A stretch of DNA of 38,631 bases from an uncultured Gammaproteobacteria bacterium (GTDB taxonomy: Bacteria > Patescibacteriota > Microgenomatia > JAMCZE01), in contig CAYHYP010000001.1 of the NCBI GenBank assembly GCA_964360925.1, positions 1-38,631 of the forward strand. Direction: 5' to 3'. Positions within the stretch are counted from its first letter, which is position 1, and every line of letters starts with the position of its first letter. The translations under genes were made by a program, and so were the position numbers. This document shows, piece by piece, positions 1 through 38,631 of this stretch. Under the pieces are notes generated by a model, which worked only from the letters and a program-made list of their open reading frames with translations, made no database searches and was not told the DNA's origin.

Positions 1-1256
1 ACGCTTTTACTATTTTAATAGTAGGAGTTTGGCTTTCCAAAATGGTTTTGGCTAAGAAATTTATTTATAAACACACTTTTTTGGAAATCCCCTTACTTTT
101 ATATTTAGGCTCGCATATTTTATCCACGGCCTTTAGTATAGACCCGCACATTAGTATTTGGGGATATTATTCCCGCTTTCATGAAGGTTTGCTCGCGTCA
201 TTATCATATATTATTTTATATTTTGCCGCCGTTTCAAATTTAAATAAAGAGGATGTTAAAAAAATATTTTTGGCTTCTTTTGCTTCGGCCACAATTATTT
301 CCATATGGGGGGCTTTGGAACATTTTGGGCATTCCCCTTCATGTTATTTGGTCACCGGAAAATTTGGAGTGGATTGTTGGGTTCAGGACGTCAAAACCCG
401 GGTTTTTGCCACTCTTGGCCAACCAAATTGGATGGCAGCATACCTGTGCGTACAAATCCTAATTCTTATTGGATTTGTGCGCAAATTTAAAATTTTAAAT
501 TTTAAATTTAAAATAGATTCTATCACTCACTCCGTTCGTTCCAGAATGACGTTTTTATTCTTAATTATTTTATTTATTTCCGCTCTAATTTTTACCAAAT
601 CCCGTTCGGGATATGCGGGACTTGCCGCGGGGTTGGGAGTGCTTACTCTTTTGCTTTTAAAAATCAGCAACAAAATTAAATTATTTTTAGTTATTGCGGG
701 TTTAATTTTAGTTTCAGTTTTTGGTTGGAATTGGTACCAAAATCTCCCGGCCCCGGGTCCCGGAGTAACAAATTCCGAAGCCATCAGAAAACCTGTCTGG
801 GAAGGGGCCGTAAAAATTTGGCAGAGATATCCGGTTTTTGGCAGCGGGGTGGAAACTTTTGCTTATTCATTTTATCTGGACCGTCCGGCTTCTAAAAATT
901 TGGATTCCGAATGGGATTTTCTTTACAACAAAGCCCATAATGAGTATCTAAATTTACTTGCAACGACGGGAACGGTGGGAATAATTACCTATCTAATTGT
1001 CATTGGAACATTTATTTCGTGGGCACTCCGTCATTCGTCATCCTGGAGGGAGCCAGAGCGACCGATAGGATCTATTAAGAGAAAGATTCTATCGCCCTTC
1101 GGGCTCCAGAATGACGTAAGTATTTCGCTCCAGCATGACGCTTTATTTGCCGCATGGGTTTCAATTTTAGTCACCAATTTTTTTGGTTTTTCCATTGTCA
1201 TCATTGGGTTATATTTCTTTTTAATCCCTGCATTCTGTGAAATACTTTCTGATTAG
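1..1256 (+). CDS. O-antigen ligase / Wzy_C-family polytopic membrane protein (5' end probably outside window)
   Basis: Frame is open from the window edge to the ATG at 42. Many hydrophobic helices. Wzy_C-like motif NKAHNEYLNLLATTG. Carries an in-frame hairpin-repeat insert at 1030-1140. Confidence 0.7.
   Translation, partial: AFTILIVGVWLSKMVLAKKFIYKHTFLEIPLLLYLGSHILSTAFSIDPHISIWGYYSRFHEGLLASLSYIILYFAAVSNLNKEDVKKIFLASFASATIISIWGALEHFGHSPSCYLVTGKFGVDCWVQDVKTRVFATLGQPNWMAAYLCVQILILIGFVRKFKILNFKFKIDSITHSVRSRMTFLFLIILFISALIFTKSRSGYAGLAAGLGVLTLLLLKISNKIKLFLVIAGLILVSVFGWNWYQNLPAPGPGVTNSEAIRKPVWEGAVKIWQRYPVFGSGVETFAYSFYLDRPASKNLDSEWDFLYNKAHNEYLNLLATTGTVGIITYLIVIGTFISWALRHSSSWREPERPIGSIKRKILSPFGLQNDVSISLQHDALFAAWVSILVTNFFGFSIVIIGLYFFLIPAFCEILSD
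1030..1140. repeat. GTCAT-hairpin repeat cluster (fwd + rev + partial units), in frame in ORF 1-1256
   Basis: gtcatcctggag..gataggatc / gattctatcgcccttcgggctccagaatgac / ctccagcatgac. Translated SSWREPERPIGS..ILSPFGLQND..LQHD. Confidence 0.85.
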
Positions 1257-1827
1257 TTTAATATTTTTAACCGGGCTTTTTCTGGAATGGAATTTATATT
1301 TGCGTTGGCAAGCGGATATTTCCTATAACACCGGCAAAACTTTGAATGCCGATCAAAAAATGCTGGATGCATATCCATATTTAAATAGTGCCGTTGACGC
1401 TGTTCCGGACGAACCGACTTTTTTAAACGAACTTGCCTACAATCAAGCCGTTTTGGCGTCAGCCATTTTTGCTCAAACAAAAGAAGCTACTACTGTCGCC
1501 CAATTAACCCAACTCGCGATTGAAAATTCCAACAAAGCCGTCTCCATTTCTCCCAACTCTTTGCCTTTTTGGAAAGACCGTTTAAAAATATTTTTCCAAC
1601 TCTCCTCCATTGACGAAAAATATAATTCGGAAGTATTAACGGCCATAAACAAGGGTGAGACCCTTGCACCTACTGATGCTAAGGTACATTATCTTAAGGC
1701 ATGGATTTTGGAGCGGGCGGGAAAAACCGAGGAAGCCGTAAAAATATTACAGGAAACTTTAGTTTTAAAACCTGATTATTATGACGCAAAAATTCTTTTG
1801 GAAAAAATAGAAAAAACACAAAAATGA
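1237..1827 (+). CDS. TPR-like repeat protein with N-terminal transmembrane helix
   Basis: 196-aa ORF overlapping the previous stop by 20 nt. N-terminal hydrophobic helix. C-terminal TPR-like segment AKVHYLKAWILERAGKTEEAVKILQETLVLKPDYYDAKILL. Confidence 0.55.
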   Translation: MKYFLISLIFLTGLFLEWNLYLRWQADISYNTGKTLNADQKMLDAYPYLNSAVDAVPDEPTFLNELAYNQAVLASAIFAQTKEATTVAQLTQLAIENSNKAVSISPNSLPFWKDRLKIFFQLSSIDEKYNSEVLTAINKGETLAPTDAKVHYLKAWILERAGKTEEAVKILQETLVLKPDYYDAKILLEKIEKTQK

Positions 1828-2693
1828 TTAAAAAAATTTTAAAAATATTTCGCCTTCCGGAACAAACAATTGCCATTGTTCCGTTTTTATTTGGAGCTTT
1901 AGACAGCCATTTTTATAATTTACAAACTTTACTGATTTTGGGTATTGGTCTGATTTTACTTTCCGTTTCTTTTTTTGTCATCAACGAATATGTAGATTCT
2001 TTTGACACCGATAGGTCTAATATCCGCAAAGAAAATACTTTCAATTTTTTGGCAAATAGAAAATTGATTTTTGGACTTTTTACAATTTTAACAATTGCCG
2101 GAAGTGCCATTTTTATTTATTACAAACTTTATCTTCCCCTTCTTCTTATATTATTTTTTGGAAATTTTTATTCTGTTCCTCCTTTGCGTTTTAAATCACG
2201 TTTTCCCTGGGATATGATCGCCCCGATGATTGCCTGGGGAGTTCCCTATTCTTTGGCCTATTCACTGCAAGGGCTTCCATACGCTTCTATGCTAAACGTT
2301 GGCGCCATTTCTTTTGCTCTTTTTGGAATTCCAATGCAGGGCATTCATTATCTGGCCGACGGCGAGGCGGATAAAAAGGCCGGGGTTTCTAATTTTTGTA
2401 CCGTCATGGGCTACCGCAATTTTTTACGGCTTATTGACAAAATTGCCATTGGTGCACTTTTGGGCTTTGTATACCTGGTTTACCGGAATGAACAATGGTG
2501 GTATTACCCGGTTATTTTGGCCGGAATTTATGAACTTTTAATTATTGGTTACGCCAGGGCAGCCATTTATTTTCCCAATTTTTCAAAACTGCATTCCATC
2601 GCCAATCGGTCGTATGCCAAAGGAATAAAAGTTTTTCTTCTTATAGTTATCTTTCAAATATGGGTAATTCTAAAAATTTCAGGGAAAATTTAG
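1824..2693 (+). CDS. UbiA-family prenyltransferase
   Basis: ATGA start/stop overlap with the upstream ORF. Polytopic. Asp-rich motifs NEYVDSFDTD (NxxxDxxxD) and YLADGEADKKAG. Confidence 0.75.
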   Translation: MIKKILKIFRLPEQTIAIVPFLFGALDSHFYNLQTLLILGIGLILLSVSFFVINEYVDSFDTDRSNIRKENTFNFLANRKLIFGLFTILTIAGSAIFIYYKLYLPLLLILFFGNFYSVPPLRFKSRFPWDMIAPMIAWGVPYSLAYSLQGLPYASMLNVGAISFALFGIPMQGIHYLADGEADKKAGVSNFCTVMGYRNFLRLIDKIAIGALLGFVYLVYRNEQWWYYPVILAGIYELLIIGYARAAIYFPNFSKLHSIANRSYAKGIKVFLLIVIFQIWVILKISGKI

Positions 2694-3274
2694 CCTTTGT
2701 AATATCGCGTGTATTAGGCCCCTTACCTCTTATCTGCCTTCTTTGGCTCGTGGTGGCTGTTAAAAGCGGCATTGGTTTTTATAAAGCGATTTGGGTTTAT
2801 CCTGTAATTTTTATTTTTACTATTGCCTTCCCGGTTTTAGTAACTACTTATCTGATTGCCACAAAAAGGGTTTCCGGAATAGAATGGAAAAATATTAATG
2901 AAAGAAAAAAATATCTCCCGCCGATTATGGTTTTCTCACTACTCATATTGAATTTTTTAACATACCTTTTAACTGATCAGACCACTTTTCATTTAGGACT
3001 TTTTCTTTCCGGAGTGATGATAATAACCGTTCTGTTTTGGATTTTTAATAAAAAAATCAGCGCCCATATGGTCGTGTCAGTGGTAGTTTTTTCTGCAATA
3101 AATTTATATTTTCATCTACAATTTCTGTGGGTTTTTCTTTTGATTATTCCGATTTTTTGGGCCAGATTAACTTTAAATATTCATTCCAAAAAACAGCTCC
3201 TCGCCGGAATTTTTATACCTTTAATTTATATTTTTCTGGGGCTTCTTCTTTTTGGCTGGCCGAGAGTCCCATAG
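2660..3274 (+). CDS. polytopic membrane protein, possibly a degenerate PAP2-like lipid phosphatase
   Basis: 204-aa ORF with about 6 hydrophobic helices. Weak PAP2-like remnants (ISAHM; ARLTLNIHSKKQ). The call rests mainly on adjacency to the UbiA gene. Confidence 0.4.
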   Translation: MGNSKNFRENLAFVISRVLGPLPLICLLWLVVAVKSGIGFYKAIWVYPVIFIFTIAFPVLVTTYLIATKRVSGIEWKNINERKKYLPPIMVFSLLILNFLTYLLTDQTTFHLGLFLSGVMIITVLFWIFNKKISAHMVVSVVVFSAINLYFHLQFLWVFLLIIPIFWARLTLNIHSKKQLLAGIFIPLIYIFLGLLLFGWPRVP

Positions 3275-3291
3275 CGTGTTACACTATTAAT

Positions 3292-4509
3292 ATGTTAAGA
3301 AAATTTGTATTTATTATTTCTATAATGAAAAAAATATTTTTGAAATCATTTTTATTTGCCGTCTTTATCATTATCTCTGGTGTATATTTTGCATCTCAAA
3401 TATCAGCAGCCGAATACCCCCTTTCATCGCTTGATGGAAAAGTAAAAACAGTATTTGACAGTAAATTTGGAGGGGGTATCACCAAAATCTATGATTTTGA
3501 CAACTTGGGTAATCAAAATCTTGTTTTGGATTCTCAAGCAGGAGCCATGTTTCAGAATGCTTTTTGGCTTGATCCCAAACATCTTAATCCTCCGTGGCCA
3601 GCGGGGTGTGCCGGTAATAATGACCAGTTGTGGAGCAATCCTACACAAGCGGGGTATATTTTTGATGGTTTGGCGGGAAACCCAATTGGAGTTTTTGGAA
3701 TTACCAATACTGCAGATCCGAAAGAATTTATCCGTTTAGAAGAGAACGGCAACAAGATTCACTTTAAATCACGATTTATTCGCTATGATTTTTGTTCTGG
3801 GCAAGCAACCACTGATTCACAAAAAGACTGGGATACTAATTTTTATGTTGAACAATGGGCAAGTTTTAGCCCTCAATTTTCACACACCCTTGTTTTAAAA
3901 ACAAAAATTTCATATGAGGGTGACTATTCCCAATGGGAGAACAGCGATACCGATACGGTGCACAACGGCCATCCAGTAACTAAACAGTGGCCTATTATCT
4001 TTGGTTTGAACTTGACACGAATTGCTTACATAAAAAATGGGGTTAAAACATTTGAATCAACTACCGATCACCATTTCGATCCTGATGGGAATTGGGCAGC
4101 CCTCCTTTCAAGTACAAAAGATACGGGTATCGGAATGATACTTGATGGTAAAGTTGTTCCCCGGCAGGGTGGAAAATTCGGAGGCGGTATAGGTTCAGGA
4201 AATCAGCCGGGTCATGGGGTTGTAAATTGGGGGTTTCTTTATCCCGGTCCCTGGCTTGATCTTAAACAATTTGGTACGTTGGTAAATGTTACTCCTGACG
4301 GTTGGGGAGGATACGCATATAAACCCGAGGGATATTTTGAGTGGACTGCTTATTACCCAATCGGAAGCCTAAGCATGATTGAACAAGTAGCTAATACCAT
4401 AGCTGCATCTCCCCTCCCCGGCGTGACTATTTCCAATTTGCGTTCCCTTTTTCAAAACTTTACAAATATTTTTGATTATAATAATTTGGTGGGGAATTTT
4501 GGGAAATAA
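3292..4509 (+). CDS. secreted protein of unknown function with conserved 26-aa C-terminal tail
   Basis: The track ORF starts at 3127 but overlaps the previous gene. Likely starts are ATG 3292 or 3325 (MKKIFLKSFLFAVFIIISGVYFASQISAAE signal peptide). Ends in ISNLRSLFQNFTNIFDYNNLVGNFGK. Confidence 0.7.
   Translation: MLRKFVFIISIMKKIFLKSFLFAVFIIISGVYFASQISAAEYPLSSLDGKVKTVFDSKFGGGITKIYDFDNLGNQNLVLDSQAGAMFQNAFWLDPKHLNPPWPAGCAGNNDQLWSNPTQAGYIFDGLAGNPIGVFGITNTADPKEFIRLEENGNKIHFKSRFIRYDFCSGQATTDSQKDWDTNFYVEQWASFSPQFSHTLVLKTKISYEGDYSQWENSDTDTVHNGHPVTKQWPIIFGLNLTRIAYIKNGVKTFESTTDHHFDPDGNWAALLSSTKDTGIGMILDGKVVPRQGGKFGGGIGSGNQPGHGVVNWGFLYPGPWLDLKQFGTLVNVTPDGWGGYAYKPEGYFEWTAYYPIGSLSMIEQVANTIAASPLPGVTISNLRSLFQNFTNIFDYNNLVGNFGK
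4429..4509 (+). other. conserved C-terminal tail motif (half-dockerin-like), copy 1
   Basis: ISNLRSLFQNFTNIFDYNNLVGNFGK*. Paralogous tails at 6331-6411 and 10122-10202, remnant at 7705-7758. Confidence 0.7.
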
Positions 4510-4510
4510 A

Positions 4511-5023
4511 ATGAAACAAATTAAAAGAGAAATTGTTTATGCCTTTATTGACAGTCAGAATTTGAATTTGGGAATTCAGGATCTTGGATGGCGGCTTGAT
4601 TTTAAAAAATTCAGAATATATTTAAAAGATAAATTTCGGGTTTCGAAGGCAATTATTTTTATCGGATATCTTAAGAATAATGAAGAGCTTTACAAAATGC
4701 TTCGTAATTTTGGGTACGAATTGGTTTTTAAACCAACTGTTAAGGATAAGTTTGGCAAAGTGAAAGGGAACGTTGATGCGGAAGTGGTTTTACACTCGGC
4801 AAATATTGAATATAACAATTATGACAAAGGAGTTTTTGTTTCCGGCGACGGTGACTTTTTTTGTCTGTACGAATTCTTATTGAAGAAAAACAAACTCGGA
4901 AGAATTTTAATTCCAAATAGAAATTCAGAATCGTCGTTACTTATAAAATTTCAGGATTATAAAATATTCTTGTTTAGAGATCGGGAGAAATTGGAGTTTA
5001 AAAATAAAAAGCGGGAGGCGTAG
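4511..5023 (+). CDS. NYN / LabA-like (PIN-fold) domain protein
   Basis: Start moved to ATG 4511 (MKQIKREIVYAFIDSQN), just after the previous stop. Pattern FIDxxN ... VSGDGDF is typical of NYN/LabA domains. Confidence 0.7.
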   Translation: MKQIKREIVYAFIDSQNLNLGIQDLGWRLDFKKFRIYLKDKFRVSKAIIFIGYLKNNEELYKMLRNFGYELVFKPTVKDKFGKVKGNVDAEVVLHSANIEYNNYDKGVFVSGDGDFFCLYEFLLKKNKLGRILIPNRNSESSLLIKFQDYKIFLFRDREKLEFKNKKREA

Positions 5024-5133
5024 CTATATGACACGTAGTCATATGGTCGTATTCTCCCTCGTGATTAGCTCTATTATATAGTACTTGGCAAGTAAGTCAA
5101 GAGGATATGTGCCGGATGTAACTTAACAAAATA

Positions 5134-6411
5134 ATGAAAAAAATATTATTATTTATTTTATTTTTTATTCTTATATCCCCACAACCAGTTTTGGCCTCGG
5201 TTGTTACCAATCGCACCGACGGCATCGCTCTTTTTAACAGCCAGCCATTTTTCCCCGTGGGGTTGTTTTATTGGTTTCCCAATGATAATCCCGCAGTTCC
5301 CACCGACCACTCCGGACAAATGCAAACTTTAAAAGACACTGGTTTTAATACGGTTTTTTTGGGAGGCAACAGAACTGATATATCTTATTTGGACCAGGCG
5401 CAGAATTTAGGATTAAAAGTGGTTAATTATAATGGTATATATAATAGTGATGCCAACTATATAAAAGCGATTGCTAATCACCCTTCTCTTCTTGCCTGGT
5501 ATGGAATTGACGAACCAAACTCAATTAATCTTTGCAACTGGAACCCAACAACAAAAACCTGCTCTTTTAACGATGCAAATCCAACCGTGAGTAATTTAAC
5601 AAATAAATATAACAGTCTTTGGTCAAACAATATTAACAACCATCCCATTTGGACAATTTATTCCATGGGGGAAACTAACGAACAGATTAAAGCCTGGCAC
5701 GAGTTGAGTAAATCATCTATTGGAGGAATTGATATCTATCCCGCAGTTTCGCAATTTACAAATTTCTGCGTTAAGAAAAATATTTCCTGTGTTGGAGAAA
5801 TGACTGACAAAGTGGTTGCTGCTCTTGGCAGCAATAAACCTGTTTGGATGGGGCTGCAGGGATTTACGACTTCACCTGAAGGCTATGGAGGAATCCCGCC
5901 TACATTAACTCAAACCCGTTTTATGGCTTATGATTCAATAGTCCACGGAGCAACGGGAATTTTTTGGTGGGATTATGATTTAAAAACTACTGATGATCTT
6001 TGGCGCAGTTTAAAACTTATGGTCACGGAATTGACAGATTCAAATATTAATCCTGCTTTGTTAGGAATCAATCGAACAATAACACAAAGCGGTCCGGTGA
6101 AAATATTATCAACTGCTGATGTCTCAGGGAAATATAAATATAAAATTGCCGTCAACGAAACAACACAACCCGCGGGAAACTATTCTATTTCCGGTTTTGC
6201 CCCCAATGCGGATGTTTTTGTTTTGGTGGAGAACCGCTGGCTCAAAGCTGATAACACAGGAGCTATCAATGACCGATTTGAGGACTGGTCCGTTCATCTC
6301 TACCGTCAGGAAATAATAAATATTGTGGACATTTCCGCCCTGCGTTCTCTCTTGCAAAACTTTACCACTATCTTTGACTATAATATTTTAGTGGGGAATT
6401 ACGGACGGTAA
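5134..6411 (+). CDS. secreted protein, possibly a TIM-barrel glycoside-hydrolase-like enzyme, with conserved C-terminal tail
   Basis: Signal peptide MKKILLFILFFILISPQPVLA. LLAWYGIDEPN resembles GH clan-A NEP-type motifs (weak). Ends in ISALRSLLQNFTTIFDYNILVGNYGR. Confidence 0.7.
   Translation: MKKILLFILFFILISPQPVLASVVTNRTDGIALFNSQPFFPVGLFYWFPNDNPAVPTDHSGQMQTLKDTGFNTVFLGGNRTDISYLDQAQNLGLKVVNYNGIYNSDANYIKAIANHPSLLAWYGIDEPNSINLCNWNPTTKTCSFNDANPTVSNLTNKYNSLWSNNINNHPIWTIYSMGETNEQIKAWHELSKSSIGGIDIYPAVSQFTNFCVKKNISCVGEMTDKVVAALGSNKPVWMGLQGFTTSPEGYGGIPPTLTQTRFMAYDSIVHGATGIFWWDYDLKTTDDLWRSLKLMVTELTDSNINPALLGINRTITQSGPVKILSTADVSGKYKYKIAVNETTQPAGNYSISGFAPNADVFVLVENRWLKADNTGAINDRFEDWSVHLYRQEIINIVDISALRSLLQNFTTIFDYNILVGNYGR
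6331..6411 (+). other. conserved C-terminal tail motif, copy 2
   Basis: ISALRSLLQNFTTIFDYNILVGNYGR*. Confidence 0.7.
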
Positions 6412-6448
6412 ACTTGACAAAATGCGGTTTCAGTTATAACATAATATT

Positions 6449-7027
6449 ATGCAAAGACTGAATTTGTTTAAGGTTCAACAAATACTTGGGAAGACCATAT
6501 TTACCCATCAGGATTTGGTGGCCGGTTTTGGAGTAAATAAGAGGGCGGTTGAGGCCTTTTTATCTTACAATTATCGAATGGGCAAGATTCAAAGGGTTCG
6601 TCGCGGTTTGTATTTTTTTACCGGTGAAACTATAGATACGTTTTCACTTGCCAACGTGATTTATGCCCCATCATACATTTCTTTAGAAACGGCGCTATCT
6701 TTTTATGGACTGATTCCGGAAGTTGTGTATAGCGTGACTTCAATTACGACAAGAACAACAAGGGAATTTGGTTTTAATGACATAAATTACAGTTACCAAT
6801 CAATAAAAACGGAGGCTTTTACCGGATATGTACCGATAGATAGAGATGGTATAAAAATTCTTATGGCTACCCCCGAAAAAGCCCTCGCGGATTATTATTA
6901 TTTTGTATCTTTAGGAAAGAAAACGGCAAATGATAGAATTAATATTGACAAAATAGATAAAAAAATTCTTAAAAATTATTTATCTTTATATGATCGACAA
7001 AAATTACTTGCAAACTATTGCCATTAA
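6449..7027 (+). CDS. AbiEi-family antitoxin / transcriptional regulator (type IV TA)
   Basis: Paralogous to 28068-28670 and 31888-32496 (shared PSYISLETALSFYGLIPE-type motif). Overlaps the downstream AbiEii-like gene. Confidence 0.7.
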   Translation: MQRLNLFKVQQILGKTIFTHQDLVAGFGVNKRAVEAFLSYNYRMGKIQRVRRGLYFFTGETIDTFSLANVIYAPSYISLETALSFYGLIPEVVYSVTSITTRTTREFGFNDINYSYQSIKTEAFTGYVPIDRDGIKILMATPEKALADYYYFVSLGKKTANDRINIDKIDKKILKNYLSLYDRQKLLANYCH

Positions 7028-7700
7028 AAACCAAACGACTTTTGATAATATTGCCAGAGAGTATCTTCAGCAATTATTTTTATCAATCTTCTATCAATTG
7101 CCGGGGAGCGAGAAATTTTTATTTAAAGGCGGGACCGCCTTACGCCTTATTTTTCGATCCCCGCGGTTTTCCGAAGACATCGATTTTTCGGTGACAGGCG
7201 AGATTTCGACATTTGAAAATATTCTCATAGATGTTCTTGAAGAACTTAAAAAAAATGACATCGATTGCCAATTAATAACCGCAGAAAAAACTACCGGCGG
7301 GTATATTGCAAAAATCTCGGCAAAGTTATACGACCAAAAATTTACCATATTATTTAATCTTTCTGAAAGAAGGAAAAAAACAGATAAAGGGGAGAGGAAC
7401 ACCATTACCGGGGATTATTTTCCGGCGTTCCCGGTTTCAATTTTAGAAAAAAAGAGTCTGATAAACGAAAAAATTGAAGCGCTTTTAATCCGTTCCAAGC
7501 CGCGTGACTTTTTCGACCTCTATTTTATTTTAAGATCAAATCTCTTATCAACCGCCGGGAAGGGAATTTTAAAAAAAGTTATCCCGGTCTTACAAAAAAC
7601 TAAACTTGATTTTAACCGGGAACTAAAAGTCTTTTTACCGAAATCCTACTGGCCCGTCATCAAAGATCTTAAAAGATTGTTGATGAATGAGATTGAATGA
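6990..7700 (+). CDS. AbiEii/AbiGii-family nucleotidyltransferase toxin
   Basis: FKGGTALRLIFRSPRFSEDIDFS nucleotidyltransferase motif. Gene order and overlap with AbiEi. Confidence 0.75.
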   Translation: MIDKNYLQTIAIKNQTTFDNIAREYLQQLFLSIFYQLPGSEKFLFKGGTALRLIFRSPRFSEDIDFSVTGEISTFENILIDVLEELKKNDIDCQLITAEKTTGGYIAKISAKLYDQKFTILFNLSERRKKTDKGERNTITGDYFPAFPVSILEKKSLINEKIEALLIRSKPRDFFDLYFILRSNLLSTAGKGILKKVIPVLQKTKLDFNRELKVFLPKSYWPVIKDLKRLLMNEIE

Positions 7701-7704
7701 AAAA

Positions 7705-7758
7705 AATAATAATATTTTTGATTATAATATCTTAGTGGGGAATTATGGGAAACTTTAA
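7705..7758 (+). pseudogene. orphan 3'-end remnant of a tail-motif gene
   Basis: Reads NNNIFDYNILVGNYGKL* in the 60-nt gap between the AbiEii gene and the ATPase gene. Near-identical at DNA level to the 3' ends of 3292-4509 and 5134-6411. Confidence 0.5.
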
Positions 7759-7760
7759 GT

Positions 7761-9044
7761 CTATGCTAACAACCATTCAATTACCGGTTTGGCGGGGGAA
7801 TTGCCGTCGAGACCAATCTCTTTATCAAGATACAAAACAACCCCTTTGGAATCAAGATGTTTTTTGACAAGCTCTAAATTGCCAAACTCCCGTTTTGAAT
7901 TATTTTCATTTAAGGACAGGCACACTTGAAAGGCCAAATAGTGGTCATCTTTATTTATTAAAAAATCGACTTCATAACCGTTTTCTTCCTGCCCAAAATA
8001 AATATTCTCCCGACCATATCTTCTTACTAATTCATTGTAAACCAAATTTTCCAGCCTTTTTTCCTTATTTTCTTCCCGTCCCGGAATAAAAATATTGTCG
8101 ACCAAATAGTATTTAGCCGTCCGGTTAAAAACCCTGCTTAATTTGTAATCAAATTTGGTAAGTTTCTCCAAAGCATAGGCACTTGTCCAGTAACGCAGGT
8201 AATTTTCAATGGTAGTGGGGGCCACCGATAAACCCTGTTCTTCAAGCCGTCCCACAATCCGGCGCAGGGAAAGGGTCGAAGTGATATTCCCGCGCACGAA
8301 CGAAAAAGTTTCCTTGAGCAGATTTACATTATCAATGTTATATCTTTTAATAATGTCATCAAGAATGATTTTTTGGACAAGACCCTCGCTATAATTTGCC
8401 GCCAGGGAATCTTTAAGGTTAAATTGTTCACAAAGGCCGCCGCGTTGAAGGTAAATTGCAAAAGCTGAATCAATGGCACTTTTTTGGGAGTAATAATCAT
8501 TGTGATCCAATTTTAAATATTGCAGATATTCAGTGAAACTAAACGGTTTTACTTCAAGGTTGAGGCTTCGTCCGGAAAGGCTGGAACTTAATTCTCCGGA
8601 CAAAAGTTGGCTATTGGAACCGCTGATGAAAATATTGTATTTTCCCTGTTCATAGAGAGTGCGAACCAGCTTTTCCCAGTTTTTCACCATCTGGATTTCA
8701 TCCCAAAAAATATAGATTGGCTTGTTGACGTTCGCCAATTCTCTTAAATAAATTTCCCAAATATGGCGCAGATCGCTTACGGTTTTAATATTTTGCAACA
8801 AATCATTTTCGAAATTGAGATAAAAAATATTTTCCACGGCAAGCCCTTTTTCAATTAGGGATTTAGAGAGCATTTTAAGAAGAAATGACTTGCCGGAACG
8901 GCGAAATCCCACAACCGCCTTAATGAGCCGACTTTTACTGCCTTGGGAAAGCCAAGAAAAGTAATCATTTCTGGAGACCGGCACGGTTGTGCCAAGATCA
9001 CGAGATTCAGCTATGGCCTGTCTTAATTCTTGTACGGAAATCAT
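7761..9044 (-). CDS. AAA-family ATPase (AAA_14 + DUF4143-like architecture)
   Basis: Walker A GFRRSGKS, Walker B IYIFWDEIQ, 427 aa. Confidence 0.75.
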   Translation of the reverse strand: MISVQELRQAIAESRDLGTTVPVSRNDYFSWLSQGSKSRLIKAVVGFRRSGKSFLLKMLSKSLIEKGLAVENIFYLNFENDLLQNIKTVSDLRHIWEIYLRELANVNKPIYIFWDEIQMVKNWEKLVRTLYEQGKYNIFISGSNSQLLSGELSSSLSGRSLNLEVKPFSFTEYLQYLKLDHNDYYSQKSAIDSAFAIYLQRGGLCEQFNLKDSLAANYSEGLVQKIILDDIIKRYNIDNVNLLKETFSFVRGNITSTLSLRRIVGRLEEQGLSVAPTTIENYLRYWTSAYALEKLTKFDYKLSRVFNRTAKYYLVDNIFIPGREENKEKRLENLVYNELVRRYGRENIYFGQEENGYEVDFLINKDDHYLAFQVCLSLNENNSKREFGNLELVKKHLDSKGVVLYLDKEIGLDGNSPAKPVIEWLLA

Positions 9045-9104
9045 AACTTGATGTTATCATCTTTGTACGACACTGTCAAGCATTTATTTGCTATACTTAA
9101 TCAG

Positions 9105-10202
9105 ATGAAAAAAATATTTTTAATTTCGCTTGTATTGACAACTACTTTATTCCTTAGGCCGAAAACAATTTTTGCTGAAAACGTGATGCTTCTTATTTTT
9201 AATCCGGTTATTGAATCTCAAAACAACCAAAAACTTAGTCAGTTTTTAAATTGGAGCGATCCCGATCAATTGACACAACAATATATTCTTGATGTCAAAG
9301 ATTCAAGCGGAGGAATAGTTAATTATCAGATTACTAAAAAGTTGGAAGTTGACGGCTTCCCCGTAAAGGCTGACGGATTTAAATACTCTGATGAGACGTA
9401 TTTAGAATGTTGGCGTGATCACTCCAAATGTCACAGTTCAGACAGTGTGGATTACTACAAAATTCTTTCGGATTACGATGTTTGCGGAAAAAGAAACCGG
9501 GATGAAATCCATGAACTTTGGATTTTTGGCGGTCCTTGGTTTGGTTATTGGGAGGCGGTTATGGCCGGCCTGGGAGCTTTTTGGACAAACGCCCCTCCCC
9601 TATATAACTCTACGTGTCAAAAACAACTGCACATTATGGGTTTTAGCTATGAACGGGGTGTTTCTGAAATGCTTGAAAATTTGGGCCATCGTGTCGAAGG
9701 AACAATGAGCCATTTATACAATGGCTGGGCTTTTGGATATGGCCCACCATCAACCCAGTTACCCACCTCATTAACTAATTGGGATAAATTTAGCGCTAAA
9801 GAATACGATCCGGGGGTAATAGCCGGTTGCGGATTTATTCACGGTAGTTTGAATACCCCTAATTATAACCCGAGTAATTATTGGAGCTATGATTGGGGAA
9901 ACACTAACTTTGTGCAAAGTACTTGCAACGACTGGTTAAATTTCCCTAACCTCACAAGTCAAACAGAAACAATCAATTGTCAGGCTTGGAACTGCACAGG
10001 ATACGGTTTTAAAAAATGGTGGTTTAACCACATCCCTCGCTATGAAGGTAAAACGGATGGTAAATGGAATAATTGGTGGCGCTATATTTTGGATTACGAA
10101 GAGGCCACTAAAGTAGTGAACATTTTAGATCTGCGTTCCCTATTACAGAGCTTTACTAATATCTTTGACTATAATAAACTAGTGGCAGATTATGGAAAAT
10201 AA
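9105..10202 (+). CDS. secreted Cys/Trp-rich protein with conserved C-terminal tail
   Basis: Start moved to ATG 9105 (MKKIFLISLVLTTTLFLRPKTIFA signal peptide), because the track start 9030 overlaps the divergent ATPase gene. Ends in ILDLRSLLQSFTNIFDYNKLVADYGK. Confidence 0.7.
   Translation: MKKIFLISLVLTTTLFLRPKTIFAENVMLLIFNPVIESQNNQKLSQFLNWSDPDQLTQQYILDVKDSSGGIVNYQITKKLEVDGFPVKADGFKYSDETYLECWRDHSKCHSSDSVDYYKILSDYDVCGKRNRDEIHELWIFGGPWFGYWEAVMAGLGAFWTNAPPLYNSTCQKQLHIMGFSYERGVSEMLENLGHRVEGTMSHLYNGWAFGYGPPSTQLPTSLTNWDKFSAKEYDPGVIAGCGFIHGSLNTPNYNPSNYWSYDWGNTNFVQSTCNDWLNFPNLTSQTETINCQAWNCTGYGFKKWWFNHIPRYEGKTDGKWNNWWRYILDYEEATKVVNILDLRSLLQSFTNIFDYNKLVADYGK
10122..10202 (+). other. conserved C-terminal tail motif, copy 3
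   Basis: ILDLRSLLQSFTNIFDYNKLVADYGK*. Its stop overlaps the start of the first cohesin-like gene. Confidence 0.7.
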
Positions 10203-11754
10203 AAAGAAACTAATTTTTTCCGTTCTTGGGTTGCTTCTGCTTACCGGTGGGCTGATTGCCGCCATCTTTATAGTTGGAAAACAGATAATTTTCCAAAACA
10301 AAGCCTTTACCGAAACCGGAACAGCAACTTTAACGGTCTCCCCTTCTTCCGGCACAAAAAACGTCGGAGATATTTTCCCTGTAAATTTTAAATTTGCCAC
10401 TGTGGGAGCCACCGAAAATGGAGTTAGCACAGTTCAGTTTGTCTTTAGTTTCCCCTCGAATTTAGATCTGGTTAACTCTTCAGGAAACCCGGTAAATCAA
10501 TTAACGATTGATCCCGCTTTTACCACAACAGGAACAAAATGGACTTTCCCATTTAACACAGTTACCAGAAGTGCCGGAATAGTTACTGTTCAATTTAGCG
10601 GAATTTATAGCGACACCGTTGGCTATATGACAGCCATACCGCTTACCCTTGCCACTGCCCATCTAAAAGCAGTTTCTTCCGGTGTAGCGAATTTTACTTT
10701 TGACCCGGTAAACACCGTTATTTTGACCAAGGGCTATCCCACTCAAGATATCCTAAAAACACCGGATTCTGTTTCTTTTACCATTTCTTCCGGCACAACC
10801 TCGGGTGTGGGGAAATTTGTATTTCCGGCAACGGCTACTATTCCCGTCGGTGAAACGCCAACACCGGTTCAAGTAAAACTTAATACCGGCAATGTCCCCG
10901 TATCTTCGTTATCTTTTAGATTAAATTATTCTTCTTCTGCACTTGAGACAATAAATATTGTCCCGGATATTACTTTGGCGGGTTCTGCCGATTGGGCATT
11001 TCCGGTCAAAACTATTACCCGATCCGACGGAGTGGTGACAATTGATTTTGCCGCAATAAATTCAAATATTGCCGGTTTTACATCTTCTACCGATACTATT
11101 CTGGCGACCATTAACTTTAAGGCAAACAGTATTCCCATCACCAATCCCGTTATTCTTTCTTTTGATGCTACCAAAACCAGCATTTTATCTAAAGCCTCAC
11201 CCCCTGTGGAAATACTGCAAACGCCCACCAGCCTTTCTTATACTATTGTTGCTGCTGCCCCACTCCCCCCAACCCTAAGTTTTGGTTTTAAAGTTCAAGG
11301 AGTGACGACTGCCAATATTACAAAAACTTTCACTGTAACCGTTAAGGGGACAACAACCTCGGATATTAGTCAGACACTTACCAGTGGCGCCAACGGCGTT
11401 TTCAGAGCTACCAACGTGACTATGCCCAACGTTGGAACAGCCGTTAATATTTTTGTCAAAAGTTCAAATACTTTAAAGAAAAAGCTTGGCTCCGTAAATT
11501 TAATTCCCGGACCAAATATTGCTCCCGTTGCTTGGGAAAGCATTGCCCTACTGACCGGTGACTTTGACAGTAACAATATCTTTAATATCACCGATATTGC
11601 CAAAATGCTGCAAAATTATACAGCTCTTTCAACTCCTGTCACTACGGCGAATGGTTTTGGGATATACGATGCAGACAATGACGGTAATTATGCTCTAAAA
11701 GATCTTGCTATTATTTTGAGTAATTTTACAGACTTAAGTAAACCTGGTGACTAA
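10192..11754 (+). CDS. surface scaffold protein: signal anchor + 2 cohesin-like modules + beta-sandwich + dockerin
   Basis: N-terminal TM helix. Two paralogous modules (TLTVSPSSGTKNVGDIFPV..KWTFPFNTVT..FTFDPVNTVI and VPVSSLSFRLNY..DWAFPVKTIT..LSFDATKTSI). C-terminal duplicated F-hand. Confidence 0.7.
   Translation: MENKKKLIFSVLGLLLLTGGLIAAIFIVGKQIIFQNKAFTETGTATLTVSPSSGTKNVGDIFPVNFKFATVGATENGVSTVQFVFSFPSNLDLVNSSGNPVNQLTIDPAFTTTGTKWTFPFNTVTRSAGIVTVQFSGIYSDTVGYMTAIPLTLATAHLKAVSSGVANFTFDPVNTVILTKGYPTQDILKTPDSVSFTISSGTTSGVGKFVFPATATIPVGETPTPVQVKLNTGNVPVSSLSFRLNYSSSALETINIVPDITLAGSADWAFPVKTITRSDGVVTIDFAAINSNIAGFTSSTDTILATINFKANSIPITNPVILSFDATKTSILSKASPPVEILQTPTSLSYTIVAAAPLPPTLSFGFKVQGVTTANITKTFTVTVKGTTTSDISQTLTSGANGVFRATNVTMPNVGTAVNIFVKSSNTLKKKLGSVNLIPGPNIAPVAWESIALLTGDFDSNNIFNITDIAKMLQNYTALSTPVTTANGFGIYDADNDGNYALKDLAIILSNFTDLSKPGD
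11548..11751 (+). other. dockerin-like domain (two F-hand repeats)
   Basis: GDFDSNNIFNITDIAKMLQNYT ... YDADNDGNYALKDLAIILSNFT. Confidence 0.7.
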
Positions 11755-12829
11755 AAAAATATTATTATCAATATTGAGTCTGTTTCTCCTGGTGGTGGGT
11801 TTGGTTGTGTCCAGTTTACTCGTTTACCGTCAGGTTAATTTAAGATCTAAGGCTACCGTCAACGGAGTTACCTTGTCTTTGGCTTCCGGCAAAACCACGG
11901 TAAATCCGGGTGAATCTTTTGATGTTGTCATCAATTTAAACAATACGACCACCAATAAAATTACCGCCGCAAGTGTGTTTTTAACTTACCCTTCAGATAA
12001 ATTAACCTTGACTTCAATTACCCCCGGAGCATTTTTTTTGGCGAGCTACAACAGTGCAACCACGGAAATGCTTAATAAAACGGATATTACTACTGTCGGA
12101 GTAGGAAAATTACTTATTGGAGTCCCCTGCACTATTTCTTCCCCTTGGGTTTGTTACCCCCAAACAACGGCCGCCGGACAAGTAGCCACTTTTAGATTTC
12201 AAGTTAAAACCACTGCTGCTGTGGGAAATGTAACGATTGGTTTTGACGACACAAATACAGCCATATCCGCTTTAGACTCTGCCGGGAATGCTATTCCTAC
12301 CAGCATCTTGTCCGGGAAGACCCCTGTAGTCATTACCATCAAGTCCCCAGAAATTACCCCCGCAACTTTGACGTTTAGTTTCAAACTACTGCAAAATAAT
12401 AACACTGTAGCCAGGACAGCCGATGTTTTGCTAAAAAGCAGCTCTCAAACATTGTCATTTACAAACATTGCCCTAACAGGAAATAACGGGGTCTTTAGCC
12501 CATCAACACCTATTACCTTAACCGGTATAACCGCCGGGACAACATATGACGTTCTGGTAAAAGTACCCGGCTATTTACGAAAGAAGATTGGCACTACCGG
12601 TACTACTACCTGGAATAACATCCTGCCTCTGGCCGGTGATTTTGACGGCAACAATATTCTTAACATCCTTGATATAGGTAATATCTTAGGGTTGTATAAT
12701 GCAATTAGTGTCTCGGTAACCGCGGTAACCCGGGTTTATGATCTTGACGGTAACGGCGTCATTAATATCTTAGACGTAGCCAATACTATAGCCAGCTATA
12801 CAGCTATATCGGTTTTGGGAGATAATTAA
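11747..12829 (+). CDS. surface scaffold protein: signal anchor + cohesin-like module + beta-sandwich + dockerin
   Basis: 8-nt overlap with the upstream gene. TM helix. GVTLSLASGKTTVNPGESFDVVINL module. C-terminal dockerin. Confidence 0.65.
   Translation: MTKKILLSILSLFLLVVGLVVSSLLVYRQVNLRSKATVNGVTLSLASGKTTVNPGESFDVVINLNNTTTNKITAASVFLTYPSDKLTLTSITPGAFFLASYNSATTEMLNKTDITTVGVGKLLIGVPCTISSPWVCYPQTTAAGQVATFRFQVKTTAAVGNVTIGFDDTNTAISALDSAGNAIPTSILSGKTPVVITIKSPEITPATLTFSFKLLQNNNTVARTADVLLKSSSQTLSFTNIALTGNNGVFSPSTPITLTGITAGTTYDVLVKVPGYLRKKIGTTGTTTWNNILPLAGDFDGNNILNILDIGNILGLYNAISVSVTAVTRVYDLDGNGVINILDVANTIASYTAISVLGDN
12623..12826 (+). other. dockerin-like domain (two F-hand repeats)
   Basis: GDFDGNNILNILDIGNILGLYN ... 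YDLDGNGVINILDVANTIASYT. Confidence 0.7.
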
Positions 12830-12835
12830 AATATT

Positions 12836-13309
12836 ATGAATCTTATTTCTGCCCTATTTTTAGCGGTAACAACTTTTTTCCAAAGTATATTTGGGATAGA
12901 AACTCCACCTCCGCCGATTGTTAATACTATTAGAGTATATCTTGTTCCTACTGCCACCGATTTGGAAATTCACATATCAGGTAGTAATCAAAATCTAAGT
13001 GCCATTGCTGTCAGGCTGGTTTATCATTACTCAAAAACCCCAAGCGGAATAACCATTACTCCAAACGCGCTTTTATTTAAAGATAATTGGAATTTCCCGG
13101 TTAAAAAAACTATTGTCAACGCCGCCCAAAAAGCGGTAACTTTAGATTTAGCTGCGGTGAATATTAGTACGACCGGGTATCTTTTAAATTCCGATCTCTT
13201 GTTGGCCAAAATTAACTCTTCTGCCGGATTGGATCAATTCTCGTTTGATCAAAAGGAGACAAAAATTTATGGTAAAAACACAAATGAAATCCCTCTTATT
13301 TTTAACTGA
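12836..13309 (+). CDS. small secreted single cohesin-like module protein
   Basis: Signal-like N-terminus. DNWNFPVKKTIV..LDLAAVN..FSFDQKETKI matches the module landmarks of the neighbouring genes. Confidence 0.6.
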   Translation: MNLISALFLAVTTFFQSIFGIETPPPPIVNTIRVYLVPTATDLEIHISGSNQNLSAIAVRLVYHYSKTPSGITITPNALLFKDNWNFPVKKTIVNAAQKAVTLDLAAVNISTTGYLLNSDLLLAKINSSAGLDQFSFDQKETKIYGKNTNEIPLIFN

Positions 13310-14151
13310 TGGAAACAAATATGAAACGGAATATTATCATCGGCATAGTTATTTTTATCTTCCTGGTCGGGGGTTTGGGTGTGGGTTTATTTTTGGTAAA
13401 TCAAAAACAGGATGTTCGCAGTAAAGCATCAACTGATATAGGAACTGCCATCATTAACCTTTCCCCCACCACGGGAAACATCACTGCCGGTAGTTCATTA
13501 CCAATCACTATATCCCTTAACCCCGCCGGAAATGTTATTTCTGCTTTTGCTATCCGGATAAATTATTCCTATTCCGGAACAATTCCCGATCTTACCGCGG
13601 AAAATTTTCAAATTAGCCCGGCGCTTACATCCGGCGGAGATTGGACTTGCCCGGTAAAAAAATTTACTGCCGCCGGTGGAAAAGCCAATATAGACATTGC
13701 TTGCGCGAATACCAGCACAACCGGATATTCCGGCAGTGGAGTCATTAATTTAGCCACAGTTTCTTTGACCGCCACTGCCTCTGCGGCCAACAACACTTAC
13801 ACTTTGGCCTTTGACCCAAAAGAAAGTATCATCACTAAAAAATCAGACAGTTTAGATATCCTTCTTACTCCTAACAGTCGTGGGACTTACACTGTTTCCG
13901 GCACGAGTATTACTCACAAGTATTCCTGCAACACTGCCGGCACTTGTGTCCAGAATGATGCCACCGGCACTTATACAAATGCTAATTGCAATAACAGCTG
14001 TACTCCTCCTCCCCCGCCACCGGTAGTACCACCTCCGGTAACACCACCACCCACCACCCTACCCGTCACCGGCAATCCTTTCTTGACTTTTGGTTTGGCA
14101 GTAGTAGGCGTTATTGTCTCTTTTTCCTCGCTTCTTTTACTCAAGCGCTAA
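13309..14151 (+). CDS. sortase-anchored cohesin-like protein (anchoring scaffold)
   Basis: Start overlaps the previous stop (alternative ATG 13321). TM/signal, cohesin-like module (GDWTCPVKKFT..LAFDPKESII), Pro-rich linker, then LPVTG + hydrophobic helix + KR. Confidence 0.7.
   Translation: METNMKRNIIIGIVIFIFLVGGLGVGLFLVNQKQDVRSKASTDIGTAIINLSPTTGNITAGSSLPITISLNPAGNVISAFAIRINYSYSGTIPDLTAENFQISPALTSGGDWTCPVKKFTAAGGKANIDIACANTSTTGYSGSGVINLATVSLTATASAANNTYTLAFDPKESIITKKSDSLDILLTPNSRGTYTVSGTSITHKYSCNTAGTCVQNDATGTYTNANCNNSCTPPPPPPVVPPPVTPPPTTLPVTGNPFLTFGLAVVGVIVSFSSLLLLKR
14059..14148 (+). other. LPXTG cell-wall sorting signal
   Basis: LPVTGNPFLTFGLAVVGVIVSFSSLLLLKR at the extreme C-terminus, preceded by PPPPPPVVPPPVTPPPTT. 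Confidence 0.75.
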
Positions 14152-14169
14152 ATGCGTTAAAATCAAGCA

Positions 14170-14850
14170 ATGTATCCGATTGTTCAAGCACCGAATGAAA
14201 TTTTGAGAACCCCGGCTGTGCCGTCTAATTTAACGCCGGAAAAACTTAAAAAAATAATTTCTGAAATGACAAAAACTCTTTTGGCGCAGAAAGATCCTGA
14301 AGGAGTGGGATTGGCGGCAAACCAAGTGGGACTTCCCTACCAAATTTTTTTGGCCCGATTTACTACTAAGAAATCCGAACCTGTCCGTGTTTTCATCAAT
14401 CCTAAAATTATTGACCATAGTGAAGAAATTCAAGAAGAAACAAAGAATTCTCCTCTTGAAGGTTGTCTCTCCGTACCAAAATATTATGGAGTAGTGAAAA
14501 GATGGAAATGGGTGAAAATGGAATACCAAGCACCACCGTCATCCTGGAGCCACGCCGTTCGTCATCCTGGAGCGAGTGAAACGAGCGATAGGATCTATCC
14601 TGGTAAAAAGATTCTATCGCCCTTCGGGCTCCAGAATGACGCTGGGGTTTCGCTCCAGCATGACGACGAAATTTTAGAAACTAGAACCGAAACTTTTGAG
14701 GGGTTTCCGGCTGTGGTTATTCAACACGAAATGGATCATTTGAATGGGAAAATTTTTGTGGAAAGAATTTTGGAACAAAACGGCCAAATGTATAAAGTAA
14801 CCGGAAAAGATAAAAAAGGCAAAGAAAAATGGGAAGAGGTAGAGCTGTAA
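14170..14850 (+). CDS. def: peptide deformylase with ~45-aa repeat-derived insertion
   Basis: All three PDF motifs are present: GLAANQVG, EGCLSVP, HEMDHLNG. The insert lies between motifs 2 and 3. Confidence 0.9.
   Translation: MYPIVQAPNEILRTPAVPSNLTPEKLKKIISEMTKTLLAQKDPEGVGLAANQVGLPYQIFLARFTTKKSEPVRVFINPKIIDHSEEIQEETKNSPLEGCLSVPKYYGVVKRWKWVKMEYQAPPSSWSHAVRHPGASETSDRIYPGKKILSPFGLQNDAGVSLQHDDEILETRTETFEGFPAVVIQHEMDHLNGKIFVERILEQNGQMYKVTGKDKKGKEKWEEVEL
14538..14665. repeat. GTCAT-hairpin repeat cluster, in frame in def
   Basis: Same unit order as 1030-1140, with an extra 5' partial unit. Translated SSWSHAVRHPGASETSDRIYPGKKILSPFGLQNDAGVSLQHD. Confidence 0.9.
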
Positions 14851-15278
14851 TTTATCATTTAACATTTATTATTTATCATTTTTATTCATGATCGCACTGT
14901 CCAAAAGTCAGGAATTAGAAAATAGAACGACAAAATTTAGTATAAATTTAGTAAATTTATGTAAGAAATTTCCAAGGGTTTTAATAACTCAGAATATTAT
15001 TGAACAACTACTTCGTTCTGGAACAAGTATTGGGGCAAATTATCGAGAAGCAAACGGAGCATCAAGTAGAAAAGACTTTCGAAATAAAATATTAATTTGT
15101 AAAAAAGAATGTAAAGAAACTGAGTATTGGTTGCAGATGTTGGCAAATGCAGCTGATGATGATTTTGTCAGTAATAGTTGTAGGATATTGTGGAAAGAAA
15201 CACATGAATTTAATCTAATATTCTCAAGTGCTGCTGCAAATACTAAATGTTAAATAAATGAAAAATAATAAATAAAAA
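14851..15278 (+). mobile_element. four-helix-bundle gene cassette bounded by AT-rich heptamer repeats / 16-of-17 inverted repeat, inserted between def and fmt
   Basis: Left arm TTTATTATTTATCATTT (14865-14881). Right arm AAATGAAAAATAATAAA (15256-15272), whose reverse complement matches at 16/17. The left flank has 7-nt periodicity (TTTATCA TTTAACA TTTATTA TTTATCA). Confidence 0.4.
14888..15253 (+). CDS. four-helix-bundle protein (23S rRNA intervening-sequence protein family, TIGR02436-like)
   Basis: GTSIGANYREANGASSRKDFRNKILICKKECKETEYWLQML is the family signature. Confidence 0.85.
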   Translation: MIALSKSQELENRTTKFSINLVNLCKKFPRVLITQNIIEQLLRSGTSIGANYREANGASSRKDFRNKILICKKECKETEYWLQMLANAADDDFVSNSCRILWKETHEFNLIFSSAAANTKC

Positions 15279-16196
15279 ATGAAAAATCAGAGGGTTGCAT
15301 TTTTTGGAACATCAAAATATTGTTTGCCGGTTTTGGAGGCTTTGAAAAACCTGCCTGCCGGCAGGCAGGAATTGGTTCTTGTAATTACCCGCGAAGATAA
15401 ACCTGTGGGGAGAAAACAAATTTTGACACCGTCTCCCGTTAAACAATGGGCAATTAAAAATGGAATTAAAGTAGATTCTAGCGGCGTAGCCGCGAGCTTG
15501 CTCATCGCCCCGCCAACGGCGGGGCTCCAGAATGACGAAAAAGTAGATTTGGCAATCGTTGCTGATTACGGAAAAATTATAAAACACGAAGTTTATGAAA
15601 AACCAAAACTGGGAACCTTTAATATCCATTTTTCAAAATTGCCGGAACTTCGTGGCCCCTCCCCAGTGCAATCAACATTGTTACGCGGTGACAAAACCGC
15701 TTGGATAACAATTTATAAACTTAAATATTATCCCGAACTGGAAATTAAAATGGATTCCGGTCCTATTTTATGGCAAAAAGAATATCCCATCCTACCCGAC
15801 GACACCACCGAATCTTTGTATACCAGATTATTCCAAGAAATCGCCAAGGAAATACCGGAAATAATAAATTCTCTAGCCGCTTGCCGCTTGCCGCTAATTT
15901 CTCAAGACCACTCCAAAGCTACTTTTTGCAAAATGCTAACTAAGGATGATGGATTTATTGAATGGGATCTTTTGAAAAACAGTATGTATGTTGCATGTTG
16001 CGATCGCAACATGATACCTACATCTCGAGTTGAAAAATTATATAACCAATATAGAGCGATGTACCCTTGGCCGGGAATATGGACTATTAAAGATGGAAGA
16101 CGAATGAAAATTTTGAAATGCCATTTGGAAAAAGAAAAAATTGTTTTGGATGAAATCCAATTTGAAGGAAAAACCCCGGAAAAATACAAAAACTAG
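15279..16196 (+). CDS. fmt: methionyl-tRNA formyltransferase with two repeat-derived insertions
   Basis: N-terminal formyltransferase fold (VAFFGTS.., ITREDKPVGRKQILTPSPVK, NIHFSKLPELRGPSPVQ). Sits next to def. Confidence 0.9.
   Translation: MKNQRVAFFGTSKYCLPVLEALKNLPAGRQELVLVITREDKPVGRKQILTPSPVKQWAIKNGIKVDSSGVAASLLIAPPTAGLQNDEKVDLAIVADYGKIIKHEVYEKPKLGTFNIHFSKLPELRGPSPVQSTLLRGDKTAWITIYKLKYYPELEIKMDSGPILWQKEYPILPDDTTESLYTRLFQEIAKEIPEIINSLAACRLPLISQDHSKATFCKMLTKDDGFIEWDLLKNSMYVACCDRNMIPTSRVEKLYNQYRAMYPWPGIWTIKDGRRMKILKCHLEKEKIVLDEIQFEGKTPEKYKN
15350..15369. repeat. perfect 20-bp palindrome CCTGCCTGCCGGCAGGCAGG, in frame in fmt (LPAGRQ)
   Basis: Identical 20-mer at 26377-26396. Imperfect copy at 19566-19585. 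Confidence 0.85.
15474..15537. repeat. GTCAT-hairpin repeat unit (reverse orientation, long form), in frame in fmt
   Basis: gattctagcggcgtagccgcgagcttgctcatcgccccgccaacggcggggctccagaatgacg. Confidence 0.85.
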
Positions 16197-16411
16197 GCAG
16201 TCAAAATGGGGCGGTAGCGAAATTGGGTTAAGCAACTGGCACAGGCGCGGACACGTTTGACGACTCCGTTTAAAACAACCTTCCCGCTGTGAAGATTAGG
16301 CAAGAAAATCTTTTGAGTTTTCGTAGCACGTTTTTCCCACTGTCCGCTATGATTATGCCGGATATTGTGTCCATATTGAACGCCTTTTTTGCAAATATCA
16401 CATTGAGTCAT
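16193..16411 (-). CDS. rpmB: 50S ribosomal protein L28
   Basis: MTQCDICKKGVQYGHNIRHNHSGQWEKRATKTQKIFLPNL is an L28-type N-terminus. Confidence 0.85.
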   Translation of the reverse strand: MTQCDICKKGVQYGHNIRHNHSGQWEKRATKTQKIFLPNLHSGKVVLNGVVKRVRACASCLTQFRYRPILTA

Positions 16412-16420
16412 AGCTTAATT

Positions 16421-17440
16421 CTACTTGAAAATGCCTTTTTTGTATAGTCCCCTGTTTATTTCTGCCACAATTTGTGGGCCCTGATAAACCATTCCCGTTA
16501 TCATTTGAATCAAATTGGCTCCGGCTTTGAATTTTTCCAACGCATCCTGAACGGTAAAAACACCCCCGCAACCAATAATGACGCAATCTTTGCCGTATTT
16601 TCCGGAAACGTATTTTATTAATTTATTGGAACCTTCAAAACAAGGTTTTCCGGAAAAATTTCCCTTTAAATTTTTGATCATTTGAACTTCCGATTTATCA
16701 AGAAATTTATTATTACGGTCTTTTACCAAATTGGAAAAAATAAATCCTGCGGCACCATATTTTAAAGAAATTTTTATCAACGGATCCAAATTTTCCGGAA
16801 GGATTTCATTGGGCATTTTTACATAGATGGGTTTATTTACTTTTATTTTCTTAACCAATAATTCCAGGTTTTTGGGGAGGGTAAAATTTTCCGGCATGGC
16901 CGTATTTGGGCAACTGATATTTAACTCAAAATATTTGACGTAGTCTTTGTTTTTTAAATATTCAAAAGTATAAAGATAATCATCAATCGCCCGGTTAATA
17001 GAATTTATCTCCGGTAAATTAGATGCTCCGATACTTATCCCTAAAACAATATTTTTAAGATTTTTTTGGGAAAGACGCTCGTCAACTTTTATCACTCCTT
17101 CGGATTTAAAGCCCTTGTTTACCAATAAAGATTGAGAATTTGGCAAACGACCCAAACGGGGCTTGGGATTCCCCTCATAGGCTTTTGCTGTAACCGTACC
17201 AACAGTATTAAACCCAAACCCAATCTTATGCATTACTTGGGCCAAATGACCGTTATAGTCAAAACCTGCCGCCAAACCAACAGGGTTCGGAAATTTCATT
17301 TCCCCAAAAATTTTTTCTAAAGGAAAATTTTCCAGAGACTCACCTATTACGCTTATAAAGTTATGAACTAATTCCGCGTCAAACTTAAACAAAACGGGTT
17401 TAATAATTTTTTGGTAAATCATATGATATGATCTTATCAT
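16421..17440 (-). CDS. pyrD: dihydroorotate dehydrogenase (class 2-like)
   Basis: NPVGLAAGFDYNG..GFGFNTVGTVT..GNPKPRLGRL. A biologically likelier start is ATG 17422 (MIYQKIIKPVLFKFDAE). Confidence 0.9.
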   Translation of the reverse strand: MIRSYHMIYQKIIKPVLFKFDAELVHNFISVIGESLENFPLEKIFGEMKFPNPVGLAAGFDYNGHLAQVMHKIGFGFNTVGTVTAKAYEGNPKPRLGRLPNSQSLLVNKGFKSEGVIKVDERLSQKNLKNIVLGISIGASNLPEINSINRAIDDYLYTFEYLKNKDYVKYFELNISCPNTAMPENFTLPKNLELLVKKIKVNKPIYVKMPNEILPENLDPLIKISLKYGAAGFIFSNLVKDRNNKFLDKSEVQMIKNLKGNFSGKPCFEGSNKLIKYVSGKYGKDCVIIGCGGVFTVQDALEKFKAGANLIQMITGMVYQGPQIVAEINRGLYKKGIFK

Positions 17441-18031
17441 ATGCTGATTTTGGAATTTGCAATACTAATATATTCCGTTATCCTCCACGAGATTGCCCAT
17501 GGATGGGTGGCGGATAAACTTGGCGATCCTACTGCCAGACTAAAAGGACGTTTGACTTTAAATCCGATTCCACACATTGATCCGATGATGACTATCTTAT
17601 TACCGTTGGTTTTAGTTTTAACCGGAAGTCCATTAATTTTTGGCGCCGCCAAACCCGTCCCCATAGACCCTTACAATTTCCGGGATCCGAAGAAAGATAT
17701 AGCGCTAACTTCTGCTGCAGGGCCAATTACGAATATTTTAATTGCTCTTTTCTTTGCAATTTTAGCCCACGTACTGCCTTTAGATGTTTTTCTTTATGGA
17801 GCTTATATCAATGTTTTCTTGGCTATTTTTAATCTTTTACCCCTTCCCCCCCTTGACGGTTTTAAAGTAATTGGCGGTATTTTGCCCGACGAATACGCTC
17901 GTACTTGGCTTTCGTTTGAAAAACTGGGAATAACGTTTATAATAATCCTTCTACTGTTTTTCGGTCAAATTATCAATAATATCGTTTATCCAATCACAAG
18001 GACAATTTTGAAACTTATTTTGCCGACGTAG
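17441..18031 (+). CDS. site-2 protease family (peptidase M50) membrane metalloprotease
   Basis: HEIAHGW (HExxH) plus NLLPLPPLDG. Polytopic. Confidence 0.8.
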   Translation: MLILEFAILIYSVILHEIAHGWVADKLGDPTARLKGRLTLNPIPHIDPMMTILLPLVLVLTGSPLIFGAAKPVPIDPYNFRDPKKDIALTSAAGPITNILIALFFAILAHVLPLDVFLYGAYINVFLAIFNLLPLPPLDGFKVIGGILPDEYARTWLSFEKLGITFIIILLLFFGQIINNIVYPITRTILKLILPT

Positions 18032-18093
18032 CTCAATGGCAGAGCAGCTGTTTTGTAAACAGCAGGTTGTCAGTCCGATTCTGACTGTCGGCT
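18022..18093 (+). tRNA. tRNA-Thr (anticodon TGT)
   Basis: Hand-folded cloverleaf: acceptor GCCGACG/TGTCGGC, D arm GCTC-AATGGCA-GAGC, anticodon arm GCTGT-TTTGTAA-ACAGC, T arm GTCAG-TCCGATT-CTGAC. Overlaps the M50 stop codon. Confidence 0.85.
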
Positions 18094-18205
18094 CCGAAAT
18101 GCCTTCTCCTATTGCTCCCGAACTTATTTTTGAAAGTGATAATCCCCTCCGAGCCATGTCCATTTGGAATTCTTTTCCGTAAAATATGAGGTATAATTAA
18201 AAAAC

Positions 18206-18290
18206 GCCGAGGTGGTAGAGCGGTCAAATACACAGGACTGTAAATCCTGCGCTCGAAAGGGCTACCCTGGTTCGAATCCAGGCCTCGGCA
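18206..18290 (+). tRNA. tRNA-Tyr (anticodon GTA), long variable arm
   Basis: Acceptor GCCGAGG/CCTCGGC, anticodon loop CTGTAAA, long variable arm, T arm CCTGG-TTCGAAT-CCAGG. Confidence 0.92.
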
Positions 18291-18965
18291 CTACATATAT
18301 TTTTTCTTTAACCGGATCGTTTCGCCGGAAAAATATTTCTTAATTTGCCCCCAATCAACTTTTCTAAACATCTTTGGCATTTCCGTTGTTTCAGTTTCCA
18401 CAAAATAAGAAAGACCCAGCAAAAAACTGTATACTCCGGATTCAAAATTACCATATTTTTCTCGGTATATTTCCAGACAACTATCCAAAGAAATATTTTG
18501 ATAATAAGATAATTCGTACAAATCAACAAAGTCTTTTTTGGTGCCACGATTCATAACTGCCCCTATTTTCATTGCCCCAATCTCTCTTGGGTCTAAAATT
18601 GGTATTCCCAAAAAATCATGTGTAGGAAATATTACGGGGTAAGAATAACGAAAAAGACTACAATGAGTTTGTCCATACGCCCAAAGAAGAGTATCGTCTG
18701 CAACTCTGTCCTCGGTATATTTTCCAAGTTTTTTAAGTTCAAAAGAAAGAGTCGGTTGGTGAAAAGATTTTGGGATAAAAAAATCCAAATCAACAGAAAT
18801 TCTATGGCCAAAATGCAAAGCCAATGCTGTTCCCCCTGCCAAATATGTCCCCTTTGGCAAAGTGTTTGTTTTTCCTAGTATGGCCAGACACTCCTGCGCA
18901 TCTCCCGGTAAGACTTTTGTAAACATAAAACCTGATTTTGGGGGATATTTAACACCAACTGCCAA
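18291..18965 (-). CDS. AbiEii-like nucleotidyltransferase (putative toxin)
   Basis: LAGGTALALHFGHRISVDLDFF motif. The stop codon directly abuts the 3' end of tRNA-Tyr. The true start may be ATG 18926. Confidence 0.65.
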   Translation of the reverse strand: MAVGVKYPPKSGFMFTKVLPGDAQECLAILGKTNTLPKGTYLAGGTALALHFGHRISVDLDFFIPKSFHQPTLSFELKKLGKYTEDRVADDTLLWAYGQTHCSLFRYSYPVIFPTHDFLGIPILDPREIGAMKIGAVMNRGTKKDFVDLYELSYYQNISLDSCLEIYREKYGNFESGVYSFLLGLSYFVETETTEMPKMFRKVDWGQIKKYFSGETIRLKKKYM

Positions 18966-19186
18966 AAAGTACCGACCCTCGGGCTAAAATCTCTTATTTT
19001 CGTAAACGTTTCTTTTACTAGTTTTTTGCCAAATTTTTTTTCTACCCAACGAGCCGCACTGGCATCACCTTTATCTAACATTCTTTGCACTACATAATAC
19101 GGTTTTGTTGAAGGGTCAAATTTTTTTACGTCAATGTCCCAAAAAAGATGGCGAAACTCCGGAGGAATTGAATTTGGCAAATTCAT
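18875..19186 (-). CDS. small protein upstream of the nucleotidyltransferase (putative cognate antitoxin)
   Basis: 103-aa ORF with the LFWDIDVKKFD..YVVQRMLDKGD..ARWVEKKFG pattern. Overlaps the downstream NTase gene. Confidence 0.45.
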   Translation of the reverse strand: MNLPNSIPPEFRHLFWDIDVKKFDPSTKPYYVVQRMLDKGDASAARWVEKKFGKKLVKETFTKIRDFSPRVGTFWQLVLNIPQNQVLCLQKSYREMRRSVWPY

Positions 19187-19200
19187 GTCTATATTATACC

Positions 19201-20232
19201 TTATTTCTCATTGTTAAAAAAATTCAAAGTATCTTTAACTGCCTCGTTCCATTTTGGAACCATATTGTGATCTGCCCCCACGTACTCTTTATAAACTAAT
19301 TTGAAATTTAAAATTTGAAATTTGAAATTAAAGTCGCGATTCCAACGAACCGGAACCCATTCGTCAGCTTCTCCCTGTTGAATAAATATTGGCGCTTTTA
19401 TACTGTCTAAATATTTATCAAACGAATATTTATTGACGTCATAATCTTTTTCAAAATCAGCGGTGGCTTTTCTTAACCACAAACCTTCATCTTTATAACC
19501 GTCGGTATAATATAAAATGTTATATGGAAAAGATTTGGTCACCGGATTCCATAAAACCGTAGGAACCTGCCTACCGGCAGGCAAGATGGTTAATATTGTC
19601 AGAGCAATTTGCCCGCCATTGGAATGACCCCATAACATTAATTTACAACTGTCATCCTGACGAAGGTCAGGATCTCTCAACTTGTTTGAGTTAACACTCG
19701 CATTCGCGAGAGATGCTGAAACAAGTTCAGCATGACAGATTGAAGCTATTAAATCCATATTCGTGGTATACGTCAAAAATCTATTTTCAAAATCATCCCG
19801 ATGGCCATCGGGATCAGATTCCCCATATCCCAAAAAATCGGGGGCAAAAGTGACATAACCGTTTTTTGCCAGAACCTCGGCAACTTTTTGGGTTCCAAAA
19901 CCGGGAAAATATTCTCCCTCGTCTGCCGAACCATGAAGCAATAAAATTGCCGGTTTAACAGTGGCACTTTGGGTAGCTCCGTTTATTATTCCGGAAATTT
20001 TTTTGCCGTCGGAAGAATAATAAAATTTGTTGCCGGAAAAAGTAATCTCCGAAGGGATCCCTCCCCGTTTGCGTAAATTCTCTATCGTATATTTGTCCAG
20101 GGGTTTTTCAAAAAAGGGTTTGATTAAAGGAGAAGCCGGATATCTTTCTTTGAAATTTCCAAGCAAAAATATAACACTTACAATTATAATCGTAATTAAT
20201 AAAATTAAAAATCCAACCAGCCACTTTTTCAT
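19201..20232 (-). CDS. membrane-anchored alpha/beta hydrolase (S9/dienelactone-hydrolase-like) with repeat insertions
   Basis: N-terminal TM helix. Nucleophile elbow GHSNGG. Late GADH. Repeat inserts at 19566-19585 and 19651-19736. Confidence 0.7.
   Translation of the reverse strand: MKKWLVGFLILLITIIIVSVIFLLGNFKERYPASPLIKPFFEKPLDKYTIENLRKRGGIPSEITFSGNKFYYSSDGKKISGIINGATQSATVKPAILLLHGSADEGEYFPGFGTQKVAEVLAKNGYVTFAPDFLGYGESDPDGHRDDFENRFLTYTTNMDLIASICHAELVSASLANASVNSNKLRDPDLRQDDSCKLMLWGHSNGGQIALTILTILPAGRQVPTVLWNPVTKSFPYNILYYTDGYKDEGLWLRKATADFEKDYDVNKYSFDKYLDSIKAPIFIQQGEADEWVPVRWNRDFNFKFQILNFKLVYKEYVGADHNMVPKWNEAVKDTLNFFNNEK
19566..19585. repeat. imperfect copy of the CCTGCC..GGCAGG palindrome, inside the hydrolase gene
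   Basis: cctgcctaccggcaggcaag. Translated LPAGRQ on the minus strand. Confidence 0.7.
19651..19736. repeat. 86-nt composite triple-hairpin element, copy A (inside the hydrolase gene)
   Basis: gtcatcctgacgaaggtcaggatc-tctcaacttgtttgag..ctcgcattcgcgagaga-tgctgaaacaagttcagcatgac. Confidence 0.9.
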
Positions 20233-20319
20233 AAGATAATATTATCATATAATCTCCTTACGGAGATTGCGGTCCTCTCCCGATGGACATCGGGATGCGG
20301 GCCTAAATCTATTTAATGC

Positions 20320-20375
20320 GCCGGGATGGCTCAGTGGCAGAGCGTCCCGCCGATGGCGGGAAGGTCGAGGGTCAA
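20320..20375 (+). pseudogene. tRNA-like 5' fragment (acceptor 5' strand, D arm, anticodon-like arm; no T arm or 3' acceptor)
   Basis: GCCGGGA-TG-GCTC-AGTGGCA-GAGC-G-TCCCG-CCGATGG-CGGGA-AGGTC-GAGGG, then no complementary T-stem or acceptor strand. Position 33 is C. Confidence 0.35.
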
Positions 20376-20393
20376 TTGAAAAGTTATTAACAG

Positions 20394-20465
20394 GCCGCCG
20401 TGGCTCAGTGGTAGAGCATCTTCTTGGTAAGAAGAGGGTCATGAGTTCGATTCTCATCGGCGGCT
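20394..20465 (+). tRNA. tRNA-Thr (anticodon GGT)
   Basis: Acceptor GCCGCCG/CGGCGGC, D arm GCTC-AGTGGTA-GAGC, anticodon arm TCTTC-TTGGTAA-GAAGA, T arm ATGAG-TTCGATT-CTCAT. Confidence 0.92.
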
Positions 20466-20538
20466 CAATAATGGCTCGGTGCAGTCCGCCACCGCCTTTG
20501 GCGGGGTAAAATTCCCACTCTCGGCTCAAAATTGATAC

Positions 20539-20566
20539 TTGACAAAATCCTATTGTTTGGTACAAT
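20539..20566 (+). promoter_or_regulatory. sigma70-type promoter TTGACA-16-TACAAT, 7 nt before the ATG (leaderless candidate)
   Basis: TTGACA 20539-20544, TACAAT 20561-20566, ATG at 20573. Confidence 0.55.
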
Positions 20567-20572
20567 ATTGTC

Positions 20573-20845
20573 ATGAATAGTGCTGTTTTGTCATCTTTAC
20601 CACAAGTTTATACCCCTGATCAGGTCGCCAAGATTCTCCAGTTGTCCACAAATACAATTTATGAGCTAATAGACCGCGGAGAAATTATCGCCAAGCGTCT
20701 CGGAAAAACTTTGCGTATCCCCGCCTCATCTTTGTCTTTTGCTACCACAGGATTAGACGTGGATTTATTATTGGCAGAAAAAGAGGATTTAAAAAATTTG
20801 CCAAAGATTAACGCGGCTCTTTCTTCTGTTCGAGCTAAATTATGA
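20573..20845 (+). CDS. excisionase/MerR-type HTH (HTH_17) DNA-binding protein, putative antitoxin
   Basis: YTPDQVAKILQLSTNTIYELIDRGEIIAKRLGKTLRIP. ATGA overlap with the downstream PIN gene. Confidence 0.7.
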   Translation: MNSAVLSSLPQVYTPDQVAKILQLSTNTIYELIDRGEIIAKRLGKTLRIPASSLSFATTGLDVDLLLAEKEDLKNLPKINAALSSVRAKL

Positions 20846-21267
20846 AAACCTTAAATGTTTTTGTAGACACTGACGTCGTTATTTCTTCCTTGATTTCTAA
20901 AACCGGCGGAGCATATTTATTATTAAATAACACTCCGGGCGTAAACTTTTGGATTTCTGACTTTTCCGAAAAAGAAATTATTGGAACAATAAATAAGCTA
21001 AATTTATCTCAAATTGACTGGAAAAATATCAAAAATAATTTTAAATACATCAAACTAGACCAAAATATACAGCATATTCGTAACAAATATTTAAATTTTA
21101 TTCTTGACAAAAATGACGCTCAAATAGTTGCCGGTACCGTTATCTCGCAAGCCAGATATTTATTGACGTATAACCTTAAACACTATCAAATTGAGAAAAT
21201 AAAAGAATTGAATATTATTGTTTTAACCCCCGGACAATTTTTGCAGTATTTACGAAGTCAAAATTAA
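20842..21267 (+). CDS. PIN-domain protein (putative TA toxin)
   Basis: N-terminal VFVDTDVVISSLISK plus later DKNDAQIV acidic residues. Confidence 0.7.
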   Translation: MKTLNVFVDTDVVISSLISKTGGAYLLLNNTPGVNFWISDFSEKEIIGTINKLNLSQIDWKNIKNNFKYIKLDQNIQHIRNKYLNFILDKNDAQIVAGTVISQARYLLTYNLKHYQIEKIKELNIIVLTPGQFLQYLRSQN

Positions 21268-21285
21268 ATTGTATAATTCACTGTT

Positions 21286-21462
21286 ATGGCGAAAAAGGGA
21301 GAAGCAACTATTAAACTTGGAATGACATGCACAGTGTGTAAAACCCGGGGTTATTTGACGTCAAAAAACAAAATGGAAAATAAAGAGAAACTTGTTTTGT
21401 CAAAATATTGCCGGAAATGCCGAAAACACACATCACACAAAGAGGTTGAAAAATTAAAATAA
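21286..21462 (+). CDS. rpmG: 50S ribosomal protein L33
   Basis: Not in the ORF track (58 aa). MAKKGEATIKLGMTCTVCKTRGYLTSKNKMENKEKLVLSKYCRKCRKHTSHKEVEKLK, with CxxC...CxxC. Confidence 0.85.
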   Translation: MAKKGEATIKLGMTCTVCKTRGYLTSKNKMENKEKLVLSKYCRKCRKHTSHKEVEKLK

Positions 21463-21531
21463 GTCATTCCAGCGAAGTGTCATGCTGAAATTTTTTCAGC
21501 ATCTGAGATCCTGAAACAAGTTCAGGATGAC
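21463..21531. repeat. GTCAT-hairpin cluster starting 1 nt after the rpmG stop
   Basis: gtcattccagcgaagt-gtcatgctgaaattttttcagcatc-tgagatcctgaaacaagttcaggatgac. Confidence 0.85.
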
Positions 21532-21557
21532 AATATAGCAAACACGGTGACACACGC

Positions 21558-22658
21558 ATGAAAAGAATTTTGTCATTATTTGTTCTTTATTATCTTCGTT
21601 TTTTTGCAAAACTTAAAATTGCTAAAATTAATCCCACCATTATTGGTGTTACCGGAAGTGCCGGAAAAACTTCTTGTGTTGCCGCCATTCAGGCAATTTT
21701 AAAAACAAAATACACAGTTAAAACTACCGGATCTGCCAATTCCGAATCCGGCATCCCCCTAGCTATTCTGGATTTGAAAATGAATGACTACTCTGTTTTT
21801 GACTGGATAAGAGTTATATTATCAGCACCATTTTTTACAACAAAAAAATGTGATATTTTTGTGGCTGAAATGGGAATAGATTCTCTGGAAGCTCCAAAAA
21901 ATATGGAGTATCTCTTGTCTATTATCCAACCGAAAATCGGCGTTTTTCTAAATGCCCTCCCCGTTCACACCGAGCAGATGAAAAGTGTTCAAAATATTTT
22001 TGAGGAAAAAAGTAAATTAATAAAATCATTACCCGCTGGCGGAACCGCCGTAATAAATTCTGACTACGACATTGAAACCAAAGCCAAAGTTATAAAATTC
22101 AAAGATGACGGCACCCCCATCCCTCCGGCCTTGGCAGTTGGAAAAATTTTTGGAATCAACAAAAACAAAATCCCGGATTTTGTTTTACCTGCAGGACGGG
22201 GAAATGTTTTTGAAGGATTAAATAACTCTACTATTATTGATTCCAGTTATAATTCTTCTCCTGTACCAACAGCAAATGCACTAAAAAAATTAAAGGAGTT
22301 TCAAAATCGCCACATTGCCGTTTTGGGTGATATGAGAGAATTGGGTAATTTAGCAGAAGACGAGCATAAAAAACTGGCGGAAATTGCAAAAAAATCTGCT
22401 GATGTTATTATTACCGTAGGACCGTTGTTTAAACAATTTACCACTTTTGATAATCAATTTGATAATTTTTGGGAGGCCGGGAAATTTTTACAGACAATTA
22501 TCAAAAAGGGTGATGTGATTTTATTTAAAGGTTCGCAAAATACAATTTTTCTGGAAGGCGCAGTAGAGATGTGTTTAAAGAACAAATCAGACATTTCCAA
22601 ACTCTGCCGCCGGGGTACCTACTGGGATAATCAGCGCAATTTGTCATTGCAGGATTAA
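21558..22658 (+). CDS. murF: Mur-ligase family protein, MurF-like (UDP-MurNAc-tripeptide--D-Ala-D-Ala ligase)
   Basis: GVTGSAGKTS P-loop, IIDSSYNSSP (MurF-type DDSYNANP), LGDMRELG. Short (366 aa). Confidence 0.7.
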   Translation: MKRILSLFVLYYLRFFAKLKIAKINPTIIGVTGSAGKTSCVAAIQAILKTKYTVKTTGSANSESGIPLAILDLKMNDYSVFDWIRVILSAPFFTTKKCDIFVAEMGIDSLEAPKNMEYLLSIIQPKIGVFLNALPVHTEQMKSVQNIFEEKSKLIKSLPAGGTAVINSDYDIETKAKVIKFKDDGTPIPPALAVGKIFGINKNKIPDFVLPAGRGNVFEGLNNSTIIDSSYNSSPVPTANALKKLKEFQNRHIAVLGDMRELGNLAEDEHKKLAEIAKKSADVIITVGPLFKQFTTFDNQFDNFWEAGKFLQTIIKKGDVILFKGSQNTIFLEGAVEMCLKNKSDISKLCRRGTYWDNQRNLSLQD

Positions 22659-22663
22659 TTTCT

Positions 22664-22749
22664 GTCATCCTGACGAATGTCAGGATCTCTCAATTTGTTT
22701 GAGTAATTTCTCGCATTCGCGAGAGATGCTGAATCGAGTTCAGCATGAC
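22664..22749. repeat. composite triple-hairpin element, copy B (6 nt after the murF stop)
   Basis: Near-identical to 19651-19736 and 36686-36769. Confidence 0.9.
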
Positions 22750-22753
22750 ACTA

Positions 22754-22782
22754 TTGACATTTTTATTATGGAGACCTATAAT
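22754..22782 (+). promoter_or_regulatory. consensus sigma70 promoter TTGACA-17-TATAAT
   Basis: TTGACA 22754-22759, TATAAT 22777-22782. No annotated gene for ~160 nt downstream. Confidence 0.6.
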
Positions 22783-22944
22783 TAGGTCAGGTTTTGATCG
22801 ATATTGAAGGGCATTCCGGCTACGGCCGCGAAGCGACTCTACGAGAACATCAACGGATGTTTTTACGTGGGGTTTTTTGTTTTTAAAAAGGCAAAATCCG
22901 CCTTCGCATAAAGCTACGGCGGACAAAGGGGGGTGAAAAAAATT

Positions 22945-23127
22945 ATGGCAGCAAATAAATGTTCTCAAGAATTTTGTGTTGGTCCAAAAAGTCCAAATTG
23001 TCCATTGAACTCTTGGAAAAGACGTTTAAGTTTGGGCGGTCCAAAAACAAGGTGTGTTGAACCAACGATACGACCAAATGCTCAGGAGGCTACAAGGACA
23101 AGATCTATGCAAATAGCTAGAGGCTAA
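22945..23127 (+). CDS. small Cys-containing basic protein (60 aa), unknown function
   Basis: ATG 22945, preceded by AGGGGGGTGA 8 nt upstream and followed by a strong terminator. MAANKCSQEFCVGPKSPNCPLNSWKRRLSLGGPKTRCVEP... Confidence 0.35.
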   Translation: MAANKCSQEFCVGPKSPNCPLNSWKRRLSLGGPKTRCVEPTIRPNAQEATRTRSMQIARG

Positions 23128-23141
23128 TAAAATTTGTTTCC

Positions 23142-23167
23142 AAAACCCCTGTTCACCAGGGGTTTTT
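23142..23167 (+). terminator. rho-independent terminator
   Basis: AAAACCCCTG-TTCAC-CAGGGGTTTTT. Confidence 0.7.
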
Positions 23168-23410
23168 GGTGCGATAATCTGGAAATTATGGGAAAAAGAA
23201 ATAATGAAAATAATGGCCATTTTAAAATCCATCTTTTTGTTCATCCGCCAAAAAATGAAGAAAAAGACAGAGATCCCAAAAGAATGCACCGAGGAAGAAA
23301 GGGCAATCCTCTCTGGAAACACGGAGGTCCCAGACATAAACAAATAGAAGAAGAGAGAAGATTTTATCTGACGGAAAATTTTGATTTTGATAAGGTATAA
23401 TTGGGTATAT

Positions 23411-23484
23411 AGGGACGTAGTGAAATGGCATCACAAAGATCTCCAAAATCTTTATTTTGCGTTCGAATCGCAACGTCCCTGCCA
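23411..23484 (+). tRNA. tRNA-Trp (anticodon CCA), CCA end encoded
   Basis: Acceptor AGGGACG/CGTCCCT, anticodon arm AAGAT-CTCCAAA-ATCTT, T arm TTGCG-TTCGAAT-CGCAA, then G-CCA. Confidence 0.92.
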
Positions 23485-23545
23485 AATCCTAACTTTTAAC
23501 AAAAGATAAAAGTTGGGGGGTGCAAGGTTGAGAACCTTGTAAGAC

Positions 23546-24769
23546 TTATGGCTTTTTCTCCCCAATAATTATTTCTATCAGGAGCTTGCCGGAGACGCTG
23601 GAATCGGAAATTGGCTCTATGGCGGTTTCCTTATAAGTTTCCAAAAGAACGGTTTTAAGCTCTGCCACAATCTTTTCCGGCACCGATTTGGAAGGCCTGA
23701 TTCTGGTAGCCGCAAAACCGGCGCTGGTGGCATTTTTAGTTTCCGTAATTTCAAATCCCAACGCTTTTAGTTTTTCCGCTGCCCGGCCCGCTTCCCCGGT
23801 TACCAAAGTCCCGTTGAGAATTTTCAGAGCATAATCTTCCGGTTTTGGTTGTGGCACCACCACTGGTTGAGTTTGAGTTTCTTTCTGTTTTGTAACCTCC
23901 TTTTTGGCTGTTGCCGCGGGCAAATTGCGAACCACAATCACCACCAAAGCAAAACCTACCAAAGCCGCGCCAATCAAAGAAAGATGTTTTGGGTTAACAT
24001 TTATTTTTGGTAAAGTGAATTTAGATTTGTTCCCGGCCGCCAAAACCGTCAAATCATAAATATCCGTACTTTCCAAAGGAGTAACATTCCAACCTAATTT
24101 TTGTACATTAGAAAGAGCCTCGGTGCTAAAAATTCCCAAGGTAAAAGCATTTTTAACCTCTGCCAAATTATGACTGCCGATAAAATCAGGTAATTGGCTG
24201 GCAAAAACGTCCAATTTAAAGGCTCCCAATTCCAAAATTTCTCCATTTTCACAAACAACCACCACAATTTCTTTTTCCAAAGGAAAAGTCAGAAAATATT
24301 TCCCGCTTTGAGGATACTTTGAAGCTAAAACGGCGGCTCCACTTTTAACGCCGATCACCTTTTTCCCCATATCTAAAAATGGGCGCTGGAAATCCTCTAC
24401 CAACTTTTTTTCAATCGCTACATAAGTAGTTCTGCTATCCGTTTTGGTTTTTTTGATCTCGCTGGTGACTACCAATTCCTCATTAAAATACGGTAAAGTG
24501 CGGATAAATCCGTCGGGAGAATCGGCGCTTGGTAAAGTTTTGATAAAAGTTTTGTCAGGAGAAAGAAAAAGAAGAACCTCGGACATTTCCCCCAGATTGC
24601 TTTTTTGAGAGAGGGTCACTTTTACCTGGCTGGCAAATTTTTCCGGGTCGGCTATAAATCCATCCCGAAGTACCTCGTTGGAAAAGGATATTTGACCGGC
24701 AAAAGTGCGGGTTTTACCTTTATACGCCAGAAGTTTTAGATTGTCTTTTTCCAAAAATGCCACAAGCAT
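23546..24769 (-). CDS. membrane protein with C-terminal LytR_C-like domain
   Basis: Central TM (LSLIGAALVGFALVVIVV). C-terminal YALKILNGTLVTGEAGRAAEKLKALGFEITETKNA resembles the LytR/CpsA/Psr C-terminal domain. Confidence 0.55.
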   Translation of the reverse strand: MLVAFLEKDNLKLLAYKGKTRTFAGQISFSNEVLRDGFIADPEKFASQVKVTLSQKSNLGEMSEVLLFLSPDKTFIKTLPSADSPDGFIRTLPYFNEELVVTSEIKKTKTDSRTTYVAIEKKLVEDFQRPFLDMGKKVIGVKSGAAVLASKYPQSGKYFLTFPLEKEIVVVVCENGEILELGAFKLDVFASQLPDFIGSHNLAEVKNAFTLGIFSTEALSNVQKLGWNVTPLESTDIYDLTVLAAGNKSKFTLPKINVNPKHLSLIGAALVGFALVVIVVRNLPAATAKKEVTKQKETQTQPVVVPQPKPEDYALKILNGTLVTGEAGRAAEKLKALGFEITETKNATSAGFAATRIRPSKSVPEKIVAELKTVLLETYKETAIEPISDSSVSGKLLIEIIIGEKKP

Positions 24770-24790
24770 ACTAATAGTTTAGACACCCTC

Positions 24791-24819
24791 TTGATAATTT
24801 GCAAGTCCCTTGTTACAAT
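24791..24819 (+). promoter_or_regulatory. promoter TTGATA-17-TACAAT, 6 nt before the secE ATG (leaderless candidate)
   Basis: TTGATA 24791-24796, TACAAT 24814-24819, ATG 24825. Confidence 0.5.
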
Positions 24820-24824
24820 CACTT

Positions 24825-25043
24825 ATGAAAGATTTTACGGTCACGGCGCCTGATTTTGGCAAAAGCCCGCTGGCATTTTTTAAAGAAGTTAAAACGGAGC
24901 TTTCAAAAGTTTCCTGGCCAAATAGACCAACGGTGTTAAGATTAACCGGCGTCGTCATCGGAGCATCTATAATAGTAGGGATTTATTTGGGAGGATTGGA
25001 TTACATATTTACGAAGATAATAGAGATATTGTTGAGAAAATAG
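24825..25043 (+). CDS. secE: preprotein translocase subunit SecE
   Basis: FFKEVKTELSKVSWPNRPTVLRLTGVVIGASIIVGIYLGGLD, directly upstream of nusG. The track start at 24810 is TTG; the ATG at 24825 is preferred. Confidence 0.85.
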   Translation: MKDFTVTAPDFGKSPLAFFKEVKTELSKVSWPNRPTVLRLTGVVIGASIIVGIYLGGLDYIFTKIIEILLRK

Positions 25044-25045
25044 GC

Positions 25046-25169
25046 GTCATTCTGGAGCCCGAAGGGCGATAGAATCTTTTTATCAGAATAGATCCTAGTG
25101 GCGAAGCCGCGAGCTTGCTCATCACTCGCTTCGCTCGTTCCAGGATGACGAAAAAATTACAGAATGACG
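25046..25169. repeat. GTCAT-hairpin cluster filling the secE-nusG intergenic region
   Basis: gtcattctggagcccgaagggcgatagaatc + gatcctagtggcgaagccgcgagcttgctcatcactcgcttcgctcgttccaggatgacg + partial cagaatgacg. Confidence 0.9.
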
Positions 25170-25176
25170 AAATTAT

Positions 25177-25761
25177 ATGGATGAAAATATAAATCAAAAT
25201 CCTGAGCCAATTATGGAAACAGCGATTGTGGTTCCGGACAATGCCCGTTGGTACGTTTTGCATACGTACTCCGGTCACGAGCAAAAAGTTGCCGCCGCCA
25301 TAAAACAGCGCGTTGAGGCAATGAAAATCGTCGGCCGCGTTTTTGACGTGATTGTCCCCACCCGCGACACGATTGTGGTTAAAAGAGGCAAAAAAGAAGA
25401 GGTCAAAGAAAAAATTTTCCCGGGATATATTTTAATTCAAATGATTTTGGATGATGATTCCTGGTTGGTCGTGCGGACCACTCCCGGTGTTACCTCTTTT
25501 GTAGGCGTTGGTAACCGCCCAACTCCCCTTTCCGAAAAAGAAGTTGACGCCATCACCAAATTTGCCAAACTTTCCGCGCCCAAATTTAAAACTCATGTTA
25601 CCAAAGGTGAAGCCGTTAAAATCGTGGACGGGCCGTTCGCGGACTTTTTGGGAACGGTTGATGCAGTAGATGACGCCAGAGGAAAAGTAAAGGTGTTGGT
25701 TTCCATTTTTGGCCGCGAAACCCCGGTGGAGTTAGATTTCCTCCAAGTAGCAAAACTATGA
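25177..25761 (+). CDS. nusG: transcription termination/antitermination factor NusG
   Basis: RWYVLHTYSGHEQKV NGN domain, KOW GEAVKIVDGPFADFLGTV. Confidence 0.93.
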   Translation: MDENINQNPEPIMETAIVVPDNARWYVLHTYSGHEQKVAAAIKQRVEAMKIVGRVFDVIVPTRDTIVVKRGKKEEVKEKIFPGYILIQMILDDDSWLVVRTTPGVTSFVGVGNRPTPLSEKEVDAITKFAKLSAPKFKTHVTKGEAVKIVDGPFADFLGTVDAVDDARGKVKVLVSIFGRETPVELDFLQVAKL

Positions 25762-25840
25762 ACAGTTTCTAATCCCAAAAGACGAACAATAGATCATGAT
25801 TCTCCTGATTTCTATCAGACTCCCTAAATAAAATTTGTTA

Positions 25841-25869
25841 TTGTACTATCAAATTCGTTTTGTTATAAT
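25841..25869 (+). promoter_or_regulatory. promoter TTGTAC-17-TATAAT upstream of rplK
   Basis: TTGTAC 25841-25846, TATAAT 25864-25869. GGGAG RBS at 25897-25901. Confidence 0.5.
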
Positions 25870-25907
25870 TCAAAGACCAATCGGAATTTTCTGGCTGGGA
25901 GCTTAAA

Positions 25908-26330
25908 ATGGCGAAAAAAATAAAAACTCTTATAAAATTAAATTTACCTGCCGGGGAAGCAACCCCTGCCCCTCCTGTTGGTCCCGCTCTTGGACAACAC
26001 GGTCTTCCTATCATGGATTTCGTTAGGGCCTACAATGAAAAAACCAAAGACCAAAAAGGTCAGGTAATTCCTGCCGTTATTACCGTTTATGTAGACAAAA
26101 CATTCACATTTATTACAAAGCTTCCGCCAGTAGCAGAATTGATCAAAAAAGAATTAAAATTGGAACACGGCTCCAAAACCCCAAAACGGGAAACGGTGGG
26201 GACACTGACAACGGCCCAAGCCAGAAAAATTGCCGAAGTAAAAATGGCGGATTTAAACGCCAATGATCTGGATGCGGCTACAAAAATTGTTCAAGGAACA
26301 GCGAGGAGCATGGGGATAAAGAATGAGTAA
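25908..26330 (+). CDS. rplK: 50S ribosomal protein L11
   Basis: [29 protein letters not shown]. Confidence 0.95.
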
Positions 26331-26344
26331 TTTGAAAAACATGT

Positions 26345-26447
26345 GTCATTCCGGCGAAGGCCGGAATCTCTCGCGCCCTGCCTGCCGGCAGGCAGGAATG
26401 CGAGTTCCCAAACAAGTTGGGAGATGCTGAAACAAGTTCAGCATGAC
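26345..26447. repeat. GTCAT-hairpin cluster including the 20-bp palindrome, rplK-rplA intergenic region
   Basis: gtcattccggcgaaggccggaatc..cctgcctgccggcaggcagg..gagatgctgaaacaagttcagcatgac. Confidence 0.9.
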
Positions 26448-26480
26448 ACAAGGAAGATTATAAATTGTAAATTTTGGAGT

Positions 26481-27290
26481 ATGGGCAAAATAAAAACAGT
26501 CATCATGGGAGACGAGAAAGCGGAAGAACAGGCCCGCAAAAAAGTCGTGGCTAAAAGAGTGGCTAAAAAGGCAGCCCGTCATCCTGGAACGAGCGAAGCG
26601 AGTGATGAGCAAGCTCGCGGCTTCGCCACTAGGATCTATTCTGATAAAAAGATTCTATCAGCCGCCGTTGGCGGCTTCCAGAATGACGCTGGGGAGACGC
26701 TCCAGCATGACGAAAAAACAAAAGGCAAAAATTACCTCAAAGTTAAGAGTTTAGTTGATAAAACCAAGAAATATTCTATTAACGAAGCCTTGGATTTGGT
26801 CAAAAAAACCAGCTACTCCAAATTTGACGGATCGGTGGAAGTGGTTTTCAACGTTTTATCCAAAGGCCTTCGTGGCAACGTAACTTTGCCCCACGGTACC
26901 GGCAAAACTCTGCGCATCAAAATCGCCGACGACGCTCTTGTTGCCAACCCGGTGATAGATTTTGACATTTTGGTCGCCCACCCCTCTATGATGCCAAAAT
27001 TGGCAAAAATTGCCAAAATCCTGGGTCCCCGCGGTTTGATGCCCAATCCCAAAACCGGAACTATTGGAGAAAATGTGGAGGAGTTGGTCCTTCGACTTCG
27101 CTCAGGGCAGCAAAGCTGGAAAACCGAAAGCGACTTCCCTATCATCCATACAATTCTCGGCAAGGTTTCTTTTGAAGAAAAAAAACTCTCGGAAAATTTT
27201 GCCGTCTTGTTAAAATCTATCACCAAAGACAAAATAGTTTCAATTTTTGTTAAGGCTACAATGGGCCCCAACGTCAGAGTACAAATTTAA
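26481..27290 (+). CDS. rplA: 50S ribosomal protein L1 with Lys/Ala-rich N-terminal extension and ~45-aa repeat-derived insertion
   Basis: The L1 core starts at KGKNYLKVKSLVDKTKKYSINEALDLVKK..FDGSVEV. Preferred start is ATG 26481 with GGAG 2 nt upstream. The track ORF from 26343 runs through a repeat cluster. Confidence 0.88.
   Translation: MGKIKTVIMGDEKAEEQARKKVVAKRVAKKAARHPGTSEASDEQARGFATRIYSDKKILSAAVGGFQNDAGETLQHDEKTKGKNYLKVKSLVDKTKKYSINEALDLVKKTSYSKFDGSVEVVFNVLSKGLRGNVTLPHGTGKTLRIKIADDALVANPVIDFDILVAHPSMMPKLAKIAKILGPRGLMPNPKTGTIGENVEELVLRLRSGQQSWKTESDFPIIHTILGKVSFEEKKLSENFAVLLKSITKDKIVSIFVKATMGPNVRVQI
26578..26712. repeat. GTCAT-hairpin cluster, in frame in rplA
   Basis: Translated RHPGTSEASDEQARGFATRIYSDKKILSAAVGGFQNDAGETLQHD. 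Confidence 0.9.
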
Positions 27291-28071
27291 TATTTTCTTT
27301 AATTATTGTTTTAAAATTGGCTACGAAATTATCGAGTTCCCTGCTTGATTCAATAAACGGCAATAAATCTCTATAAACATCTTCTTTATTAATTTTTTCA
27401 ACTTTTTTAATTATTTCCAGGGCAATTTTTTGAGAATTTTTAATGTCCGGTTTTAGGGACCAGTTCGCTCTTTTTGATCTTTCCAAAAACCAGACAATAT
27501 CAAATAGATCCCTGCCCTTGAAAGGAACTGCTTGTTTGTTCCCTTTGAAATATACTCTTTCTATAAACGCGGTAATTTTATTAGTGAAAAGCGTTGCTAA
27601 ATCATAGGCTAAAACAAAAATAGTAAAATCCCCCGCGGAAATAGAATTGATTTCTGTCTTAAAACTTCCCGGCTTTTGGGCGCAAAAATCACAACGGACA
27701 AAAAGCACCGGCGAATTTCCAAAATTTATAGGGAATTTCAAAAAGACGGTTTTTCCGTTACCGCTTATTTTGGTAGTCATTTCTTTATACGAAATCTCTT
27801 CAATCAAATATCTTGTAATTTTGGAAGTAAATTTTTCTATTTCAAATTCGTCTGTAAAATTAAAATCTAAATCTTCTGATAGACGGGGCAGACCATAAAT
27901 TTTTCGTAAACAAGTTCCGCCGGTAAAAATTAAGGTTTTATAATCAGGATCATTGTAAACAAAATTAAGCACGTAATTTTGCAACGCCTCTTTAAGCAAG
28001 CTCCGGGTAAAAAAAGCGTTTTTGCTTACTGATTGTTGTTCAAGAATATTTTTTAAATCATCAGAAATCAT
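27274..28071 (-). CDS. AbiEii/AbiGii-family nucleotidyltransferase toxin
   Basis: FTGGTCLRKIYGLPRLSEDLDFNF. 4-nt overlap with the upstream AbiEi gene. Its 3' end overlaps the rplA 3' end convergently. Confidence 0.75.
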   Translation of the reverse strand: MISDDLKNILEQQSVSKNAFFTRSLLKEALQNYVLNFVYNDPDYKTLIFTGGTCLRKIYGLPRLSEDLDFNFTDEFEIEKFTSKITRYLIEEISYKEMTTKISGNGKTVFLKFPINFGNSPVLFVRCDFCAQKPGSFKTEINSISAGDFTIFVLAYDLATLFTNKITAFIERVYFKGNKQAVPFKGRDLFDIVWFLERSKRANWSLKPDIKNSQKIALEIIKKVEKINKEDVYRDLLPFIESSRELDNFVANFKTIIKENIKFVL

Positions 28072-28670
28072 AAAATTCCTTTACGCTTTAAGAATACAAC
28101 GATTTTTTGCATTTTTCCAGAATTTGAGGCTTTTACTAGCTCCCCAAATTCTGTTTTATCTTCTAGAGATAACGCGTCCCAATTCATTCTGTCTTCACTT
28201 TTTAAATACCCACTGTCTTTTAAGTATAAAAGATCAAAAAGCGCTTTGGCGGGACTGGCGATCTTGCGTCCATAATTTTCAAACAAAGATTTTTTAATAT
28301 GACGATAGCTAAAAGTTCCCACGGCGGATTTATAAACACGGGGGGATTTTATGGTTACGGAGGTAATTGCAAAAGACGTTTCAGGCAAAAAACCACAGTT
28401 AGATAAAACATACTCCAAAGAGACGTAGGAAGGAAACCGTAACATATTGGCTAAATATTCAAAATAATCTTCCCTCTTTTTTGATTCCTGAGAAACTAAA
28501 TCTAAATAATACGAGGAAATATAAAAACCCTTTTTCAAACTTATCAGATCCCCATCTTTAATTAGTTTTTTTATCCAATAATCTGTGTTGTCCCTCTTTT
28601 TACCCAAAGCCAACGCCAGATTTTGCTTGGTAAAATACGGCGCTTGTTTTAAAATGTCATTTAGTTTCAT
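28068..28670 (-). CDS. AbiEi-family antitoxin / transcriptional regulator
   Basis: PSYVSLEYVLSNCGFLPE motif. Paralog of 6449-7027 and 31888-32496. Confidence 0.7.
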   Translation of the reverse strand: MKLNDILKQAPYFTKQNLALALGKKRDNTDYWIKKLIKDGDLISLKKGFYISSYYLDLVSQESKKREDYFEYLANMLRFPSYVSLEYVLSNCGFLPETSFAITSVTIKSPRVYKSAVGTFSYRHIKKSLFENYGRKIASPAKALFDLLYLKDSGYLKSEDRMNWDALSLEDKTEFGELVKASNSGKMQKIVVFLKRKGIL

Positions 28671-28885
28671 AATTAGTAGTAATTACTACCAATTGTGACA
28701 GGAAATATTAAATTTGTCAAGCCCCCTGGTAATTTGGTCTATGAAAATAAAACCGAAACCGGAGGCAGCCGGGCGAACGACGGAGACTGTTTATTGAAAA
28801 GAGTTGCCATTGATAGTACCACGTATTCTGTTTCAACCTAACCCATTATTACGATTCCCCTTTGTAAATCCTTGTATTTTATATA

Positions 28886-28919
28886 CATCACACTAACAAG
28901 CGGCCGCTTTATGCTGTGA
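28886..28919. repeat. direct-repeat copy 1 with GCGGCCGC palindromic core (downstream flank of 28950-29612)
   Basis: CATCACACTAACAAGCGGCCGCTTTATGCTGTGA. Shares ACATCACA-N5-CAAGCGGCCGCTTTAT with copy 2. Confidence 0.6.
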
Positions 28920-28949
28920 CGGGAAACAGATACGGGTTTCAAATAAACG

Positions 28950-29612
28950 TTAAGTGAAAAACCAATTATGATAATAATCATCCCCTTCAAATCGTTCACT
29001 AACCAAATAAGTGACTTCTTTGCTCACATTAAATACCTGACGAATAAACTCCACCTCGTTTTCGCATGGATGAGGAAAAATTAAAACACTTTCGTTTAAA
29101 GAAATAAAACCAATTTCCTTTAATTTTCCCCGCAGCCGATCCCGCAATCTTCTTTTGGTTTCCGCCACATCAAAAATAACCAGTCTCCACTTGCTATCCC
29201 ACTTGTCCGGTTTTTTAATTTTCATCTCTTCAAATTTATATTCCAAAGCTTTTTTATGTCCGTCCTGTGTAATTTCCACTTTTGTCTCACCATTTTCATA
29301 GGTTATTTTCACCAACTTGCGTCTTTTGAGTCGCTCCAATCTTTGGTTAAATTTAGTTCTTTCCCGCCATTTGAGTTCTTTTCCCACAACGGCTGCCAAA
29401 CCGGGAGCAATAACCGCCAAACTAATGGCACCACCAACCGCCAAAATCATCAAAAGATCCTTCGTCAATGGATATTTTTCAATCCCCTTTTTGAGCTTTT
29501 TCTCCCAACTTTCTTTTTCCGGAGCAAAAATTTTTGCCGCCATTTCCCAATTTATCCCGCTTGTCCCGACCGAGTCGGGAACCAAATCGGAGTCTACCCT
29601 ATTATTTGTCAT
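28950..29612 (-). CDS. PaaX-like / Cas2-fold domain protein with a TM helix (putative regulator)
   Basis: C-terminal KWDSKWRLVIFDVAETKRRLRDRLRGKLKEIGFISLNESVLIFPHP matches the PaaX_C/Cas2-like pattern (WDgkW..v.fDiPe..r..Rd.lr..L...GF..l..SV...P). Confidence 0.5.
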   Translation of the reverse strand: MTNNRVDSDLVPDSVGTSGINWEMAAKIFAPEKESWEKKLKKGIEKYPLTKDLLMILAVGGAISLAVIAPGLAAVVGKELKWRERTKFNQRLERLKRRKLVKITYENGETKVEITQDGHKKALEYKFEEMKIKKPDKWDSKWRLVIFDVAETKRRLRDRLRGKLKEIGFISLNESVLIFPHPCENEVEFIRQVFNVSKEVTYLVSERFEGDDYYHNWFFT

Positions 29613-29630
29613 ATATATTCAGCATAAACA

Positions 29631-29676
29631 AATCACATCACAGTGTCAAGCGGCCGCTTTATATTGTTATGTGATT
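29631..29676. repeat. direct-repeat copy 2 with GCGGCCGC core and 8-bp inverted arms (upstream flank of 28950-29612)
   Basis: AATCACAT-CACAGTGTCAAGCGGCCGCTTTATATTGTT-ATGTGATT. Confidence 0.6.
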
Positions 29677-29700
29677 TACTCTTTTCCCTATTTTTACCTC

Positions 29701-29729
29701 TTGATCTATTTGGGGAAAACGTTTATAAT
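29701..29729 (+). promoter_or_regulatory. promoter TTGATC-17-TATAAT plus ~75-nt leader upstream of rplJ (possible L10 leader)
   Basis: TTGATC 29701-29706, TATAAT 29724-29729. A GC-richer leader follows, up to ATG 29807. Confidence 0.55.
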
Positions 29730-29806
29730 CAACAAGTGTCCGAAGACCGTGGGTCGAAGGTTCTGAGCGGAGTCGAAGAATCTCATAATTCCCACCCAGG
29801 AAACAT

Positions 29807-30280
29807 ATGCCAAAAGAAAAAAATATCCAGTCTGTTGCCAAAATCAAAGAAAAATTATCCCGTGCCAAGGGCGTGGTTTTGACGGATTATCAGGGGCTGA
29901 CTCACAAACAACTTGAGCAATTGCATTTGGCTTTGAAAAATGTTGGCGCGGAATATTTGGTGGTAAAAAATAGTTTACTAAAAATTGCTTCTGCAGAGAT
30001 GCTGAAACAAGTTCAGCATGACACAATTATTGGTCCAACGGCAGCTCTTTTTTCTTTTGACGATACCTTGTCCCCGCTTAAAGAACTTTTTAAATTTATA
30101 AAAGCCAATGCCTTGCCAAAAGTTAAAAGCGGAAATATTGACGGAAAAACTTACGAAGCCGCGGAGTTGGCAGTTTTGGCCGCTTTGCCTTCAAGAAACG
30201 ATCTCATTTCACAACTTATGTATACACTTAATGCGAATACACAGAAACTGGCTTATCTTTTGACACAAATTAAAAAATAA
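29807..30280 (+). CDS. rplJ: 50S ribosomal protein L10 with short repeat-derived insertion
   Basis: KEKLSRAKGVVLTDYQGLTHKQLEQLHLALKNVGAEYLVVKNSLLKIA. Upstream of rplL. Confidence 0.9.
   Translation: MPKEKNIQSVAKIKEKLSRAKGVVLTDYQGLTHKQLEQLHLALKNVGAEYLVVKNSLLKIASAEMLKQVQHDTIIGPTAALFSFDDTLSPLKELFKFIKANALPKVKSGNIDGKTYEAAELAVLAALPSRNDLISQLMYTLNANTQKLAYLLTQIKK
29998..30022. repeat. single hairpin unit, in frame in rplJ
   Basis: gatgctgaaacaagttcagcatgac. Translated (E)MLKQVQHD. Confidence 0.85.
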
Positions 30281-30286
30281 AACTAC

Positions 30287-30366
30287 GTCATTCTGGAACG
30301 AGCGAAGCGAAGTGATAGAATCTATTTTTAGAAAGATCCTATCGCCCTTCGGGCTCCAGGATGACG
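30287..30366. repeat. fwd + rev unit pair filling the rplJ-rplL intergenic region
   Basis: gtcattctggaacgagcgaagcgaagtgatagaatc .. gatcctatcgcccttcgggctccaggatgacg. Confidence 0.9.
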
Positions 30367-30388
30367 AATTTGAAAGGTGGTGAGAATT

Positions 30389-30772
30389 ATGTCTGATAAT
30401 TTAAACAAAATTGTTGAAGAAATTGAAAAATTGACAGTTCTCGAAATAGCAGAACTGGTGAAAGGTATGGAGGAAAAGTTTGGCGTCACGGCGCAGATAT
30501 TGCAAGCCGGAGTTGCCGGCCCTGTCCCTGCCGGAGTTGCCGAACCCACCGAAGAAAAAACCAACTTTAACGTAGAACTGACCAATATGGGGGCGAACAA
30601 AATAGCCGTCATTAAGGCCGTCCGGGAAGTGGTTCCCACTTTGGGACTGGCCGAAGCCAAAACTTTGGTAGAATCCGCTCCAAAAGTAGTTTTGGAAAAT
30701 GCCAACAAAGCCACTGCCGAAGAAGCAAAAAAGAAACTTGAAGCAGCAGGAGCCACGGTAGAGTTAAAATAA
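30389..30772 (+). CDS. rplL: 50S ribosomal protein L7/L12
   Basis: ATG 30389 after the [55 protein letters not shown]. Confidence 0.95.
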
Positions 30773-30774
30773 AT

Positions 30775-30799
30775 GTCATCCTGAACTTGTTTCAGGATC
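30775..30799. repeat. single hairpin unit 3 nt after the rplL stop
   Basis: gtcatcctgaacttgtttcaggatc. Confidence 0.85.
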
Positions 30800-30807
30800 T
30801 CATTAAA

Positions 30808-30830
30808 TCCCGTCGCAAGGCGGGGTTTTT
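30808..30830 (+). terminator. rho-independent terminator after rplL
   Basis: CCCGTC-GCAA-GGCGGGG followed by TTTTT. Confidence 0.7.
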
Positions 30831-31009
30831 AATAGGAAAAAACGAGGTTGGAGATGCCATACCAAAAATATTTAATATTAAGAGTGGCTGAGAGAAAACA
30901 AAGAATGAAAGATTTTGATAGGAAACATCCGGATTTTTGTTCAGGAAGAAAAAAGTAGATTATTTGCCAAATTTTGCCAAAATTTTAAGAAGTTGTATAT
31001 TGGTCTCAA

Positions 31010-31408
31010 TCAATCATCATAGCCGTTTCCTTCAAATAATCTTTCCAGAAAACCTCGCTCTTTTTTTTCCGCACGAGCAGCATTTTCTTTGTTTTGTTTC
31101 ATTAAATCAGCGGAGATAGCGGCCGTCGAAGCGCGAGCAGCCGATCCGTTGTGAGCCGATCTGCCTTCTTCCTTCATCAATTTCCCGGTTTCAGGATCTT
31201 GATAAGAAAAGTGAATTCTATTCGCTTCAACGTGCATTTCTCCACCCATTGATTGGCATGCCAAACTTGCGGCAAAAAGTTTATCATGATAACCCCCATG
31301 TTCTTGGACTTCTTTTAACATCCTGTTTTGTTCTTCTTTTGAAGCTCGCACGAAGCTATCTGCAATTGCTTGTCTCCCCTGTTCTGAAACATTACGCCAA
31401 CGTATCAT
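31010..31408 (-). CDS. hypothetical charged soluble protein
   Basis: 132-aa ORF with no motif I recognise. Occupies the position where rpoB usually follows rplL. Confidence 0.5.
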   Translation of the reverse strand: MIRWRNVSEQGRQAIADSFVRASKEEQNRMLKEVQEHGGYHDKLFAASLACQSMGGEMHVEANRIHFSYQDPETGKLMKEEGRSAHNGSAARASTAAISADLMKQNKENAARAEKKERGFLERLFEGNGYDD

Positions 31409-31887
31409 ATTATATTATAAATTTGTAAGGGTATTTGCTCCGCTGTCCGTACAAATGCGTCCTTTACATGAGTTTGGACACTCTGCGTTTTGCGAAAAAC
31501 AATCAAAAATAGCAGCTATTTTGTCAATATGATCCGGAGATGCATAAATAAACCTGTTATTTGTTCTGATTTAAGTTCTGCTTTTAAGTACTCCAAACCC
31601 GCCGGATCGTTCCGGTTGGCTAAGACTCTGACATTAACAGGATTGCCCGTCACAGGACATTTTCGTGTTTCAAAATTATCCATAGGGTATTATCCCATAA
31701 TAAACAATATTGTCAAGAGGGGGTCTGAAGATTTAATTCCTTCAAAAGTTCTTCTTTTAGGATTGGGATAATTTTACGCTGGGGCTCGGATAAAAACTTC
31801 CTTAAATCCGTTTTTAATTTTGTTTGTGGGAATATATTAATTTTTTTCAAAACATTTTTAGTAACAAATTTCCCATCTACGGCTATT

Positions 31888-32496
31888 TTAGCCTGCAATT
31901 GGAATTCGTGGAATCAAAGACCAAATCTTAGGAAATTTTCTTATATTAGCCATTTTCGCATAAAGAGCCAATTTTTTCCGATCAATTATAGAAAAATCCA
32001 TTTCATCAAAATCTTGACCCCTCAACCCTTTATTCCCAAAATAAATATAGTCAATAAGCGCTTTTTCAGGGGAAGCAATCAGAAAATTTTTGTCTTTTTC
32101 CATTCCAAAATAAAGCGCGGGGGCAATCTGTGAATAATTAAATTCTCTCCCCTGGCACTTAAAAGTCCGCGGCTTTTTGACCGTAATTGAAGTTGTCCCG
32201 TATGGAAAACCTGTAATAATTCCATAATAAGACAAAGCTGATTCAAGAGAAACATAAGATTGTGGATAGAGGAAATTGGCAATCTCATAATCAGCCGTGG
32301 TACTGTTATTTAAAATAAATAGATACTTGCCTTTGACAAGAAATTCAATAACCCCGTCTTTTTCCAATCGCTGAATCTTCTTATATAAAGTTTGGGCGTT
32401 TTTTATGGCAAACAACCTACGGAAATCTGCCAGAGAAAAAACTGATATATTTCTTTTTTGTAAAGTTTTGATAATTTCAAGCGTAGACGTTTCCAT
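31888..32496 (-). CDS. AbiEi-family antitoxin / transcriptional regulator (apparently orphan)
   Basis: QSYVSLESALSYYGIITGFP motif. Only a 61-aa ORF (31713-31898) sits where the toxin should be. Confidence 0.7.
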   Translation of the reverse strand: METSTLEIIKTLQKRNISVFSLADFRRLFAIKNAQTLYKKIQRLEKDGVIEFLVKGKYLFILNNSTTADYEIANFLYPQSYVSLESALSYYGIITGFPYGTTSITVKKPRTFKCQGREFNYSQIAPALYFGMEKDKNFLIASPEKALIDYIYFGNKGLRGQDFDEMDFSIIDRKKLALYAKMANIRKFPKIWSLIPRIPIAG

Positions 32497-32592
32497 AATT
32501 AGGACAATTTTATACTAATTTGCAGATCGTGTCAAGAGGCTTGACATGGGTGTTCTACTTTGTTATAAACAAGTCTAGTAACGAATACTCTT

Positions 32593-32799
32593 ATGCCTGA
32601 AGCTGTTCAAAAGATATCATTAGATAACTTACCCGATCTTCTTACGGTAAAAGAAGTGGCGCAACTCTTTAGAGTTTCTGTTTTAACTATAAAACGTTGG
32701 GGTAAAAGAGGCAAGCTGGCTGCAATCCGCATCAATTCCCGTGGGGACAGAAGATACAAGAAAGACGCCGTCCTTTGGGCACTAGGAATGGGAAAGTAG
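32593..32799 (+). CDS. excisionase/MerR-type HTH (HTH_17) DNA-binding protein
   Basis: LLTVKEVAQLFRVSVLTIKRWGKRGKLAAIRI. Confidence 0.65.
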   Translation: MPEAVQKISLDNLPDLLTVKEVAQLFRVSVLTIKRWGKRGKLAAIRINSRGDRRYKKDAVLWALGMGK

Positions 32800-32816
32800 A
32801 CACAACTTCAATAAAG

Positions 32817-32866
32817 CCAATCTTCCAATATCCAATTTTTCAATTTCCAATAACCAATGACCAATT
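32817..32866. repeat. CCAAT-type heptamer tandem tract (flank of four-helix-bundle gene)
   Basis: CCAATCT TCCAATA TCCAATT TTTCAAT TTCCAAT AACCAAT GACCAAT. Confidence 0.7.
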
Positions 32867-33222
32867 TATTTTGAGGATTTTATTAGGATAGAACTAACGA
32901 TTGCTTCAATTTCCTGGCCCTCTTTTATTAACGGCTCCATACGTTTTGAATAACCTGGATTCGTAGCAGAAATCATTTTTAACCAATAATTTGTCTCCTT
33001 TGTTTCTTTTTTAACAACCGTAAAACTATTCACAAACTGTTTTTTACTAGTAGACCCGTCTGCTTCTTGACCATTTGCTCCCATGGAAGTTGCTGATCTG
33101 GAGATTTGGTTAACAAAACCTAAATTTTGAACAGTCTTTGGAAGAACTTTTGTTAAATTTACTACACGTACAACAAAATCAAATATTCTATTGTGAATGT
33201 CAAAATCAGCCATATATTTCAA
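32866..33222 (-). CDS. four-helix-bundle protein (23S rRNA IVS protein family)
   Basis: SATSMGANGQEADGSTSKKQFVNSFTVVKKETKETNYWLKMI. The track start 33222 is TTG; ATG 33213 (MADFDIHNRIFDF) is likelier. Confidence 0.85.
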   Translation of the reverse strand: MKYMADFDIHNRIFDFVVRVVNLTKVLPKTVQNLGFVNQISRSATSMGANGQEADGSTSKKQFVNSFTVVKKETKETNYWLKMISATNPGYSKRMEPLIKEGQEIEAIVSSILIKSSK

Positions 33223-33368
33223 TCAATCCAATCATCCAATTCCCAATTATTCAATATCCAATCAACCAATTTCCAATATTTCAATTGGTCATTGAGAATT
33301 GGATATTGATTAGTATTGGCTATTGGTCATTGGTTTTATTGATGTTGGTCATTAGTTGATTGATTTTG
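33223..33368. repeat. CCAAT heptamer tract switching to inverted ATTGG/TTGGTCA heptamers (long imperfect palindrome)
   Basis: CCAAT-phase repeats run to ~33284, then ATTGGTCATTGAGAATTGGATATTGATTAGTATTGGCTATTGGTCATTGG.... Overlaps the last ~10 codons of galT. Confidence 0.7.
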
Positions 33369-34457
33369 TGAAATTCCCTCTTTGTACTCCTCCGCTGCTG
33401 TTTTTGGATCTACAATATTGACCAATATCCCCGTCCCCAGTTCAAAACCGGCCCGGTGAATAAACCGCGGAATAATCCGCAAATACCAATTTTGTCCGTG
33501 ATAAATATAAAAGTTGTAAGGGATGTCTGTTTCGTCATTCTGGAGCGAAGCGATGAACGAGCTCGAGGCTTCGCCACTAGCATCTGTTTTGGAAGATCCT
33601 ATCGGGCTTTGCCCTCCAGGATGACCACGTTTAAATTTATTTACAATTGCTTTTAATATTTTTTGTAAAACTACTGCCAGATCTGAAATTTGATCGTCTG
33701 TAATATGACCAAAGGTAGATTCTATCGGTCGCTTTGCTCCCTCCAGAATGACGTCATGCTGGAGCGAAGCGATAGCATCTTCTCTTGGAGTAATCCACAC
33801 CTCATATGGCCATTCCGAATAATCCGGGCAATAAGCTGTGAACTGTGAACTTTGCATTACTACGTTTGCTACCGGTTCCCGAACAATGTTTTCCACGGAA
33901 ATTTCCGGTGGCACCACTACTACTTGTGAATGCGGATGCTCCAACGACGCCCCCGCGTGAATATCGTGATTGTTAAAAATCAAAACGGTTCCAAACCTCT
34001 TATTATAGTTATATCTCTGCCTGTAAGTCTGCAAAATCAGTTCCACTTGTTTTAAGGGCAACTCGTCAATGTCCTTCTCGTGATCGGGACTATGGATAAT
34101 AACCTCATGAAACTCCGTCAAGGGGTATTTATTTGTGATAACACGAATTAACCAGTTAGAAGATCCTATCGCCCCGCCGCGGCGGGGCTCCAGGATGACG
34201 TCATTCTGGAGGGCGGAGCCCGATAGAATCTTTTTACCAGAATAGATCCTAGCGGCAAAGCCGCGAGCTTGCTCATCACTCGCTTCGCTCGTTCCAGGAT
34301 GACGTATGACAAACACTTCCTTATTTAACCTCTCGTTTCCGGGGCAAAATGGGCAACTATTTTGTGGGTGAGCCACACTATCATGCGGCCTTGTGACCCG
34401 TGCCGGGGCAATAATTACAAACTTATTTCCTTTGATATTATGTCTAAAATTTGCCAC
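33336..34457 (-). CDS. galT: galactose-1-phosphate uridylyltransferase (HIT family) with three repeat-derived insertions
   Basis: GTG start. CPFCPGNE zinc motif, EHPHSQVVVVP (HxHxQ) active site. Confidence 0.85.
   Translation of the reverse strand: MANFRHNIKGNKFVIIAPARVTRPHDSVAHPQNSCPFCPGNERLNKEVFVIRHPGTSEASDEQARGFAARIYSGKKILSGSALQNDVILEPRRGGAIGSSNWLIRVITNKYPLTEFHEVIIHSPDHEKDIDELPLKQVELILQTYRQRYNYNKRFGTVLIFNNHDIHAGASLEHPHSQVVVVPPEISVENIVREPVANVVMQSSQFTAYCPDYSEWPYEVWITPREDAIASLQHDVILEGAKRPIESTFGHITDDQISDLAVVLQKILKAIVNKFKRGHPGGQSPIGSSKTDASGEASSSFIASLQNDETDIPYNFYIYHGQNWYLRIIPRFIHRAGFELGTGILVNIVDPKTAAEEYKEGISQNQSTNDQHQ
33534..33625. repeat. GTCAT-hairpin cluster, in frame in galT (C-terminal part)
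   Basis: gtcattctggagcgaagcgatgaacgagctcgaggcttcgccactagcatc .. gatcctatcgggctttgccctccaggatgac. Confidence 0.85.
33718..33779. repeat. rev + fwd unit pair, in frame in galT
   Basis: gattctatcggtcgctttgctccctccagaatgac-gtcatgctggagcgaagcgatagcatc. Confidence 0.85.
34162..34304. repeat. three-unit cluster, in frame in galT (N-terminal part)
   Basis: gatcctatcgccccgccgcggcggggctccaggatgac-gtcattctggagggcggagcccgatagaatc..gatcctagcggcaaagccgcgagcttgctcatcactcgcttcgctcgttccaggatgacg. Confidence 0.9.
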
Positions 34458-34504
34458 TATTTATAATCTAACATAGATAGTTGCATTTTTGTTATACTGA
34501 TTCT

Positions 34505-34581
34505 GGCGTGGGCCCGGCAGGTTTGCTAGATTGGATTGATACCCCAAATCTACGGGGCTCAACTCCCCGCGGGTCCACGCC
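34505..34581 (+). ncRNA. candidate structured RNA (77 nt, tRNA-sized, 12-bp closing stem); strand uncertain
   Basis: GGCGTGGGCCCG (34505-34516) pairs with CGGGTCCACGCC (34570-34581) with 1 mismatch. Internal hairpins GCA-GGTT-TGC and CGGGG-CTCAACT-CCCCG. No family recognised. Confidence 0.3.
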
Positions 34582-34648
34582 CAAATTTTGACTCTTGACA
34601 AAATCTGGTTTTTAAGGTAAAGTTCTTTCAAGGGTATCAATCCAATCT
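34528..34648. repeat. perfect 17-bp inverted repeat separated by 87 nt
   Basis: AGATTGGATTGATACCC (34528-34544) and GGGTATCAATCCAATCT (34632-34648). Confidence 0.8.
34595..34623 (+). promoter_or_regulatory. possible promoter TTGACA-17-TAAAGT inside the intergenic region
   Basis: TTGACA 34595-34600, TAAAGT 34618-34623. Would give a ~65-nt transcript ending at the 34673-34695 terminator. Confidence 0.3.
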
Positions 34649-34672
34649 TTATGCGAATCTGTCAGATGTACC

Positions 34673-34695
34673 AAATCCGCCTCGGCGGATTTTTT
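34673..34695. terminator. hairpin terminator, usable in both directions (better T-tract on the + strand)
   Basis: AAATCCGC-CTCG-GCGGATTT, then TTT. Lies 10 nt downstream of the stop of the minus-strand gene 34705-35103. Confidence 0.55.
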
Positions 34696-34704
34696 GGTGA
34701 CGTT

Positions 34705-35103
34705 CTATTCCTGCGTTTGGCTAAATTTTTCCCACGACCTTGCCAGGTGCATCACTTTCCAGCGGCAAGTTGAAAGAGAATTTATTTGCTCCTCAAAAAA
34801 TTCCAACTCTATATCTTTATTCTCTATATCTCTATATTGATCCAGATATACTATTAATATATTAATCCCTAACATCACATCTTCCAAAATCTCAATGGCT
34901 CTTTTTTTGTCTGAAAACCTGACACTGTGCGCCCTGGCAATTTTAACGGGCAGTTCCAATGCAATTGCCCGTAAAGACGCACAATTGTGCGTCTCTACAA
35001 TACGTTTCGCCACGGCAACAGAAACTGCCAATAATTTTTGGTAAACCTCCAAATCCTGGAAACTTTTGATCGGCCGCCTGGGTGAAAATTTTTGATATGA
35101 CAT
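34705..35103 (-). CDS. divergent four-helix-bundle-like protein
   Basis: N-terminal FQDLEVYQKLLAVSVAVAKRI resembles the family's f.dL.vwqka helix 1. The rest is diverged. Confidence 0.5.
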   Translation of the reverse strand: MSYQKFSPRRPIKSFQDLEVYQKLLAVSVAVAKRIVETHNCASLRAIALELPVKIARAHSVRFSDKKRAIEILEDVMLGINILIVYLDQYRDIENKDIELEFFEEQINSLSTCRWKVMHLARSWEKFSQTQE

Positions 35104-35114
35104 ATATTAACCGT

Positions 35115-35237
35115 GTCATTCTGGAGCCCTTTTCCGTCATGCTGGAGCGCAGCGATAGCATCTTCTTTTGTTTTTAGATAGATCCTATCGGTCGTTTCAC
35201 TCCCTCCAGGATGACGGTGTCAGGCTTCCAGGATGAC
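35115..35237. repeat. cluster spanning the 35104-35173 intergenic region and the 3' end of 35174-36811
   Basis: gtcattctggagccc.. gtcatgctggagcgcagcgatagcatc .. gatcctatcggtcgtttcactccctccaggatgac .. ttccaggatgac. Confidence 0.85.
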
Positions 35238-36811
35238 ACACTGGTTGGTCTTATACTATCAATTTTATCACTATTTTTATTGACTAAATAAGTCCCTTCG
35301 TCCGTCTCTACTTTGCGGCGGCGGATGGCTTTTTTGGGTTTATGTAAAACATGGAGAGGATAAAATTCAAAATAATCTTTTTCGTCAAACCAGGCGCATT
35401 TAAATTCAAAGAGGCGTAACCCGGTCAATCTGGATAAAGCCATAGCATACAGTGTCAATTGTTCAATCGGCCGCTCTTTTTCGGCGTTAGGTTTAAAGTC
35501 CAAAAGATGAATCATCCCGTTTCTAATTTGCACAAAATCAATATGGCCGGTAATCAATTTTGGTAATTTGTCATGCTGGAGCGTCTCTGCGTCATTCTGG
35601 AGCGAAGCGATAGAATCTATTTTTTCGTTGGAAGATCCTATCGTCCCGCTTAGCGGGACTCCAGGATGACGCTGAAATATCTCAAATCCCAGTTGGCTCT
35701 TCATATGTTCCAAATCGTCCCGCGTCAAATACACCGGCACTTCCGTGGCGACAGTGACAGAATCGTTATAAAGCATAAATTTTTGCAAAATCTCATGGCG
35801 GTTTTTTCTCTCTTTTGCCCCCTGCAAAACAAACGCCGCCAATTTTGTGGCGTAATTGGTTTTTCCCCGGACGATCATGGCTGTTTTGGAAAATGCCAGC
35901 GGCGTTTCCGAAGCCCGTTCTCCCTGGTTAAAATACTGATGTGGACACTCCCCCGGCACCATTTCCAAAAACTCCACCAGCGGAGTAAAAAGCCGGTGAT
36001 GGAAATTTTCCTGCATAATAAGCCTGCATTTTGCCCGGTGAAATCTGAATCTGTAAAGTTGCCGGTGCGCCAAAGTGGCGGTGATTATCATGTCTGTTGG
36101 TTTATATTTTTGCATGGCAAAATCCCGCATTCTTAAAAACGGCAAATCGTCTTTAAATTCCGTGATCCAACTTGATAAAGTTGATGGATTTATTGATAAC
36201 GTGTCATGCTGGAGTGTCCCCCCTGCGTCATTCTGGAGGGCGGAGCCCGATAGAATCTTTTTACCAGAATAGATCCTAGCGGCAAAGCCGCGAGCTTGCT
36301 CATCGCTCGTTTCACTCGCTCCAGGATGACGAACGGCAGGGCTCCAGGATGACGCATGGGCGTTCACCCTCCTACAACTCTCCTCCAGCGAATATCCCAA
36401 ATTATAAAGTGAAATGGCGTCAAAAATGGTAGCCAGAGGATAATGTTTTCCGGAAACGGAATGCGGAGTAAAAGTTTTGTGACAATCTTTGCAAATATAA
36501 AGTTGTACATTCTCCCGTTTTTTAATCCGCAGTCCCCGTCTGACAAAATTTTTATTTAAACAATACGGGCAACAAAATGTGTCAACAATAGGTCTAATTG
36601 TCATCCCAGACAAGCTGGGAGATGCCGGATCGAGTCCGGCATGACACAGTGTCATTCCGGCCTCCGAGCCGGAATCTATACTCGTGTCATCCTGACGAAT
36701 GTCAGGATCTCTCAACTTGTTTGAGTCACTCGCATTCGCGAGAGATCCCGAAACAAGTTCGGGATGACGCTTATTCAATAATTTTTTAATCCCTTCAAAC
36801 ATATTTTTCAT
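35174..36811 (-). CDS. Zn-ribbon + PD-(D/E)XK-nuclease-like protein, heavily invaded by hairpin repeats
   Basis: CCPYCLNKNFV..YICKDCHKTF zinc ribbon. C-terminal GHIDFVQ..IHLLDFKPN resembles a D...(D/E)xK nuclease motif. Four repeat clusters. Alternative start ATG 36604. Confidence 0.55.
   Translation of the reverse strand: MKNMFEGIKKLLNKRHPELVSGSLANASDSNKLRDPDIRQDDTSIDSGSEAGMTLCHAGLDPASPSLSGMTIRPIVDTFCCPYCLNKNFVRRGLRIKKRENVQLYICKDCHKTFTPHSVSGKHYPLATIFDAISLYNLGYSLEESCRRVNAHASSWSPAVRHPGASETSDEQARGFAARIYSGKKILSGSALQNDAGGTLQHDTLSINPSTLSSWITEFKDDLPFLRMRDFAMQKYKPTDMIITATLAHRQLYRFRFHRAKCRLIMQENFHHRLFTPLVEFLEMVPGECPHQYFNQGERASETPLAFSKTAMIVRGKTNYATKLAAFVLQGAKERKNRHEILQKFMLYNDSVTVATEVPVYLTRDDLEHMKSQLGFEIFQRHPGVPLSGTIGSSNEKIDSIASLQNDAETLQHDKLPKLITGHIDFVQIRNGMIHLLDFKPNAEKERPIEQLTLYAMALSRLTGLRLFEFKCAWFDEKDYFEFYPLHVLHKPKKAIRRRKVETDEGTYLVNKNSDKIDSIRPTSVSSWKPDTVILEGVKRPIGSI
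35570..35671. repeat. cluster in frame in 35174-36811
   Basis: gtcatgctggagcgtctctgc-gtcattctggagcgaagcgatagaatc..gatcctatcgtcccgcttagcgggactccaggatgacg. Confidence 0.85.
36203..36354. repeat. cluster in frame in 35174-36811
   Basis: Same unit series as 34200-34304, plus flanking partial units. Confidence 0.9.
36600..36769. repeat. cluster including composite element copy C, at the 5' end of 35174-36811
   Basis: gtcatcccagacaagctgggagatgccggatcgagtccggcatgac..gtcattccggcctccgagccggaatc..copy C (36686-36769). Confidence 0.9.
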
Positions 36812-37059
36812 TTTCTTCCAGATTTCTACTCTTTTCTTTAAAAATTATTTAAATTTGTTTTTTATAATTCGTTTTGTTCTCTTTCTTGCTCATCCAAGAA
36901 AGCGAACCGAAAGAAAGATGCCCGGTGCTCACGGTTCTGAAAATCCTCTTTTCGTTCTTGAGGAACCTTCCCACGCCTACGGCGGGGTATACCTCTACGA
37001 ACTCAAGGTGTATTTTCTTTCACCTTACCGCAATCGGGTTCAATGGAAAATTCATATTC

Positions 37060-37106
37060 GTCATTCTGGAGCCCGGAGGGCGATAGAATCTTTTTACCAG
37101 GATGAC
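37060..37106. repeat. intergenic unit plus partial unit
   Basis: gtcattctggagcccggagggcgatagaatctttttaccaggatgacg. Confidence 0.85.
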
Positions 37107-37237
37107 GGCTCAACAATAATCTAACTTTTTCAAACATATTTGTTATGTTAAACTAAATATATTGTTGGACAAAATTGTTTATTAATGATAGTATTTCCAT
37201 ACGGTTATCAAGCGTGAGGGAATTTGAACTCACACAG

Positions 37238-37263
37238 AAAAAGCTCTCGCAAGAGAGCTTTTT
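37238..37263 (-). terminator. rho-independent terminator of the tail-fibre-like gene
   Basis: AAAAAGCTCTC-GCAA-GAGAGCTTTTT, immediately after the stop at 37263-37265. Confidence 0.7.
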
Positions 37264-38631
37264 CATTGGCAAACTCCTTTCGTTCTTATAATCTCCCCAT
37301 TATTTATTTGTACACAATAATCATCTCCCGTAGTTTTGTCTTTCAAAATAATCCCCTTCTCCACCCGCAATTGACCGGAAACGGTGGCATCGCCCAAAAT
37401 GGAAACCGTGCCCGTTAATGATGAAATTTCCGCTTTCAAATCATCAAAATGTAGCAGTCCAACTTGGAGACTGCCACCAATAGAAGTATTTGCCAACTGG
37501 GTAGTCCCCACCACTTTCAAACTTTCGGTAAAATTGGCAAATTGGGCGGAAATAGTTGCCACATCAATATTTGTCCAATTGGATAAATTGGGCAGATTTG
37601 TCAAATTTGTTAAGACCGCGGAATTTGATGCGGTGTCATGCTGAACTTGTTTCAGCATCCCCGATTGACTCGCCATCTCCACTTTCAACAATTCAATTTC
37701 AGTTTGGATTTGAGGAATTAGAGATAATTTTGTAGAAATATCTTGTGTCATTCTGGCCGAGTCCAGAATCATTCCTGAAATACTGGCAATCATGTCATTC
37801 TGGAGCGAAGCGATAGAATCTATATCACGAATTGCGATGGTCAATATCTCACGAGTTTGCAAATTCCGGGCATTTCCTTCTGAAATCGTGAGATTTAACA
37901 GGCCTGAAATTGACGCATTGTCATCCTGAACTTGTTTCAGGATCCCATCCAATTCTTTGATTCCGGCAATGGCATATGGAATTACATTTGACGCATTAAG
38001 TCTTAAGAACCCGTCTGGCCCCGTAGAAACACTGTCAGGGAAGATTTGTTGAAAATCCTGGGCAATGAAACCATAGTGCTCAATATTGGCGATTTCCGGG
38101 TGGGCGGAGAGATATTCGGCGGTATATTTAAACTGCGAGGGCTTTAACTGCGAAATCAGAGCCAAAGCGTTGGGTATAATTTCAATGTCTTGTTTGACAC
38201 GGGCGTCGGAGGTGTTGGTCCATAAAGTTCCGGTTGAAAGTCCGGCGGTTCCGACCACATCTAATTTATGACCGGGGTTAGTCGTCCCGATGCCGACGTT
38301 GCCCGTGGTTGTTATTCTGACCCTTTCCGCTGGTCCTGAAACACCATCAAACGGAGCAAAATAAATATCACCAGTATTAGCCGTGTTCTCATTATCCATC
38401 CCGATGATACTATTTCTGTTCGTTGAACCACCTGTAGTTCGAAGTACTAACTCTACACGCAAATCATTGGTTGCCCCAGCCGTGCTAACCAGCCCGCCAA
38501 TAACTCCATTTTCTAATCCAGTTGTAGCATCTGTATCTTGAACAACCAATTTCCACCCCGGTGCCGTCGTCCCGATGCCGACGTTGCCTTCGATTATCAT
38601 CCCTGACGTTGGCGCAGCTATTGAACCATAT
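37263..38631 (-). CDS. tail-fibre-like / surface fibre protein with S74-type intramolecular chaperone domain (5' end outside window)
   Basis: Frame stays open to the window edge. Repeated GNVGIGTT(A/N)PG.KL(V/D)V. SDARVKQDIEII..HYGFIAQDFQQIFPDSV matches the endosialidase-chaperone (SDxRxK) pattern. C-terminal region carries repeat inserts. Confidence 0.7.
   Translation of the reverse strand, partial: YGSIAAPTSGMIIEGNVGIGTTAPGWKLVVQDTDATTGLENGVIGGLVSTAGATNDLRVELVLRTTGGSTNRNSIIGMDNENTANTGDIYFAPFDGVSGPAERVRITTTGNVGIGTTNPGHKLDVVGTAGLSTGTLWTNTSDARVKQDIEIIPNALALISQLKPSQFKYTAEYLSAHPEIANIEHYGFIAQDFQQIFPDSVSTGPDGFLRLNASNVIPYAIAGIKELDGILKQVQDDNASISGLLNLTISEGNARNLQTREILTIAIRDIDSIASLQNDMIASISGMILDSARMTQDISTKLSLIPQIQTEIELLKVEMASQSGMLKQVQHDTASNSAVLTNLTNLPNLSNWTNIDVATISAQFANFTESLKVVGTTQLANTSIGGSLQVGLLHFDDLKAEISSLTGTVSILGDATVSGQLRVEKGIILKDKTTGDDYCVQINNGEIIRTKGVCQ
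37635..37659. repeat. single hairpin unit in frame in the tail-fibre-like gene
   Basis: gtcatgctgaacttgtttcagcatc. Confidence 0.85.
37747..37820. repeat. two units in frame in the tail-fibre-like gene
   Basis: gtcattctggccgagtccagaatc ... gtcattctggagcgaagcgatagaatc. Confidence 0.85.
37920..37944. repeat. single hairpin unit in frame in the tail-fibre-like gene
   Basis: gtcatcctgaacttgtttcaggatc (identical to 30775-30799). Confidence 0.85.

Follow-up and report, generated by a model that had tools for sequence, protein, structure and literature searches.

The hairpin repeats spread over the 38.6-kb window—that is, the whole 38,631-nt stretch of DNA analyzed here—are probably DNA hairpins of the published SRM/NTS type, with the inverted doublets among them being non-autonomous, spread by an Ssn-type nuclease, and tolerated in frame within genes. 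The census yielded 24 clusters with a total of 2,093 nt, or 5.4% of the sequence; the abundance estimated in the preliminary description (at least 25 clusters, roughly 2 kb, about 5%) therefore stands, with the cluster count corrected.

NTS/SRM hairpins were described in 2025 as an extension of Neisseria dRS3 (Nat Commun 2025;16:2388, PMC11893778). The NTS reads CGTCATTCCCGCGMAVGCGGGAATCYRG, with its GTC being required for cleavage and its 3′ C for binding, and SsnA, a single-domain GIY-YIG nuclease, binds and cuts NTS hairpins as ssDNA, but not as RNA or dsDNA (PMC11893778). Cutting by the Ssn family, shown with the Neisseria and Wolbachia enzymes, is confined to ssDNA and to the GTCAT strand; the published gene layout is NTS-ssnA-NTS, and the published role of Ssn is restriction of incoming ssDNA in transformation (PMC11893778). 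The repeats of the window show a conserved GTC (HGTCWY) just 5′ of the palindrome, which orients the repeat; an inverted repeat of 20-50 nt whose hairpin stem is kept by compensatory change; and a cytosine right after the palindrome, a position critical for SsnA binding. Their GTCAT-palindrome-ATC frame is the published NTS/SRM motif, and a described family thus exists where the preliminary description could name none. The published SRM pattern, HGTCWYN(0-2)YYVSBRHN(0-5)WNVSBRGN(0-2)RNCYNB, was drawn up from 29 genomes to aid searching and does not define the motif (PMC11893778). Run on the approximately 46 units of the window, it matched only the unit at 26344, the others being A/T-richer or having two-tier stems.

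Architecture and pairing of the units

The units make up a single hairpin superfamily, and each follows the plan GTC-AT-X-stem-loop-X′-AT-C with strictly compensatory stems, a fixed GTC preceding the AT-started palindrome and a fixed C following it. About 46 full units, using both strands about equally, are accompanied by about 14 "half-units." GTCATNCTGGAGC, with at most one mismatch allowed, was found 34 times in the window, against 0.04 expected from shuffles, and GTCATNCTGAA was found nine times, against 0.07. The GTCAT head is invariant across all window units, as is the ...AT-C end in the short-type alignment and in every catalogued unit, and positions G4, T5, C6, and C27 of that alignment are without variation. 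The base 5′ of GTC is T in the short type and C in the long type, with a G at 33625 as the sole exception.

All four subfamilies distinguished in the preliminary description are present. The short subtype is a simple 8-bp hairpin (e.g., GTCATGCTGAACTTGTTTCAGCATC). The two-tier subtype ("GGAGC...GATAG") consists of a 5-bp ATNCT stem followed by G-T, a tandem G·A/A·G mismatch, and a G+C clamp, which frequently closes a GNA triloop. The "long form" exists, and is recast here as a long-type unit of the ordinary kind within which a 24-nt module, GAGCAAGCTCGCGGCTTYGCCRCT, is nested; six copies of this module were found. The head-to-tail and head-to-head arrays reported earlier were borne out: doublets consist of a unit, a 12-18-nt spacer, and an inverted unit, frequently with outer half-units, and possess terminal inverted repeats. 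The clusters are as follows, with the strand given where one is assigned.

514..550, minus strand: single long-type unit; in frame, O-antigen-ligase (Wzy_C) gene 42-1256; L118 orthologue without the insert
1030..1139: inverted doublet with outer half-units; in frame, Wzy_C gene; L118 orthologue without the insert
14530..14664: doublet with outer half-units, 135 nt = 45 codons; inside peptide deformylase 14170-14850
15474..15536, minus strand: long-type unit with nested 24-nt module; in frame, methionyl-tRNA formyltransferase 15279-16196
19651..19736: short-type composite of a unit, two small inner hairpins, and an inverted unit; in frame, alpha/beta-hydrolase gene 19201-20232 (minus strand)
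21463..21531: short-type doublet with half-unit; intergenic
22664..22749: short-type composite; intergenic, downstream of Mur ligase gene
25046..25168: long-type doublet with half-unit; intergenic, upstream of nusG; L200 without the insert
26345..26447: short-type composite with CCTGCCTGCCGGCAGGCAGG palindrome nested inside; between the genes for ribosomal proteins L11 and L1
26578..26711: long-type doublet with half-unit; in frame, N-terminal region of ribosomal protein L1
29998..30022, minus strand: single short-type unit ("MLKQVQHD"); in frame, ribosomal protein L10
30287..30365: long-type doublet; intergenic, L10 to L7/L12 spacer
30775..30799, plus strand: single short-type unit; directly after the L7/L12 gene; dG -6.1, z -3.4
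33534..33625: long-type doublet including the lone X/X′ mismatch unit; in frame, GalT-like gene 33336-34457 (minus strand)
33718..33779: head-to-head long-type pair (ATGAC/GTCAT junction); in frame, GalT-like gene
34162..34310: three long-type units; in frame, GalT-like gene; L200 without the insert
35115..35237: long-type doublet with half-units; reaches into ORF 35174-36811 at its 3′ end, where it provides the stop codon
35570..35670: long-type doublet with half-unit; in frame, ORF 35174-36811 (IS1/IS1595-type Zn-finger N-terminus)
36203..36353: long-type doublet with two half-units; in frame, ORF 35174-36811
36600..36768: five-unit short-type array; in frame near the N-terminus of ORF 35174-36811
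37060..37106, plus strand: long-type unit, then truncated inverted partner; intergenic
37635..37659, plus strand: single short-type unit; in frame, tail-fibre-like gene 37263-38600 (minus strand; Peptidase_S74 domain)
37747..37820, plus strand: one short-type and one minimal 27-nt long-type unit (GTCATTCTGGAGCGAAGCGATAGAATC); in frame, gene 37263-38600
37920..37944, plus strand: single short-type unit; in frame, gene 37263-38600

The compensatory change from which the preliminary description had argued that the hairpin form matters was confirmed for short-type stems against shuffles and for X and X′ of the long type against base-frequency expectation. The pair is complementary in all 11 exact long-type matches in the window and in 133 of 139 from other genomes, versus approximately 53% expected from the marginal base frequencies; the one exception noted before, the unit that begins at 33534 (ATTCT...AGCAT), was confirmed. 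Among the 17 short-type copies of the window, 99.3% of cells are paired, and in four of the eight stem pairs both partners vary (23 cells), a result matched by 0 of 500 shuffles, with pairing being lost on sliding the register. The earlier argument for the importance of the hairpin form is judged sound. For the minimal long unit, the nearest-neighbor dG of -1.4 indicates little stability, under a model that gives no credit to tandem G·A pairs or GNA loops.

Whether the hairpin acts as ssDNA or RNA had been left undecided, and the evidence favors the former. Selection for an RNA fold, as in terminators, mRNA-stability hairpins, or small RNAs, would fit the G-T position and tandem G·A pairs of the long type, which resemble RNA motifs, the location of some copies directly after genes (30775), and the inclusion of such a hairpin in the Rfam sRNA model FtrB; this reading is nevertheless very unlikely, as an Rfam search of the repeats gave no family above threshold, the repeats lie mostly in coding sequence and run both with and against the host gene, and the RNA form is not bound by SsnA (PMC11893778). 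Short-type stem changes, moreover, involve Watson-Crick pairs only, with no G-T intermediates. The lack of such intermediates, the occurrence in both orientations, and the binding of ssDNA, but not RNA or dsDNA, by the characterized nuclease together point to hairpins acting as ssDNA rather than RNA.

Copies, empty sites, and flanking nuclease genes

Singlets and inverted doublets were found to be copied as blocks within the window, with doublet copies at 94-96% identity. The 25046..25168 cluster is 94% identical to 26577-26689 over 113 nt, and 34199-34304 is 96% identical to 36226-36331 over 106 nt, while the 19651..19736 composite shows 90-91% identity to copies at 22662 and 36685. Every checkable cluster is missing from the orthologues of some relatives, and the search for empty sites proposed in the preliminary description succeeded in four of them (L116, L118, L199, and L200). 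The def insert meets empty sites in L116 and L118, and the unit at 29998..30022 in the ribosomal protein L10 gene is missing in L199 (90% identical) and in L200. The spacer between the ribosomal protein L11 and L1 genes, filled in the window by the short-type composite 26345..26447, is just 6 nt in L200, and that between the L10 and L7/L12 genes is 48 nt, compared with 96 nt in the window. A consistent target-site duplication was sought at the inserts and not found, a 9-nt direct repeat being present at fmt only and none at def or galT. Spread of the repeats may not be ongoing, because an 11-kb island has no copies.

Passive target or recombination sites that are not themselves copied, comparable to Neisseria dRS3 and the IS110-family recombinases of filamentous phages, would share the core logic of dRS3, a documented phage integration target (PMC11893778, PMC2212043). 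We regard this as very unlikely, since it leaves unexplained both the 100-nt doublets at 94-96% identity in unrelated genes and the absence at orthologous sites, and no integrated element or recombinase adjoins a cluster in the window.

An ssn or other GIY-YIG gene was not found within the 38.6-kb window; units of the same sequences do flank such genes on other metagenomic contigs, which further undoes the claimed novelty of the family. In a Saccharibacteria MAG (L083), a 97-aa GIY-YIG ORF (PF01541, E = 2.7e-12), whose family has 4,467 matches across phyla, is bracketed by long-type units, one flanking hairpin being 96.5% identical over 29 nt to that of the 37747..37820 cluster. A GTC-AT-hairpin-C lies within 250 nt of the approximately 95-aa GIY-YIG gene in 73 of 80 metagenomic homologues, and on both sides in 60, in the layout hairpin(+)-gene-hairpin(-). 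These hairpins include canonical NTS-like ones, the long type (L119, L121), and the short type (L163, L185, L197), with those in L185 showing 100% identity to window units over 26-28 nt. The homologues, of approximately 95 aa, have PF01541 as their only domain, and several are flanked by the canonical NTS GTCATTCCCGCGAAGGCGGGAATCCA; by size, single-domain build, and canonical flanks, the genes can be assigned as putatively ssn-type. Matches to the long-type pattern turned up in more than 115 stretches representing many phyla but in only two of 2.9 million viral contigs. High hairpin density, block copies, empty sites, and identity to ssn-flanking hairpins together are the sort of evidence that an argument for hairpins being copied, not merely conserved, would require.

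The preliminary description had likened the repeats to REP/BIME and suggested a search for a RAYT-like or other mobilizing enzyme, RAYT being a Y1 HUH transposase. A fixed 5′ tetranucleotide, short hairpins, inverted doublets, and mosaic arrays do formally resemble REP/REPIN/BIME. REP repeats, however, have a GTAG-type head, unlike the conserved GTCAT, the gene bracketed in other genomes encodes a GIY-YIG nuclease rather than a Y1 transposase, and no transposase domain, Y1 included, was found in any window ORF. The idea of a mobilizing enzyme survives, whereas the enzyme class does not, and we consider a RAYT-driven origin to have scarcely any likelihood.

Clusters within genes and the proposed mode of spread

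Most clusters lie in frame within coding genes, a location that had escaped the preliminary description. Sixteen of the 24 run in frame through genes confirmed as real, among them the essential ones for peptide deformylase and for ribosomal proteins L1 and L10, one more gives a gene its stop codon, and seven sites are intergenic, with ORFs unbroken across all coding clusters. Counted per cluster, open frames do not exceed their frequency in shuffles, and frame-keeping is therefore read as survivorship. In def, fmt, wzy, galT, and the genes for ribosomal proteins L1 and L10, the frame is kept, the insert is absent from orthologues, and the protein part is presumably a tolerant one. The def insert 14530..14664 can be folded into one long hairpin (dG -33, z -5.3), splits the peptide deformylase Pfam match in two, and is predicted to form an unstructured loop between two confident strands (pLDDT <50 at residues 128-165).

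That the peptides themselves (RHPGASE..., ...LQND, MLKQVQHD) are selected, functional protein modules, with the DNA repeat being secondary, would accord with the 16 translated clusters, yet deserves almost no credence: cluster DNA is read on both strands and in differing frames to give unrelated peptides, seven sites are intergenic, the pairing constraint acts on DNA rather than codons, and disorder is predicted for the Def insert. Metagenome repeats may be misassembled, but an assembly or chimera artefact, a concern of the preliminary description, can be set aside as L117, an independent assembly from Hainich groundwater, has def and fmt insertions identical to those of the window and the coding clusters leave ORFs intact.

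As to how SRM/NTS-type repeats would have spread, we infer that the doublets are non-autonomous REPIN/MITE-like derivatives of a hairpin-ssn-hairpin unit, and that the agent would be an Ssn-type nuclease whose gene lies in another part of the genome, with hairpins extruded from ssDNA as its substrate. Where the genome is small and gene-dense, the surviving copies would be the frame-keepers in tolerant loops, presumably translated as disordered peptides like Rickettsia palindromic elements. We know of no paper demonstrating Ssn-driven mobilization of hairpins. A wider reading, offered tentatively and more doubtful than probable, is that Ssn-type GIY-YIG genes and their hairpins may constitute an unrecognized class of ssDNA-hairpin mobile elements, with REPIN-like doublets mobilized in trans, even essential genes colonized in DNA-scavenging candidate-phyla-radiation bacteria, and the half-unit "stutter" at doublet ends being a footprint of the copying reaction. 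If so, each colonized gene would bear sites open to cutting by the ssDNA nuclease of the cell itself, and such sites would, gene by gene, block or modulate recombination with DNA entering the cell.

With the system having been described only in 2025, the role of Ssn outside Neisseria and the mode of hairpin multiplication matter, and the window, with its approximately 5% hairpin density, block copies at 94-96% identity in unrelated genes, and clean empty sites, is a natural test bed. The two-tier hairpin is a candidate new specificity class for ssDNA-cutting tools. Furthermore, Def, Fmt, and ribosomal proteins L1 and L10 of candidate-phyla-radiation bacteria carry repeat-derived peptide inserts, which bear on annotation, alignments, phylogenies, and structure prediction in these genomes.

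Comparison with known repeat systems

The REP/BIME-like and RPE-like logic recognized in the preliminary description holds. Rickettsia palindromic elements (RPEs) are approximately 100-150 nt long, lie in frame in protein genes, and are tolerated as extra peptide, with no enzyme assigned to them in the literature reviewed (PMC10969869, PMC2229807); Rickettsia is among the genomes with more than 300 SRMs (PMC11893778). The likeness drawn here is one of behavior (in-frame palindromic inserts, small genome). MITEs share the short non-coding form and terminal inverted repeats (GTCATNCTGGAGC at both doublet ends) resembling the ends of a gene-carrying parent, but the window elements lack a consistent target-site duplication and the parent is not a recognized insertion-sequence family. 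With REP/REPIN/BIME and RAYT, the repeats have in common hairpin singlets and inverted doublets tied to one domesticated nuclease gene, and ssDNA hairpin recognition; they differ in enzyme (Y1 HUH versus GIY-YIG) and head motif, and REPs are extragenic.

The dRS3 element, a 20-bp AT-started palindrome (ATTCCC-N8-GGGAAT), is the core of the NTS (PMC11893778). Neisseria dRS3/NIME share with the window the AT-started palindrome and mosaic repeat arrays, GTCATTCCGGCGAAGGCCGGAATC being a close analogue, whereas their stem sequences are different and they are described between and around genes, not in frame. No window unit contains the exact dRS3 core, the nearest being ATTCCGGC-GAAG-GCCGGAAT.

Relative to published SRMs, most window units do not match the search pattern, the host is of the candidate phyla radiation, copies lie in frame within genes, and the window is without an ssn gene. 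In the portion of that paper searched, no description was found of the two-tier GGAGC...GATAG hairpin, of doublets bearing half-units, or of a nested 24-nt module, and the two-tier hairpin, REPIN-like inverted doublets at 94-96% identity, and in-frame clusters go beyond what that portion reports. Nonetheless, the NTS/SRM system with SsnA shares with the repeats a hairpin framed by GTC-AT...AT-C, a directional layout, a very large number of copies, an approximately 95-aa single-domain GIY-YIG gene between hairpins in the order hairpin(+)-gene-hairpin(-), wide phylogenetic spread, and subtype-specific pairing of hairpin and nuclease.

Unit anatomy, compensatory pairing and block copies

A census of all GTCAT/ATGAC sites in the window found approximately 46 full units and approximately 14 half-units in 24 clusters, which sum to 2,093 nt (5.4% of the window), in close agreement with the preliminary hand count of at least 25 clusters, approximately 2 kb, and approximately 5%. 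The anchor GTCATNCTGGAGC occurs 34 times with at most one mismatch (0.04 expected) and GTCATNCTGAA nine times (0.07 expected), and the two strands are about equally represented among the units. The short type is a simple hairpin with an 8-bp stem, TGTCAT-X-C(Y)G..-loop-..-X′-ATCTC (e.g., GTCATGCTGAACTTGTTTCAGCATC). The long type is CGTCAT-X-CTGGAG-(G+C hairpin)-CGATAG-X′-ATC, its GTCAT strand forming a 5-bp stem (ATXCT/AGX′AT) followed by a G-T pair, a tandem G·A/A·G mismatch, and a G+C clamp. The "long form" previously set apart is a long-type unit with the 24-nt module GAGCAAGCTCGCGGCTTYGCCRCT. This module comprises two mini-hairpins, and its six copies are invariably nested between the GAT and AGX′ATC of a long-type unit, a position that suggests a small element inserting into the hairpin itself. 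Half-units, consisting of GTCAT, the 5′ stem arm, and an 8–11-nt C-rich tail, stutter 19–24 nt upstream of full units.

Half-units and nested modules in the window
Half-units, plus strand: 1030, 14538, 35115, 35570, 36203
Half-units, minus strand: 1139, 14664, 25168, 26711, 35237, 36353
Module GAGCAAGCTCGCGGCTTYGCCRCT: 15480–15503, 25097–25120, 26607–26630, 33555–33578, 34251–34274, 36278–36301

The units are constrained in both frame and stem. Among 17 window copies of the short type, 99.3% of stem cells are paired, and four of the eight stem pairs have changes in both partners (23 cells), a result matched in none of 500 column shuffles; a slide of the register abolishes pairing, and all stem changes are from Watson-Crick to Watson-Crick, without G-T intermediates. 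Long-type units show complementary X and X′ in all 11 exact window matches and in 133 of 139 matches from other genomes, versus approximately 53% predicted from marginal base frequencies. The covariation of X with X′ put forward in the preliminary description is thus upheld, as is the single exception named there (the unit at 33534). Across genomes, the inner clamp of the long type has 43 distinct 5′ arms, and a GNA triloop is closed in 97 of 195 units, most commonly as GCGAAGC; d(GCGAAGC)-type mini-hairpins are classic DNA hairpins of unusual stability. For single long units, DNA folding energies are not informative, as neither G·A pairs nor GNA loops are considered by the model. The doublet in the peptide deformylase gene (def) folds as one long hairpin (ΔG −33 kcal/mol, z = −5.3).

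The largest self-matches of the window are whole doublets, each made up of a unit, a 12–18-nt spacer, and an inverted unit; as a rule, a half-unit lies outside at either end. The segments 34199–34304 and 36226–36331, in two unrelated genes, are 96% identical across 106 nt; 25044–25150 and 26577–26689 are 94% identical, and the short-type composites at 19650, 22663, and 36685 are 86–91% identical. Loci retrieved from other phyla likewise contain many inverted doublets, with spacers that vary. The doublets have been copied as blocks, and the half-units at their ends may be the footprint of the copying reaction.

Clusters within genes and empty sites in relatives

The preliminary description recognized the clusters and arrays but overlooked their in-frame location within genes. 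Sixteen of the 24 clusters run in frame through Pfam-supported ORFs, one further cluster supplies a stop codon, and seven are intergenic.

Host genes of clusters in the window
GalT-like gene: three clusters
Peptidase_S74 tail-fibre-like gene: three clusters
35174–36811, minus strand, zinc-finger protein: three in-frame clusters and a fourth giving the stop codon
O-antigen ligase: two clusters
Peptide deformylase: one cluster
Methionyl-tRNA formyltransferase (fmt): one cluster
Alpha/beta hydrolase: one cluster
Ribosomal protein L1: one cluster
Ribosomal protein L10: one cluster

In the 545-aa zinc-finger ORF, the IS1/IS1595-type N-terminal zinc finger is the sole recognizable part. Adaptation to translation was rejected, open frames per cluster being no more common than in shuffles; the in-frame persistence is therefore best read as survivorship, in which only gene-preserving copies remain, implying that the copies are translated. 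Palindromic inserts that keep the reading frame have been described in Rickettsia (PMC10969869, PMC2229807). For isolated units inside window genes, the GTCAT (cleavable) strand is the template strand in seven of seven cases (516–550, 15474–15536, 29998–30022, 37635, 37747, 37794, and 37920). However, the orientation relative to the host gene is 30:21 in other genomes, and the bias is unconvincing.

The def insert comprises 135 extra bases (14530–14664), which split the Pfam match in two and encode 45 residues aligned between two conserved strands, with a resulting protein length of 226 aa versus approximately 181 aa for most of 4,850 homologues. In the AlphaFold model, the insert is an unstructured loop (pLDDT <50 for residues 128–165), and the flanking strands are confident over most of their length. 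The site is empty at the DNA level in the relative L116 (GAATATCAG/GATGAA), and the corresponding site is also empty in the relative L118. The same insert is present in L117, a contig of 95% identity that was assembled independently from Hainich groundwater, and an assembly artefact is therefore ruled out. The empty site TCAG/GATGAA (TCAGGATGAA) of L116 and L118 resembles the element terminus CCAGGATGAC at eight of 10 positions, and in several other Def homologues the same loop holds different inserts of the RHSG type.

The L10 unit is absent from a 90%-identical relative (L199), and a 62%-identical relative has a similar unit (EILKQVQDD) in the same loop. The L199 L10 gene (105–572) has a heptamer run, TCCAGTCTCCAGTCTCCAGTATCCAGT, resembling the CTCCAG end of long-type units, where the window has a short hairpin; this L10 loop is apparently a hot spot. 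A more distant relative, L200, with a syntenic 12.5-kb locus (nusG-L11-L1-L10-L7/L12-...-GalT), contains no unit at all and lacks every corresponding window cluster, coding and intergenic alike. Orthologous sites without units, proposed as a check in the preliminary description, are present at def, at L10, and across this whole locus. Consistent target-site duplication or a defined target was not found at boundaries blurred by the divergence of the relatives, the only candidate being a 9-nt direct repeat at fmt.

An 11-kb accessory island (approximately 3300–14150) with NYN, AbiEii, AAA_14/DUF4143, and cohesin-like genes separates def from a 204-aa ORF; in L118, these two are direct neighbours. 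The island has no clusters, the remaining window having approximately one per 1.1 kb; either the spread of the repeat predates the arrival of the island, or the island is very recent.

Several other features of the window were observed. A second in-frame repeat is a perfect 20-nt palindrome, CCTGCCTGCCGGCAGGCAGG, translated as LPAGRQ (10 pattern matches versus 0.02 expected); the copy in fmt is missing from the orthologous gene of L118, and DLPAGRQ is carried by P0033, a Def homologue of another lineage. An A/T-only repeat, AATTTTAAATTT... (12 matches versus 0.27 expected), is translated in frame in two unrelated genes as KFKILNFKFK and NFKFQILNFK. Between ORF 34705–35103 and the GalT-like gene lies a tRNA-like fold, with a sub-threshold Rfam mascRNA-menRNA match (26 bits) and no ARAGORN call. 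Three AbiE-type toxin-antitoxin modules and two 23S-rRNA-intervening-sequence-protein genes lie within these 38 kb of a small genome.

Other features of the window
15350–15369, 19566–19585, 26377–26396: palindrome CCTGCCTGCCGGCAGGCAGG
483–516, 19297–19330: A/T-only repeat
34510–34576, plus strand: tRNA-like fold
6990–7700, 18291–18965, 27274–28071: AbiEii
28068–28670, 31888–32496: AbiEi
14888–15253, 32866–33222: 23S_rRNA_IVP

Hairpins flanking ssn-type GIY-YIG genes

The search for a mobilizing enzyme in the window covered nearly every ORF of at least 80 aa with Pfam and NCBIfam, together with a GIY-YIG regular expression and phmmer. The window contains no GIY-YIG gene, RAYT, or other transposase, its 38.6 kb saying little about the whole genome; the sole transposase-like feature is the IS1/IS1595 zinc-finger N-terminus. 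The RAYT-like enzyme suggested in the preliminary description gives way to a different class, the genes flanked by units elsewhere being GIY-YIG genes. On L083, a Saccharibacteria contig, a 97-aa ORF with PF01541 as its sole match is bracketed by long-type units. Its family (4,467 matches of approximately 95 aa each) shows 60–70% identity across candidate-phyla-radiation (CPR) bacteria, Burkholderiales, Elusimicrobia, Syntrophaceae, and PVC bacteria, and a PDB search with it returned only distant UPF0213 and UvrC matches. Scanning metagenomes with an alignment of this family yielded 80 loci; in 73 of them, a GTC-AT-hairpin-C lies no more than 250 nt from the gene, and 60 have hairpins on both sides, usually plus upstream and minus downstream. 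The hairpin subtype varies by locus.

Hairpin subtypes at the 80 GIY-YIG loci
Canonical NTS-like: ATTCCCGC-GAAG-GCGGGAAT
Very common: ATTGC-GAGCGAAGCGAA-GCAAT
Window long type: L119; L121 (also Hainich groundwater)
Window short type: L163, L185, L197

The very sequences of the window are associated with genes of the ssn type (small GIY-YIG ssDNA nucleases) elsewhere: the hairpins beside the L185 gene match window short units at 100% identity over 26–28 nt, and those of L083 match window long units at 96.5% identity over 29 nt. The L121 element, of approximately 380 bp, consists of a hairpin, CAGTATT, ssn, AATACTG, and an inverted hairpin, wedged between two genes. The half-unit stutter also adjoins ssn genes with other hairpin subtypes (L127, L160, L171, and L182).

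Family, proposed mechanism and known systems

A scan of one genome per species for GTCATNCTGGAGC-N(4-24)-GATAGNATC returned more than 115 stretches, with Fibrobacter, many CPR lineages, Gammaproteobacteria MAGs, Clostridia, Cloacimonadota, Chloroflexota, Bacteroidales, and one archaeal bin among the matches listed; viral contigs hardly ever carry the pattern (two stretches in 2.9 million contigs). Rfam detected only four tRNAs in the window at the gathering threshold and only chance-level sub-threshold matches at a permissive one. RF02748 (FtrB, a Francisella sRNA), which aligned weakly to 36641–36809, has a consensus containing an SRM-type hairpin, GTCATTCCCGCGTAGGCGGGAATCTC. Literature searches by unit sequences found nothing relevant, and those by CPR and palindromic repeats found nothing.

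The repeat dRS3 has been known since 2000. PMC11893778 describes its 28-nt extension NTS, CGTCATTCCCGCGMAVGCGGGAATCYRG, a Neisseria hairpin, and defines degenerate Ssn-related motifs (SRM). According to the same source, SsnA is a 94-aa single-domain GIY-YIG protein that binds and cuts SRM/NTS as ssDNA only; the cut is made on the NTS strand only, upstream of the hairpin, cutting depends on GTC and binding on the C that follows the palindrome, and the motif typically occurs on both sides of ssn genes (PMC11893778). The window units have exactly the frame given there, and only the unit at 26344 fits the SRM regular expression as published. Thus, the earlier statement that no described family could be named no longer holds, the kind being known since 2025 as NTS/SRM with Ssn.

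That Ssn enzymes recognize such hairpins as ssDNA and cleave them comes from the literature (PMC11893778). By inference, an Ssn-type nuclease of this genome would act on the window units, the doublets would be non-autonomous derivatives of hairpin-ssn-hairpin elements, and their spread would depend on that nuclease. Units serving as passive integration sites would leave the block copies unexplained, and an RNA-level function of the units in general fails, being contradicted by their orientation, their location, and the literature; individual intergenic copies may have such a function. Selected peptide modules are at odds with the reading of the repeats in several frames and on both strands, and REP/RAYT elements fail as the wrong enzyme class.

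As far as our searches reach, the new elements are the two-tier hairpin class and its relatives, missed by the published pattern; the doublet, half-unit, and nested-module anatomy; the repeat density of approximately 5% in a CPR genome; the spread into essential genes; and direct sequence evidence of hairpins being copied. The relation of unit to doublet is the same as that of REP to REPIN, in another family.

Follow-up and report, generated by a model that had tools for sequence, protein, structure and literature searches.

Three secreted proteins of a groundwater CPR bacterium, encoded in the window (the whole stretch of 38,631 nucleotides that was analyzed), carry a common C-terminal tail of 28 residues, which profile comparisons show to share descent with recognized dockerins. 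We consider it probable that the tail is a dockerin stripped of both calcium loops and that it docks the secreted proteins into the cohesin scaffold encoded beside it. This idea fits the positional equivalence of the tail with full dockerins, the cargo that it terminates and its conserved adjacency to cohesin genes; the binding itself is predicted from sequence.

A conserved tail on three secreted proteins

The tail is encoded by the last 28 codons of three open reading frames (ORFs) on the plus strand: T1 (positions 3325 to 4509; tail VTISNLRSLFQNFTNIFDYNNLVGNFGK, coded at 4423 to 4506), T2 (5134 to 6411; tail VDISALRSLLQNFTTIFDYNILVGNYGR, coded at 6325 to 6408), and T3 (9105 to 10202; tail VNILDLRSLLQSFTNIFDYNKLVADYGK, coded at 10116 to 10199). 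The alignment of the three tails has 17 invariant columns. An earlier note on this DNA had placed the tails on these proteins, and they were indeed found as the final codons of the three ORFs. The 26 residues that it quoted belong to the motif, but the conserved stretch begins 2 residues further upstream. As a degenerate DNA pattern, the tail gave three matches in the window against 0.00 expected (100 shuffles). The bodies are dissimilar, as the note had remarked: BLASTP of the tail-less proteins among themselves gave a best E value of 0.33. All three N termini begin with MKKI(F/L)L, followed by a run of hydrophobic residues and then an Ala-rich site resembling a cleavage site; judged by eye, they look like Sec-type signal peptides, in agreement with the same note.

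Copy against copy, the tail-coding DNA was ~75% identical, and the differences fell at synonymous sites. The dS values were 1.2 to 1.6 (near saturation) and the dN values were 0.16 to 0.18, giving dN/dS ratios of 0.10 to 0.15. The tail is therefore conserved at the protein level by purifying selection, and its copies are old and have been kept by selection on the peptide. The same high dS and low dN/dS values rule out recent duplication or gene conversion as the source of the likeness.

Kinship of the tail with dockerins

The earlier note had proposed an HMM of the tail. Searched against 1.84 billion proteins, the tail profile retrieved 186 at an E value of ≤1e-3, with the motif at the extreme C terminus in 145 of the 150 best matches. 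The matches form graded classes. Class A has two full DxNxDGxVDIFDYNxLVxNFGK repeats (the module GDxNxDGxVDIFDYNxLVxNFGK, twice), class B has lost calcium loop 2, class C has a variant first helix (ILDLRQLL), and class D, the form in the window, has lost the first loop as well. Class A passed the Pfam Dockerin_1 model (33 and 25.1 bits; cut-off, 22.9), whereas relatives of classes C and B were sub-threshold and matched with repeat 1 only (13.8 to 19.5 bits). T1, T2, and T3 gave no Dockerin_1 match even at an E value of ≤1, and the class D relatives P0008, P0013, and P0044 gave none. The class A profile matched the solved dockerin 2y3n_B (E value, 4.6e-6); the tail profile had no significant match among solved dockerins.

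The link between the two ends of this series was provided by hhalign, which aligned class D with class A at a probability of 97.6% (E value, 4e-12). Tail residues 2 to 15 correspond to repeat 1 and residues 16 to 30 correspond to repeat 2, separated by a gap of ~16 to 18 residues that spans the linker and loop 2. P0080 (L079, positions 4172 to 5716) stands between the classes, having two loops together with an ILDLRQFL helix. A chain from class D through class A to Dockerin_1 thus indicates descent shared with recognized dockerins. The dockerin link made in the earlier note is supported through this series, but the direct match that it saw to the dockerin F-hands of the neighboring cohesin proteins was weak (hhalign probability, 34%). 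That note had also likened the tail to half a dockerin. Because both helices align with class A, the tail represents an entire dockerin from which the calcium loops are missing, and the half-repeats left in it, of 14 residues each, are (V)(D/N)I(L/S)(D/N)LRSLLQNFT and NIFDYNxLVGNFGK. Two helices are also predicted for the tail in the AF2 model of T3 (pLDDT, 91.9), at residues 340 to 348 and 353 to 363 (pLDDT, 61 to 76).

Dockerins have two EF-hand-like Ca2+ loops with Asp/Asn at positions 1, 3, 5, 9, and 12 (PMC12484212). The tail does not have two such loops: only positions 8/9 to 12 remain (V-D/N-I-x-D/N and T-N-I-F-D), and neither repeat has ligand positions 1, 3, or 5. The DxDxDG loop is missing, as the earlier note had stated. 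Calcium is required for the folding of known dockerins; with these ligands missing, a calcium dependence of the tail is unlikely.

Full dockerins and tails are exchanged at the same junction in each of the three body families, all of which have members ending in full two-loop modules or Pfam dockerins. T1 (394 residues) has a beta-rich body of unknown family, with no match in Pfam, NCBIfam, and PDB sequence searches and a poor AF2 model (pLDDT, 55); its homologues end in a class D tail (P0044) or in a full two-loop class A module (P0095). T2 (425 residues) is probably a TIM-barrel glycoside hydrolase. The protein itself had no match in the Pfam search, and its body homologue P0009 (class D tail) passed Glyco_hydro_2_C (22.2 bits; cut-off, 21). 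Further homologues carry class D tails (P0017 and P0027) or class C tails with a calcium loop (P0107 and P0032). T3 (365 residues) belongs to a widespread uncharacterized family, and a Foldseek search with it gave only weak metzincin-like matches (E value, 4e-3). The majority of its 152 body homologues terminate at ..NNWWRYILDYE, and some run on past this point, ending in a module of class A, in a tail of class D, or in a canonical dockerin (PF00404). Across classes C and D, the bodies include beta-helix lyase-like proteins, GH5, GH43, GH53, GH2/42-like enzymes, polysaccharide deacetylase, GxGYxYP proteins, and subtilases. Carbohydrate-active enzymes predominate and some proteases occur, a predicted cargo that fits dockerin-bearing proteins.

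Cohesin genes beside the tail genes

Four cohesin genes lie downstream of T3 on the plus strand. C1 (10192 to 11754) encodes an N-terminal hydrophobic segment, two cohesins found by HMM (~10300 to 10788 and ~10792 to 11247), and a two-loop dockerin (11557 to 11751). C2 (11747 to 12829) encodes a cohesin (~11849 to 12346), a middle beta domain, and a two-loop dockerin (12635 to 12826), and it passed Pfam Cohesin PF00963 (E value, 1.2e-6; 29.2 bits; cut-off, 24.1). C3 (12836 to 13309) encodes a small protein with one cohesin module and nothing else. C4 (13309 to 14151) encodes a cohesin (~13423 to 13899), a proline-rich stalk, and a sorting signal of LPVTG, hydrophobic segment, and KR (14059 to 14148). 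This signal makes C4 the likely anchor of the system to the cell wall; no gene for a sortase was found within the window. A profile of 22 cohesin modules, including all five of the window, matched solved cohesins such as 3l8q, 6kgc, and 4ums (E values, 9e-11 to 1e-8), and a profile of the C1/C2-type dockerins matched solved type I dockerins (E value, 4.5e-8).

Cohesin ORFs were present in 16 of the 66 metagenome loci retrieved via the tail. In four loci, namely the window, L012, L075, and L077, a class D tail gene is followed immediately by a cohesin gene. The stop codon of the T3-family gene overlaps the start of the cohesin gene in both the window, where this gene is C1, and L077, even though identity between the two T3 homologues is only 31%. 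C1 orthologues come after tail genes in L075 and L077. In the loci of classes A and B, some cohesin proteins themselves terminate in class A or B tails, like scaffoldins, and the only dockerin-like module beside the cohesins of class B systems is the tail family. In L004/L007, a single genome has classes C and D next to each other within one gene array, which suggests interchangeable use.

The tail would have arisen from a dockerin-like module of two repeats that is common at the C termini of secreted CPR proteins, its half-repeats being joined directly into a helix-turn-helix of 28 to 30 residues. T1, T2, and T3 would be exported by Sec, and their tails, acting as the docking tag that the earlier note had suggested, would insert into a cohesin, one of five such modules encoded at 10192 to 14151. 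With C4 held on the cell wall via LPVTG, and with C1 and C2 serving as adaptor scaffolds through their cohesins and ordinary two-loop dockerins, a changeable set of hydrolases may be shown on the cell surface as in a small cellulosome. More tentatively, the class D tail could be a functional ligand of cohesins whose folding and binding need no calcium, the smallest natural dockerin at ~28 residues, and also a portable homology block. If so, the tail and the adjoining CPR cohesins would form a minimal system for display on the surface of ultra-small bacterial cells, and the tail segment, because it is repeated, would allow enzyme bodies and downstream cassettes to be reshuffled.

Known systems and alternative roles of the tail

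Like type I dockerins (PF00404) of Clostridium/Acetivibrio cellulosomal enzymes, the tail is C-terminal on secreted carbohydrate-active enzymes and proteases, has two tandem one-helix repeats, is encoded beside cohesin scaffold proteins of which one has a wall-anchor signal, and is homologous via class A intermediates. Unlike these modules of ~60 to 70 residues, the tail has 28 to 30, no linker between its repeats, and loops without positions 1 to 7/8, including Asp/Asn ligands 1, 3, and 5, and it is missed by the Pfam model. We know of no characterized calcium-independent dockerin. Classes B and C, in which a canonical loop is lost, have their closest precedent in the type III dockerins of Ruminococcus flavefaciens, which are without a second canonical Ca2+ loop and yet bind cohesin tightly (PMC12484212). 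In contrast to the class D tail, they retain loop 1, are calcium-responsive and full-sized, and often have inserts; they show no detectable sequence kinship with the tail beyond the general dockerin pattern. For the CPR "IFDYN" module (classes A and B), no describing paper was found in the limited literature consulted, which is absence of evidence only. This module shares with class D helix 2 (IFDYNxLVGNFGK), the C-terminal position, the groundwater CPR metagenome habitat, same-strand tandem arrays, and body families. They differ in that the module has two (A) or one (B) intact loops and a helix 1 of IFDYNLLVxxFG rather than I(L/S)DLR(S/Q)LLxNF.

Several observations weigh against docking and leave room for a dockerin-derived tail that has lost cohesin binding and is kept for another job, an alternative that we regard as unlikely but the most serious of those considered. 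That job might be attachment to another surface component (cell-wall polymer, S-layer, or host-cell surface), enzyme oligomerization, or a C-terminal cap. The residues of both calcium sites are gone, the predicted tail helices of T3 have modest pLDDT values, and direct matches to Dockerin_1 and to solved dockerins are lacking. No cohesin was found within the large class C/D arrays of L001 (10 kb), L004-L007 (L004/L007 covering 16 kb of a Gottesmanbacteria contig), and L079 (15.5 kb). The ordinary dockerins of C1 and C2 could be the sole ligands of the window's cohesins, and the strong purifying selection is evidence only for the existence of some partner. A loss of binding is made less likely by the adjacency in four loci, two of them with the stop-start overlap across diverged T3 homologues, by the side-by-side occurrence of classes C and D, and by the class B systems, in which cohesins have no other dockerin-like neighbor.

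Much less probable is the alternative offered in the earlier note, that the tail serves as a sorting or secretion signal at the C terminus. A dedicated export or anchoring machine would then recognize it, on the model of LPXTG with sortase, PEP-CTERM with exosortase, or the C-terminal domain of the T9SS. The tail resembles LPXTG and PEP-CTERM signals in that it is short and conserved and that many unrelated secreted proteins terminate in it. It has a conserved terminal G-K, and several tail genes occur per genome. Unlike these signals, it has no signature motif, run of hydrophobic residues, transmembrane helix, or basic end, but is amphipathic, helical, and homologous to a protein-protein docking module. 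Its maximum Kyte-Doolittle hydropathy (15 residues) was 0.55 to 1.25, compared with 2.55 for the LPVTG-bearing C terminus of C4 (13309 to 14151). Moreover, the proteins already have N-terminal Sec-type signals, and no candidate processing enzyme recurs beside the tail genes, whose recurrent neighbors are NYN, AbiE, AAA_14, and cohesin genes.

Apart from the cohesins, these neighbors are interleaved with the tail genes and form no part of the docking system. A NYN-domain gene (4511 to 5023, plus strand; Pfam NYN, E value, 1e-11) starts 2 nucleotides after the T1 stop; the same order recurs in L011, and in L018 NYN follows a different tail gene. An AbiEi-like and AbiEii toxin-antitoxin pair (6449 to 7700, plus strand; AbiEii E value, 1e-24) lies between T2 and a relic fourth tail, and in L001, L002, and L075 related pairs come after different tail genes. 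An AAA_14/DUF4143 ATPase gene (7761 to 9044, minus strand; Pfam match) lies between the relic and T3, and genes of this family stand inside tail-gene arrays of L001, L010, and L079. The relic, NIFDYNILVGNYGKL with its stop (7711 to 7757, plus strand), is in the spacer after the AbiEii gene, with the start-like sequence ATGAAAAAAATAATAATA ahead of it at 7697. It is probably a tail gene whose body was lost; at the relic's place in L075, after AbiEii, is an intact tail gene of 545 residues.

This interleaving raises the least probable of the alternatives, which we would expect to be correct only in a rare case: that the tail is mainly a DNA-level recombination or insertion site for small selfish gene cassettes, with peptide conservation being secondary. 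The related AbiEi/AbiEii pairs after three non-homologous tail genes (T2 in the window, L002, and L075), the NYN genes after two different ones, the AAA_14 genes within arrays, and the 3' tail relics, one at 7711 to 7757 and another joined to the end of an AAA_14 ORF of L001, are consistent with such a site. Against it stand the conservation of amino acids despite near-saturated synonymous sites, the limited identity of the three DNA copies, and a motif that hundreds of distant proteins have kept at the peptide level. Where tails recombine with one another, this is better explained as a by-product of having homologous segments in repeat.

A common C-terminal tail on three secreted proteins

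Three forward-strand open reading frames (ORFs) of the window, T1 (3325 to 4509; 394 aa), T2 (5134 to 6411; 425 aa), and T3 (9105 to 10202; 365 aa), start with Sec-type signal peptides (MKKIFLKSFLFAVFIIISGVYFASQISA.., MKKILLFILFFILISPQPVLA.., and MKKIFLISLVLTTTLFLRPKTIFA.., respectively) and end in a common C-terminal tail with the consensus V-x-I-x-x-LRSL(L/F)Q(N/S)FT(N/T)IFDYNxLV(G/A)(N/D)(F/Y)G(K/R)-stop. The bodies without their tails showed no mutual similarity by BLASTP (best E value, 0.33). The ORF ends and the BLASTP comparison confirmed the claim of the earlier note that unrelated secreted proteins share a tail, and a decayed fourth copy (NIFDYNILVGNYGKL*), a sequence match at 7711 to 7757, extended it. 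It is plausible, but not certain, that ATGAAAAAAATAATAATA, upstream of this relic, is a decayed gene start, given the synteny with L075, a related metagenome locus. This synteny weakened our first reading of ATGAAAAAAATAATAATA as a product of low-complexity chance.

A degenerate DNA pattern of the tail gave three matches in the window against 0.00 expected. A degenerate DNA pattern written by hand found only 7 stretches on genome contigs; two of these, L003 (Eubacteriales) and L008 (Levyibacteriota), were discarded as chance matches outside ORFs. The three tail-coding copies showed DNA identity of about 75%, and the differences were synonymous (dS, 1.2 to 1.6; dN, 0.16 to 0.18; dN/dS, 0.10 to 0.15), thereby indicating that the copies are old and that the peptide is the conserved entity. 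The saturation of the synonymous sites also led us to reject the tail being an RNA element or recently repeated DNA.

Relationship of the tail to dockerins

Searches of Pfam, NCBIfam, and PDB sequences with T1 to T3 recognized nothing, and the PDB matches of the tail profile were all rejected as spurious repeat matches (a designer PPR, 'YNTLISGLGK', and an LRR). A profile search of the tail, as the earlier note had proposed, was run against 1.84 billion representative proteins. It yielded 186 matches at E ≤ 1e-3, of which 14 reached E ≤ 1e-10, and the motif was at the extreme C terminus in 145 of the 150 best matches. The 186 proteins form a graded series reaching Pfam-positive dockerins. Class A comprises two complete repeats, GDLNxDGKVDIFDYNxLVxNFGK-(linker)-DIDxNGKVDIFDYNxLVxNFGK. 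In class B, loop 1 is retained and repeat 2 is shortened to ..NPYTIFDYNxLVxNFGK. Class C, PGDLNGDGRVDILDLRQLLxNFTNIFDYNxxVGNFGK, has an intact loop 1 and a variant first helix, and in class D, the form of the window, loop 1 is gone as well. Some class D members retain loop vestiges (..SAGHVDILDL.. and ..HPRHVTILDL..). Protein P0080 is intermediate, combining two loops with the ILDLRQFL helix, and in P0002 a calcium loop precedes the tail.

Class A scored 33 and 25 bits with Pfam Dockerin_1, above its gathering threshold of 22.9, classes B and C gave sub-threshold matches to the first repeat only, and class D gave zero matches. The class A profile also matched the solved dockerin 2y3n_B (E value, 4.6e-6); a designer PPR that ranked first in this PDB search was dismissed as an artefact. 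When profiles of 29 class D tails and of 30 class A modules were compared by hhalign (probability, 97.6%; E value, 4e-12), tail residues 2 to 15 aligned with repeat 1 and residues 16 to 30 with repeat 2; a single gap of about 16 to 18 residues took in the linker and the beginning of loop 2. Because both repeats are aligned, the tail is not half a dockerin, to which the earlier note had likened it; it is a whole two-repeat dockerin in which only the final four or five residues of each calcium loop are left. Traces of the internal duplication can be recognized (NI(L/S)DLRSLLQNFT versus NIFDYNxLVGNFG), and in an AF2 model of T3 (120-sequence alignment; pLDDT, 91.9) the tail was predicted as two helices, 340 to 348 and 353 to 363, with moderate confidence (pLDDT, 61 to 76). 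The likeness to the F-hands of the neighboring genes, also pointed out in that note, is real but weak when taken alone (hhalign probability, 34%).

Within each of the three body families, alternative C-terminal modules occur at the same junction, and the tail sits at the dockerin position. The T1 family includes a class D protein (P0044) and one with a class A module (P0095), and no class C tail, canonical dockerin, or extension-free member was seen. The T2 family carries class D (P0009, P0017, and P0027) and class C tails (P0107 and P0032), with no other modules or extension-free members seen. Tails of the T3 family are of class D (P0008, P0152, and P0153) or class A (P0086 and P0083), with none of class C seen. 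Two further members end in a canonical two-loop dockerin (P0161 and P0199; precomputed PF00404), and most of the 152 homologues have no extension and end at ..NNWWRYILDYE. On one contig of Gottesmanbacteria (L004/L007), classes C and D are mixed in an array of at least nine tail genes, all on one strand.

The cargo of 42 class C and D proteins, of a sort that is usual for dockerins, included glycosidases (GH5, GH43, GH53, and GH2/GH42-like barrels), a pectate-lyase-like right-handed beta-helix, polysaccharide deacetylase, GxGYxYP, a ConA-like domain, and two subtilases; an F5/8 type C domain was found in L075. Through P0009, T2 can be assigned by transitivity as a probable TIM-barrel glycoside hydrolase. 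The AF2 model of T1 was poor (pLDDT, 55; 3-sequence alignment), and Foldseek returned only weak metzincin-like matches for the T3 model (best E value, 4e-3; TM, 0.25 to 0.41). The T3 body family, of about 320 aa, is uncharacterized and widespread, with members in CPR, Chloroflexota, and Ignavibacteria. Certain H, E, W, and Y residues are invariant (e.g., E150, H246, W324, and W325), and a stretch of the form E..LGHR.E is nearly so.

Two calcium loops define dockerins, and calcium is considered necessary for folding and cohesin binding. The families closest to the tail are type I dockerins and the type III dockerins of Ruminococcus, which set a precedent for the loss of a loop. In type III dockerins the second canonical calcium loop is missing, but binding is tight and still responsive to calcium (2025 review, PMC12484212). 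Dockerin domains are on record in Patescibacteria, one of them essential in a Saccharibacterium (PMC10633639). The literature searched gave no account of a dockerin lacking both loops or of the present IFDYN subfamily, which is absence of evidence only. By profile and calcium loops the tail falls outside Dockerin_1, whereas by repeats and homology, and by context at the loci with cohesin genes (the window, L012, L075, and L077), it falls within; it was therefore classed as a dockerin variant and not as a plain member. The tail profile can serve as a search tool. Every class D protein is missed by Pfam, and such cargo is therefore annotated at present without a docking module.

Cohesin genes and the proposed role of the tail

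T3 is followed by four genes, C1 to C4 (10192 to 14151), that contain five mutually similar modules. C2 scored above the Pfam Cohesin threshold, and a profile of 22 cohesin-like modules matched solved cohesins (E value, 9e-11). C1 and C2 end in ordinary two-loop dockerins (profile against solved type I dockerins; E value, 4.5e-8), and C4 ends in LPVTG, a hydrophobic stretch, and KR, a sortase-type wall anchor signal. The stop codon of T3 and the start codon of C1 overlap. Locus L077 is arranged likewise: the start of its C1 orthologue overlaps the stop of a class D tail gene, whose product is a T3 homologue of only 31% identity. L075 has three class D tail genes ahead of its C1 orthologue, and in L012 a class D beta-helix enzyme is followed by four cohesin ORFs, two with ordinary dockerins. 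Cohesin ORFs were present in 16 of the 66 metagenome loci fetched via the tail (39 ORFs over 348 kb), including 6 of the 15 that are 8 kb or longer. Tail and cohesin genes, whose co-occurrence the earlier note had taken as a test, lie together at these loci; against this, no cohesin was found within L001, L004 to L007, and L079 (class C/D arrays of 10 to 16 kb).

Several cohesin proteins of the class A and B systems themselves carry a C-terminal class A or B tail, as scaffoldins likewise end in a dockerin-type tail. Many CPR cohesin proteins at class B loci end in a conserved amphipathic helix (e.g., ..SPFARFIAMIKAFFGAK, ..FWQIILDWLAKFFQ, and ..SIWDRLIQFAKKLLGVVR) and not in LPXTG: L023 1097 to 1888; L032 1485 to 2207 and 2988 to 3875; L034 8393 to 9337; L040 656 to 1477; L070 711 to 1550 and 2366 to 3295; L072 276 to 1220; and L031 9489 to 10382 and 11193 to 12119. 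This helix may be an alternative scaffold anchor to the membrane or surface.

We consider it rather probable that the tail docks T1 to T3 into cell-tethered cohesins and thereby displays hydrolases. T1 to T3 would leave the cell by Sec, and their helix-turn-helix tails would plug into cohesins held to the cell via the LPVTG signal of C4 and the dockerin-cohesin links of C1 and C2, so that the cell would display a changeable hydrolase set. The data above show the homology to dockerins, the position of the tail, the exchange of modules, the selection on the peptide, and the linkage to cohesin genes; we infer that the tail binds cohesin with partner specificity and independently of calcium. A natural series dropping one and then both loops, under strong selection and beside cohesin genes, would be new. 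It would mean that two helices alone suffice for function or that a dockerin was re-purposed; the latter, a dockerin-derived tail that now has another partner or role, is unlikely, with a chance that still counts.

The sorting or secretion signal offered as an alternative in the earlier note is quite improbable: the tail has no hydrophobic segment (Kyte-Doolittle values of 0.55 to 1.25 versus 2.55 for LPVTG), no processing enzyme recurs near tail genes, and the tail is homologous to a docking module. That the tail DNA is a recombination site is scarcely credible and is contradicted by the saturated synonymous sites. Under the docking reading, groundwater CPR bacteria, which are thought to be attached to other cells and to rely on scavenged polymers, would display glycoside hydrolases, lyases, and proteases on their surface in the manner of a cellulosome. 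A calcium-free, 28-residue docking peptide would be a useful tag in designer enzyme complexes.

Cassettes, repeats, and related contigs

Tail genes are repeatedly followed by small genes of selfish or defense type, at 4511 to 5023, 6449 to 7700, and 7761 to 9044 in the window and also in L001, L002, L010, L011, L018, L075, and L079. AbiEi/AbiEii lies downstream of T2 in the window, of another gene in L002, and of a T3 homologue in L075; NYN comes after T1 in the window and in L011 and after a different gene in L018; and AAA_14/DUF4143 lies within the tail-gene arrays of L001, L010, and L079. The occurrence of like cassettes after nonhomologous tail genes suggests that tail-coding segments recombine with one another and so bring bodies and cassettes into new combinations. 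In L001, the last 8 codons and stop of the AAA_14 ORF at 248 to 1423 (1397 to 1423, ..LVGNFGH*) match the 3' end of the tail, with about 24 nt nearly identical to the tail-coding 3' end 1.2 kb upstream, and the orthologue in L079 has a different end (..LDFLTNDF). The L001 end resembles the remnant of a tail joined to a selfish gene.

The window also contains dozens of short palindromic repeat units on both strands, of the types CGTCATYCTGGAG...GATAGRATCT and GAGATGCTGAAACAAGTTCAGCATGACA, at about 514 to 570, 1036 to 1146, 14537 to 14671, 15465 to 15506, 19649 to 19754, 22662 to 22767, 25040 to 25157, 26421 to 26718, 29996 to 30040, 30286 to 30390, 33549 to 33787, 34194 to 34311, 35135 to 35625, 36196 to 36354, 36685 to 36786, 37054 to 37103, and 37610 to 37946; none lies in the tail genes. 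Many are in frame within long ORFs, such as a deformylase-like ORF (14170 to 14850) and an L1-like ORF (26343 to 27290), where they insert extra peptide, for example HPGASETSD..RIYSGKKILS..LQNDA..LQHD. They resemble MITE/REP-like elements whose presence within genes is tolerated.

Some genes of the window recur as exact copies on Hainich groundwater contigs (Hain_H51 and Hain_H52), and the nearest named relatives are Candidatus Gottesmanbacteria. The window would come from a groundwater CPR bacterium, probably one of the Microgenomates group. Class D tail genes also occur on L002 and L005, from a MAG labeled 'uncultured Gammaproteobacteria' (CAYHSW01), together with an AbiE pair whose protein sequences almost match those of the window pair; these two contigs are probably mis-binned CPR DNA.

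What the first reader, a model, noticed from the sequence alone, without database searches (positions are those of the whole stretch)
9105..14151. Cellulosome-like cohesin/dockerin operon ending in an LPXTG-anchored scaffold
Five paralogous ~140-150-aa beta-rich modules are visible across four consecutive overlapping ORFs. Shared landmarks are an N-terminal T.L.(L/V)SP..G, a central (D/K)W.(F/C)P(V/F)(K/N)..T, and a C-terminal F(S/T/A)FD..(K/E)(T/S).I.

The first two proteins end in duplicated F-hand dockerin segments: GDFDSNNIFNITDIAKMLQNYT + YDADNDGNYALKDLAIILSNFT, and GDFDGNNILNILDIGNILGLYN + YDLDGNGVINILDVANTIASYT. The last protein ends in PPPPPPVVPPPVTPPPTT + LPVTG + a hydrophobic helix + KR, a canonical sortase signal.

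This is the architecture of an anchoring scaffoldin plus adaptor scaffoldins. It is translationally coupled (10192/10202 overlap) to a secreted protein that carries the tail motif. In a tiny, probably episymbiotic CPR cell this could be an attachment or enzyme-display apparatus rather than a cellulosome.
Basis: partly seen in the sequence, partly recalled or inferred. Interest (0 to 1): 0.75.

Follow-up and report, generated by a model that had tools for sequence, protein, structure and literature searches.

The report
Cohesin-dockerin surface display operon in CPR
A tiny uncultivated (CPR/Patescibacteria) bacterium carries an operon built like a cellulosome scaffold: five cohesin modules, two dockerins and a wall-anchoring signal. 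It appears to load neighbouring secreted proteins through a new 28-residue stripped-down dockerin tail that has lost its calcium loops.

Summary
Four consecutive genes (10192-14151) encode five paralogous ~150-aa modules. All are cohesins. P3 passes Pfam Cohesin. The other four belong to a divergent, mostly Pfam-invisible subfamily whose profile matches solved cohesins (E 3e-7) and whose AlphaFold model superposes on them (target TM-score 0.65-0.75). P2 and P3 end in genuine two-loop dockerins; these are sub-threshold individually but clear at family level (E 2e-8 to solved dockerins). P5 ends in Pro-rich stalk + LPVTG + TM + KR.

No sortase is in the window, so that step stays inferred. The organism is a Microgenomates-type CPR bacterium.

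The new result concerns the 28-aa tail on three secreted neighbours (3325-4509, 5134-6411, 9105-10202). It is a collapsed dockerin: two helix half-repeats with the Ca-loop residues 1-8 missing. P1's homologs carry canonical dockerins at the same position, and one-loop intermediates exist in metagenomes. Tail genes sit next to cohesin/dockerin genes in three independent loci.

It is cellulosome-like in architecture but not a cellulosome, because no glycoside hydrolase cargo is detectable. Binding has not been shown. The closest precedent is R. flavefaciens ScaE plus truncated group-2 dockerins.

The parts
3325..4509 (+). Cargo C1: secreted protein (signal peptide MKKIFLKSFLF...), unknown fold, ending in the 28-aa tail (4423-4506).
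   Evidence: No Pfam or PDB relatives. A near-identical tail end occurs in Hainich groundwater contig L034.
5134..6411 (+). Cargo C2: secreted protein (signal peptide MKKILLFILFFILISPQPVLA), unknown fold, ending in the 28-aa tail (6325-6408).
   Evidence: No Pfam or PDB relatives. The tail DNA is 75% identical to the other two tails over 88 nt.
7700..7752 (+). Orphan remnant of tail-coding DNA (...NNIFDYNILVGNYGKL*), second half-repeat only, with no gene body. It lies between the AbiEii gene and the AAA_14 gene.
   Evidence: repeat family D4, 83% to 4454-4506; translation.
9105..10202 (+). Cargo P1: secreted 365-aa protein of a widespread uncharacterised family. It ends in the 28-aa tail (10116-10199) and its stop overlaps the P2 start by 11 nt.
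   Evidence: AlphaFold pLDDT is 89.6, with the tail modelled as two helices (aa 340-349 and 353-363). Foldseek gives only weak metzincin-like matches.
10192..11754 (+). P2, adaptor scaffoldin-like protein: N-terminal signal/TM; cohesin A (10315-10791); cohesin B (10801-11253); beta-sandwich middle domain (~11260-11530); dockerin (11530-11751) with Ca-loops at 11560-11595 and 11668-11703.
   Evidence: (3l8q cohesin dyad E 8e-11; single cohesins at target TM-score 0.65-0.75).
11747..12829 (+). P3, adaptor scaffoldin-like protein: signal/TM; Pfam-detectable cohesin (11858-12346); middle beta-domain; dockerin (12608-12823) with Ca-loops at 12638-12673 and 12740-12775.
   Evidence: PF00963, 29.2 bits against a gathering cut-off (GA) of 24.1. 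(end-to-end alignment with 3KCP CipA Coh-X-DocII, E 1.7e-5)..
12836..13309 (+). P4: small secreted stand-alone cohesin (12920-13306). It has a signal peptide, no dockerin and no anchor, and lacks the last strand region of the other modules.
   Evidence: HMM E 4e-31. P4-like short orthologs occur among the subfamily representatives.
13309..14151 (+). P5, anchoring scaffoldin-like protein: signal/TM; single cohesin (13438-13902); Cys-rich linker; Pro-rich stalk (14005-14058); LPVTG (14059-14073); hydrophobic helix + KR.
   Evidence: Homologs end in LPVTG, MPVTG, LPETG, MPATG, LPSTG, LPEAG, LPDSG and similar, followed by a TM helix.

Best explanation
This is a cell-surface protein-display system built from cohesin-dockerin parts, in a Microgenomates-type CPR bacterium.

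Proposed mechanism:
1. All proteins are exported by Sec.
2. P5 is cleaved at LPVTG by a sortase encoded elsewhere in the genome and is linked to peptidoglycan. Its Pro-rich stalk holds a single cohesin away from the wall.
3. P2 (two cohesins) and P3 (one cohesin) carry C-terminal two-loop dockerins. They dock onto cohesins of the anchor and/or of each other, forming a branched scaffold. P4 is an unanchored extra cohesin.
4. Cargo is loaded through a 28-aa C-terminal tail on at least three secreted proteins of the locus (C1, C2, P1).

The tail is a collapsed dockerin. It keeps the two cohesin-contacting helices (VNILDLRSLLQSFT + NIFDYNKLVADYGK) but has lost residues 1-8 of both Ca-binding loops, so binding is probably Ca-independent.

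Shown: the homology and fold of cohesins and dockerins, the derivation of the tail from dockerins, and the conserved gene neighbourhood.

Inferred: that the parts bind one another, which cohesin takes which ligand, sortase processing, and what the cargo does. The cargo is probably hydrolases or lectins acting on host or polymer surfaces.
For: Cohesins:
- P3 passes Pfam Cohesin.
- The eight best PDB hits of the five-module profile are all cohesins.
- The 38-sequence subfamily profile aligns full length with CohA2 6kgc at E 3.3e-7.
- The P2 model (modules at pLDDT 80-94) hits the 3l8q cohesin dyad at 8e-11, 3kcp at 1e-8, and single cohesins at target TM-score (TMt) 0.65-0.75.

Dockerins:
- The family profile hits 8ajy_B, 2b59_B, 3kcp and 2y3n_B at E 2e-8 to 2e-7.
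- 13 of 13 members hit Dockerin_1.
- There are four canonical Ca-loops.

Conserved system:
- The same five-gene order occurs in L001, and variants occur in L004 and L007, the latter including a dockerin-bearing S8 protease next to LPxSG-anchored cohesins.
- Of 150 subfamily representatives, 48 end in [LMIV]Px[TSA]G+TM and 41 carry dockerin loops.

Tail as dockerin:
- P1-family homologs carry canonical dockerins exactly where P1 has the tail, and degenerate intermediates exist.
- A dockerin HMM hits each tail twice at 12-22 bits; 1 of 5000 shuffles reaches the minimum score.
- One-loop intermediates such as GDLNSDGKVNIDDFRQFIASFT-NIFDYNKLISNF occur in L020 and L023.
- The tail is predicted as helix-turn-helix.
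- Tail genes abut DOC/COH genes in the window, L001 and L020.

Precedent: functional one-loop ~40-aa dockerins bind the sortase-anchored scaffoldin ScaE (PMC12270676).
Against: - No binding has been measured or modelled; AlphaFold-Multimer was not available.
- No sortase is in the window or in 290 kb of related loci.
- P2's and P3's own dockerins score below Pfam's cut-off (14.7 and 12.0 bits against 22.9). The dockerin region of the P2 model has pLDDT below 50.
- hhalign of the tail against the dockerin profile gives only 58% probability over 17 columns.
- Loss of both Ca-loops could mean loss of function rather than Ca-independent binding.
- One tail-bearing gene (L014) has no cohesin or dockerin gene within 8 kb.
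- Cargo function is unknown.
Confidence: 0.7

Rival explanations
1. It is a true cellulosome: the scaffold organises plant-polysaccharide-degrading enzymes for cellulose or hemicellulose breakdown.
For: The architecture is identical in logic to cellulosomal anchoring and adaptor scaffoldins. Relatives' tail proteins include an F5/8 type C lectin domain (48 bits), a sub-threshold CBM_4_9 and a weak GH99-like stretch. Microgenomates are reported to have more glycoside hydrolases than other CPR (PMC7143001).
Against: None of the three tail-bearing proteins in the window matches any GH or CBM family in Pfam, or any solved structure by sequence. P1's fold looks weakly metzincin-like and not GH-like. 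No CBM is present on any scaffold protein. A related locus docks a subtilisin-like protease instead.
Confidence: 0.1
2. The cohesin-dockerin scaffold is real, but the 28-aa tail is not a cohesin ligand. It would be a decayed dockerin relic, or a signal for another process such as secretion, wall association or oligomerisation.
For: Both Ca-loops are missing, and canonical dockerin folding depends on Ca. The hhalign support is modest. One tail gene lies away from any cohesin gene (L014). The tail is very narrowly distributed: 2 of 185,579 GTDB species representatives matched the exact pattern.
Against: The tail is strongly conserved across unrelated cargo bodies (nine invariant columns, 68% mean column identity) and even at DNA level, which argues for function rather than decay. 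It always sits at the extreme C-terminus, where dockerins sit. One-loop natural dockerins and engineered half-dockerins do bind cohesins (PMC12270676). Three independent loci place tail genes directly upstream of DOC/COH genes.
Confidence: 0.2
3. The modules are generic beta-sandwich surface-protein domains, such as S-layer-like proteins, adhesins or sortase-assembled pilus subunits. Under this reading the EF-hand-like C-termini simply bind calcium, and there is no cohesin-dockerin pairing.
For: Foldseek also lists Ig-like multidomain proteins, an S-layer protein (7ptp) and the pilin SpaD. The family is Pfam-invisible in 90% of members. Type IV pilin genes lie next to the operon in L001.
Against: Those non-cohesin matches have target TM-scores of 0.07-0.24, against 0.65-0.75 for single cohesins. 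In the sequence-profile searches the significant hits are all cohesins. For the C-terminal profile the nine best hits are dockerins, with generic EF-hand proteins following at weaker E-values. Cohesin and dockerin co-occur in one operon and across the family. No CnaB-type domain was seen.
Confidence: 0.05

Closest known systems
Ruminococcus flavefaciens ScaE anchoring scaffoldin with adaptor scaffoldins and truncated group-2 dockerins (PMC12270676; PDB 8AJY, 9GVB)
   Same: A single-cohesin protein is tethered to the wall through a sortase-type signal. Dockerin-bearing adaptor scaffoldins plug into it. Short, naturally truncated dockerins (~40 aa, helix-loop-helix) act as functional ligands. 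The one-loop forms in L020 and L023 match this type, and 8ajy_B is the top PDB hit of the dockerin profile.
   Different: The host here is a CPR bacterium, not a rumen Firmicute. The cohesins belong to a divergent subfamily. The window's tails have no intact Ca-loop at all, whereas group-2 dockerins keep one. The cargo is not recognisable CAZymes. Nothing has been tested biochemically.
Clostridium (Acetivibrio) thermocellum CipA C-terminal CohI9-X-DocII fragment (PDB 3KCP, 4FL4, 2B59)
   Same: P3 aligns end to end with it: cohesin, then a beta-sandwich spacer, then a dockerin (E 1.7e-5). The P2 model matches it structurally (E 1e-8).
   Different: X-module homology of the spacer is not demonstrated on its own (E 0.25). 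CipA has nine cohesins and a CBM3, and it is anchored non-covalently through SLH-domain proteins rather than by an LPXTG protein.
Non-cellulosomal cohesin/dockerin-containing proteins of diverse bacteria and archaea. A survey titled with 'three domains of life' is cited by 23 papers found; my knowledge of it is from memory (Peer et al. 2009).
   Same: Cohesin and dockerin modules are used outside cellulose degradation, often with proteases or unknown domains as cargo.
   Different: Here there is a complete multi-tier operon with an anchor, in CPR, and a lineage-specific minimal dockerin derivative. I found no description of this in the searchable literature.
Dockerin-domain protein SEML1_0315 of the Saccharibacterium Southlakia epibionticum (PMC10633639)
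   Same: It is a CPR envelope protein with a dockerin domain. It is reported as essential and is proposed to act on host surface glycans.
   Different: It comes from a different CPR class. No cohesin partner or scaffold operon is described, and I did not establish any relationship to the present genes.

Membership tests
Cohesin (Pfam PF00963) | Sequence match to the family HMM above the gathering score | tested here: met
   This row is for P3 only: 29.2 bits against a gathering cut-off (GA) of 24.1, aa 48-169.
Cohesin (Pfam PF00963) | Sequence match to the family HMM above the gathering score (the other four modules: P2-A, P2-B, P4, P5) | tested here: not met
   No Pfam hit at E<=1. Only 10 of 100 subfamily representatives hit PF00963 at E<=1e-3. 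Homology rests instead on profile-vs-PDB searches (E 3.3e-7 to CohA2; cohesins fill the top of the list) and on paralogy.
Cohesin (Pfam PF00963) | Nine-stranded beta-sandwich jelly-roll superposable on solved cohesins | tested here: met
   In the P2 model, modules A and B have pLDDT 80-94. Foldseek gives 3l8q 8e-11, and 4ums, 6kgc, 1g1k, 2vn5 and 4uyp at target TM-score 0.65-0.75 and rmsd 3.4-3.9. P4 and P5 were not modelled and are inferred from 29-36% identity to P2-A and P2-B.
Cohesin (Pfam PF00963) | Binds a cognate dockerin | not testable with these tools
   No multimer prediction or experiment was available.
Dockerin (Pfam PF00404) | Two tandem ~22-residue segments, each a 12-residue Ca-loop (D1, D/N3, D/N5, D/E12) followed by a helix | tested here: met
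   P2: DFDSNNIFNITD and DADNDGNYALKD. P3: DFDGNNILNILD and DLDGNGVINILD. Each is followed by a helix-forming stretch ending (Y/F)(T/N).
Dockerin (Pfam PF00404) | Sequence match to the family HMM above the gathering score | tested here: not met
   P2 scores 14.7 bits and P3 12.0 bits against GA 22.9. At family level, 13 of 13 relatives hit Dockerin_1 at E<=1 (best 2e-6), and the profile's top PDB hits are dockerins at E 2e-8 to 1e-5.
Truncated single-repeat dockerins (R. flavefaciens group 2 type) | ~40 aa, one intact Ca-binding repeat, helix-loop-helix | tested here: not met
   The window tails are 28 aa and have no intact loop; for example, P1's loop positions 1/3/5 are Y/E/T. Helix-turn-helix is predicted. 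The related forms in L020 and L023 do meet the definition.
Sortase substrate (LPXTG cell-wall sorting signal) | C-terminal LPXTG, then a hydrophobic segment, then basic residue(s); N-terminal export signal | tested here: met
   LPVTG at aa 251-255, then 23 mostly hydrophobic residues, then KR; N-terminal hydrophobic signal. The NCBIfam LPXTG-protein model matches only weakly (E 0.029). Homologs vary as [LM]Px[TAS]G.
Sortase substrate (LPXTG cell-wall sorting signal) | A sortase encoded in the same genome | not testable with these tools
   No Sortase Pfam hit appears among the window ORFs. No TLxTC signature appears in the window or in 290 kb of related loci. The rest of the genome is not available. 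A complete Microgenomates genome is reported to encode a sortase (PMC7143001).
Cellulosome sensu stricto | Dockerin-bearing glycoside hydrolases or other CAZymes as cargo, and a substrate-binding CBM on the scaffoldin | tested here: not met
   No GH or CBM Pfam family appears on any window protein of the locus. Only sub-threshold CBM_4_9 and GH99 hints and one F5/8 type C domain appear, and those are in relatives.
X-module (type II X-Doc dyad) | Ig-like module immediately N-terminal to the dockerin, homologous to CipA/ScaA X-modules | tested here: inconclusive
   The position and a predicted 7-strand beta-sandwich agree, at pLDDT ~60. P3 aa 242-345 aligns with X-DocII 2b59_B at E 9e-4, but that score is driven by the dockerin. 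The spacer profile alone gives only E 0.25 to 4wi0_B.

The most novel reading that the evidence does not exclude
The 28-residue tail would be the smallest natural dockerin known: a calcium-loop-less helix-turn-helix that still binds a CPR-type cohesin. It would serve as the cargo-loading tag of a lineage-specific surface display system that episymbiotic CPR cells use to arm their surface with hydrolases or lectins. The system would be part of a large cohesin subfamily (at least 788 clusters at 50% identity) that routine annotation misses.
Probability: 0.45. Interest if true: 0.78.

Novelty: new variant of a known kind. Interest (0 to 1): 0.66.

Why it matters
CPR bacteria make up a large share of bacterial diversity and mostly live attached to other cells, yet their surface machinery is largely unannotated.

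This locus shows that a complete, multi-tier cohesin-dockerin scaffold with a wall anchor exists in Microgenomates. It belongs to a subfamily of hundreds of clusters, 90% of which Pfam does not flag.

That yields a concrete, testable model for how these cells display secreted proteins. It also gives a handle, the tail or a dockerin, for listing the displayed cargo genome-wide.

The loop-less tail, if it binds, extends the recent finding that dockerins can be halved. It would be a natural, very short and possibly Ca-independent affinity tag of biotechnological interest.

Tried and rejected
The taxonomy therefore rests on named homologs: Patescibacteria, Blackburnbacteria, Gottesmanbacteria and Beckwithbacteria.
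- My first Ca-loop regex was off by one residue and found nothing.
- The tail profile against the PDB gave only chance-level hits (FcpB, E 0.11).
- hhalign of the tail against the dockerin profile aligned only the first half, at 58% probability. An HMM built from the dockerins of the P1 family was more informative.
- The random-fragment control was contaminated by real dockerins in the source proteins, so I disregarded it. The shuffle control was used instead.
- The middle-domain profile against the PDB gave spurious designed-repeat hits.
- The P1 family profile, C1 and C2 have no significant sequence relatives in the PDB. The P1 fold search gave only weak metzincin-like matches (E 4e-3, TM 0.33-0.39), too weak to assign a function.
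- The promoter/terminator scan gave nothing decisive and no clear terminator between P5 and def.
- The sortase TLxTC motif scan was negative.
- The pilin/adhesin reading was rejected on TM-scores.

Full report
**1. The observation**

They are tightly packed. P1/P2 overlap by 11 nt, P2/P3 by 8 nt, P3 and P4 are 6 nt apart, and P4/P5 share TGATG.

The quoted peptides are exact. The five ~150-aa modules are paralogous far beyond chance. BLASTP gives P2-B vs P5 1e-16, P2-A vs P5 2e-15, P2-B vs P4 2e-9 and P4 vs P5 5e-10. The C-terminal halves of P2 and P3 match at 9e-19.

**2. Context and organism**

The window is a cellular contig. It carries Wzy_C, UbiA, def, fmt, pyrD, an M50 protease, a Mur ligase, nusG-L11-L1-L10 and four tRNAs. 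GC content is about 39%.

It equals an NCBI contig of 38,631 bp, for which no name was retrievable. Named homologs are all Patescibacteria of the Microgenomates group: Gottesmanbacteria, Blackburnbacteria, Beckwithbacteria and 'Patescibacteria group bacterium'. Near-identical fragments come from 0.1-um-filtered Hainich groundwater.

**3. Cohesins**

Pfam recognises only P3 (PF00963, 29.2 bits against a cut-off of 24.1). The other four modules are nevertheless cohesins, on four lines of evidence:
- A profile of the five modules retrieves cohesins as its eight best PDB hits, six of them at E 1e-3 to 6e-3; the only other hit is a tail fiber at E 4.9.
- An exhaustive HMM search of 1.84 billion representatives finds 788 relatives at E<=1e-3 and 272 at E<=1e-10.
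- A 38-sequence profile of that subfamily aligns full length with C. acetobutylicum CohA2 (6kgc) at E 3.3e-7.
- An AlphaFold model of P2 has both modules at pLDDT 80-94. Its best Foldseek matches are the ScaA cohesin dyad 3l8q (8e-11), CipA Coh-X-Doc 3kcp/4fl4 (1e-8), and a long list of single cohesins at target TM-score 0.65-0.75. Ig-like, pilin and S-layer matches stay at 0.07-0.24.

Only 10 of 100 subfamily representatives reach Pfam Cohesin at E<=1e-3. This is therefore a divergent cohesin subfamily that routine annotation mostly misses. P3 represents a second, more canonical cohesin type that co-occurs with it in these operons.

**4. Dockerins**

P2 and P3 each end in two canonical 12-residue Ca-loops followed by helices. 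Individually they score below Pfam's cut-off (14.7 and 12.0 bits against 22.9).

A profile of 13 homologous C-termini has solved dockerins as its best PDB hits: 8ajy_B 2.4e-8, 2b59_B 3.5e-8, 3kcp 1.2e-7 and 2y3n_B 2.2e-7. All 13 members hit Dockerin_1, with a best E of 2e-6. P3 as a whole aligns end to end with the CipA CohI9-X-DocII fragment (E 1.7e-5).

The spacer between cohesin and dockerin is a predicted beta-sandwich in the X-module position. Its homology to X-modules is not demonstrable on its own (E 0.25).

**5. Anchor**

P5 ends in a Cys-rich linker, an 18-residue Pro-rich stalk, LPVTG, 23 hydrophobic residues and KR. Its 16 homologs end in LPVTG, MPVTG, LPETG, MPATG, LPSTG, LPEAG, LPDSG, LPVSG and similar, each followed by a TM helix.

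Among the top 150 subfamily representatives:
- 48 carry an [LMIV]Px[TSA]G+TM C-terminus.
- 41 carry C-terminal Ca-loops.
- About 20 are short stand-alone modules like P4.

The family-wide logic is thus a cohesin plus an anchor, a dockerin, or nothing. This is what a self-assembling scaffold needs.

No sortase is encoded in the window. No TLxTC signature occurs in the window or in 290 kb of related loci. The rest of the genome could not be reached. A complete Microgenomates genome is reported to encode a sortase (PMC7143001). Sortase processing is therefore inferred and has not been shown.

**6. Conservation of the system**

L001 (59% identical P5) has the same order: tail proteins, a P2 homolog (two cohesins + dockerin), a P3 homolog, a P4 homolog and a P5 homolog.

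L004 is a more distant locus in the same chromosomal neighbourhood (M50, fmt, def, Wzy_C). It has two LPDxG-anchored cohesin proteins and three dockerin-bearing proteins.

L007 (Ca. Blackburnbacteria) places a 1099-aa subtilisin-like protease carrying a canonical double dockerin next to cohesin proteins, one of which (282 aa) ends in LPVSG plus a TM helix. That is direct support for enzyme display on anchored cohesins in this group.

**7. The tail**

Three secreted proteins of the window end in the same 28 residues: C1 3325..4509, C2 5134..6411 and P1. The consensus is (V)xIxxLRSLLQNFTNIFDYNxLVGN(Y/F)G(K/R), with nine invariant columns across nine examples. The tails are 75% identical at DNA level even though the gene bodies are unrelated.

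The tail matches no Pfam, NCBIfam or PDB entry. Five results identify it as a collapsed dockerin:
- **Same position as dockerins in homologs.** P1's core belongs to a widespread uncharacterised family (152 hits) that normally ends at NNWWRYxxD. In CPR-like members the core is followed by canonical double dockerins (P0040, 41, 56, 59, 64, 78, 90, 118), by degenerate intermediates (P0034, 44, 45, 47), or by the tail. So the tail occupies the dockerin's position on the same domain.
- **HMM similarity.** An HMM built from those eight dockerins hits every tail twice. This resolves the tail into two 14-residue half-repeats, VNILDLRSLLQSFT + NIFDYNKLVADYGK, each equal to loop positions 9-12 plus the following helix. 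Scores are 12.3-21.8 bits. Among 5000 shuffled tails, one reaches 12.3 and none reaches 17.9.
- **Intermediates.** Metagenome contigs L020 and L023 carry forms such as GDLNSDGKVNIDDFRQFIASFT-NIFDYNKLISNF. These have an intact first Ca-loop and helix joined directly to the loop-less second half.
- **Predicted structure.** AlphaFold models P1's tail as helix-turn-helix (aa 340-349 and 353-363).
- **Gene neighbourhood.** In the window, L001 and the independent contig L020, tail genes lie directly upstream of dockerin and cohesin genes on the same strand. L014 is an exception.

The tail is very narrowly distributed. The exact back-translated pattern occurs in 2 of 185,579 GTDB species representatives and in six metagenome loci.

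**8. Comparison with the known**

The closest described system is the R. flavefaciens cellulosome. There the single-cohesin scaffoldin ScaE, which the paper describes as cell-surface-attached, receives adaptor scaffoldins. It also binds ~40-aa 'group-2' dockerins that retain only one Ca repeat and form a helix-loop-helix. Engineered half-dockerins from other species bind as well (PMC12270676).

The one-loop CPR forms match that class. The window's tails go one step further by having no loop at all.

It is not a cellulosome in the strict sense. No GH or CBM family is detectable on the window's cargo, and P1's fold gives only weak metzincin-like matches.

The searchable literature mentions dockerins in CPR only in passing, for example an essential dockerin-domain protein in a Saccharibacterium (PMC10633639). 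It does not link cohesins or cellulosomes with Microgenomates. That library covers open-access papers only.

**9. Mechanism and confidence**

Shown:
- Five cohesin-fold modules and two dockerins.
- A sortase-type sorting signal.
- A dockerin-derived tail on three secreted neighbours.
- Conservation of this arrangement in relatives.

Inferred:
- P5 is wall-anchored.
- P2 and P3 dock through their dockerins.
- Tails load cargo onto cohesins, possibly without calcium.

Which cohesin takes which ligand is unknown. Within the window the count is five cohesins against five candidate ligands.

I put about 0.9 on the cohesin/dockerin identity, about 0.7 on the assembled surface scaffold, about 0.75 on the tail being dockerin-derived, and about 0.5 on it being a functional cohesin ligand.

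**10. Verdict**

It is a new variant of a known kind of system:
- a cohesin-dockerin scaffold in a new and poorly understood lineage;
- built from a largely unannotated cohesin subfamily;
- with a previously undescribed minimal dockerin derivative as its probable cargo tag.

Noticed in passing
window 514-552, 1036-1146, 14537-14671, 15465-15506, 19649-19754, 21454-21534, 22662-22767, 25040-25157, 26421-26718, 29996-30040, 30286-30390, 33549-33787, 34194-34311, 35135-35217, 35590-35625, 36196-36354, 36685-36786, 37054-37103, 37610-37661, 37895-37947: The window holds dozens of copies of short palindromic repeat modules, such as CGTCATTCTGGAGCCCGAAGGGCGATAGAATCTTT and GAGATGCTGAAACAAGTTCAGCATGACA. 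Several lie inside open reading frames: Wzy_C, def (giving the insert ...KILSPFGLQNDAGVSLQHDDE...), fmt, and the N-terminal extension of the L1 ORF. They look like REP/MITE or Rickettsia-palindromic-element-like insertions tolerated in frame.
   Followed up: partly
window 7700-7752: An orphan copy of the second half of the tail-coding sequence (...NNIFDYNILVGNYGKL*) has no gene body. It lies between an AbiEii toxin gene and a minus-strand AAA_14/DUF4143 ATPase gene. It is probably a relic of rearrangement around the AbiE cassette, which also interrupts the cargo/scaffold locus in L001.
   Followed up: partly
window 10192-10310, 11747-11860, 13309-13440; also 78 of 150 subfamily representatives: P2, P3, P5 and about half of the subfamily share a distinctive N-terminus: K/R-rich start, a long hydrophobic helix, then a conserved Q-x(2-5)-(R/K)-x(1-3)-A motif (for example LVNQKQDVRSKAS). 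It may be a lineage-specific signal-peptide or signal-anchor type. Whether it is cleaved is unknown.
   Followed up: no
window 9105-10115 (P1 core) and homologs P0031-P0149: P1's ~300-aa core is a widespread family with no Pfam or PDB relatives, found in CPR, Ignavibacteria, Chloroflexota and others. It has invariant H, E, W and Y residues, including an ExxExxGHxxE stretch, and a confident AlphaFold model (pLDDT 89.6) that matches metzincin protease domains only weakly. It is a candidate new enzyme family.
   Followed up: partly
window 6449-7700, 18291-18965 (-), 27274-28670 (-), 31888-32496 (-): The 38 kb window contains three AbiEii toxin genes with adjacent AbiEi-like antitoxin ORFs, plus a further AbiEi-like ORF. 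This is a high density of type IV toxin-antitoxin modules for a small genome.
   Followed up: no
window 37263-38600 (-): A 445-aa protein carries a Peptidase_S74 domain (intramolecular chaperone of endosialidase/tail-fibre type; 57 bits). This suggests a phage-tail-fibre-like or self-cleaving surface fibre protein. Palindromic repeats lie within the gene (37610-37661, 37895-37947) and just upstream of it (37054-37103).
   Followed up: no
L010, L011 (GTDB genome CAYHSW01): A MAG deposited as 'uncultured Gammaproteobacteria bacterium' carries two genuine tail-bearing proteins otherwise seen only in Microgenomates-type CPR. The label is probably wrong or the bin is contaminated.
   Followed up: no
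window 13906-14004 (P5 aa 200-232); P0018-P0020: Cys-rich linkers occur between modules: four Cys in P5 (KYSCNTAGTCVQNDATGTYTNANCNNSC), and longer Cys-rich inserts in P2 homologs that are absent from P2 itself. These are variable, probably disulfide-stabilised spacers.
   Followed up: no
L001 9691-18692: In the closest syntenic relative, the scaffold operon is followed directly by a type IV pilus cluster: several N_methyl pilins, the prepilin peptidase and PilM. Two surface systems are thus adjacent. In the window, def and fmt follow instead.
   Followed up: no

Follow-up and report, generated by a model that had tools for sequence, protein, structure and literature searches.

The palindromic elements of Rickettsia (RPEs) were reportedly described by Ogata et al. 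in 2000 and 2002. That such elements sit in frame within Rickettsia open reading frames is established, and RPE-decorated proteins have been reported to be expressed in vivo (PMC10969869; PMC3733652). A second relevant group is the CGTC-tagged REP superfamily of Di Nocera, De Gregorio and Rocco (2013), which includes Neisseria dRS3 as well as RPE-4 and RPE-6 and for which five phyla were listed in 2013, Patescibacteria not among them (PMC3733652). Inverted REP doublets, or REPINs, have been described together with RAYT transposases (Bertels and Rainey 2011, PMC3116915; Bertels et al. 2017, PMC5581495), and MITEs such as Neisseria Correia, ERIC and Coxiella QMITE are small, non-autonomous elements with terminal inverted repeats that can be part of transcripts, fold into RNase III-sensitive hairpins and on occasion create in-frame fusions (PMC10969869, PMC5896051). 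The repeat described here, located in a peptide deformylase gene (def) of a member of the Patescibacteria/CPR, placed in that group from the names of homologs and of related loci, belongs to a class that is already known, that of CGTC-tagged REP or RPE-like palindromic mobile elements; an earlier note on the same DNA had left it unnamed. The window analysed, the whole stretch of 38,631 nucleotides, contains the following gene and insert:

14170 to 14850, plus strand: def coding sequence, 226 aa, with GLAANQVG, EGCLSVP (E97) and HEMDH (H186) intact.
14530 to 14664, plus strand: insert relative to the insert-free ortholog, 135 nt or 45 codons, residues 121-165, delimited by DNA alignment with L002 (protein P0002) and L001 and by protein alignment.

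The spacing between EGCLS (E97) and HEMDH (H186) is 89 residues in this deformylase. It is 44 in 56 of 120 close orthologs and at 9 of 16 related genome loci, as well as in the Acinetobacter baumannii enzyme of known structure (E88 to H132), which bears out the value of 44 that the earlier note had given for E. coli. The closest insert-free ortholog (P0002, locus L002) is 91% identical outside the loop and differs in length by exactly 135 nt; the def genes of the two nearest relatives (91% and 82% identical) are both without the insert, so that the insert-free alleles proposed as a check do exist in close relatives. The in-frame repeat between catalytic motifs 2 and 3 had been put at about 43 aa; it is indeed an insertion, and comparison with the ortholog sets its size at 45 aa. 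The insert peptide (residues 121-165, APPSSWSHAVRHPGASETSDRIYPGKKILSPFGLQNDAGVSLQHD) is encoded by 3 x 45 nt, stop-free in the frame used. Seven nucleotides (GCACCAC) stand between the old def sequence and the palindromic element, and no target-site duplication is visible at the junctions in comparison with the empty site in L002. The element itself has the following parts:

14537 to 14665, no strand assigned: composite palindrome (nested REP doublet) of 129 nt, near-perfect, forming one long hairpin whose stem ends exactly at 14537 and 14665.
14537 to 14559, plus strand: outer left head CGTCATCCTGGAGC and 9-nt spacer; pairs with the outer right head.
14560 to 14595, plus strand: inner forward REP unit, CGTC-ATCCT-GGA-(variable part)-GAT-AGGAT-C, recognised by unit anatomy and covariation.
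14596 to 14609, plus strand: AT-rich spacer TATCCTGGTAAAAA, the hairpin loop between the tail-to-tail units.
14610 to 14641, minus strand: inner reverse REP unit GATTCTATCGCCCTTCGGGCTCCAGAATGACG.
14642 to 14665, minus strand: 10-nt spacer and outer right head GCTCCAGCATGACG.

As in REPINs, two inverted REPs make a single hairpin, with a predicted folding energy of -66.5 kcal/mol as RNA (MFE, z = -6.9) and -33 kcal/mol as DNA (z = -5.0), and with 14-nt inverted termini. A terminator reading of the element was considered and rejected. Parts of the def copy are 92-100% identical to segments at 1082-1140, 25045-25097, 36302-36354 and 37059-37103. The inner forward unit is 95% complementary to 35177-35216; the inner reverse unit shares 35 identical nt with 1082-1116 and, in inverted orientation, with 25045-25079; the spacer type recurs in copies at 25076, 34230, 36257 and 37090, and the outer right head at 1127-1140 and 26699-26712. 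Further copies within genes are:

1036 to 1140, plus strand: composite sister copy in the Wzy_C (O-antigen-ligase-like) ORF 42-1256, same frame, reading ...KILSPFGLQNDVSISLQHD.
15465 to 15537, plus strand: in-frame segment derived from REP units within fmt (15279-16196); it reads KVDSSGVAASLLIAPPTAGLQNDE.
26577 to 26712, plus strand: composite sister copy within the CDS for ribosomal protein L1 (26481-27290), in frame in its N-terminal extension: RHPGTSEASDEQARGFATRIYSDKKILSAAVGGFQNDAGETLQHD.
34164 to 34304, minus strand: in-frame composite copy within the GalT-like ORF 33336-34457 (minus strand).
36202 to 36354, minus strand: composite copy in its fullest form (153 nt), lying in frame within ORF 35174-36811 (minus strand).

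The palindrome agrees with the interval 14538-14665 given in the earlier note, as does the claim that the same unit order is found in an unrelated membrane protein at 1030-1140: the Wzy_C copy (1036-1140) has an equal order of units and is 92% identical to the def copy over 59 nt. The def copy looks like a shorter version of the one at 36202-36354, with arms 85-96% identical and about 20 nt (36282-36301) unmatched. Two further clusters lie in the GalT-like ORF (33533-33625 and 33717-33788), and the fmt segment is shorter or absent in fmt orthologs. Of the two clusters near L1 only that at 26577-26712 is inside the CDS, which NCBI calls as a 269-aa protein with the repeat extension, and the other (26344-26448) is intergenic; translation of both was rejected, as PDB alignment, the RBS and the ATG place the start at 26481.

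In the window as a whole, the head motif CGTCATYCTGGAG (at most one mismatch) occurs 33 times against 0.01 expected, and the family comprises 25 clusters, or 5.4% of the 38.6-kb contig. The unit consensus is [C/T]GTC-ATNCT-GGA-[variable GC hairpin]-GAT-AGN'AT-CTN. Among 47 units drawn from the window and related loci, the third stem position (N/N') covaries in all 47, and A-T pairs open the stem in every unit (ATNCT with AGN'AT), as in the CGTC superfamily; the CGTC or TGTC tag at the start of all 47 is true by construction, the extraction pattern having required it. Within the contig the copies are numerous, dispersed and often arranged as inverted dimers, both tail-to-tail and head-to-head, the latter sharing GACGTC. 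They occur in both orientations in unrelated genes and intergenic spacers without a common context. About 15 of the 25 clusters are intragenic, in nine ORFs including those for Wzy, fmt, L1, the GalT-like protein and an alpha/beta hydrolase, and all of them preserve the ORF. The composite copies in def, L1, the GalT-like gene and ORF 35174-36811 share one frame, reading RHPG...LQND; the Wzy copy shares the second half of the common reading (RHPG...LQND...LQHD), and in TsaD of another metagenome the repeat is read in the same frame.

These properties resemble those of the RPEs. In both cases palindromic repeats of roughly 100-150 bp are dispersed in a small, reduced genome and inserted in frame into unrelated, often essential genes, where they encode hydrophilic peptides at surface positions compatible with the fold; here the ORF is left undisrupted by the 135-nt insertion in def and by the approximately 15 intragenic clusters. 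RPE-4 and RPE-6 moreover end in CGTC, as the present units do (PMC3733652). The hosts differ, however (Patescibacteria/CPR here versus Alphaproteobacteria), and the element is classed here as an analogue by form, not as a member of an RPE family; it consists of small REP units in a nested doublet whereas RPE-1-type elements are single long units, and its density of about 15 intragenic clusters in 38.6 kb contrasts with 44 RPE copies in the whole R. conorii genome. With the CGTC REPs it shares the unpaired CGTC/TGTC tag, the A-T-first stem, the short tail, inverted dimers foldable into larger hairpins, several co-resident subfamilies, intragenic clusters encoding 20-82 aa and the absence of a dedicated transposase nearby. 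The published CGTC-1 geometry (8-bp stem, 4-nt loop) fits a co-resident TGTC family (19650, 22663, 36685; 8-bp stems and 4-nt loops), exemplified by TGTC-ATCCTGAC-GAAG-GTCAGGAT-CTC at 19650. The def units, in contrast, do not have an 8-9-bp stem with a 4-5-nt loop: each comprises a 5-bp outer stem and a variable inner hairpin, separated by a conserved 3x3 internal loop (GGA/GAT), and on this anatomy they are a structural variant of the CGTC REPs. Tail-to-tail dimers with outward heads dominate here, as opposed to the predominantly head-to-head dimers of PMC3733652. The REPIN likeness lies in the inverted REP doublet with its short spacer and hairpin, in the absence of a target-site duplication and in a RAYT-like Y1 gene in the def-fmt neighbourhood of relatives; the differences are the tag (CGTC versus GTAG), the lack of a RAYT on the contig and the mostly extragenic location of classical REPINs. 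Compared with MITEs, the def element has inverted termini but no target-site duplication, and it is built from REP-type tagged hairpins; no parent IS sharing its ends was found. Overall, the def element is probably a selfish repeat of RPE-like and CGTC-REP/REPIN-like character that a presumably essential gene tolerates.

We consider it likely that the insert is a selfish palindromic repeat and not native deformylase sequence, and that it is translated as a surface loop. The most serious competitor, to which we give a small but real chance, is that the hairpin is kept for a role at the RNA or DNA level, with the encoded peptide as a by-product; it could serve, for instance, in RNase III processing or mRNA stability, in pausing translation so as to tune def-fmt expression, or as a signal for recombination or replication. 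Its stability is very high, and it is the structure that is conserved and not the sequence, as the stem covaries in all 47 units and the inner hairpins differ; REPs have also been proposed to act in mRNA stability and termination (PMC3733652), and a tract of divergence between assemblies starts at the right end of the element (see below). A transposase that recognises the hairpin would, however, conserve its structure equally well. Copies lacking any shared context, on either strand and in spacers as well as unrelated genes, speak against such a role, close relatives manage without the element, and the inserts in the def loop of other lineages differ from it in sequence and size. Against the selfish-repeat reading, a 58-bp-arm hairpin in the mRNA could lead to RNase III cleavage or slow the ribosome.

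Several observations point to def being a functional gene. The protein matches PF01327 (E = 1e-39), with the match split into two stretches, residues 1-120 and the C-terminal part, and scores 128.8 bits against TIGR00079 (cut-off 103.95). As the earlier note had stated, the three catalytic motifs are kept: their positions and the profile matches both say so, and G-x-G-x-A-A-x-Q, E-G-C-L-S and H-E-x-x-H are present together with the PDF fold as modelled by AF2. The enzyme retains every catalytic motif and 20 family-invariant residues, dN/dS relative to the insert-free ortholog amounts to 0.056, def and fmt stand in their conserved neighbourhood, and an identical protein is present in NCBI, annotated as an intact gene. 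The insert-bearing def was found in three assemblies, whose agreement makes a misassembly artefact unlikely. A sister contig, ERZ1292636, comes from the Hainich groundwater wells. In one of the three, a sister assembly, an in-frame 21-nt deletion adjoins the element, and substitutions downstream of this deletion are mostly synonymous between assemblies. The tract of divergence and indels in that assembly (14666-14823) begins exactly at the right end of the element. It is conceivable that the filled def is a decaying pseudogene while a second, intact def does the work: only 38.6 kb of the genome is visible, leaving room for such a gene outside, and the insert is the largest among 120 orthologs. 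The intact motifs and invariant residues, the low dN/dS, insert and neighbouring deletion lengths that are both multiples of three, the mostly synonymous downstream changes, the retained neighbourhood and the NCBI annotation make this highly improbable. The filled deformylase, product of a presumably essential gene, probably stays active.

The earlier note had taken the open reading frame as evidence for selection on translation through the element. For the single def copy this is weak evidence (a prior of about one in six), as three of the six frames of the element are stop-free; the inference itself holds, resting on the approximately 15 ORF-preserving intragenic clusters, the insert length of a multiple of three, the in-frame 21-nt deletion and the dN/dS of 0.056. 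The frame pattern also bears on the idea that the segment is removed by intron-like RNA excision, translational bypass or as an intein, leaving the mature enzyme without the insert, a scenario raised earlier as a refuting one and to which the compact hairpin, by bringing the two ends of the element together, lends some plausibility. Excision would need neither a length divisible by three nor a stop-free or shared frame, yet the intragenic clusters keep theirs; at 129 nt the element is far too small for a group I or II intron or an intein and has no catalytic features, no Rfam family matches the def insert (the only matches in the window, at the gathering threshold, being four tRNAs), and the segment contains neither a stop codon nor a take-off/landing codon pair of the T4 gene 60 kind. 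We regard removal of the segment as very unlikely. The most likely outcome is translation of the selfish repeat into a flexible loop of 45 residues at the protein surface, which would then be present in the mature protein. Structure prediction, also proposed earlier as a check, agrees with the placement of the insert at a beta-hairpin turn where it would form a tolerated surface loop: in the AF2 model of the filled enzyme (pLDDT 83 overall, core above 90) the insert loops out of an intact fold and is flanked by strands 114-121 and 170-177, pLDDT dropping under 50 at residues 131-165, and the model resembles solved deformylases with TM values of 0.8-0.9. On this prediction the deformylase core is kept and the insert extends, without order, from the tip of the hairpin.

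The tip of this hairpin is variable among deformylases. The loop is longer than basal in 62 of 120 orthologs, each of which has a nearest neighbour with a basal loop, and other lineages have palindromic inserts of differing sequence and size at the same hairpin, which are independent gains. An ancient, lineage-typical expansion of the hairpin with secondary likeness to the repeats, through convergence or repeats derived from the gene, could draw on this intrinsic variability, but it is scarcely credible given insert-free nearest relatives (91% and 82% identical), basal-loop neighbours of every long-loop ortholog, and an insert whose units and their order are those of the Wzy, L1 and intergenic copies.

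For the insertion of the selfish repeat we propose the following course. The composite consists of two full units arranged tail-to-tail around an AT-rich spacer and nested in a second pair of inverted 14-nt heads. We infer that it moves as single-stranded DNA via a Y1 (RAYT-like) transposase, a route that would leave no target-site duplication. In the recent ancestry of the lineage, the element and some 6-7 extra bases would have entered def where it encodes the beta-hairpin tip, between catalytic motifs 2 and 3. Having a length divisible by three and no stop in frame, the insert can be read through by the ribosome, and the product would be an otherwise normal deformylase with a hydrophilic, disordered 45-residue loop. 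Purifying selection on def would remove frame-breaking insertions and keep harmless ones, and such selection would explain why all intragenic copies are open and the composites share one frame.

With regard to a mobiliser, Pfam scans covering the long ORFs, and thus every ORF apart from a few short ones, revealed no transposase on the 38.6-kb contig, and tblastn with the RAYT-like protein of relatives gave no match to it. ORF 35174-36811 was rejected as a transposase, having just a Zn-ribbon and a sub-threshold PD-(D/E)XK match. In relatives, a vertically inherited RAYT-like Y1 gene lies in the def-fmt neighbourhood, in several cases immediately downstream of def. It scores 35 bits against an NCBIfam cut-off of 80, and the hairpin on its flanks is a different one, CTAGCTTCGCAAGAGC-N-GCTCTTGCGAA; with no Y1 gene on the contig and no CGTC units flanking that of the relatives, a cognate RAYT was not found. 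As to the spread of the family, the head motif has no copies in the def flanks of GTDB species representatives except in L012, which argues that the repeat is not general to the clade. A profile of the REP peptide found one protein in an indexed database and missed P0001, so that the word index probably limits short queries. An exhaustive search with the profile returned seven matches, of which P0137-P0139 are true, P0133 is probably the window's own GalT-like protein, P0134 and P0135 proved on checking to be unrelated repeat proteins, and the seventh is P0136; on these matches, the composite appears confined to a narrow lineage. Viral contigs contained no doublets, and single units were present in two, one with a terminase gene; this is too little for us to claim spread by phage.

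The value of the locus is that it extends an RPE-like pattern, known in principle from Rickettsia since 2000, to a new phylum and at high density. Streamlined, ultra-small CPR bacteria are evidently not free of selfish DNA. At a coding density of about 90%, REP-type hairpins end up in genes, including those of the translation apparatus, and persist there where they are harmless. Palindromic elements offer one origin for some of the unexplained insertions in CPR proteins, and caution is warranted as such inserts split profile-HMM matches and may mislead annotation, structure prediction and phylogeny. They also provide a natural experiment on which loops of deformylase, an antibiotic target, tolerate large insertions. 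A bolder and rather doubtful proposal is that the insertion of small palindromic elements generally and continually supplies core proteins of CPR/Patescibacteria, among them def, fmt, L1 and TsaD, with loops peculiar to a lineage. If this were true, the tip of the def hairpin would be a recurrent landing site, beyond mere tolerance, a domesticated RAYT-like Y1 transposase downstream of def in relatives could favour the tip, and "orphan" CGTC-type REPs would gain a candidate mobiliser. At the protein level, the predicted tryptic and junction peptides of the filled deformylase are MEYQAPPSSWSHAVR, HPGASETSDR and ILSPFGLQNDAGVSLQHDDEILETR, and the corresponding L1 peptide contains RHPGTSEASDEQAR.

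The peptide deformylase gene def, at 14170-14850 (+), encodes a 226-residue product that matches PF01327 (E = 1e-39) in two separate stretches and scores above the cut-off of the NCBIfam model TIGR00079. EGCLS starts at E97 and HEMDH at H186, a spacing of 89 residues. Of 120 close orthologs, 56 have a spacing of 44, as do 9 of 16 related genome loci and the solved deformylase of A. baumannii (E88 to H132); this last value agrees with the E. coli numbering given in an earlier note. The nearest insert-free ortholog (P0002, on the related locus L002) is 91% identical outside the loop, and the DNA alignment with L002 shows exactly 135 nt more in the window (14530-14664), corresponding to residues 121-165 between ...MEYQ and DEILETR.... 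The proposed in-frame insert between motifs 2 and 3 is thus confirmed; its size is 45 residues by alignment rather than ~43, the interval originally assigned matching the palindromic core.

This core folds as one long hairpin, the stem of which ends exactly at both terminal bases (14537 and 14665). The calculated RNA fold has an energy of -66.5 kcal/mol vs. -40.9 +/- 3.7 for shuffled sequences (z = -6.9), and the DNA fold reaches -33 kcal/mol (z = -5.0). The element is an inverted doublet of REP-like units set within an outer pair of inverted 14-nt heads:

Parts of the def element
14537-14559: outer head (CGTCATCCTGGAGC) and 9-nt spacer
14560-14595: full forward unit
14596-14609: AT-rich spacer
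14610-14641: full reverse unit
14642-14651: 10-nt spacer
14652-14665: inverted outer head (GCTCCAGCATGACG)

With up to one mismatch allowed, the window contains 33 occurrences of the head motif CGTCATYCTGGAG, where 0.01 would be expected. Forty-seven units, taken both from the window and from related metagenome contigs, share the consensus [C/T]GTC-ATNCT-GGA-[inner hairpin, variable and mostly GC-rich]-GAT-AGN'AT-CTN. Stem position 3 covaries in all 47 (C-G, T-A or G-C), an exceptionless pattern indicating a conserved unit structure around an unconstrained inner sequence. A second family in the window combines an 8-bp stem with a 4-nt loop, e.g. TGTC-ATCCTGAC-GAAG-GTCAGGAT-CTC. Judged by sequence identity, the def copy is a mosaic of segments found elsewhere in the window, namely 36302-36354 (96%, opposite orientation), 1082-1140 (92%), and 25044-25097 and 37059-37103 (96-98%). 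Rfam returned no family match at the insert. At two head-to-head REP junctions (33744-33757 and 34191-34204) the tags are shared and form the perfect palindrome ATGACGTCAT.

Structurally, the def element belongs with the CGTC-tagged REPs and REPIN-like doublets. Members of the CGTC-tagged REP superfamily (Di Nocera et al. 2013, PMC3733652), which includes RPE-4 and RPE-6 of Rickettsia and dRS3 of Neisseria, have an unpaired CGTC or TGTC tag, an AT-first stem and a short tail; their inverted dimers fold into larger hairpins, several subfamilies coexist per genome, intragenic clusters are reported to encode 20-82 residues, and there is no known dedicated transposase. The window units share the tag, AT-first stem, tail, inverted dimers and multiplicity of families, and the def element is, like a REPIN (PMC3116915), an inverted doublet around a spacer. 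They differ in unit geometry, in the nested arrangement and in the host phylum, which is new; the literature on CPR/Patescibacteria combined with REP, MITE, REPIN or palindromes, as far as covered, holds no such description. In its behaviour the insert is by analogy an instance of the phenomenon known from the Rickettsia RPEs, selfish palindromes that lie in frame in protein-coding genes where the fold can accommodate them (PMC10969869). The finding is real and was read correctly, but it is less new than the earlier note rated it.

The window contains 25 clusters, which occupy ~2.1 kb (5.4% of the contig); about 15 are intragenic and spread over nine ORFs:

Intragenic clusters and the peptides they encode
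Wzy_C membrane protein: two cluster sites; ...KILSPFGLQNDVSISLQHD, only the second half in common
def: cluster inside the ORF; RHPGASETSDRIYPGKKILSPFGLQNDAGVSLQHD
fmt: cluster inside the ORF
alpha/beta hydrolase: cluster inside the ORF
Ribosomal protein L1: in frame in an N-terminal extension (CDS start 26481, as in the NCBI call); RHPGTSEASDEQARGFATRIYSDKKILSAAVGGFQNDAGETLQHD
L10: cluster inside the ORF
GalT-like protein: three cluster sites; RHPGTSEASDEQARGFAARIYSGKKILSGSALQND...
Zn-ribbon protein (ORF 35174-36811): three cluster sites, with a repeat also providing a stop codon; RHPGASETSDEQARGFAARIYSGKKILSGSALQNDAGGTLQHD
Peptidase_S74-domain protein: four small units

All intragenic clusters leave their host ORF intact. 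Most frames of a composite copy are interrupted by stops (on average ~1.6 of 6 are open), and four of the five intragenic composites use one common reading frame. The same frame as in def is used by an in-frame doublet, RHPGARSAIGSQANTKILSARQLASLQNDA (RHPG...LQND), within the TsaD gene of an unrelated metagenome contig (L091, 994-2349); tsaD is an essential tRNA-modification gene. Selection for translation had been argued from the open frame of the def copy, which is weak on its own since three of its six frames are stop-free, the prior for an insertion that preserves the ORF being about 1 in 6. The family-wide pattern, however, is strong evidence for removal of frame-breaking insertions, as expected only if the ribosome must read through the elements. 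The 45-residue REP-encoded segment within the N-terminal extension of L1 (CDS 26481-27290) recurs in a second assembly (P0132), and REP clusters fill the L11-L1 and L10-L7/L12 spacers and the spacer upstream of NusG. The 545-residue product of ORF 35174-36811 (-) has an IS1/IS1595-type N-terminal Zn-ribbon, a sub-threshold PD-(D/E)XK nuclease match and three or four in-frame clusters, with its own stop codon inside the REP at 35174-35238.

An AlphaFold2 model of the def product (113-sequence alignment; mean pLDDT 83, pTM 0.80) places the insert at the tip of a beta-hairpin, between strands 114-121 and 170-177, with pLDDT above 90 in the core and below 50 for residues 131-165; target-normalised TM to solved deformylases is 0.8-0.9. 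Excluding the insert, dN/dS against the insert-free gene of L002 is 0.056, and the used frame of the insert is hydrophilic (GRAVY -0.69). The insert is identical in three assemblies (the window, the sister ENA contig L001 and P0123). Relative to the window, L001 has an in-frame 21-nt deletion directly 3' of the element (14666-14686), followed up to 14823 by 13 substitutions, eight of them synonymous, within 160 nt (L001 512-648 is the counterpart of 14666-14823); the rest of the 3.27-kb alignment (99% identity overall) contains only two substitutions. The frame is kept in both variants. The pattern resembles a tract of recombination or gene conversion that has the element as its boundary. Fold model, dN/dS, hydrophilicity, agreement among assemblies and frame-keeping variation all fit a tolerated, putatively translated surface loop.

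Of the 120 orthologs, 62 have a motif 2-motif 3 distance above 44 and 14 a distance of at least 54. Since the nearest relatives of every long-loop protein have the basal loop, the gains are independent. Inserts at this loop in other lineages are also palindromic DNA, but differ by lineage:

Palindromic inserts at the def loop of related loci
L083 and L084: different tail-to-tail CGTC-REP dimers (CGTC-ATTCTGG...CCAGAAT), read RHSG...QHD and RHSG...QND
L100 and L012: single units
L099, L003 and L005: unrelated palindromes

The hairpin tip is thus a recurrent insertion site. Structural tolerance is the explanation that we prefer for the recurrence, though a target preference may instead account for it. 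A wider proposal, of higher value if true and in our view less likely than not, is that insertion of palindromic elements is a general source of CPR-specific protein loops, with def as a true hot spot where a candidate mobiliser may also lie. A short perfect palindrome with the core CCTGCCGGCAGG (six matches in the window vs. 0.18 expected; e.g. 15354-15365, 19570-19581 and 26381-26392) encodes LPAGRQ in fmt and the alpha/beta hydrolase and has another copy in the L11-L1 spacer. PAGRQ also occurs in other loops of three def orthologs (P0033, P0092 and P0104) and in TsaD of L091, and looks like a second, tiny type of in-frame palindromic insert.

With the exception of L012, the head motif is absent from the 10-kb flanks of related def genes in GTDB representatives. 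A doublet scan of 241 million metagenome records yielded 14 contigs (most 35-49% GC, two 64-65%), and among 1.84 billion representative proteins an exhaustive REP-peptide profile search gave seven hits, three or four of them true (Mur-ligase-like, WecB/TagA-like and FolC-like proteins). Among viral contigs there are two with single units and none with a doublet. The distribution of the composite is thus limited to a narrow lineage, that of the tagged-hairpin design being broader. One IMG/VR contig of 5.4 kb (L102), which encodes a phage terminase large subunit, barstar and a Prp protease, has three family units (922-961, 1430-1464 and 4802-4838), and the family may also reside on (pro)phage DNA.

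As to mobilisation, a classical MITE is argued against by the absence of a target-site duplication at the insert flanks, which is consistent with single-strand transposition of the Y1 kind (IS200/IS605 or RAYT-type), the route by which we infer the element moved. The 38.6-kb contig encodes no transposase, and no cognate RAYT of the kind that accompanies REPINs was seen. Directly downstream of def in three relatives lies a RAYT-like Y1 gene with HUH and Tyr motifs (L083 7064-7717, L011 2321-2971 and L002 1682-1861; 72-82% identity among them), the product of which matches NF047646 below the cut-off (1e-8). It is flanked on both sides by another conserved hairpin, CTAGCTTCGCAAGAGC-N-GCTCTTGCGAA-CGTA, with compensatory changes between loci; a link between this gene and the CGTC units is speculation. 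The gene is not in the window, where its slot between def and fmt is occupied at 14888-15253 by a four-helix-bundle/23S rRNA IVP family gene (PF05635, TIGR02436); in L083 an IVP-type gene lies upstream of def.

Among other neighbours, the protein at 13309-14151, upstream of def, has no Pfam match; its C-terminus, made up of a linker rich in Pro and Thr, LPVTG and a hydrophobic tail that includes basic residues, looks like a sortase-type cell-wall sorting signal. Three genes encode AbiEii-type toxins (type IV TA nucleotidyltransferases; 6990-7700, 18291-18965 (-) and 27274-28071 (-)), one of which interrupts the L11-L1 / L10-L7/L12 ribosomal protein cluster.

Follow-up and report, generated by a model that had tools for sequence, protein, structure and literature searches.

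Background

PF05635 is a large orphan protein family. Among its members is Avd, a small, basic, pentameric four-helix-bundle protein that is an accessory of diversity-generating retroelements and is tied to nucleic-acid handling. The cyanobacterial STRR sequences are heptanucleotide tandem repeats, and for heptamer repeats in bacteria generally we know of no accepted explanation.

The described system closest to the locus reported here is the open reading frame (ORF)-bearing intervening sequence (IVS) of 23S rRNA. As set out in the passages of PMC4990558 drawn on here, the Coxiella IVS is 428 nt long, is located in helix 45, and has terminal inverted repeats that form a 28-bp stem cut by RNase III; tandem GACAGAT heptamers (three copies, in numbers that vary between strains) precede the start of its S23p ORF, which is described as decaying and probably untranslated, and further IVS are cited for Leptospira, Xanthomonas and Brucella. 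Heptamer arrays of another kind appear in passages of PMC4679880, which place arrays of TAACTGA in Beggiatoaceae, cyanobacteria and Bacteroidetes; they are short (2-6 heptamers), intergenic, often adjacent to a start codon in the position of the ribosome binding site, and patchily distributed across phyla.

ORF-bearing rRNA intervening sequences are already known; here the same kind of cassette is found in a protein-coding operon. A literature search, in which subscription journals were largely uncovered, found no description of PF05635 genes with heptamer arms outside rRNA, nor one that treats heptamer arms as a trait of the whole family. The architecture of the rRNA inserts, arms included, recurs at stop-start junctions of essential operons, the arms apparently being kept on changing place, and this recurrence of arms and gene together ties the PF05635 family, heptamer repeats and rRNA inserts to one another.

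Results

The def-fmt locus

The window, by which we mean the whole analysed stretch of 38,631 bp, is one complete contig of a 722-kb genome (108 contigs, 38% G+C, 93.3% complete). Head to tail on its plus strand lie def, a 366-nt ORF (stop codon included) encoding 121 residues, and fmt, and profile matches bear out the coordinates and identities that the first-pass annotation had given to these three genes (Table 1). The matches to def fall in two stretches. The ORF between the two genes has a G+C content of 30%, against 38% for the genome; its product has a pI of 9.06 and belongs to the family by its scores against both PF05635 (61 bits, cut-off 33.8) and TIGR02436 (74.8 bits, cut-off 24). 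By sequence the closest solved structure is PDB 2rld (1.5e-16, residues 8-88), deposited with five chains, and this sequence match is what points to a four-helix-bundle fold. A promoter and terminator scan of positions 14100-16300 gave nothing above background (9 promoter-like sites versus 5.4 +/- 2.3), and PADLOC (defence) and PHROGs (phage) returned no match for the three four-helix-bundle ORFs of the window. A DHODH gene (16421-17440) lies directly downstream of fmt on the opposite strand.

Table 1. Position and supporting evidence of features in the 38,631-bp window
Feature	Position	Strand	Evidence and remarks
def, peptide deformylase	14170-14850	+	PF01327 1e-39, TIGR00079 1.3e-37
Dispersed-repeat insert in def	about 14530-14670	+	motif at 14537, 14560, 14631, 14655
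5' arm, ~4.6 degenerate heptamers	14848-14887	+	TRF; aligns with G009 and G012 5' arms, resembles G003 arm
Four-helix-bundle protein gene	14888-15253	+	PF05635 1.4e-16, TIGR02436 5.8e-21
3' arm, reverse complement of 5' arm heptamers	15254-15278	+	TRF; 16/17 inverted repeat; 23-bp stem (predicted)
fmt, methionyl-tRNA formyltransferase	15279-16196	+	PF00551 4.7e-26, PF02911, TIGR00460 7.1e-51
Dispersed-repeat insert in fmt	about 15470-15540	+	in frame; motif at 15527
Second cassette, ORF 32866-33222 (118 aa)	32817-33335	-	PF05635 1.1e-16, TIGR02436 1.8e-20
Divergent four-helix-bundle ORF, 132 aa, no heptamer arms	34705-35103	-	Atlas TM 0.87-0.90

The flanks of the ORF measure 37 nt (14851-14887) and 25 nt (15254-15278), as first annotated; they had also been called AT-only, and here the description needs to be relaxed to AT-rich, the left flank containing four C and the right flank one G. 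Both consist of degenerate heptamers. Those of the 5' arm read ATTTATC, ATTTAAC, ATTTATT, ATTTATC and ATTTTTA, and extend to the start codon of the four-helix-bundle ORF; def takes its TAA stop codon, a new one, from the first three bases of the arm. The 7-nt periodicity noticed in the left flank is real: TRF delimits an array at 14850-14881 (period 7, 4.6 copies, 84% matches, consensus ATTTATC) and a second one on the right at 15251-15287 (period 7, 5.1 copies), where the 3' arm terminates at the fmt ATG. The inverted repeat is exactly as claimed, positions 14865-14881 reading TTTATTATTTATCATTT and positions 15256-15272 its reverse complement with a single mismatch, and with this 16/17 match the order of variant units is mirrored between the two arms. 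The insert is thus a self-contained cassette, a PF05635 gene between inverted arms of about five degenerate heptamers each.

Both the MFE and the centroid structure predict a 23-bp terminal stem, nearly all A-U, in which 14855-14881 pairs with 15256-15282; the predicted stem encloses the ORF, and the fmt AUG falls inside its outermost helix. Taken as a whole, the region has an unremarkable fold (z = -1.53), matched by 8 of 100 shuffles.

Insertion at the def-fmt junction

Among 29 relatives' loci around fmt, whose def-fmt spacing the first-pass annotation had proposed to compare in search of an empty site, the two genes abut directly in 14 and stand 224 nt to about 1.1 kb apart in 6; the other 9 have no def within the stretch, 4 of them being cut by the end of a contig. 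The empty site is found in G010 and G015, both of the same family as this genome, where the stop codon of def runs into the start codon of fmt in the shared sequence ATGA, and it is this overlap that identifies the cassette as an insertion: by sequence comparison, the ~430 nt at 14848-15278 are inserted into an ancestral def/fmt stop-start overlap. For annotation, such an insertion explains the def/fmt split in this lineage; inserts of this kind may also alter the processing of operon RNA and translational coupling.

Conservation of the gene at this position across distant relatives had been named as an observation that would speak against a cassette, and in part it was observed. G003, a genome from another genus, carries an orthologous cassette at its own def-fmt junction, with 74% amino acid identity and a similar 5' arm (ATTTAAC ATTTTTC ATTTATC), in a locus that spans two overlapping contigs. 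The four-helix-bundle protein is thus better conserved between the two genera, at 74%, than def (66%) or fmt (59%), and on this comparison it looks selected. An fmt tree of 18 rows, in which 1 of 15 inner branches is starred, gives no resolution within the family and does not settle the sisterhood of G000 and G003, so that a single old insertion is indistinguishable from two at this junction. The G003 orthologue (L020, L070, L080; contigs C11 and C115) contains an in-frame insert of a GC-rich repeat, ~30 residues after its first helix, and it is at this insert that the assembly breaks into the two contigs.

The same subfamily occurs elsewhere in three further genomes, with 52-55% amino acid identity and heptamer arms that share the ATTT core. 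In G009 it is flanked by a Peptidase_S74 and a GalT-like gene, in G012 by two T2SSE ATPase genes, and in G014 by a Fic and a DNA-ligase gene. Similarity between the G009 and G012 loci is bounded by the outer arm ends, and the arms in the window align with them through the common ATTT core. These sequences support the gene and its inverted arms behaving as a single unit found in different places. Mobility is inferred here from comparison, and the survey of junctions and copies yielded no recent copies, recognisable transposase or target-site duplication. The suggestion that these genes travel as repeat-bounded cassettes is supported in part, by the empty sites and the differing contexts; the description of them as selfish, with whatever mode of movement that implies, is not. 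Across the 41 genomes searched, the number of family genes per genome ranges from 0 to 16, and 29 genomes have at least one. Copies within the genome under study share 37-40% identity and each has its own arm sequence; they are, on this divergence, old paralogues, and hence their arms are not the common terminal repeats of an active transposon. Recent activity is disfavoured by this divergence, by the failure to recognise a transposase or target duplication, and by an fmt tree that does not settle the placement of G003.

A contig from another study (run X5) represents a second strain, with arms identical to those in the window and four changes in the 366 nt of the gene; the 5' part of fmt is far more diverged. 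One of the four changes, at window position 15192 in this one contig, turns TGG into TAG at codon 102, and the other three are synonymous. Since the sole non-synonymous change is a stop codon, the four-helix-bundle protein may be dispensable in the X5 strain. Contigs of four DNA runs contained no empty-site allele and no arm-length variant at the cassette. One candidate joint, from 14741 to 15558 (side 21), came from runs X6 and X10 but was not accepted: its ends lie near dispersed-repeat copies and its anchor is shorter than 30 letters.

What occupies the def-fmt junction differs between genera of the family (L012, L014, L017, L021, L023, L081-L084). In G008, G004 and G002 the ORFs after def are, by eye, glycosyltransferase-like; G001 has a dihydroorotate-dehydrogenase-like ORF between its def and fmt genes, and elsewhere a 205-aa ORF is present.

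Flank complementarity across the family

The significance of the flank match against an AT-rich background, which the first-pass annotation had left as a question, depends on the control. Shuffles of just the 37-nt and 25-nt flanks equal or exceed the real local-alignment score 42 times in 2000, and taken alone the match is suggestive, of modest significance. It stands out far more strongly in genome-wide and family-wide comparisons. For 642 ORFs of the genome we scored how well the upstream 80 nt match the reverse-complemented downstream 80 nt; the def-fmt cassette gene ranks 3rd with a score of 39 (median 14, 95th percentile 21). Of the nine PF05635-type ORFs in the genome, seven are in the top 25 (hypergeometric 2e-9), and the two outside it, on contigs C44 and C51, are of a longer form of about 180-190 aa. 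The remaining high scorers have a different repeat on their flanks, a GC-rich palindrome dispersed through the genome.

Folding gave a similar ranking. Among 201 small ORFs folded with 60-nt flanks (6 family genes and 195 controls), the def-fmt cassette leads with 42 arm-to-arm pairs in its MFE structure (rank 1 of 201), and ranks 1-3 are all family genes; 96 of the 195 controls have no such pairs and 3 have at least 30. One of the six cassettes of the genome in this test, C1:32866, lacks arm-to-arm pairs in its MFE structure, and its long upstream region folds back on itself.

The annotation had also proposed to collect the family genes of the genome and align their flanks; we compared flanks more widely, in a set of 99 genes from the genome and 40 relatives. 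The set comprises 6 genes of the genome itself, 34 of relatives' loci and 59 of the 60 ORFs from 60 further stretches, some of which yielded two ORFs and some none (one ORF was left out for N). A family profile built from five sequences missed divergent members, which a wider profile recovered. Arms belonging to the same gene have a median score of 29, versus 15 for arms mismatched across genes, and in 57 of the 99 genes the gene's own arms score above the 95th percentile of mismatched pairs; the complementarity is therefore specific to each copy, the heptamer sequence itself varying between copies. The median length of the arm alignment is 34 nt, or about five heptamers. Measured against 54 neighbouring control ORFs, 22 of the 34 relatives' genes lie above the 95th percentile.

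Discussion

Comparison with described elements

Judged by sequence, the cassette matches ORF-bearing 23S rRNA IVS in build, here within a protein-coding operon. In size it is close to the Coxiella burnetii IVS as given in the excerpts of that paper (~430 nt versus 428 nt); in both, a PF05635-type ORF occupies the loop of a stem of terminal inverted repeats, which in our case is predicted by folding, tandem heptamers stand right before the start codon, and the Shine-Dalgarno sequence is poor or absent; this host, too, encodes RNase III. The differences are that the insert lies between two protein-coding genes instead of in an rRNA helix, that heptamer arrays are present on both sides of the ORF, and that cleavage here would be by analogy. 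Moreover, the ORF is intact and conserved between genera, unlike the decaying S23p ORF of those excerpts.

Two other kinds of element invite comparison. Solo arrays in this genome, described below, are comparable to the TAACTGA-type heptanucleotide arrays; at the cassette, by contrast, the arrays form inverted pairs around a four-helix-bundle gene, and no such gene is mentioned in the passages of PMC4679880 used here. Integron gene cassettes, REP/RAYT elements and MITEs are likewise small, lie between genes, have no mobility enzyme of their own and bear imperfect inverted repeats capable of forming hairpins. Unlike these, the PF05635 cassettes have no recombination site or end sequence common to the copies, do not form arrays at an integrase-linked platform, and have arms of heptamers specific to each gene lineage.

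A proposed stem in the operon RNA

Our preferred explanation, towards which we lean with some reservation, is an IVS-like inserted cassette whose arms pair and are processed by RNase III. The cassette would be transcribed together with def and fmt, and its arms would then base-pair, closing the ORF off in a stem of ~23 bp in which the fmt start codon would be covered; host RNase III, for which the genome has a gene (C20:2986-3378, 2.7e-41), would then cut this stem as in rRNA intervening sequences. Cutting would either take the insert out of the operon RNA or insulate it within that RNA, and such removal or insulation would explain how inserts are tolerated at tight junctions; operon junctions and rRNA helices would both be tolerable landing places if the arms were paired and cut. 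The encoded protein would be a conserved, basic, probably pentameric bundle, with the heptamer arrays as its likeliest ligand.

A stem under selection in the sense-strand RNA should show more G-U than A-C mismatches. Clear arms are present in 65 of the 99 cassettes, and in these we counted 106 G-U versus 85 A-C on the sense strand (binomial p 0.15), and in an earlier, smaller set (26 of 40 cassettes) 39 versus 28 (p 0.22). No signature of selection at the RNA level is seen in these counts, which counts against the sense-strand stem.

Alternative explanations

The arms may instead be, in the main, an array of binding sites for the protein encoded between them and only secondarily an RNA stem, the whole being a self-regulating module of a protein and its own sites. 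A pentamer would read about five heptamers, one per subunit, in DNA or RNA, and solo arrays would be its further targets or its products. We consider this possible, though rather unlikely. The basic protein (pI 9.06), the five deposited chains of its homologue 2rld, and the median arm alignment of 34 nt, about five units, all fit such a reading, as does the lack of a sense-strand G-U bias, which is expected if RNA pairing is not selected. The genome also contains 24 gene-less AATTTAC arrays of 23-47 nt, most of them 35-40 nt, TRF copy numbers of solo arrays are mostly 4.3-5.6, and solo arrays occur in both orientations relative to adjoining genes. When 39 solo arrays of period 7 or 8 were compared with arms of resident cassettes, the best match was to the arms on C18 for 20, to octamer arms on C48 for 6 and to C85 for 1; yet the match to resident arms (0.93-0.94) equals the maximum of a null of 30 shuffled consensus units in this AT-rich genome (0.93-0.94), so the link to resident arms is descriptive only. 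Of the 29 relatives with a PF05635 gene, 18 have AATTTAC arrays, versus 1 of the 12 without one (Fisher p 0.002, for genomes that are related and not independent), and with protein and arms inherited together any correlation between protein and heptamer is confounded by descent. Against a reader of independent arrays stand also the mirrored order of the variant units (16/17), for which such arrays have no need, and the lack, in TRF results for this genome, of solo arrays of the cassette's own ATTTATC unit. Pairing of the arms in RNA and their recognition by the protein are not mutually exclusive.

A wider form of the binding-site proposal, more speculative and in our judgement unlikely, is that PF05635 proteins outside retroelements are in general sequence-specific readers of heptamer arrays: a pentameric ring would bind five 7-nt units, the inverted arms would be the cognate sites of each lineage, solo arrays would be targets in trans or offspring, and the 23S rRNA IVS would be a special landing place of a general mobile module. 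Were it true, the heptanucleotide repeats of cyanobacteria and of giant sulfur bacteria would be among its trans targets or offspring. The question can now be tested with one small protein and a 35-nt oligonucleotide.

The remaining explanations fare worse. A classical transposon or MITE, with terminal inverted repeats acted on by a transposase in trans, would account for the inverted ends and for the different contexts in different genera, and an ORF at C58:3397-4062 does look, by eye, like an IS200/RAYT-type enzyme. However, each copy in the genome has arms of its own, the divergence between copies is that of old paralogues, no target-site duplication was seen at the junctions, and mismatched arm pairs score at background level (median 15 versus 29 for own pairs), which leaves no common end sequence for a single enzyme to recognise; the cassettes show neither the shared terminal inverted repeats nor the target-site duplications of such elements, and we regard this origin as improbable. 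Still less probable, and already disfavoured, is an ordinary resident gene whose flanks are similar by chance in AT-rich spacers. The 42 of 2000 shuffles and the presence of the same gene at the same junction in G003 would suit it, against which must be set the genome-wide rank of 3/642, the same layout with copy-specific complementarity around 57 of 99 family genes, the empty ATGA junctions of G010 and G015, and the coincidence of unit boundaries with arm ends in G009 and G012. An Avd gene of a diversity-generating retroelement would be suggested by the protein, a small, basic four-helix bundle of a related family, by the three occurrences of PF05635 in the portion of a review of such elements consulted (PMC10053308), and by the Atlas, which lists a bAvd-bearing cluster for the third ORF of the window, 34705-35103 (13% of members). 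The neighbours here are instead def and fmt, with heptamer arms in place of a template/variable repeat pair. A search of the 93%-complete genome for a reverse transcriptase (PF00078) gave none, which excludes a retroelement role in this case; we find this reading barely credible.

Other copies and repeats in the genome

The first-pass annotation counted two other copies of the gene in the window. One, ORF 32866-33222, is supported by profile matches and is part of a second cassette, with an ATTGG-type array downstream and CCAAT/ATTGG arrays upstream (TRF arrays 32817-32865 and 33220-33368). What was probably meant as the other, ORF 34705-35103, is a copy by structure comparison only: its Atlas model superposes on four-helix-bundle clusters, one of which is PF05635, no Pfam or NCBIfam match was obtained even at E up to 5-10, and it is flanked by a GC-rich palindromic repeat in place of heptamers. 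It may represent a divergent, phage-associated branch of the four-helix-bundle fold.

A longer form of the family, of 182-188 aa, is encoded at C27:3083-3631, C51:3415-3963 and C44:4530-5096. The ORF on C27 includes a TIGR04258 ('four helix bundle suffix') domain (the scan covered C27 only) and has repeat-bearing flanks, some of the repeats being direct instead of inverted; the flanks of the C44 and C51 ORFs are without repeats. A 220-aa ORF at 28950-29612 on the minus strand has CATAAAGCGGCCGCTTG-type sequence on both sides and a flank-complementarity score of 36 (rank 6/642).

Gene-less arrays of about five heptamers (AAATTTT, AATTTGA, AATTTAC) lie in the window at 483-514 and 19298-19329 and at ~24 sites on other contigs, for example C10:12264-12298, C33:678-714 and C44:1123-1163. 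Many of the solo arrays fill stop-start junctions and directly abut an ATG; the two in the window are within long ORFs.

Palindromic elements inside genes are tolerated in Rickettsia, and the dispersed GC-rich palindromic repeat of this genome, with a core like CCAGAATGACG and its complement, resembles these. It occurs in frame within both def and fmt (Table 1), lengthening def by about 40 residues. Its motif has 222 occurrences in the genome versus about 5 expected, 91 of them inside ORFs of at least 200 aa, and contig depth in metagenome runs piles up on stretches of the repeat.

Follow-up and report, generated by a model that had tools for sequence, protein, structure and literature searches.

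The window, which is the whole stretch of 38,631 nucleotides analysed here, carries the genes secE (24810-25043), nusG (25177-25761), rplK (25908-26330; ribosomal protein L11, with Pfam matches to Ribosomal_L11_N and Ribosomal_L11) and rplA (26481-27290; L1) in their standard order, all on the + strand. The TAA stop codon of rplK (26328-26330) shares the frame of rplA and is the sole stop between the two reading frames. Two clusters of short palindromic repeats lie at this locus, one of them in the rplK-rplA spacer and the other within the coding region of rplA, close to the N-terminus of the protein.

The best homologues of this L1 are found in Microgenomates, Gottesmanbacteria and other Patescibacteria, and samples of Hainich groundwater yield near-identical contigs. 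On the basis of these similarities, the host appears to be a Microgenomates bacterium of a Gottesmanbacteria-related lineage. When the genome collection was scanned with L1, this species was not represented; the highest identities were 58% over the full length and 73% over the core. An Rfam search of the whole window at the gathering threshold returned four tRNAs only, with no known leader or riboswitch.

The repeat family and the rplK-rplA junction

Both clusters are built from units of one repeat family. Its motif, GTCATNCNG, has 55 matches in the window (2.05 +/- 1.6 in shuffled sequences), and about 25 clusters account for 5.4% of it; all element counts given here refer to 38.6 kb of the genome, i.e. 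this one window. Hairpins following GTCAT number 65, with a CGTC tag in 31 cases and a TGTC tag in 26. A unit comprises the CGTC or TGTC tag, a stem starting with A-T, a short loop or a nested hairpin, and a tail of 3 nt (CTC, CTA or CTT). Stems of 8 bp starting with AT are present in 17 units (e.g. ATGCTGAA/TTCAGCAT and ATTCCGGC/GCCGGAAT), and loops of 4-5 nt (GAAG, GAAT, CTTGT, CTCGA) in 15 simple units, examples of which are TGTC-ATGCTGAA-CTTGT-TTCAGCAT-CTC and TGTC-ATCCTGAC-GAAG-GTCAGGAT-CTC. Compound units have an outer stem of 6-7 bp, which likewise starts with AT, and “loops” of 11-45 nt containing a second hairpin, as in CGTC-ATTCTG-GAGCCCGAAGGGCGA-TAGAAT-CTT with its inner hairpin. 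The units mostly form inverted doublets with outward tags and an AT-rich centre, occasionally accompanied by extra half units, and a CGTC or TGTC tag stands at both ends of both rplA clusters.

The leader cluster (26344-26448, + strand), delimited by repeat matches and by its fold, consists of four hairpins: TGTC-ATTCCGGC-GAAG-GCCGGAAT-CTC (26344-26370), CTCGCG...CGAG (26370-26404), CCCAAACAAGTTGGG (26405-26423) and the inverted unit ATGCTGAA-ACAAG-TTCAGCAT-GACA (26424-26448). Its tags point outward and pair with each other (outer TGTC...GACA); the predicted structure is closed by a UGUGUC/GACACA stem and has a minimum free energy of -64.2 kcal/mol (z = -5.9). An earlier interpretation of this DNA, referred to below as the sequence-only reading, had described the spacer as almost entirely repeat. 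The cluster was confirmed, but the description slightly overstates its share: it fills 105 of the 150 nt between the genes (26331-26480), and what follows it is a unique, AT-rich segment (26449-26480, + strand), in which GGAG can be read at 26476-26479. Since a promoter and terminator scan of 24700-27500 gave no + strand site in the rplK-rplA spacer, an internal promoter or terminator is unsupported.

The junction is organised differently in other genomes of the clade. In most relatives the gap between rplK and rplA is -8 to +4 nt, i.e. there is no spacer. The leader cluster is absent from the closest relative (L065), in which the two genes overlap by 8 nt, and from three further genomes (L001, L003 and L019), where they also overlap. 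In the relatives the rplA ATG is placed within the end of rplK (AATGGGTAA), and comparison with them, together with translation, identified a relic of this ancestral coupled start in the window (26323-26430, + strand): the ATG at 26323, overlapping the end of rplK, opens an ORF of 35 codons that enters the leader repeat and ends with TGA. About ten relatives carry palindromic fillers of 70-150 nt at the same junction, and those of L012 and L020 are GTCAT...ATGAC elements. As most relatives have no spacer, the leader cluster should be regarded as a lineage-specific insertion and not as a conserved regulator.

Such an insertion might still be adaptive, either as an L1-binding autoregulatory site or as an REP-type stabiliser or attenuator of the mRNA, which would set the L11:L1 ratio after the loss of coupling. 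REPs affect mRNA stability in E. coli operons; here a very stable structure lies between two co-oriented cistrons, and the fillers in about ten relatives are independent acquisitions at the same site. L1-binding sites between rplK and rplA are, moreover, known in some phyla: the autoregulatory mRNA motif described by Fu et al. (2013, PMC3616713) precedes rplA in Cyanobacteria, Actinobacteria, Chloroflexi and some Firmicutes, and rplK in Proteobacteria, so that the general statement of the sequence-only reading that the rplK-rplA leader is an L1 site holds for the former groups and fails for the latter. The leader cluster shares the position of this motif in those phyla, but it has no detectable match to it, the spacer is not conserved, and its sequence is that of a dispersed repeat. 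A permissive Rfam scan of 24900-27400 (E up to 10) gave chance-level matches only, although Rfam may hold no model for the small L1 motif. An L1-specific role would also require a mimic of helices H77/H78 of 23S rRNA; none is evident, and the clade itself is reported to be without H78 (PMC9297842). The same units occur in unrelated spacers and coding regions, the spacer is missing from most relatives including the closest one, and the + strand offers no terminator-like site. We therefore consider an L1-specific regulatory role of the array unlikely, on account of the absence of an RNA family match, the lack of a spacer in most relatives and the dispersed-repeat sequence. The cluster could conceivably influence the L11:L1 ratio or the stability of the mRNA. 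Taken as a whole, the adaptive explanation of the leader cluster seems to us distinctly improbable.

The in-frame insert and the L1 protein

The second cluster (26577-26711, + strand) is 135 nt long and in frame with rplA; its 45 codons, none of them a stop, encode RHPGTSEASDEQARGFATRIYSDKKILSAAVGGFQNDAGETLQHD (residues 33-77). It comprises an REP dimer (26577-26688, + strand; residues 33-69) and an extra half unit, GCTGGGGAGACGCTCCAGCATGAC (26689-26711, + strand; residues about 70-77), which was delimited by alignment with another strain (L063). Within the dimer, the compound unit CGTC-ATCCTGG...CTAGGAT-C (26577-26636) is followed by the AT-rich centre and by an inverted unit ending with CCAGAATGACG (26638-26688). 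The insert is predicted to fold (-57.9 kcal/mol, z = -3.5) into a closed structure of three hairpins, with an additional hairpin beside it, the dimer being closed by GUCAU.CUGGA / UCCAG.AUGAC. The peptides spanning the insert junctions are HPGTSEASDEQAR and ILSAAVGGFQNDAGETLQHDEK.

Close copies of the insert are present elsewhere in the window. A segment of 83 nt (26577-26659) is 100% reverse-complementary to 25068-25150, which is part of a sister copy (25045-25169, - strand) composed of an REP dimer with an extra half unit and filling the secE-nusG spacer. The segment 26577-26667 is 93% complementary to 34214-34304 and 89% complementary to 36241-36331; these lie in two further dimer copies, one in frame in a GalT-like ORF (34199-34304, - strand; translated as RHPGTSEASDEQARGFAARIYSGKKILS) and the other within the ORF at 35174-36811 (36226-36331, - strand, 89% complementary).

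The insert separates two conserved parts of the protein. Upstream lies a clade-specific N-terminal extension of uL1, recognised by its conservation among orthologues (26481-26576, + strand; MGKIKTVIMGDEKAEEQARKKVVAKRVAKKAA), and downstream the canonical L1 core of the reduced CPR type (26712-27290, + strand, including the stop codon; Pfam Ribosomal_L1, 7.4e-28). Dozens of orthologues of 240-320 residues start with MGK[VI]K.V.MGDE.AEE.ARKKA.AKREQKK, continue with a hypervariable linker of ~10-80 residues and enter the core at GKKYL..LVDK.K.YS..EAL; in more than 100 orthologue clusters a single ORF contains both the N-terminal motif and the core. Comparison of the first 30 codons with nine relatives revealed 84 synonymous and 85 non-synonymous codon differences, mostly at third positions. 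Because third-position differences dominate and the N-terminal motif is conserved, these codons are coding and the start is at 26481. The sequence-only reading had called this start RBS-supported; the start is upheld by the conservation of MGK[IV]K..MGDE, but its support from a ribosome-binding site is weak, with GGAG only 1 nt before the ATG.

The Lys/Ala-rich N-terminus is in itself nothing unusual. It corresponds to a clade-wide feature: Tsurumaki et al. (2022, PMC9297842) describe a uL1 N-terminal extension of Microgenomates of 40-130 residues without a Pfam match, accompanied by internal deletions in L1. The rplA product shows this architecture. It has a Ribosomal_L1 domain, an N-terminal region without a Pfam match (the match is limited to residues 159-263) and internal deletions, with ~20 residues missing from the core (query 148-159 compared with 77-109 of the PDB chain). 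Only residues 33-77 of the N-terminus are repeat-derived.

In alignments with PDB L1 chains, residue 81 (KGKNY) is matched with residue 4 of Bacillus subtilis L1; canonical L1 therefore starts directly after the insert, its onset falling at about residue 78-81. No ATG, GTG or TTG codon was found in frame within the insert or from there to the INEAL motif, the first one being TTG 26790. With the conserved motif upstream, the core downstream, no alternative start between them and a 21-nt indel between strains, L1 is almost certainly made with its 45 insert residues, as far as can be judged from the nucleotide sequence. On all these points, namely a second cluster of 135 nt in frame near the N-terminus, canonical L1 beginning after it, no start codon in between and an L1 that has to carry the insert, our analysis agrees with the sequence-only reading.

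It is conceivable that mature L1 nonetheless lacks the insert: an unusual start might be used, translation might shift frame from the out-of-frame ATG at 26707, or the insert might be excised from the RNA or the protein. This ATG, located in the last repeat unit, opens the sequence MTKKQK..., which with one base added would resemble the N-terminus of L1, and gene callers differ as to the start of the gene (the second ATG is taken as the start in P0001 and P0002). The frame of 26707 stops after 15 codons, however, and no in-frame start exists past the insert. Bypassing the insert would sever the conserved N-terminal extension from the core, which form one ORF in all orthologues. The indel between strains is divisible by three, the 45-residue insert has no intein or intron features, and Ribosomal_L1 is the only Pfam match. 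We regard such a bypass as very unlikely. As a simple alternative start, ATG 26707 was rejected, being out of frame and followed by an ORF of only 15 codons.

In an AlphaFold2 model built with the orthologue alignment, the core is predicted with pLDDT values of 82-95 and a helix is predicted at residues 12-32 (pLDDT 63-70), while residues 34-77 stay below 50. Given this low confidence, the linker is probably disordered, and the residues encoded by the insert are probably floppy.

Copies in other genes, strains and relatives

Elements of the same family reside in several other genes of the window. In def (peptide deformylase) the insert (14537-14665) splits the Pep_deformylase Pfam match in two and, by comparison with E. 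coli Def, falls between the EGCLS and HEMDH motifs. The fmt insert (15465-15537) and the two inserts of a Wzy_C protein (511-551 and 1036-1146) are in frame, that of an alpha/beta hydrolase (19650-19737) directly precedes the GHSNGG motif, and that of rplJ (29981-30023) adds a net 6 residues relative to related proteins. The GalT-like ORF contains three clusters; the ORF at 35174-36811 and an S74-domain protein also contain in-frame elements. Some two thirds of the window's clusters are inside ORFs, and the intergenic ones occupy the secE-nusG, rplK-rplA and rplJ-rplL spacers and the region after rplL. The repeat in rplA, which the sequence-only reading had described for that gene, is a single instance of these elements colonising coding genes genome-wide.

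A peptide of the form RHPG[TA]SE..SDEQARGFA.RIYS.KKILS...LQNDAG..LQHD is shared by unrelated proteins, and across genes the unit ends are read in all three frames (RH[SP]G, SSW and VILE). In an open-frame test, one or two of the six frames of the elements were open, as in random windows. That all three frames are used, and that the elements show no unusual openness, speaks for insertion with subsequent selection for frame and position, and against a designed coding cassette.

When metagenomes were scanned with the 33-nt core of the insert, one further copy was found, an intergenic dimer in L070, so that the subfamily is essentially species-specific in the data examined. The L070 dimer adjoins ORFs which, judged by eye, resemble an IS30-type transposase. 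As a Pfam search of the window ORFs revealed no Y1 or DDE transposase, it is their distribution that suggests that the elements are mobile, and they would have spread by transposition or recombination. The ORF at 35174-36811, once the repeats are removed, shows an IS1/IS1595-type zinc ribbon and a weak PD-(D/E)XK match, with no tie to the repeats.

One relative (L069), whose L1 linker contains REPs, has a Y1_Tnp gene adjoining rplL. Among NCBIfam models this gene agrees best with the REP-associated tyrosine transposase, scoring 37.7 bits where the cut-off is 80. The elements may represent an active Microgenomates REP population mobilised by a RAYT-like Y1 transposase as in this relative; their recurrent in-frame gain, loss and turnover would then be what gave rise to the hypervariable uL1 linker and to new loop sequence in enzymes such as def and fmt. 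We consider this doubtful. If it were true, much of the new protein sequence arising in these reduced genomes would come from selfish palindromes, and CGTC REPs would gain the dedicated transposase that the 2013 survey (PMC3733652) could not find.

The same arrangement at rplA is present in L064 and L063, two independent assemblies of other samples, and is therefore not an assembly chimera. Both clusters of L064 are identical to those of the window; L063 lacks exactly 21 nt, corresponding to the last half unit (GCTGGGGAGACGCTCCAGCAT), and differs by 5 nt at the 5' junction. A misjoining of repeats into rplA during assembly could be imagined, as a perfect 83-nt inverted repeat is situated 1.4 kb away and the contigs of this population often break at repeats (L063 begins within the leader cluster). 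The reading frame of rplA is, however, continuous on both flanks of the insert, and the junctions recur in both assemblies from other samples, one of them with the clean 21-nt variant, which leaves such an artefact a negligible probability.

The REP segments are 100% identical between the strains, whereas the rplA core differs by about 3-5%. As evidence of constraint this identity is ambiguous, the flanking non-repeat DNA being equally identical (204 nt downstream of rplA also show no differences). Constraint or gene conversion, instead of neutrality, could explain the identical REP segments; a recombination mosaic accounts for them equally well.

Comparison of L1 N-termini among relatives showed that the extension is conserved and that the linker of the closest relative is free of repeats. 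In this relative, the nearest one when cores are compared (P0005/L065; 77% identity), the linker is short (KSVKSVKKPKHRSFSRGKNY), and removal of the insert from the window L1 yields ...KRVAKKAA-EKTKGKNY, with a linker of similar length. In four other relatives (L066, L067, L068 and L069) the L1 linker contains an in-frame tagged unit followed by its inverted partner, this doublet has degenerated in L067 and L068 and is intact in the other two. The linker of L001 contains one in-frame unit. The linker units of the relatives differ in subfamily, position, reading frame and length. Among 120 cluster representatives, at least 10 others showed REP-like peptide signatures. These comparisons mark both the L1 linker and the rplK-rplA junction as sites at which palindromic elements have landed repeatedly.

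This recurrence could also be taken to mean that L1 has co-opted the segment encoded by the repeat, using it either as a functional peptide or as a module determining linker length in the L1 stalk, a view with which the REP-derived linker segments of at least 10 related cluster representatives and the complete conservation of the insert between strains would agree. A co-opted segment is hard to reconcile with the variation in subfamily, position, frame and length among species, with the nearest relative having no insert at all, with the low predicted order of the segment and with the occurrence of an identical peptide in unrelated proteins. We judge co-option to be very unlikely.

Interpretation and relation to known systems

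The explanation we prefer, with a probability of roughly 0.78, is that both clusters are dispersed palindromes of the REP type, RPE-like in behaviour, which inserted at the rplK/rplA junction and in frame in the uL1 linker, the latter insert being translated and tolerated as a passenger. A compound element would have entered a junction at which the two genes ancestrally overlapped by 8 nt, thereby creating a structured spacer of 150 nt and separating presumably coupled genes. A second element, an REP dimer with a half unit, would have inserted in frame into the hypervariable linker that joins the clade-specific N-terminal extension to the L1 core. Transcribed and translated, it would add 45 residues to the protein, and it may persist because the frame is kept, no stop codon is introduced and the linker is permissive. 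The insert in rplA is most likely a tolerated passenger and not a functional module; its translation and its neutrality are what we infer from the sequence.

Viewed in this way, the locus has several broader implications. The linker evidently accepts 45 arbitrary residues and thus offers a natural experiment on the uL1 extension, and the rplK-rplA overlap, a presumed site of translational coupling, would be breakable by such insertions. Even in a very small genome, universal essential genes (rplA, rplJ, def and fmt) appear to tolerate in-frame selfish DNA. It should also be borne in mind during annotation that odd N-termini, insertions and contig breaks in CPR genomes may stem from repeats of this kind.

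The units fit, by their sequence, the published REPs with CGTC/TGTC tags (Di Nocera, De Gregorio and Rocco 2013, PMC3733652). This survey describes CGTC or TGTC tags (with TGTC and CCTC as variants of CGTC), A-T-first stems of 8-9 bp, loops of 4-5 nt, short tails with the consensus CCA, and dimers with spacers of 20-100 nt; it classes RPE-4 and RPE-6 of R. conorii as CGTC REPs, reports intragenic REPs and clusters encoding 43-82 residues in several species, and knows of no dedicated transposase. The elements of the window share with them the unpaired tag, A-T/T-A first pairs in 8-bp stems, an arrangement as inverted dimers whose spacers measure 20-100 nt and which are able to form a single large hairpin, sites between co-oriented ORFs and intragenic copies encoding tens of residues. 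In loop and tail the agreement is partial: the simple units have loops of 4-5 nt and the compound ones do not, and a short unpaired tail is present, with CTC/CTA/CTT instead of CCA. They differ in that about half of the units are compound and four-hairpin modules occur, and in the unusually high share of clusters located within ORFs (about two thirds in the window). Patescibacteria or CPR are not mentioned as hosts in the available part of PMC3733652.

The inverted REP doublet folding into one hairpin is also characteristic of the REPIN-RAYT system (Bertels and Rainey 2011, PMC3116915) and is present here. The tags are, however, CGTC/TGTC and not GTAG, and a RAYT gene was not found among the window ORFs scanned. 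Within the library searched, no paper was found to connect REP, REPIN or RPE with CPR.

The Rickettsia palindromic elements RPE-1 to RPE-8, reportedly described by Ogata and colleagues in 2000 and 2002, are said to be palindromic repeats inserted in frame in many protein-coding genes, including housekeeping genes, with intergenic copies as well. They reportedly keep the frame and occupy permissive surface regions, and their retention in mRNA is said to have been demonstrated. The likeness to the present elements lies in palindromes that are in frame and leave ORFs unbroken, as in rplA, def, fmt, rplJ and the genes for the Wzy_C protein, the hydrolase and the GalT-like product. This is a likeness of behaviour. 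RPE-1 is a single element of 100-150 bp, whereas modular clusters of 24-60 nt units are found here, and the host phylum is different. As the host is a member of Microgenomates, the family is to be considered an analogue of the RPEs and not one of them.

To conclude, in-frame palindromes were known from Rickettsia and other bacteria, and so was the uL1 extension. The available part of PMC9297842 ascribes no portion of this extension to repeat DNA, whereas here 45 of its 77 residues are REP-encoded. The novelty lies in the host group and in how densely intragenic copies populate essential genes, and protein-coding palindromes of the REP/RPE type are thereby extended to the Candidate Phyla Radiation.

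Repeats within translation genes and other reading frames

Repeat-derived codons are carried by several translation genes of the window. In def (14170-14850), which encodes peptide deformylase, a 129-nt repeat cluster (14537-14665) lies in frame between the EGCLS and HEMDH motifs and divides the Pfam match of the protein in two. In fmt (15279-16196), the N-terminal domain of methionyl-tRNA formyltransferase holds the repeat-derived segment IKVDSSGVAASLLIAPPTAGLQNDE (15465-15537), and here the repeat seems to have taken the place of a native stretch of about the same length, and not simply to have been added. The gene of ribosomal protein L10, rplJ (29807-30280), contains one in-frame unit encoding AEMLKQVQHDTII (29981-30023), with a net gain of six residues in comparison with two relatives. 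Around the neighboring rplL, repeat dimers occupy the rplJ-rplL spacer (30286-30366) and are also present after the gene (30774-30802).

Four more ORFs were found to contain in-frame repeats, either as clusters or as single units: a Wzy_C ORF (42-1256; repeats at 511-551 and 1036-1146) and, on the minus strand, an alpha/beta hydrolase (19201-20232), a GalT-like ORF (33336-34457; repeats within 33533-34304) and an S74-domain ORF (37263-38600; repeats within 37634-37947). The repeat insert of the hydrolase (19650-19737) immediately precedes the GHSNGG nucleophile motif. Four repeat clusters are present in a minus-strand ORF of 545 residues (35174-36811). When the repeats were removed, this protein matched an N-terminal zinc ribbon of the IS1/IS1595 type (NCBIfam, 4.4e-7) and, weakly, a PD-(D/E)XK nuclease (8.6e-4). 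Its product may be a nuclease or a transposase-like protein.

Other repeated elements and genes of the window

A second kind of repetition is represented by a direct repeat of approximately 100 nt, present in three copies (4423-4522, 6325-6424 and 10116-10215) which are 72-77% identical; at a fourth site (7700-7752) the match is limited to its 53-nt core. This fourth site comes after an AbiEii ORF (6990-7700), and the other three are placed at the 3' ends of ORFs without a Pfam match. The sites contain TTTGAYTATAAT followed by GTGGGGAATT, and the direct repeats look like a gene end and a promoter-like signal shared by paralogous genes. The window also encodes two 23S rRNA intervening-sequence proteins (PF05635; 14888-15253 and 32866-33222), both located outside rRNA genes.

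The AbiEii gene at 6990-7700 has two paralogues, one at 18291-18965 and the other within a 2.5-kb island (27274-29612) which separates rplA from rplJ and also carries a likely antitoxin gene and a PaaX-like gene. There is a 17-nt overlap between the rplA stop and the end of the AbiEii toxin gene of the island. In two relatives (L068 and L069) rplA and rplJ are adjacent, with no island between them.

The rplK-rplA junction and its strain differences

The ancestral rplA start, an ATG at 26323 that once overlapped the rplK end, is still present and opens a 35-codon ORF across the leader repeat (26323-26430). Both genes are in the same frame, and the only stop between them is the rplK TAA (26328-26330). 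The corresponding spacers of seven relatives (L005, L015, L016, L022, L024, L027 and L028) are occupied by palindromic fillers of 70-150 nt; in these Gottesmanbacteria-like genomes the fillers are species-specific and unrelated in sequence (e.g. GTTAGTTAGTTACTTCGTTACTTAGC...GCTAAGTAAC).

In a sister strain from another assembly (L063), which lacks 21 nt of the rplA insert (26577-26711), the insert is 100% identical to that of the window, whereas the rplA core differs by approximately 5%. The 5' junction of the insert coincides exactly with a difference in five adjacent bases within 26570-26576 (GGCAG versus ACTTT). Since 204 nt downstream of rplA are likewise identical, a recombination mosaic possibly lies behind this pattern.

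Candidate transposases outside the window

Elsewhere in the metagenome collection, the rplA-type dimer was found only in L070 (1482-1590), in an intergenic position; the ORFs beside it (153-1154), judged by eye, look like a split IS30-type transposase. In L069, whose L1 linker also contains REP units, a Y1_Tnp gene (2514-3152) lies approximately 70 nt after rplL and is flanked on both sides by copies of AAAGATCAGATCTTTT. The top NCBIfam match of its product is the REP-associated tyrosine transposase, at 37.7 bits (below the cut-off of 80).
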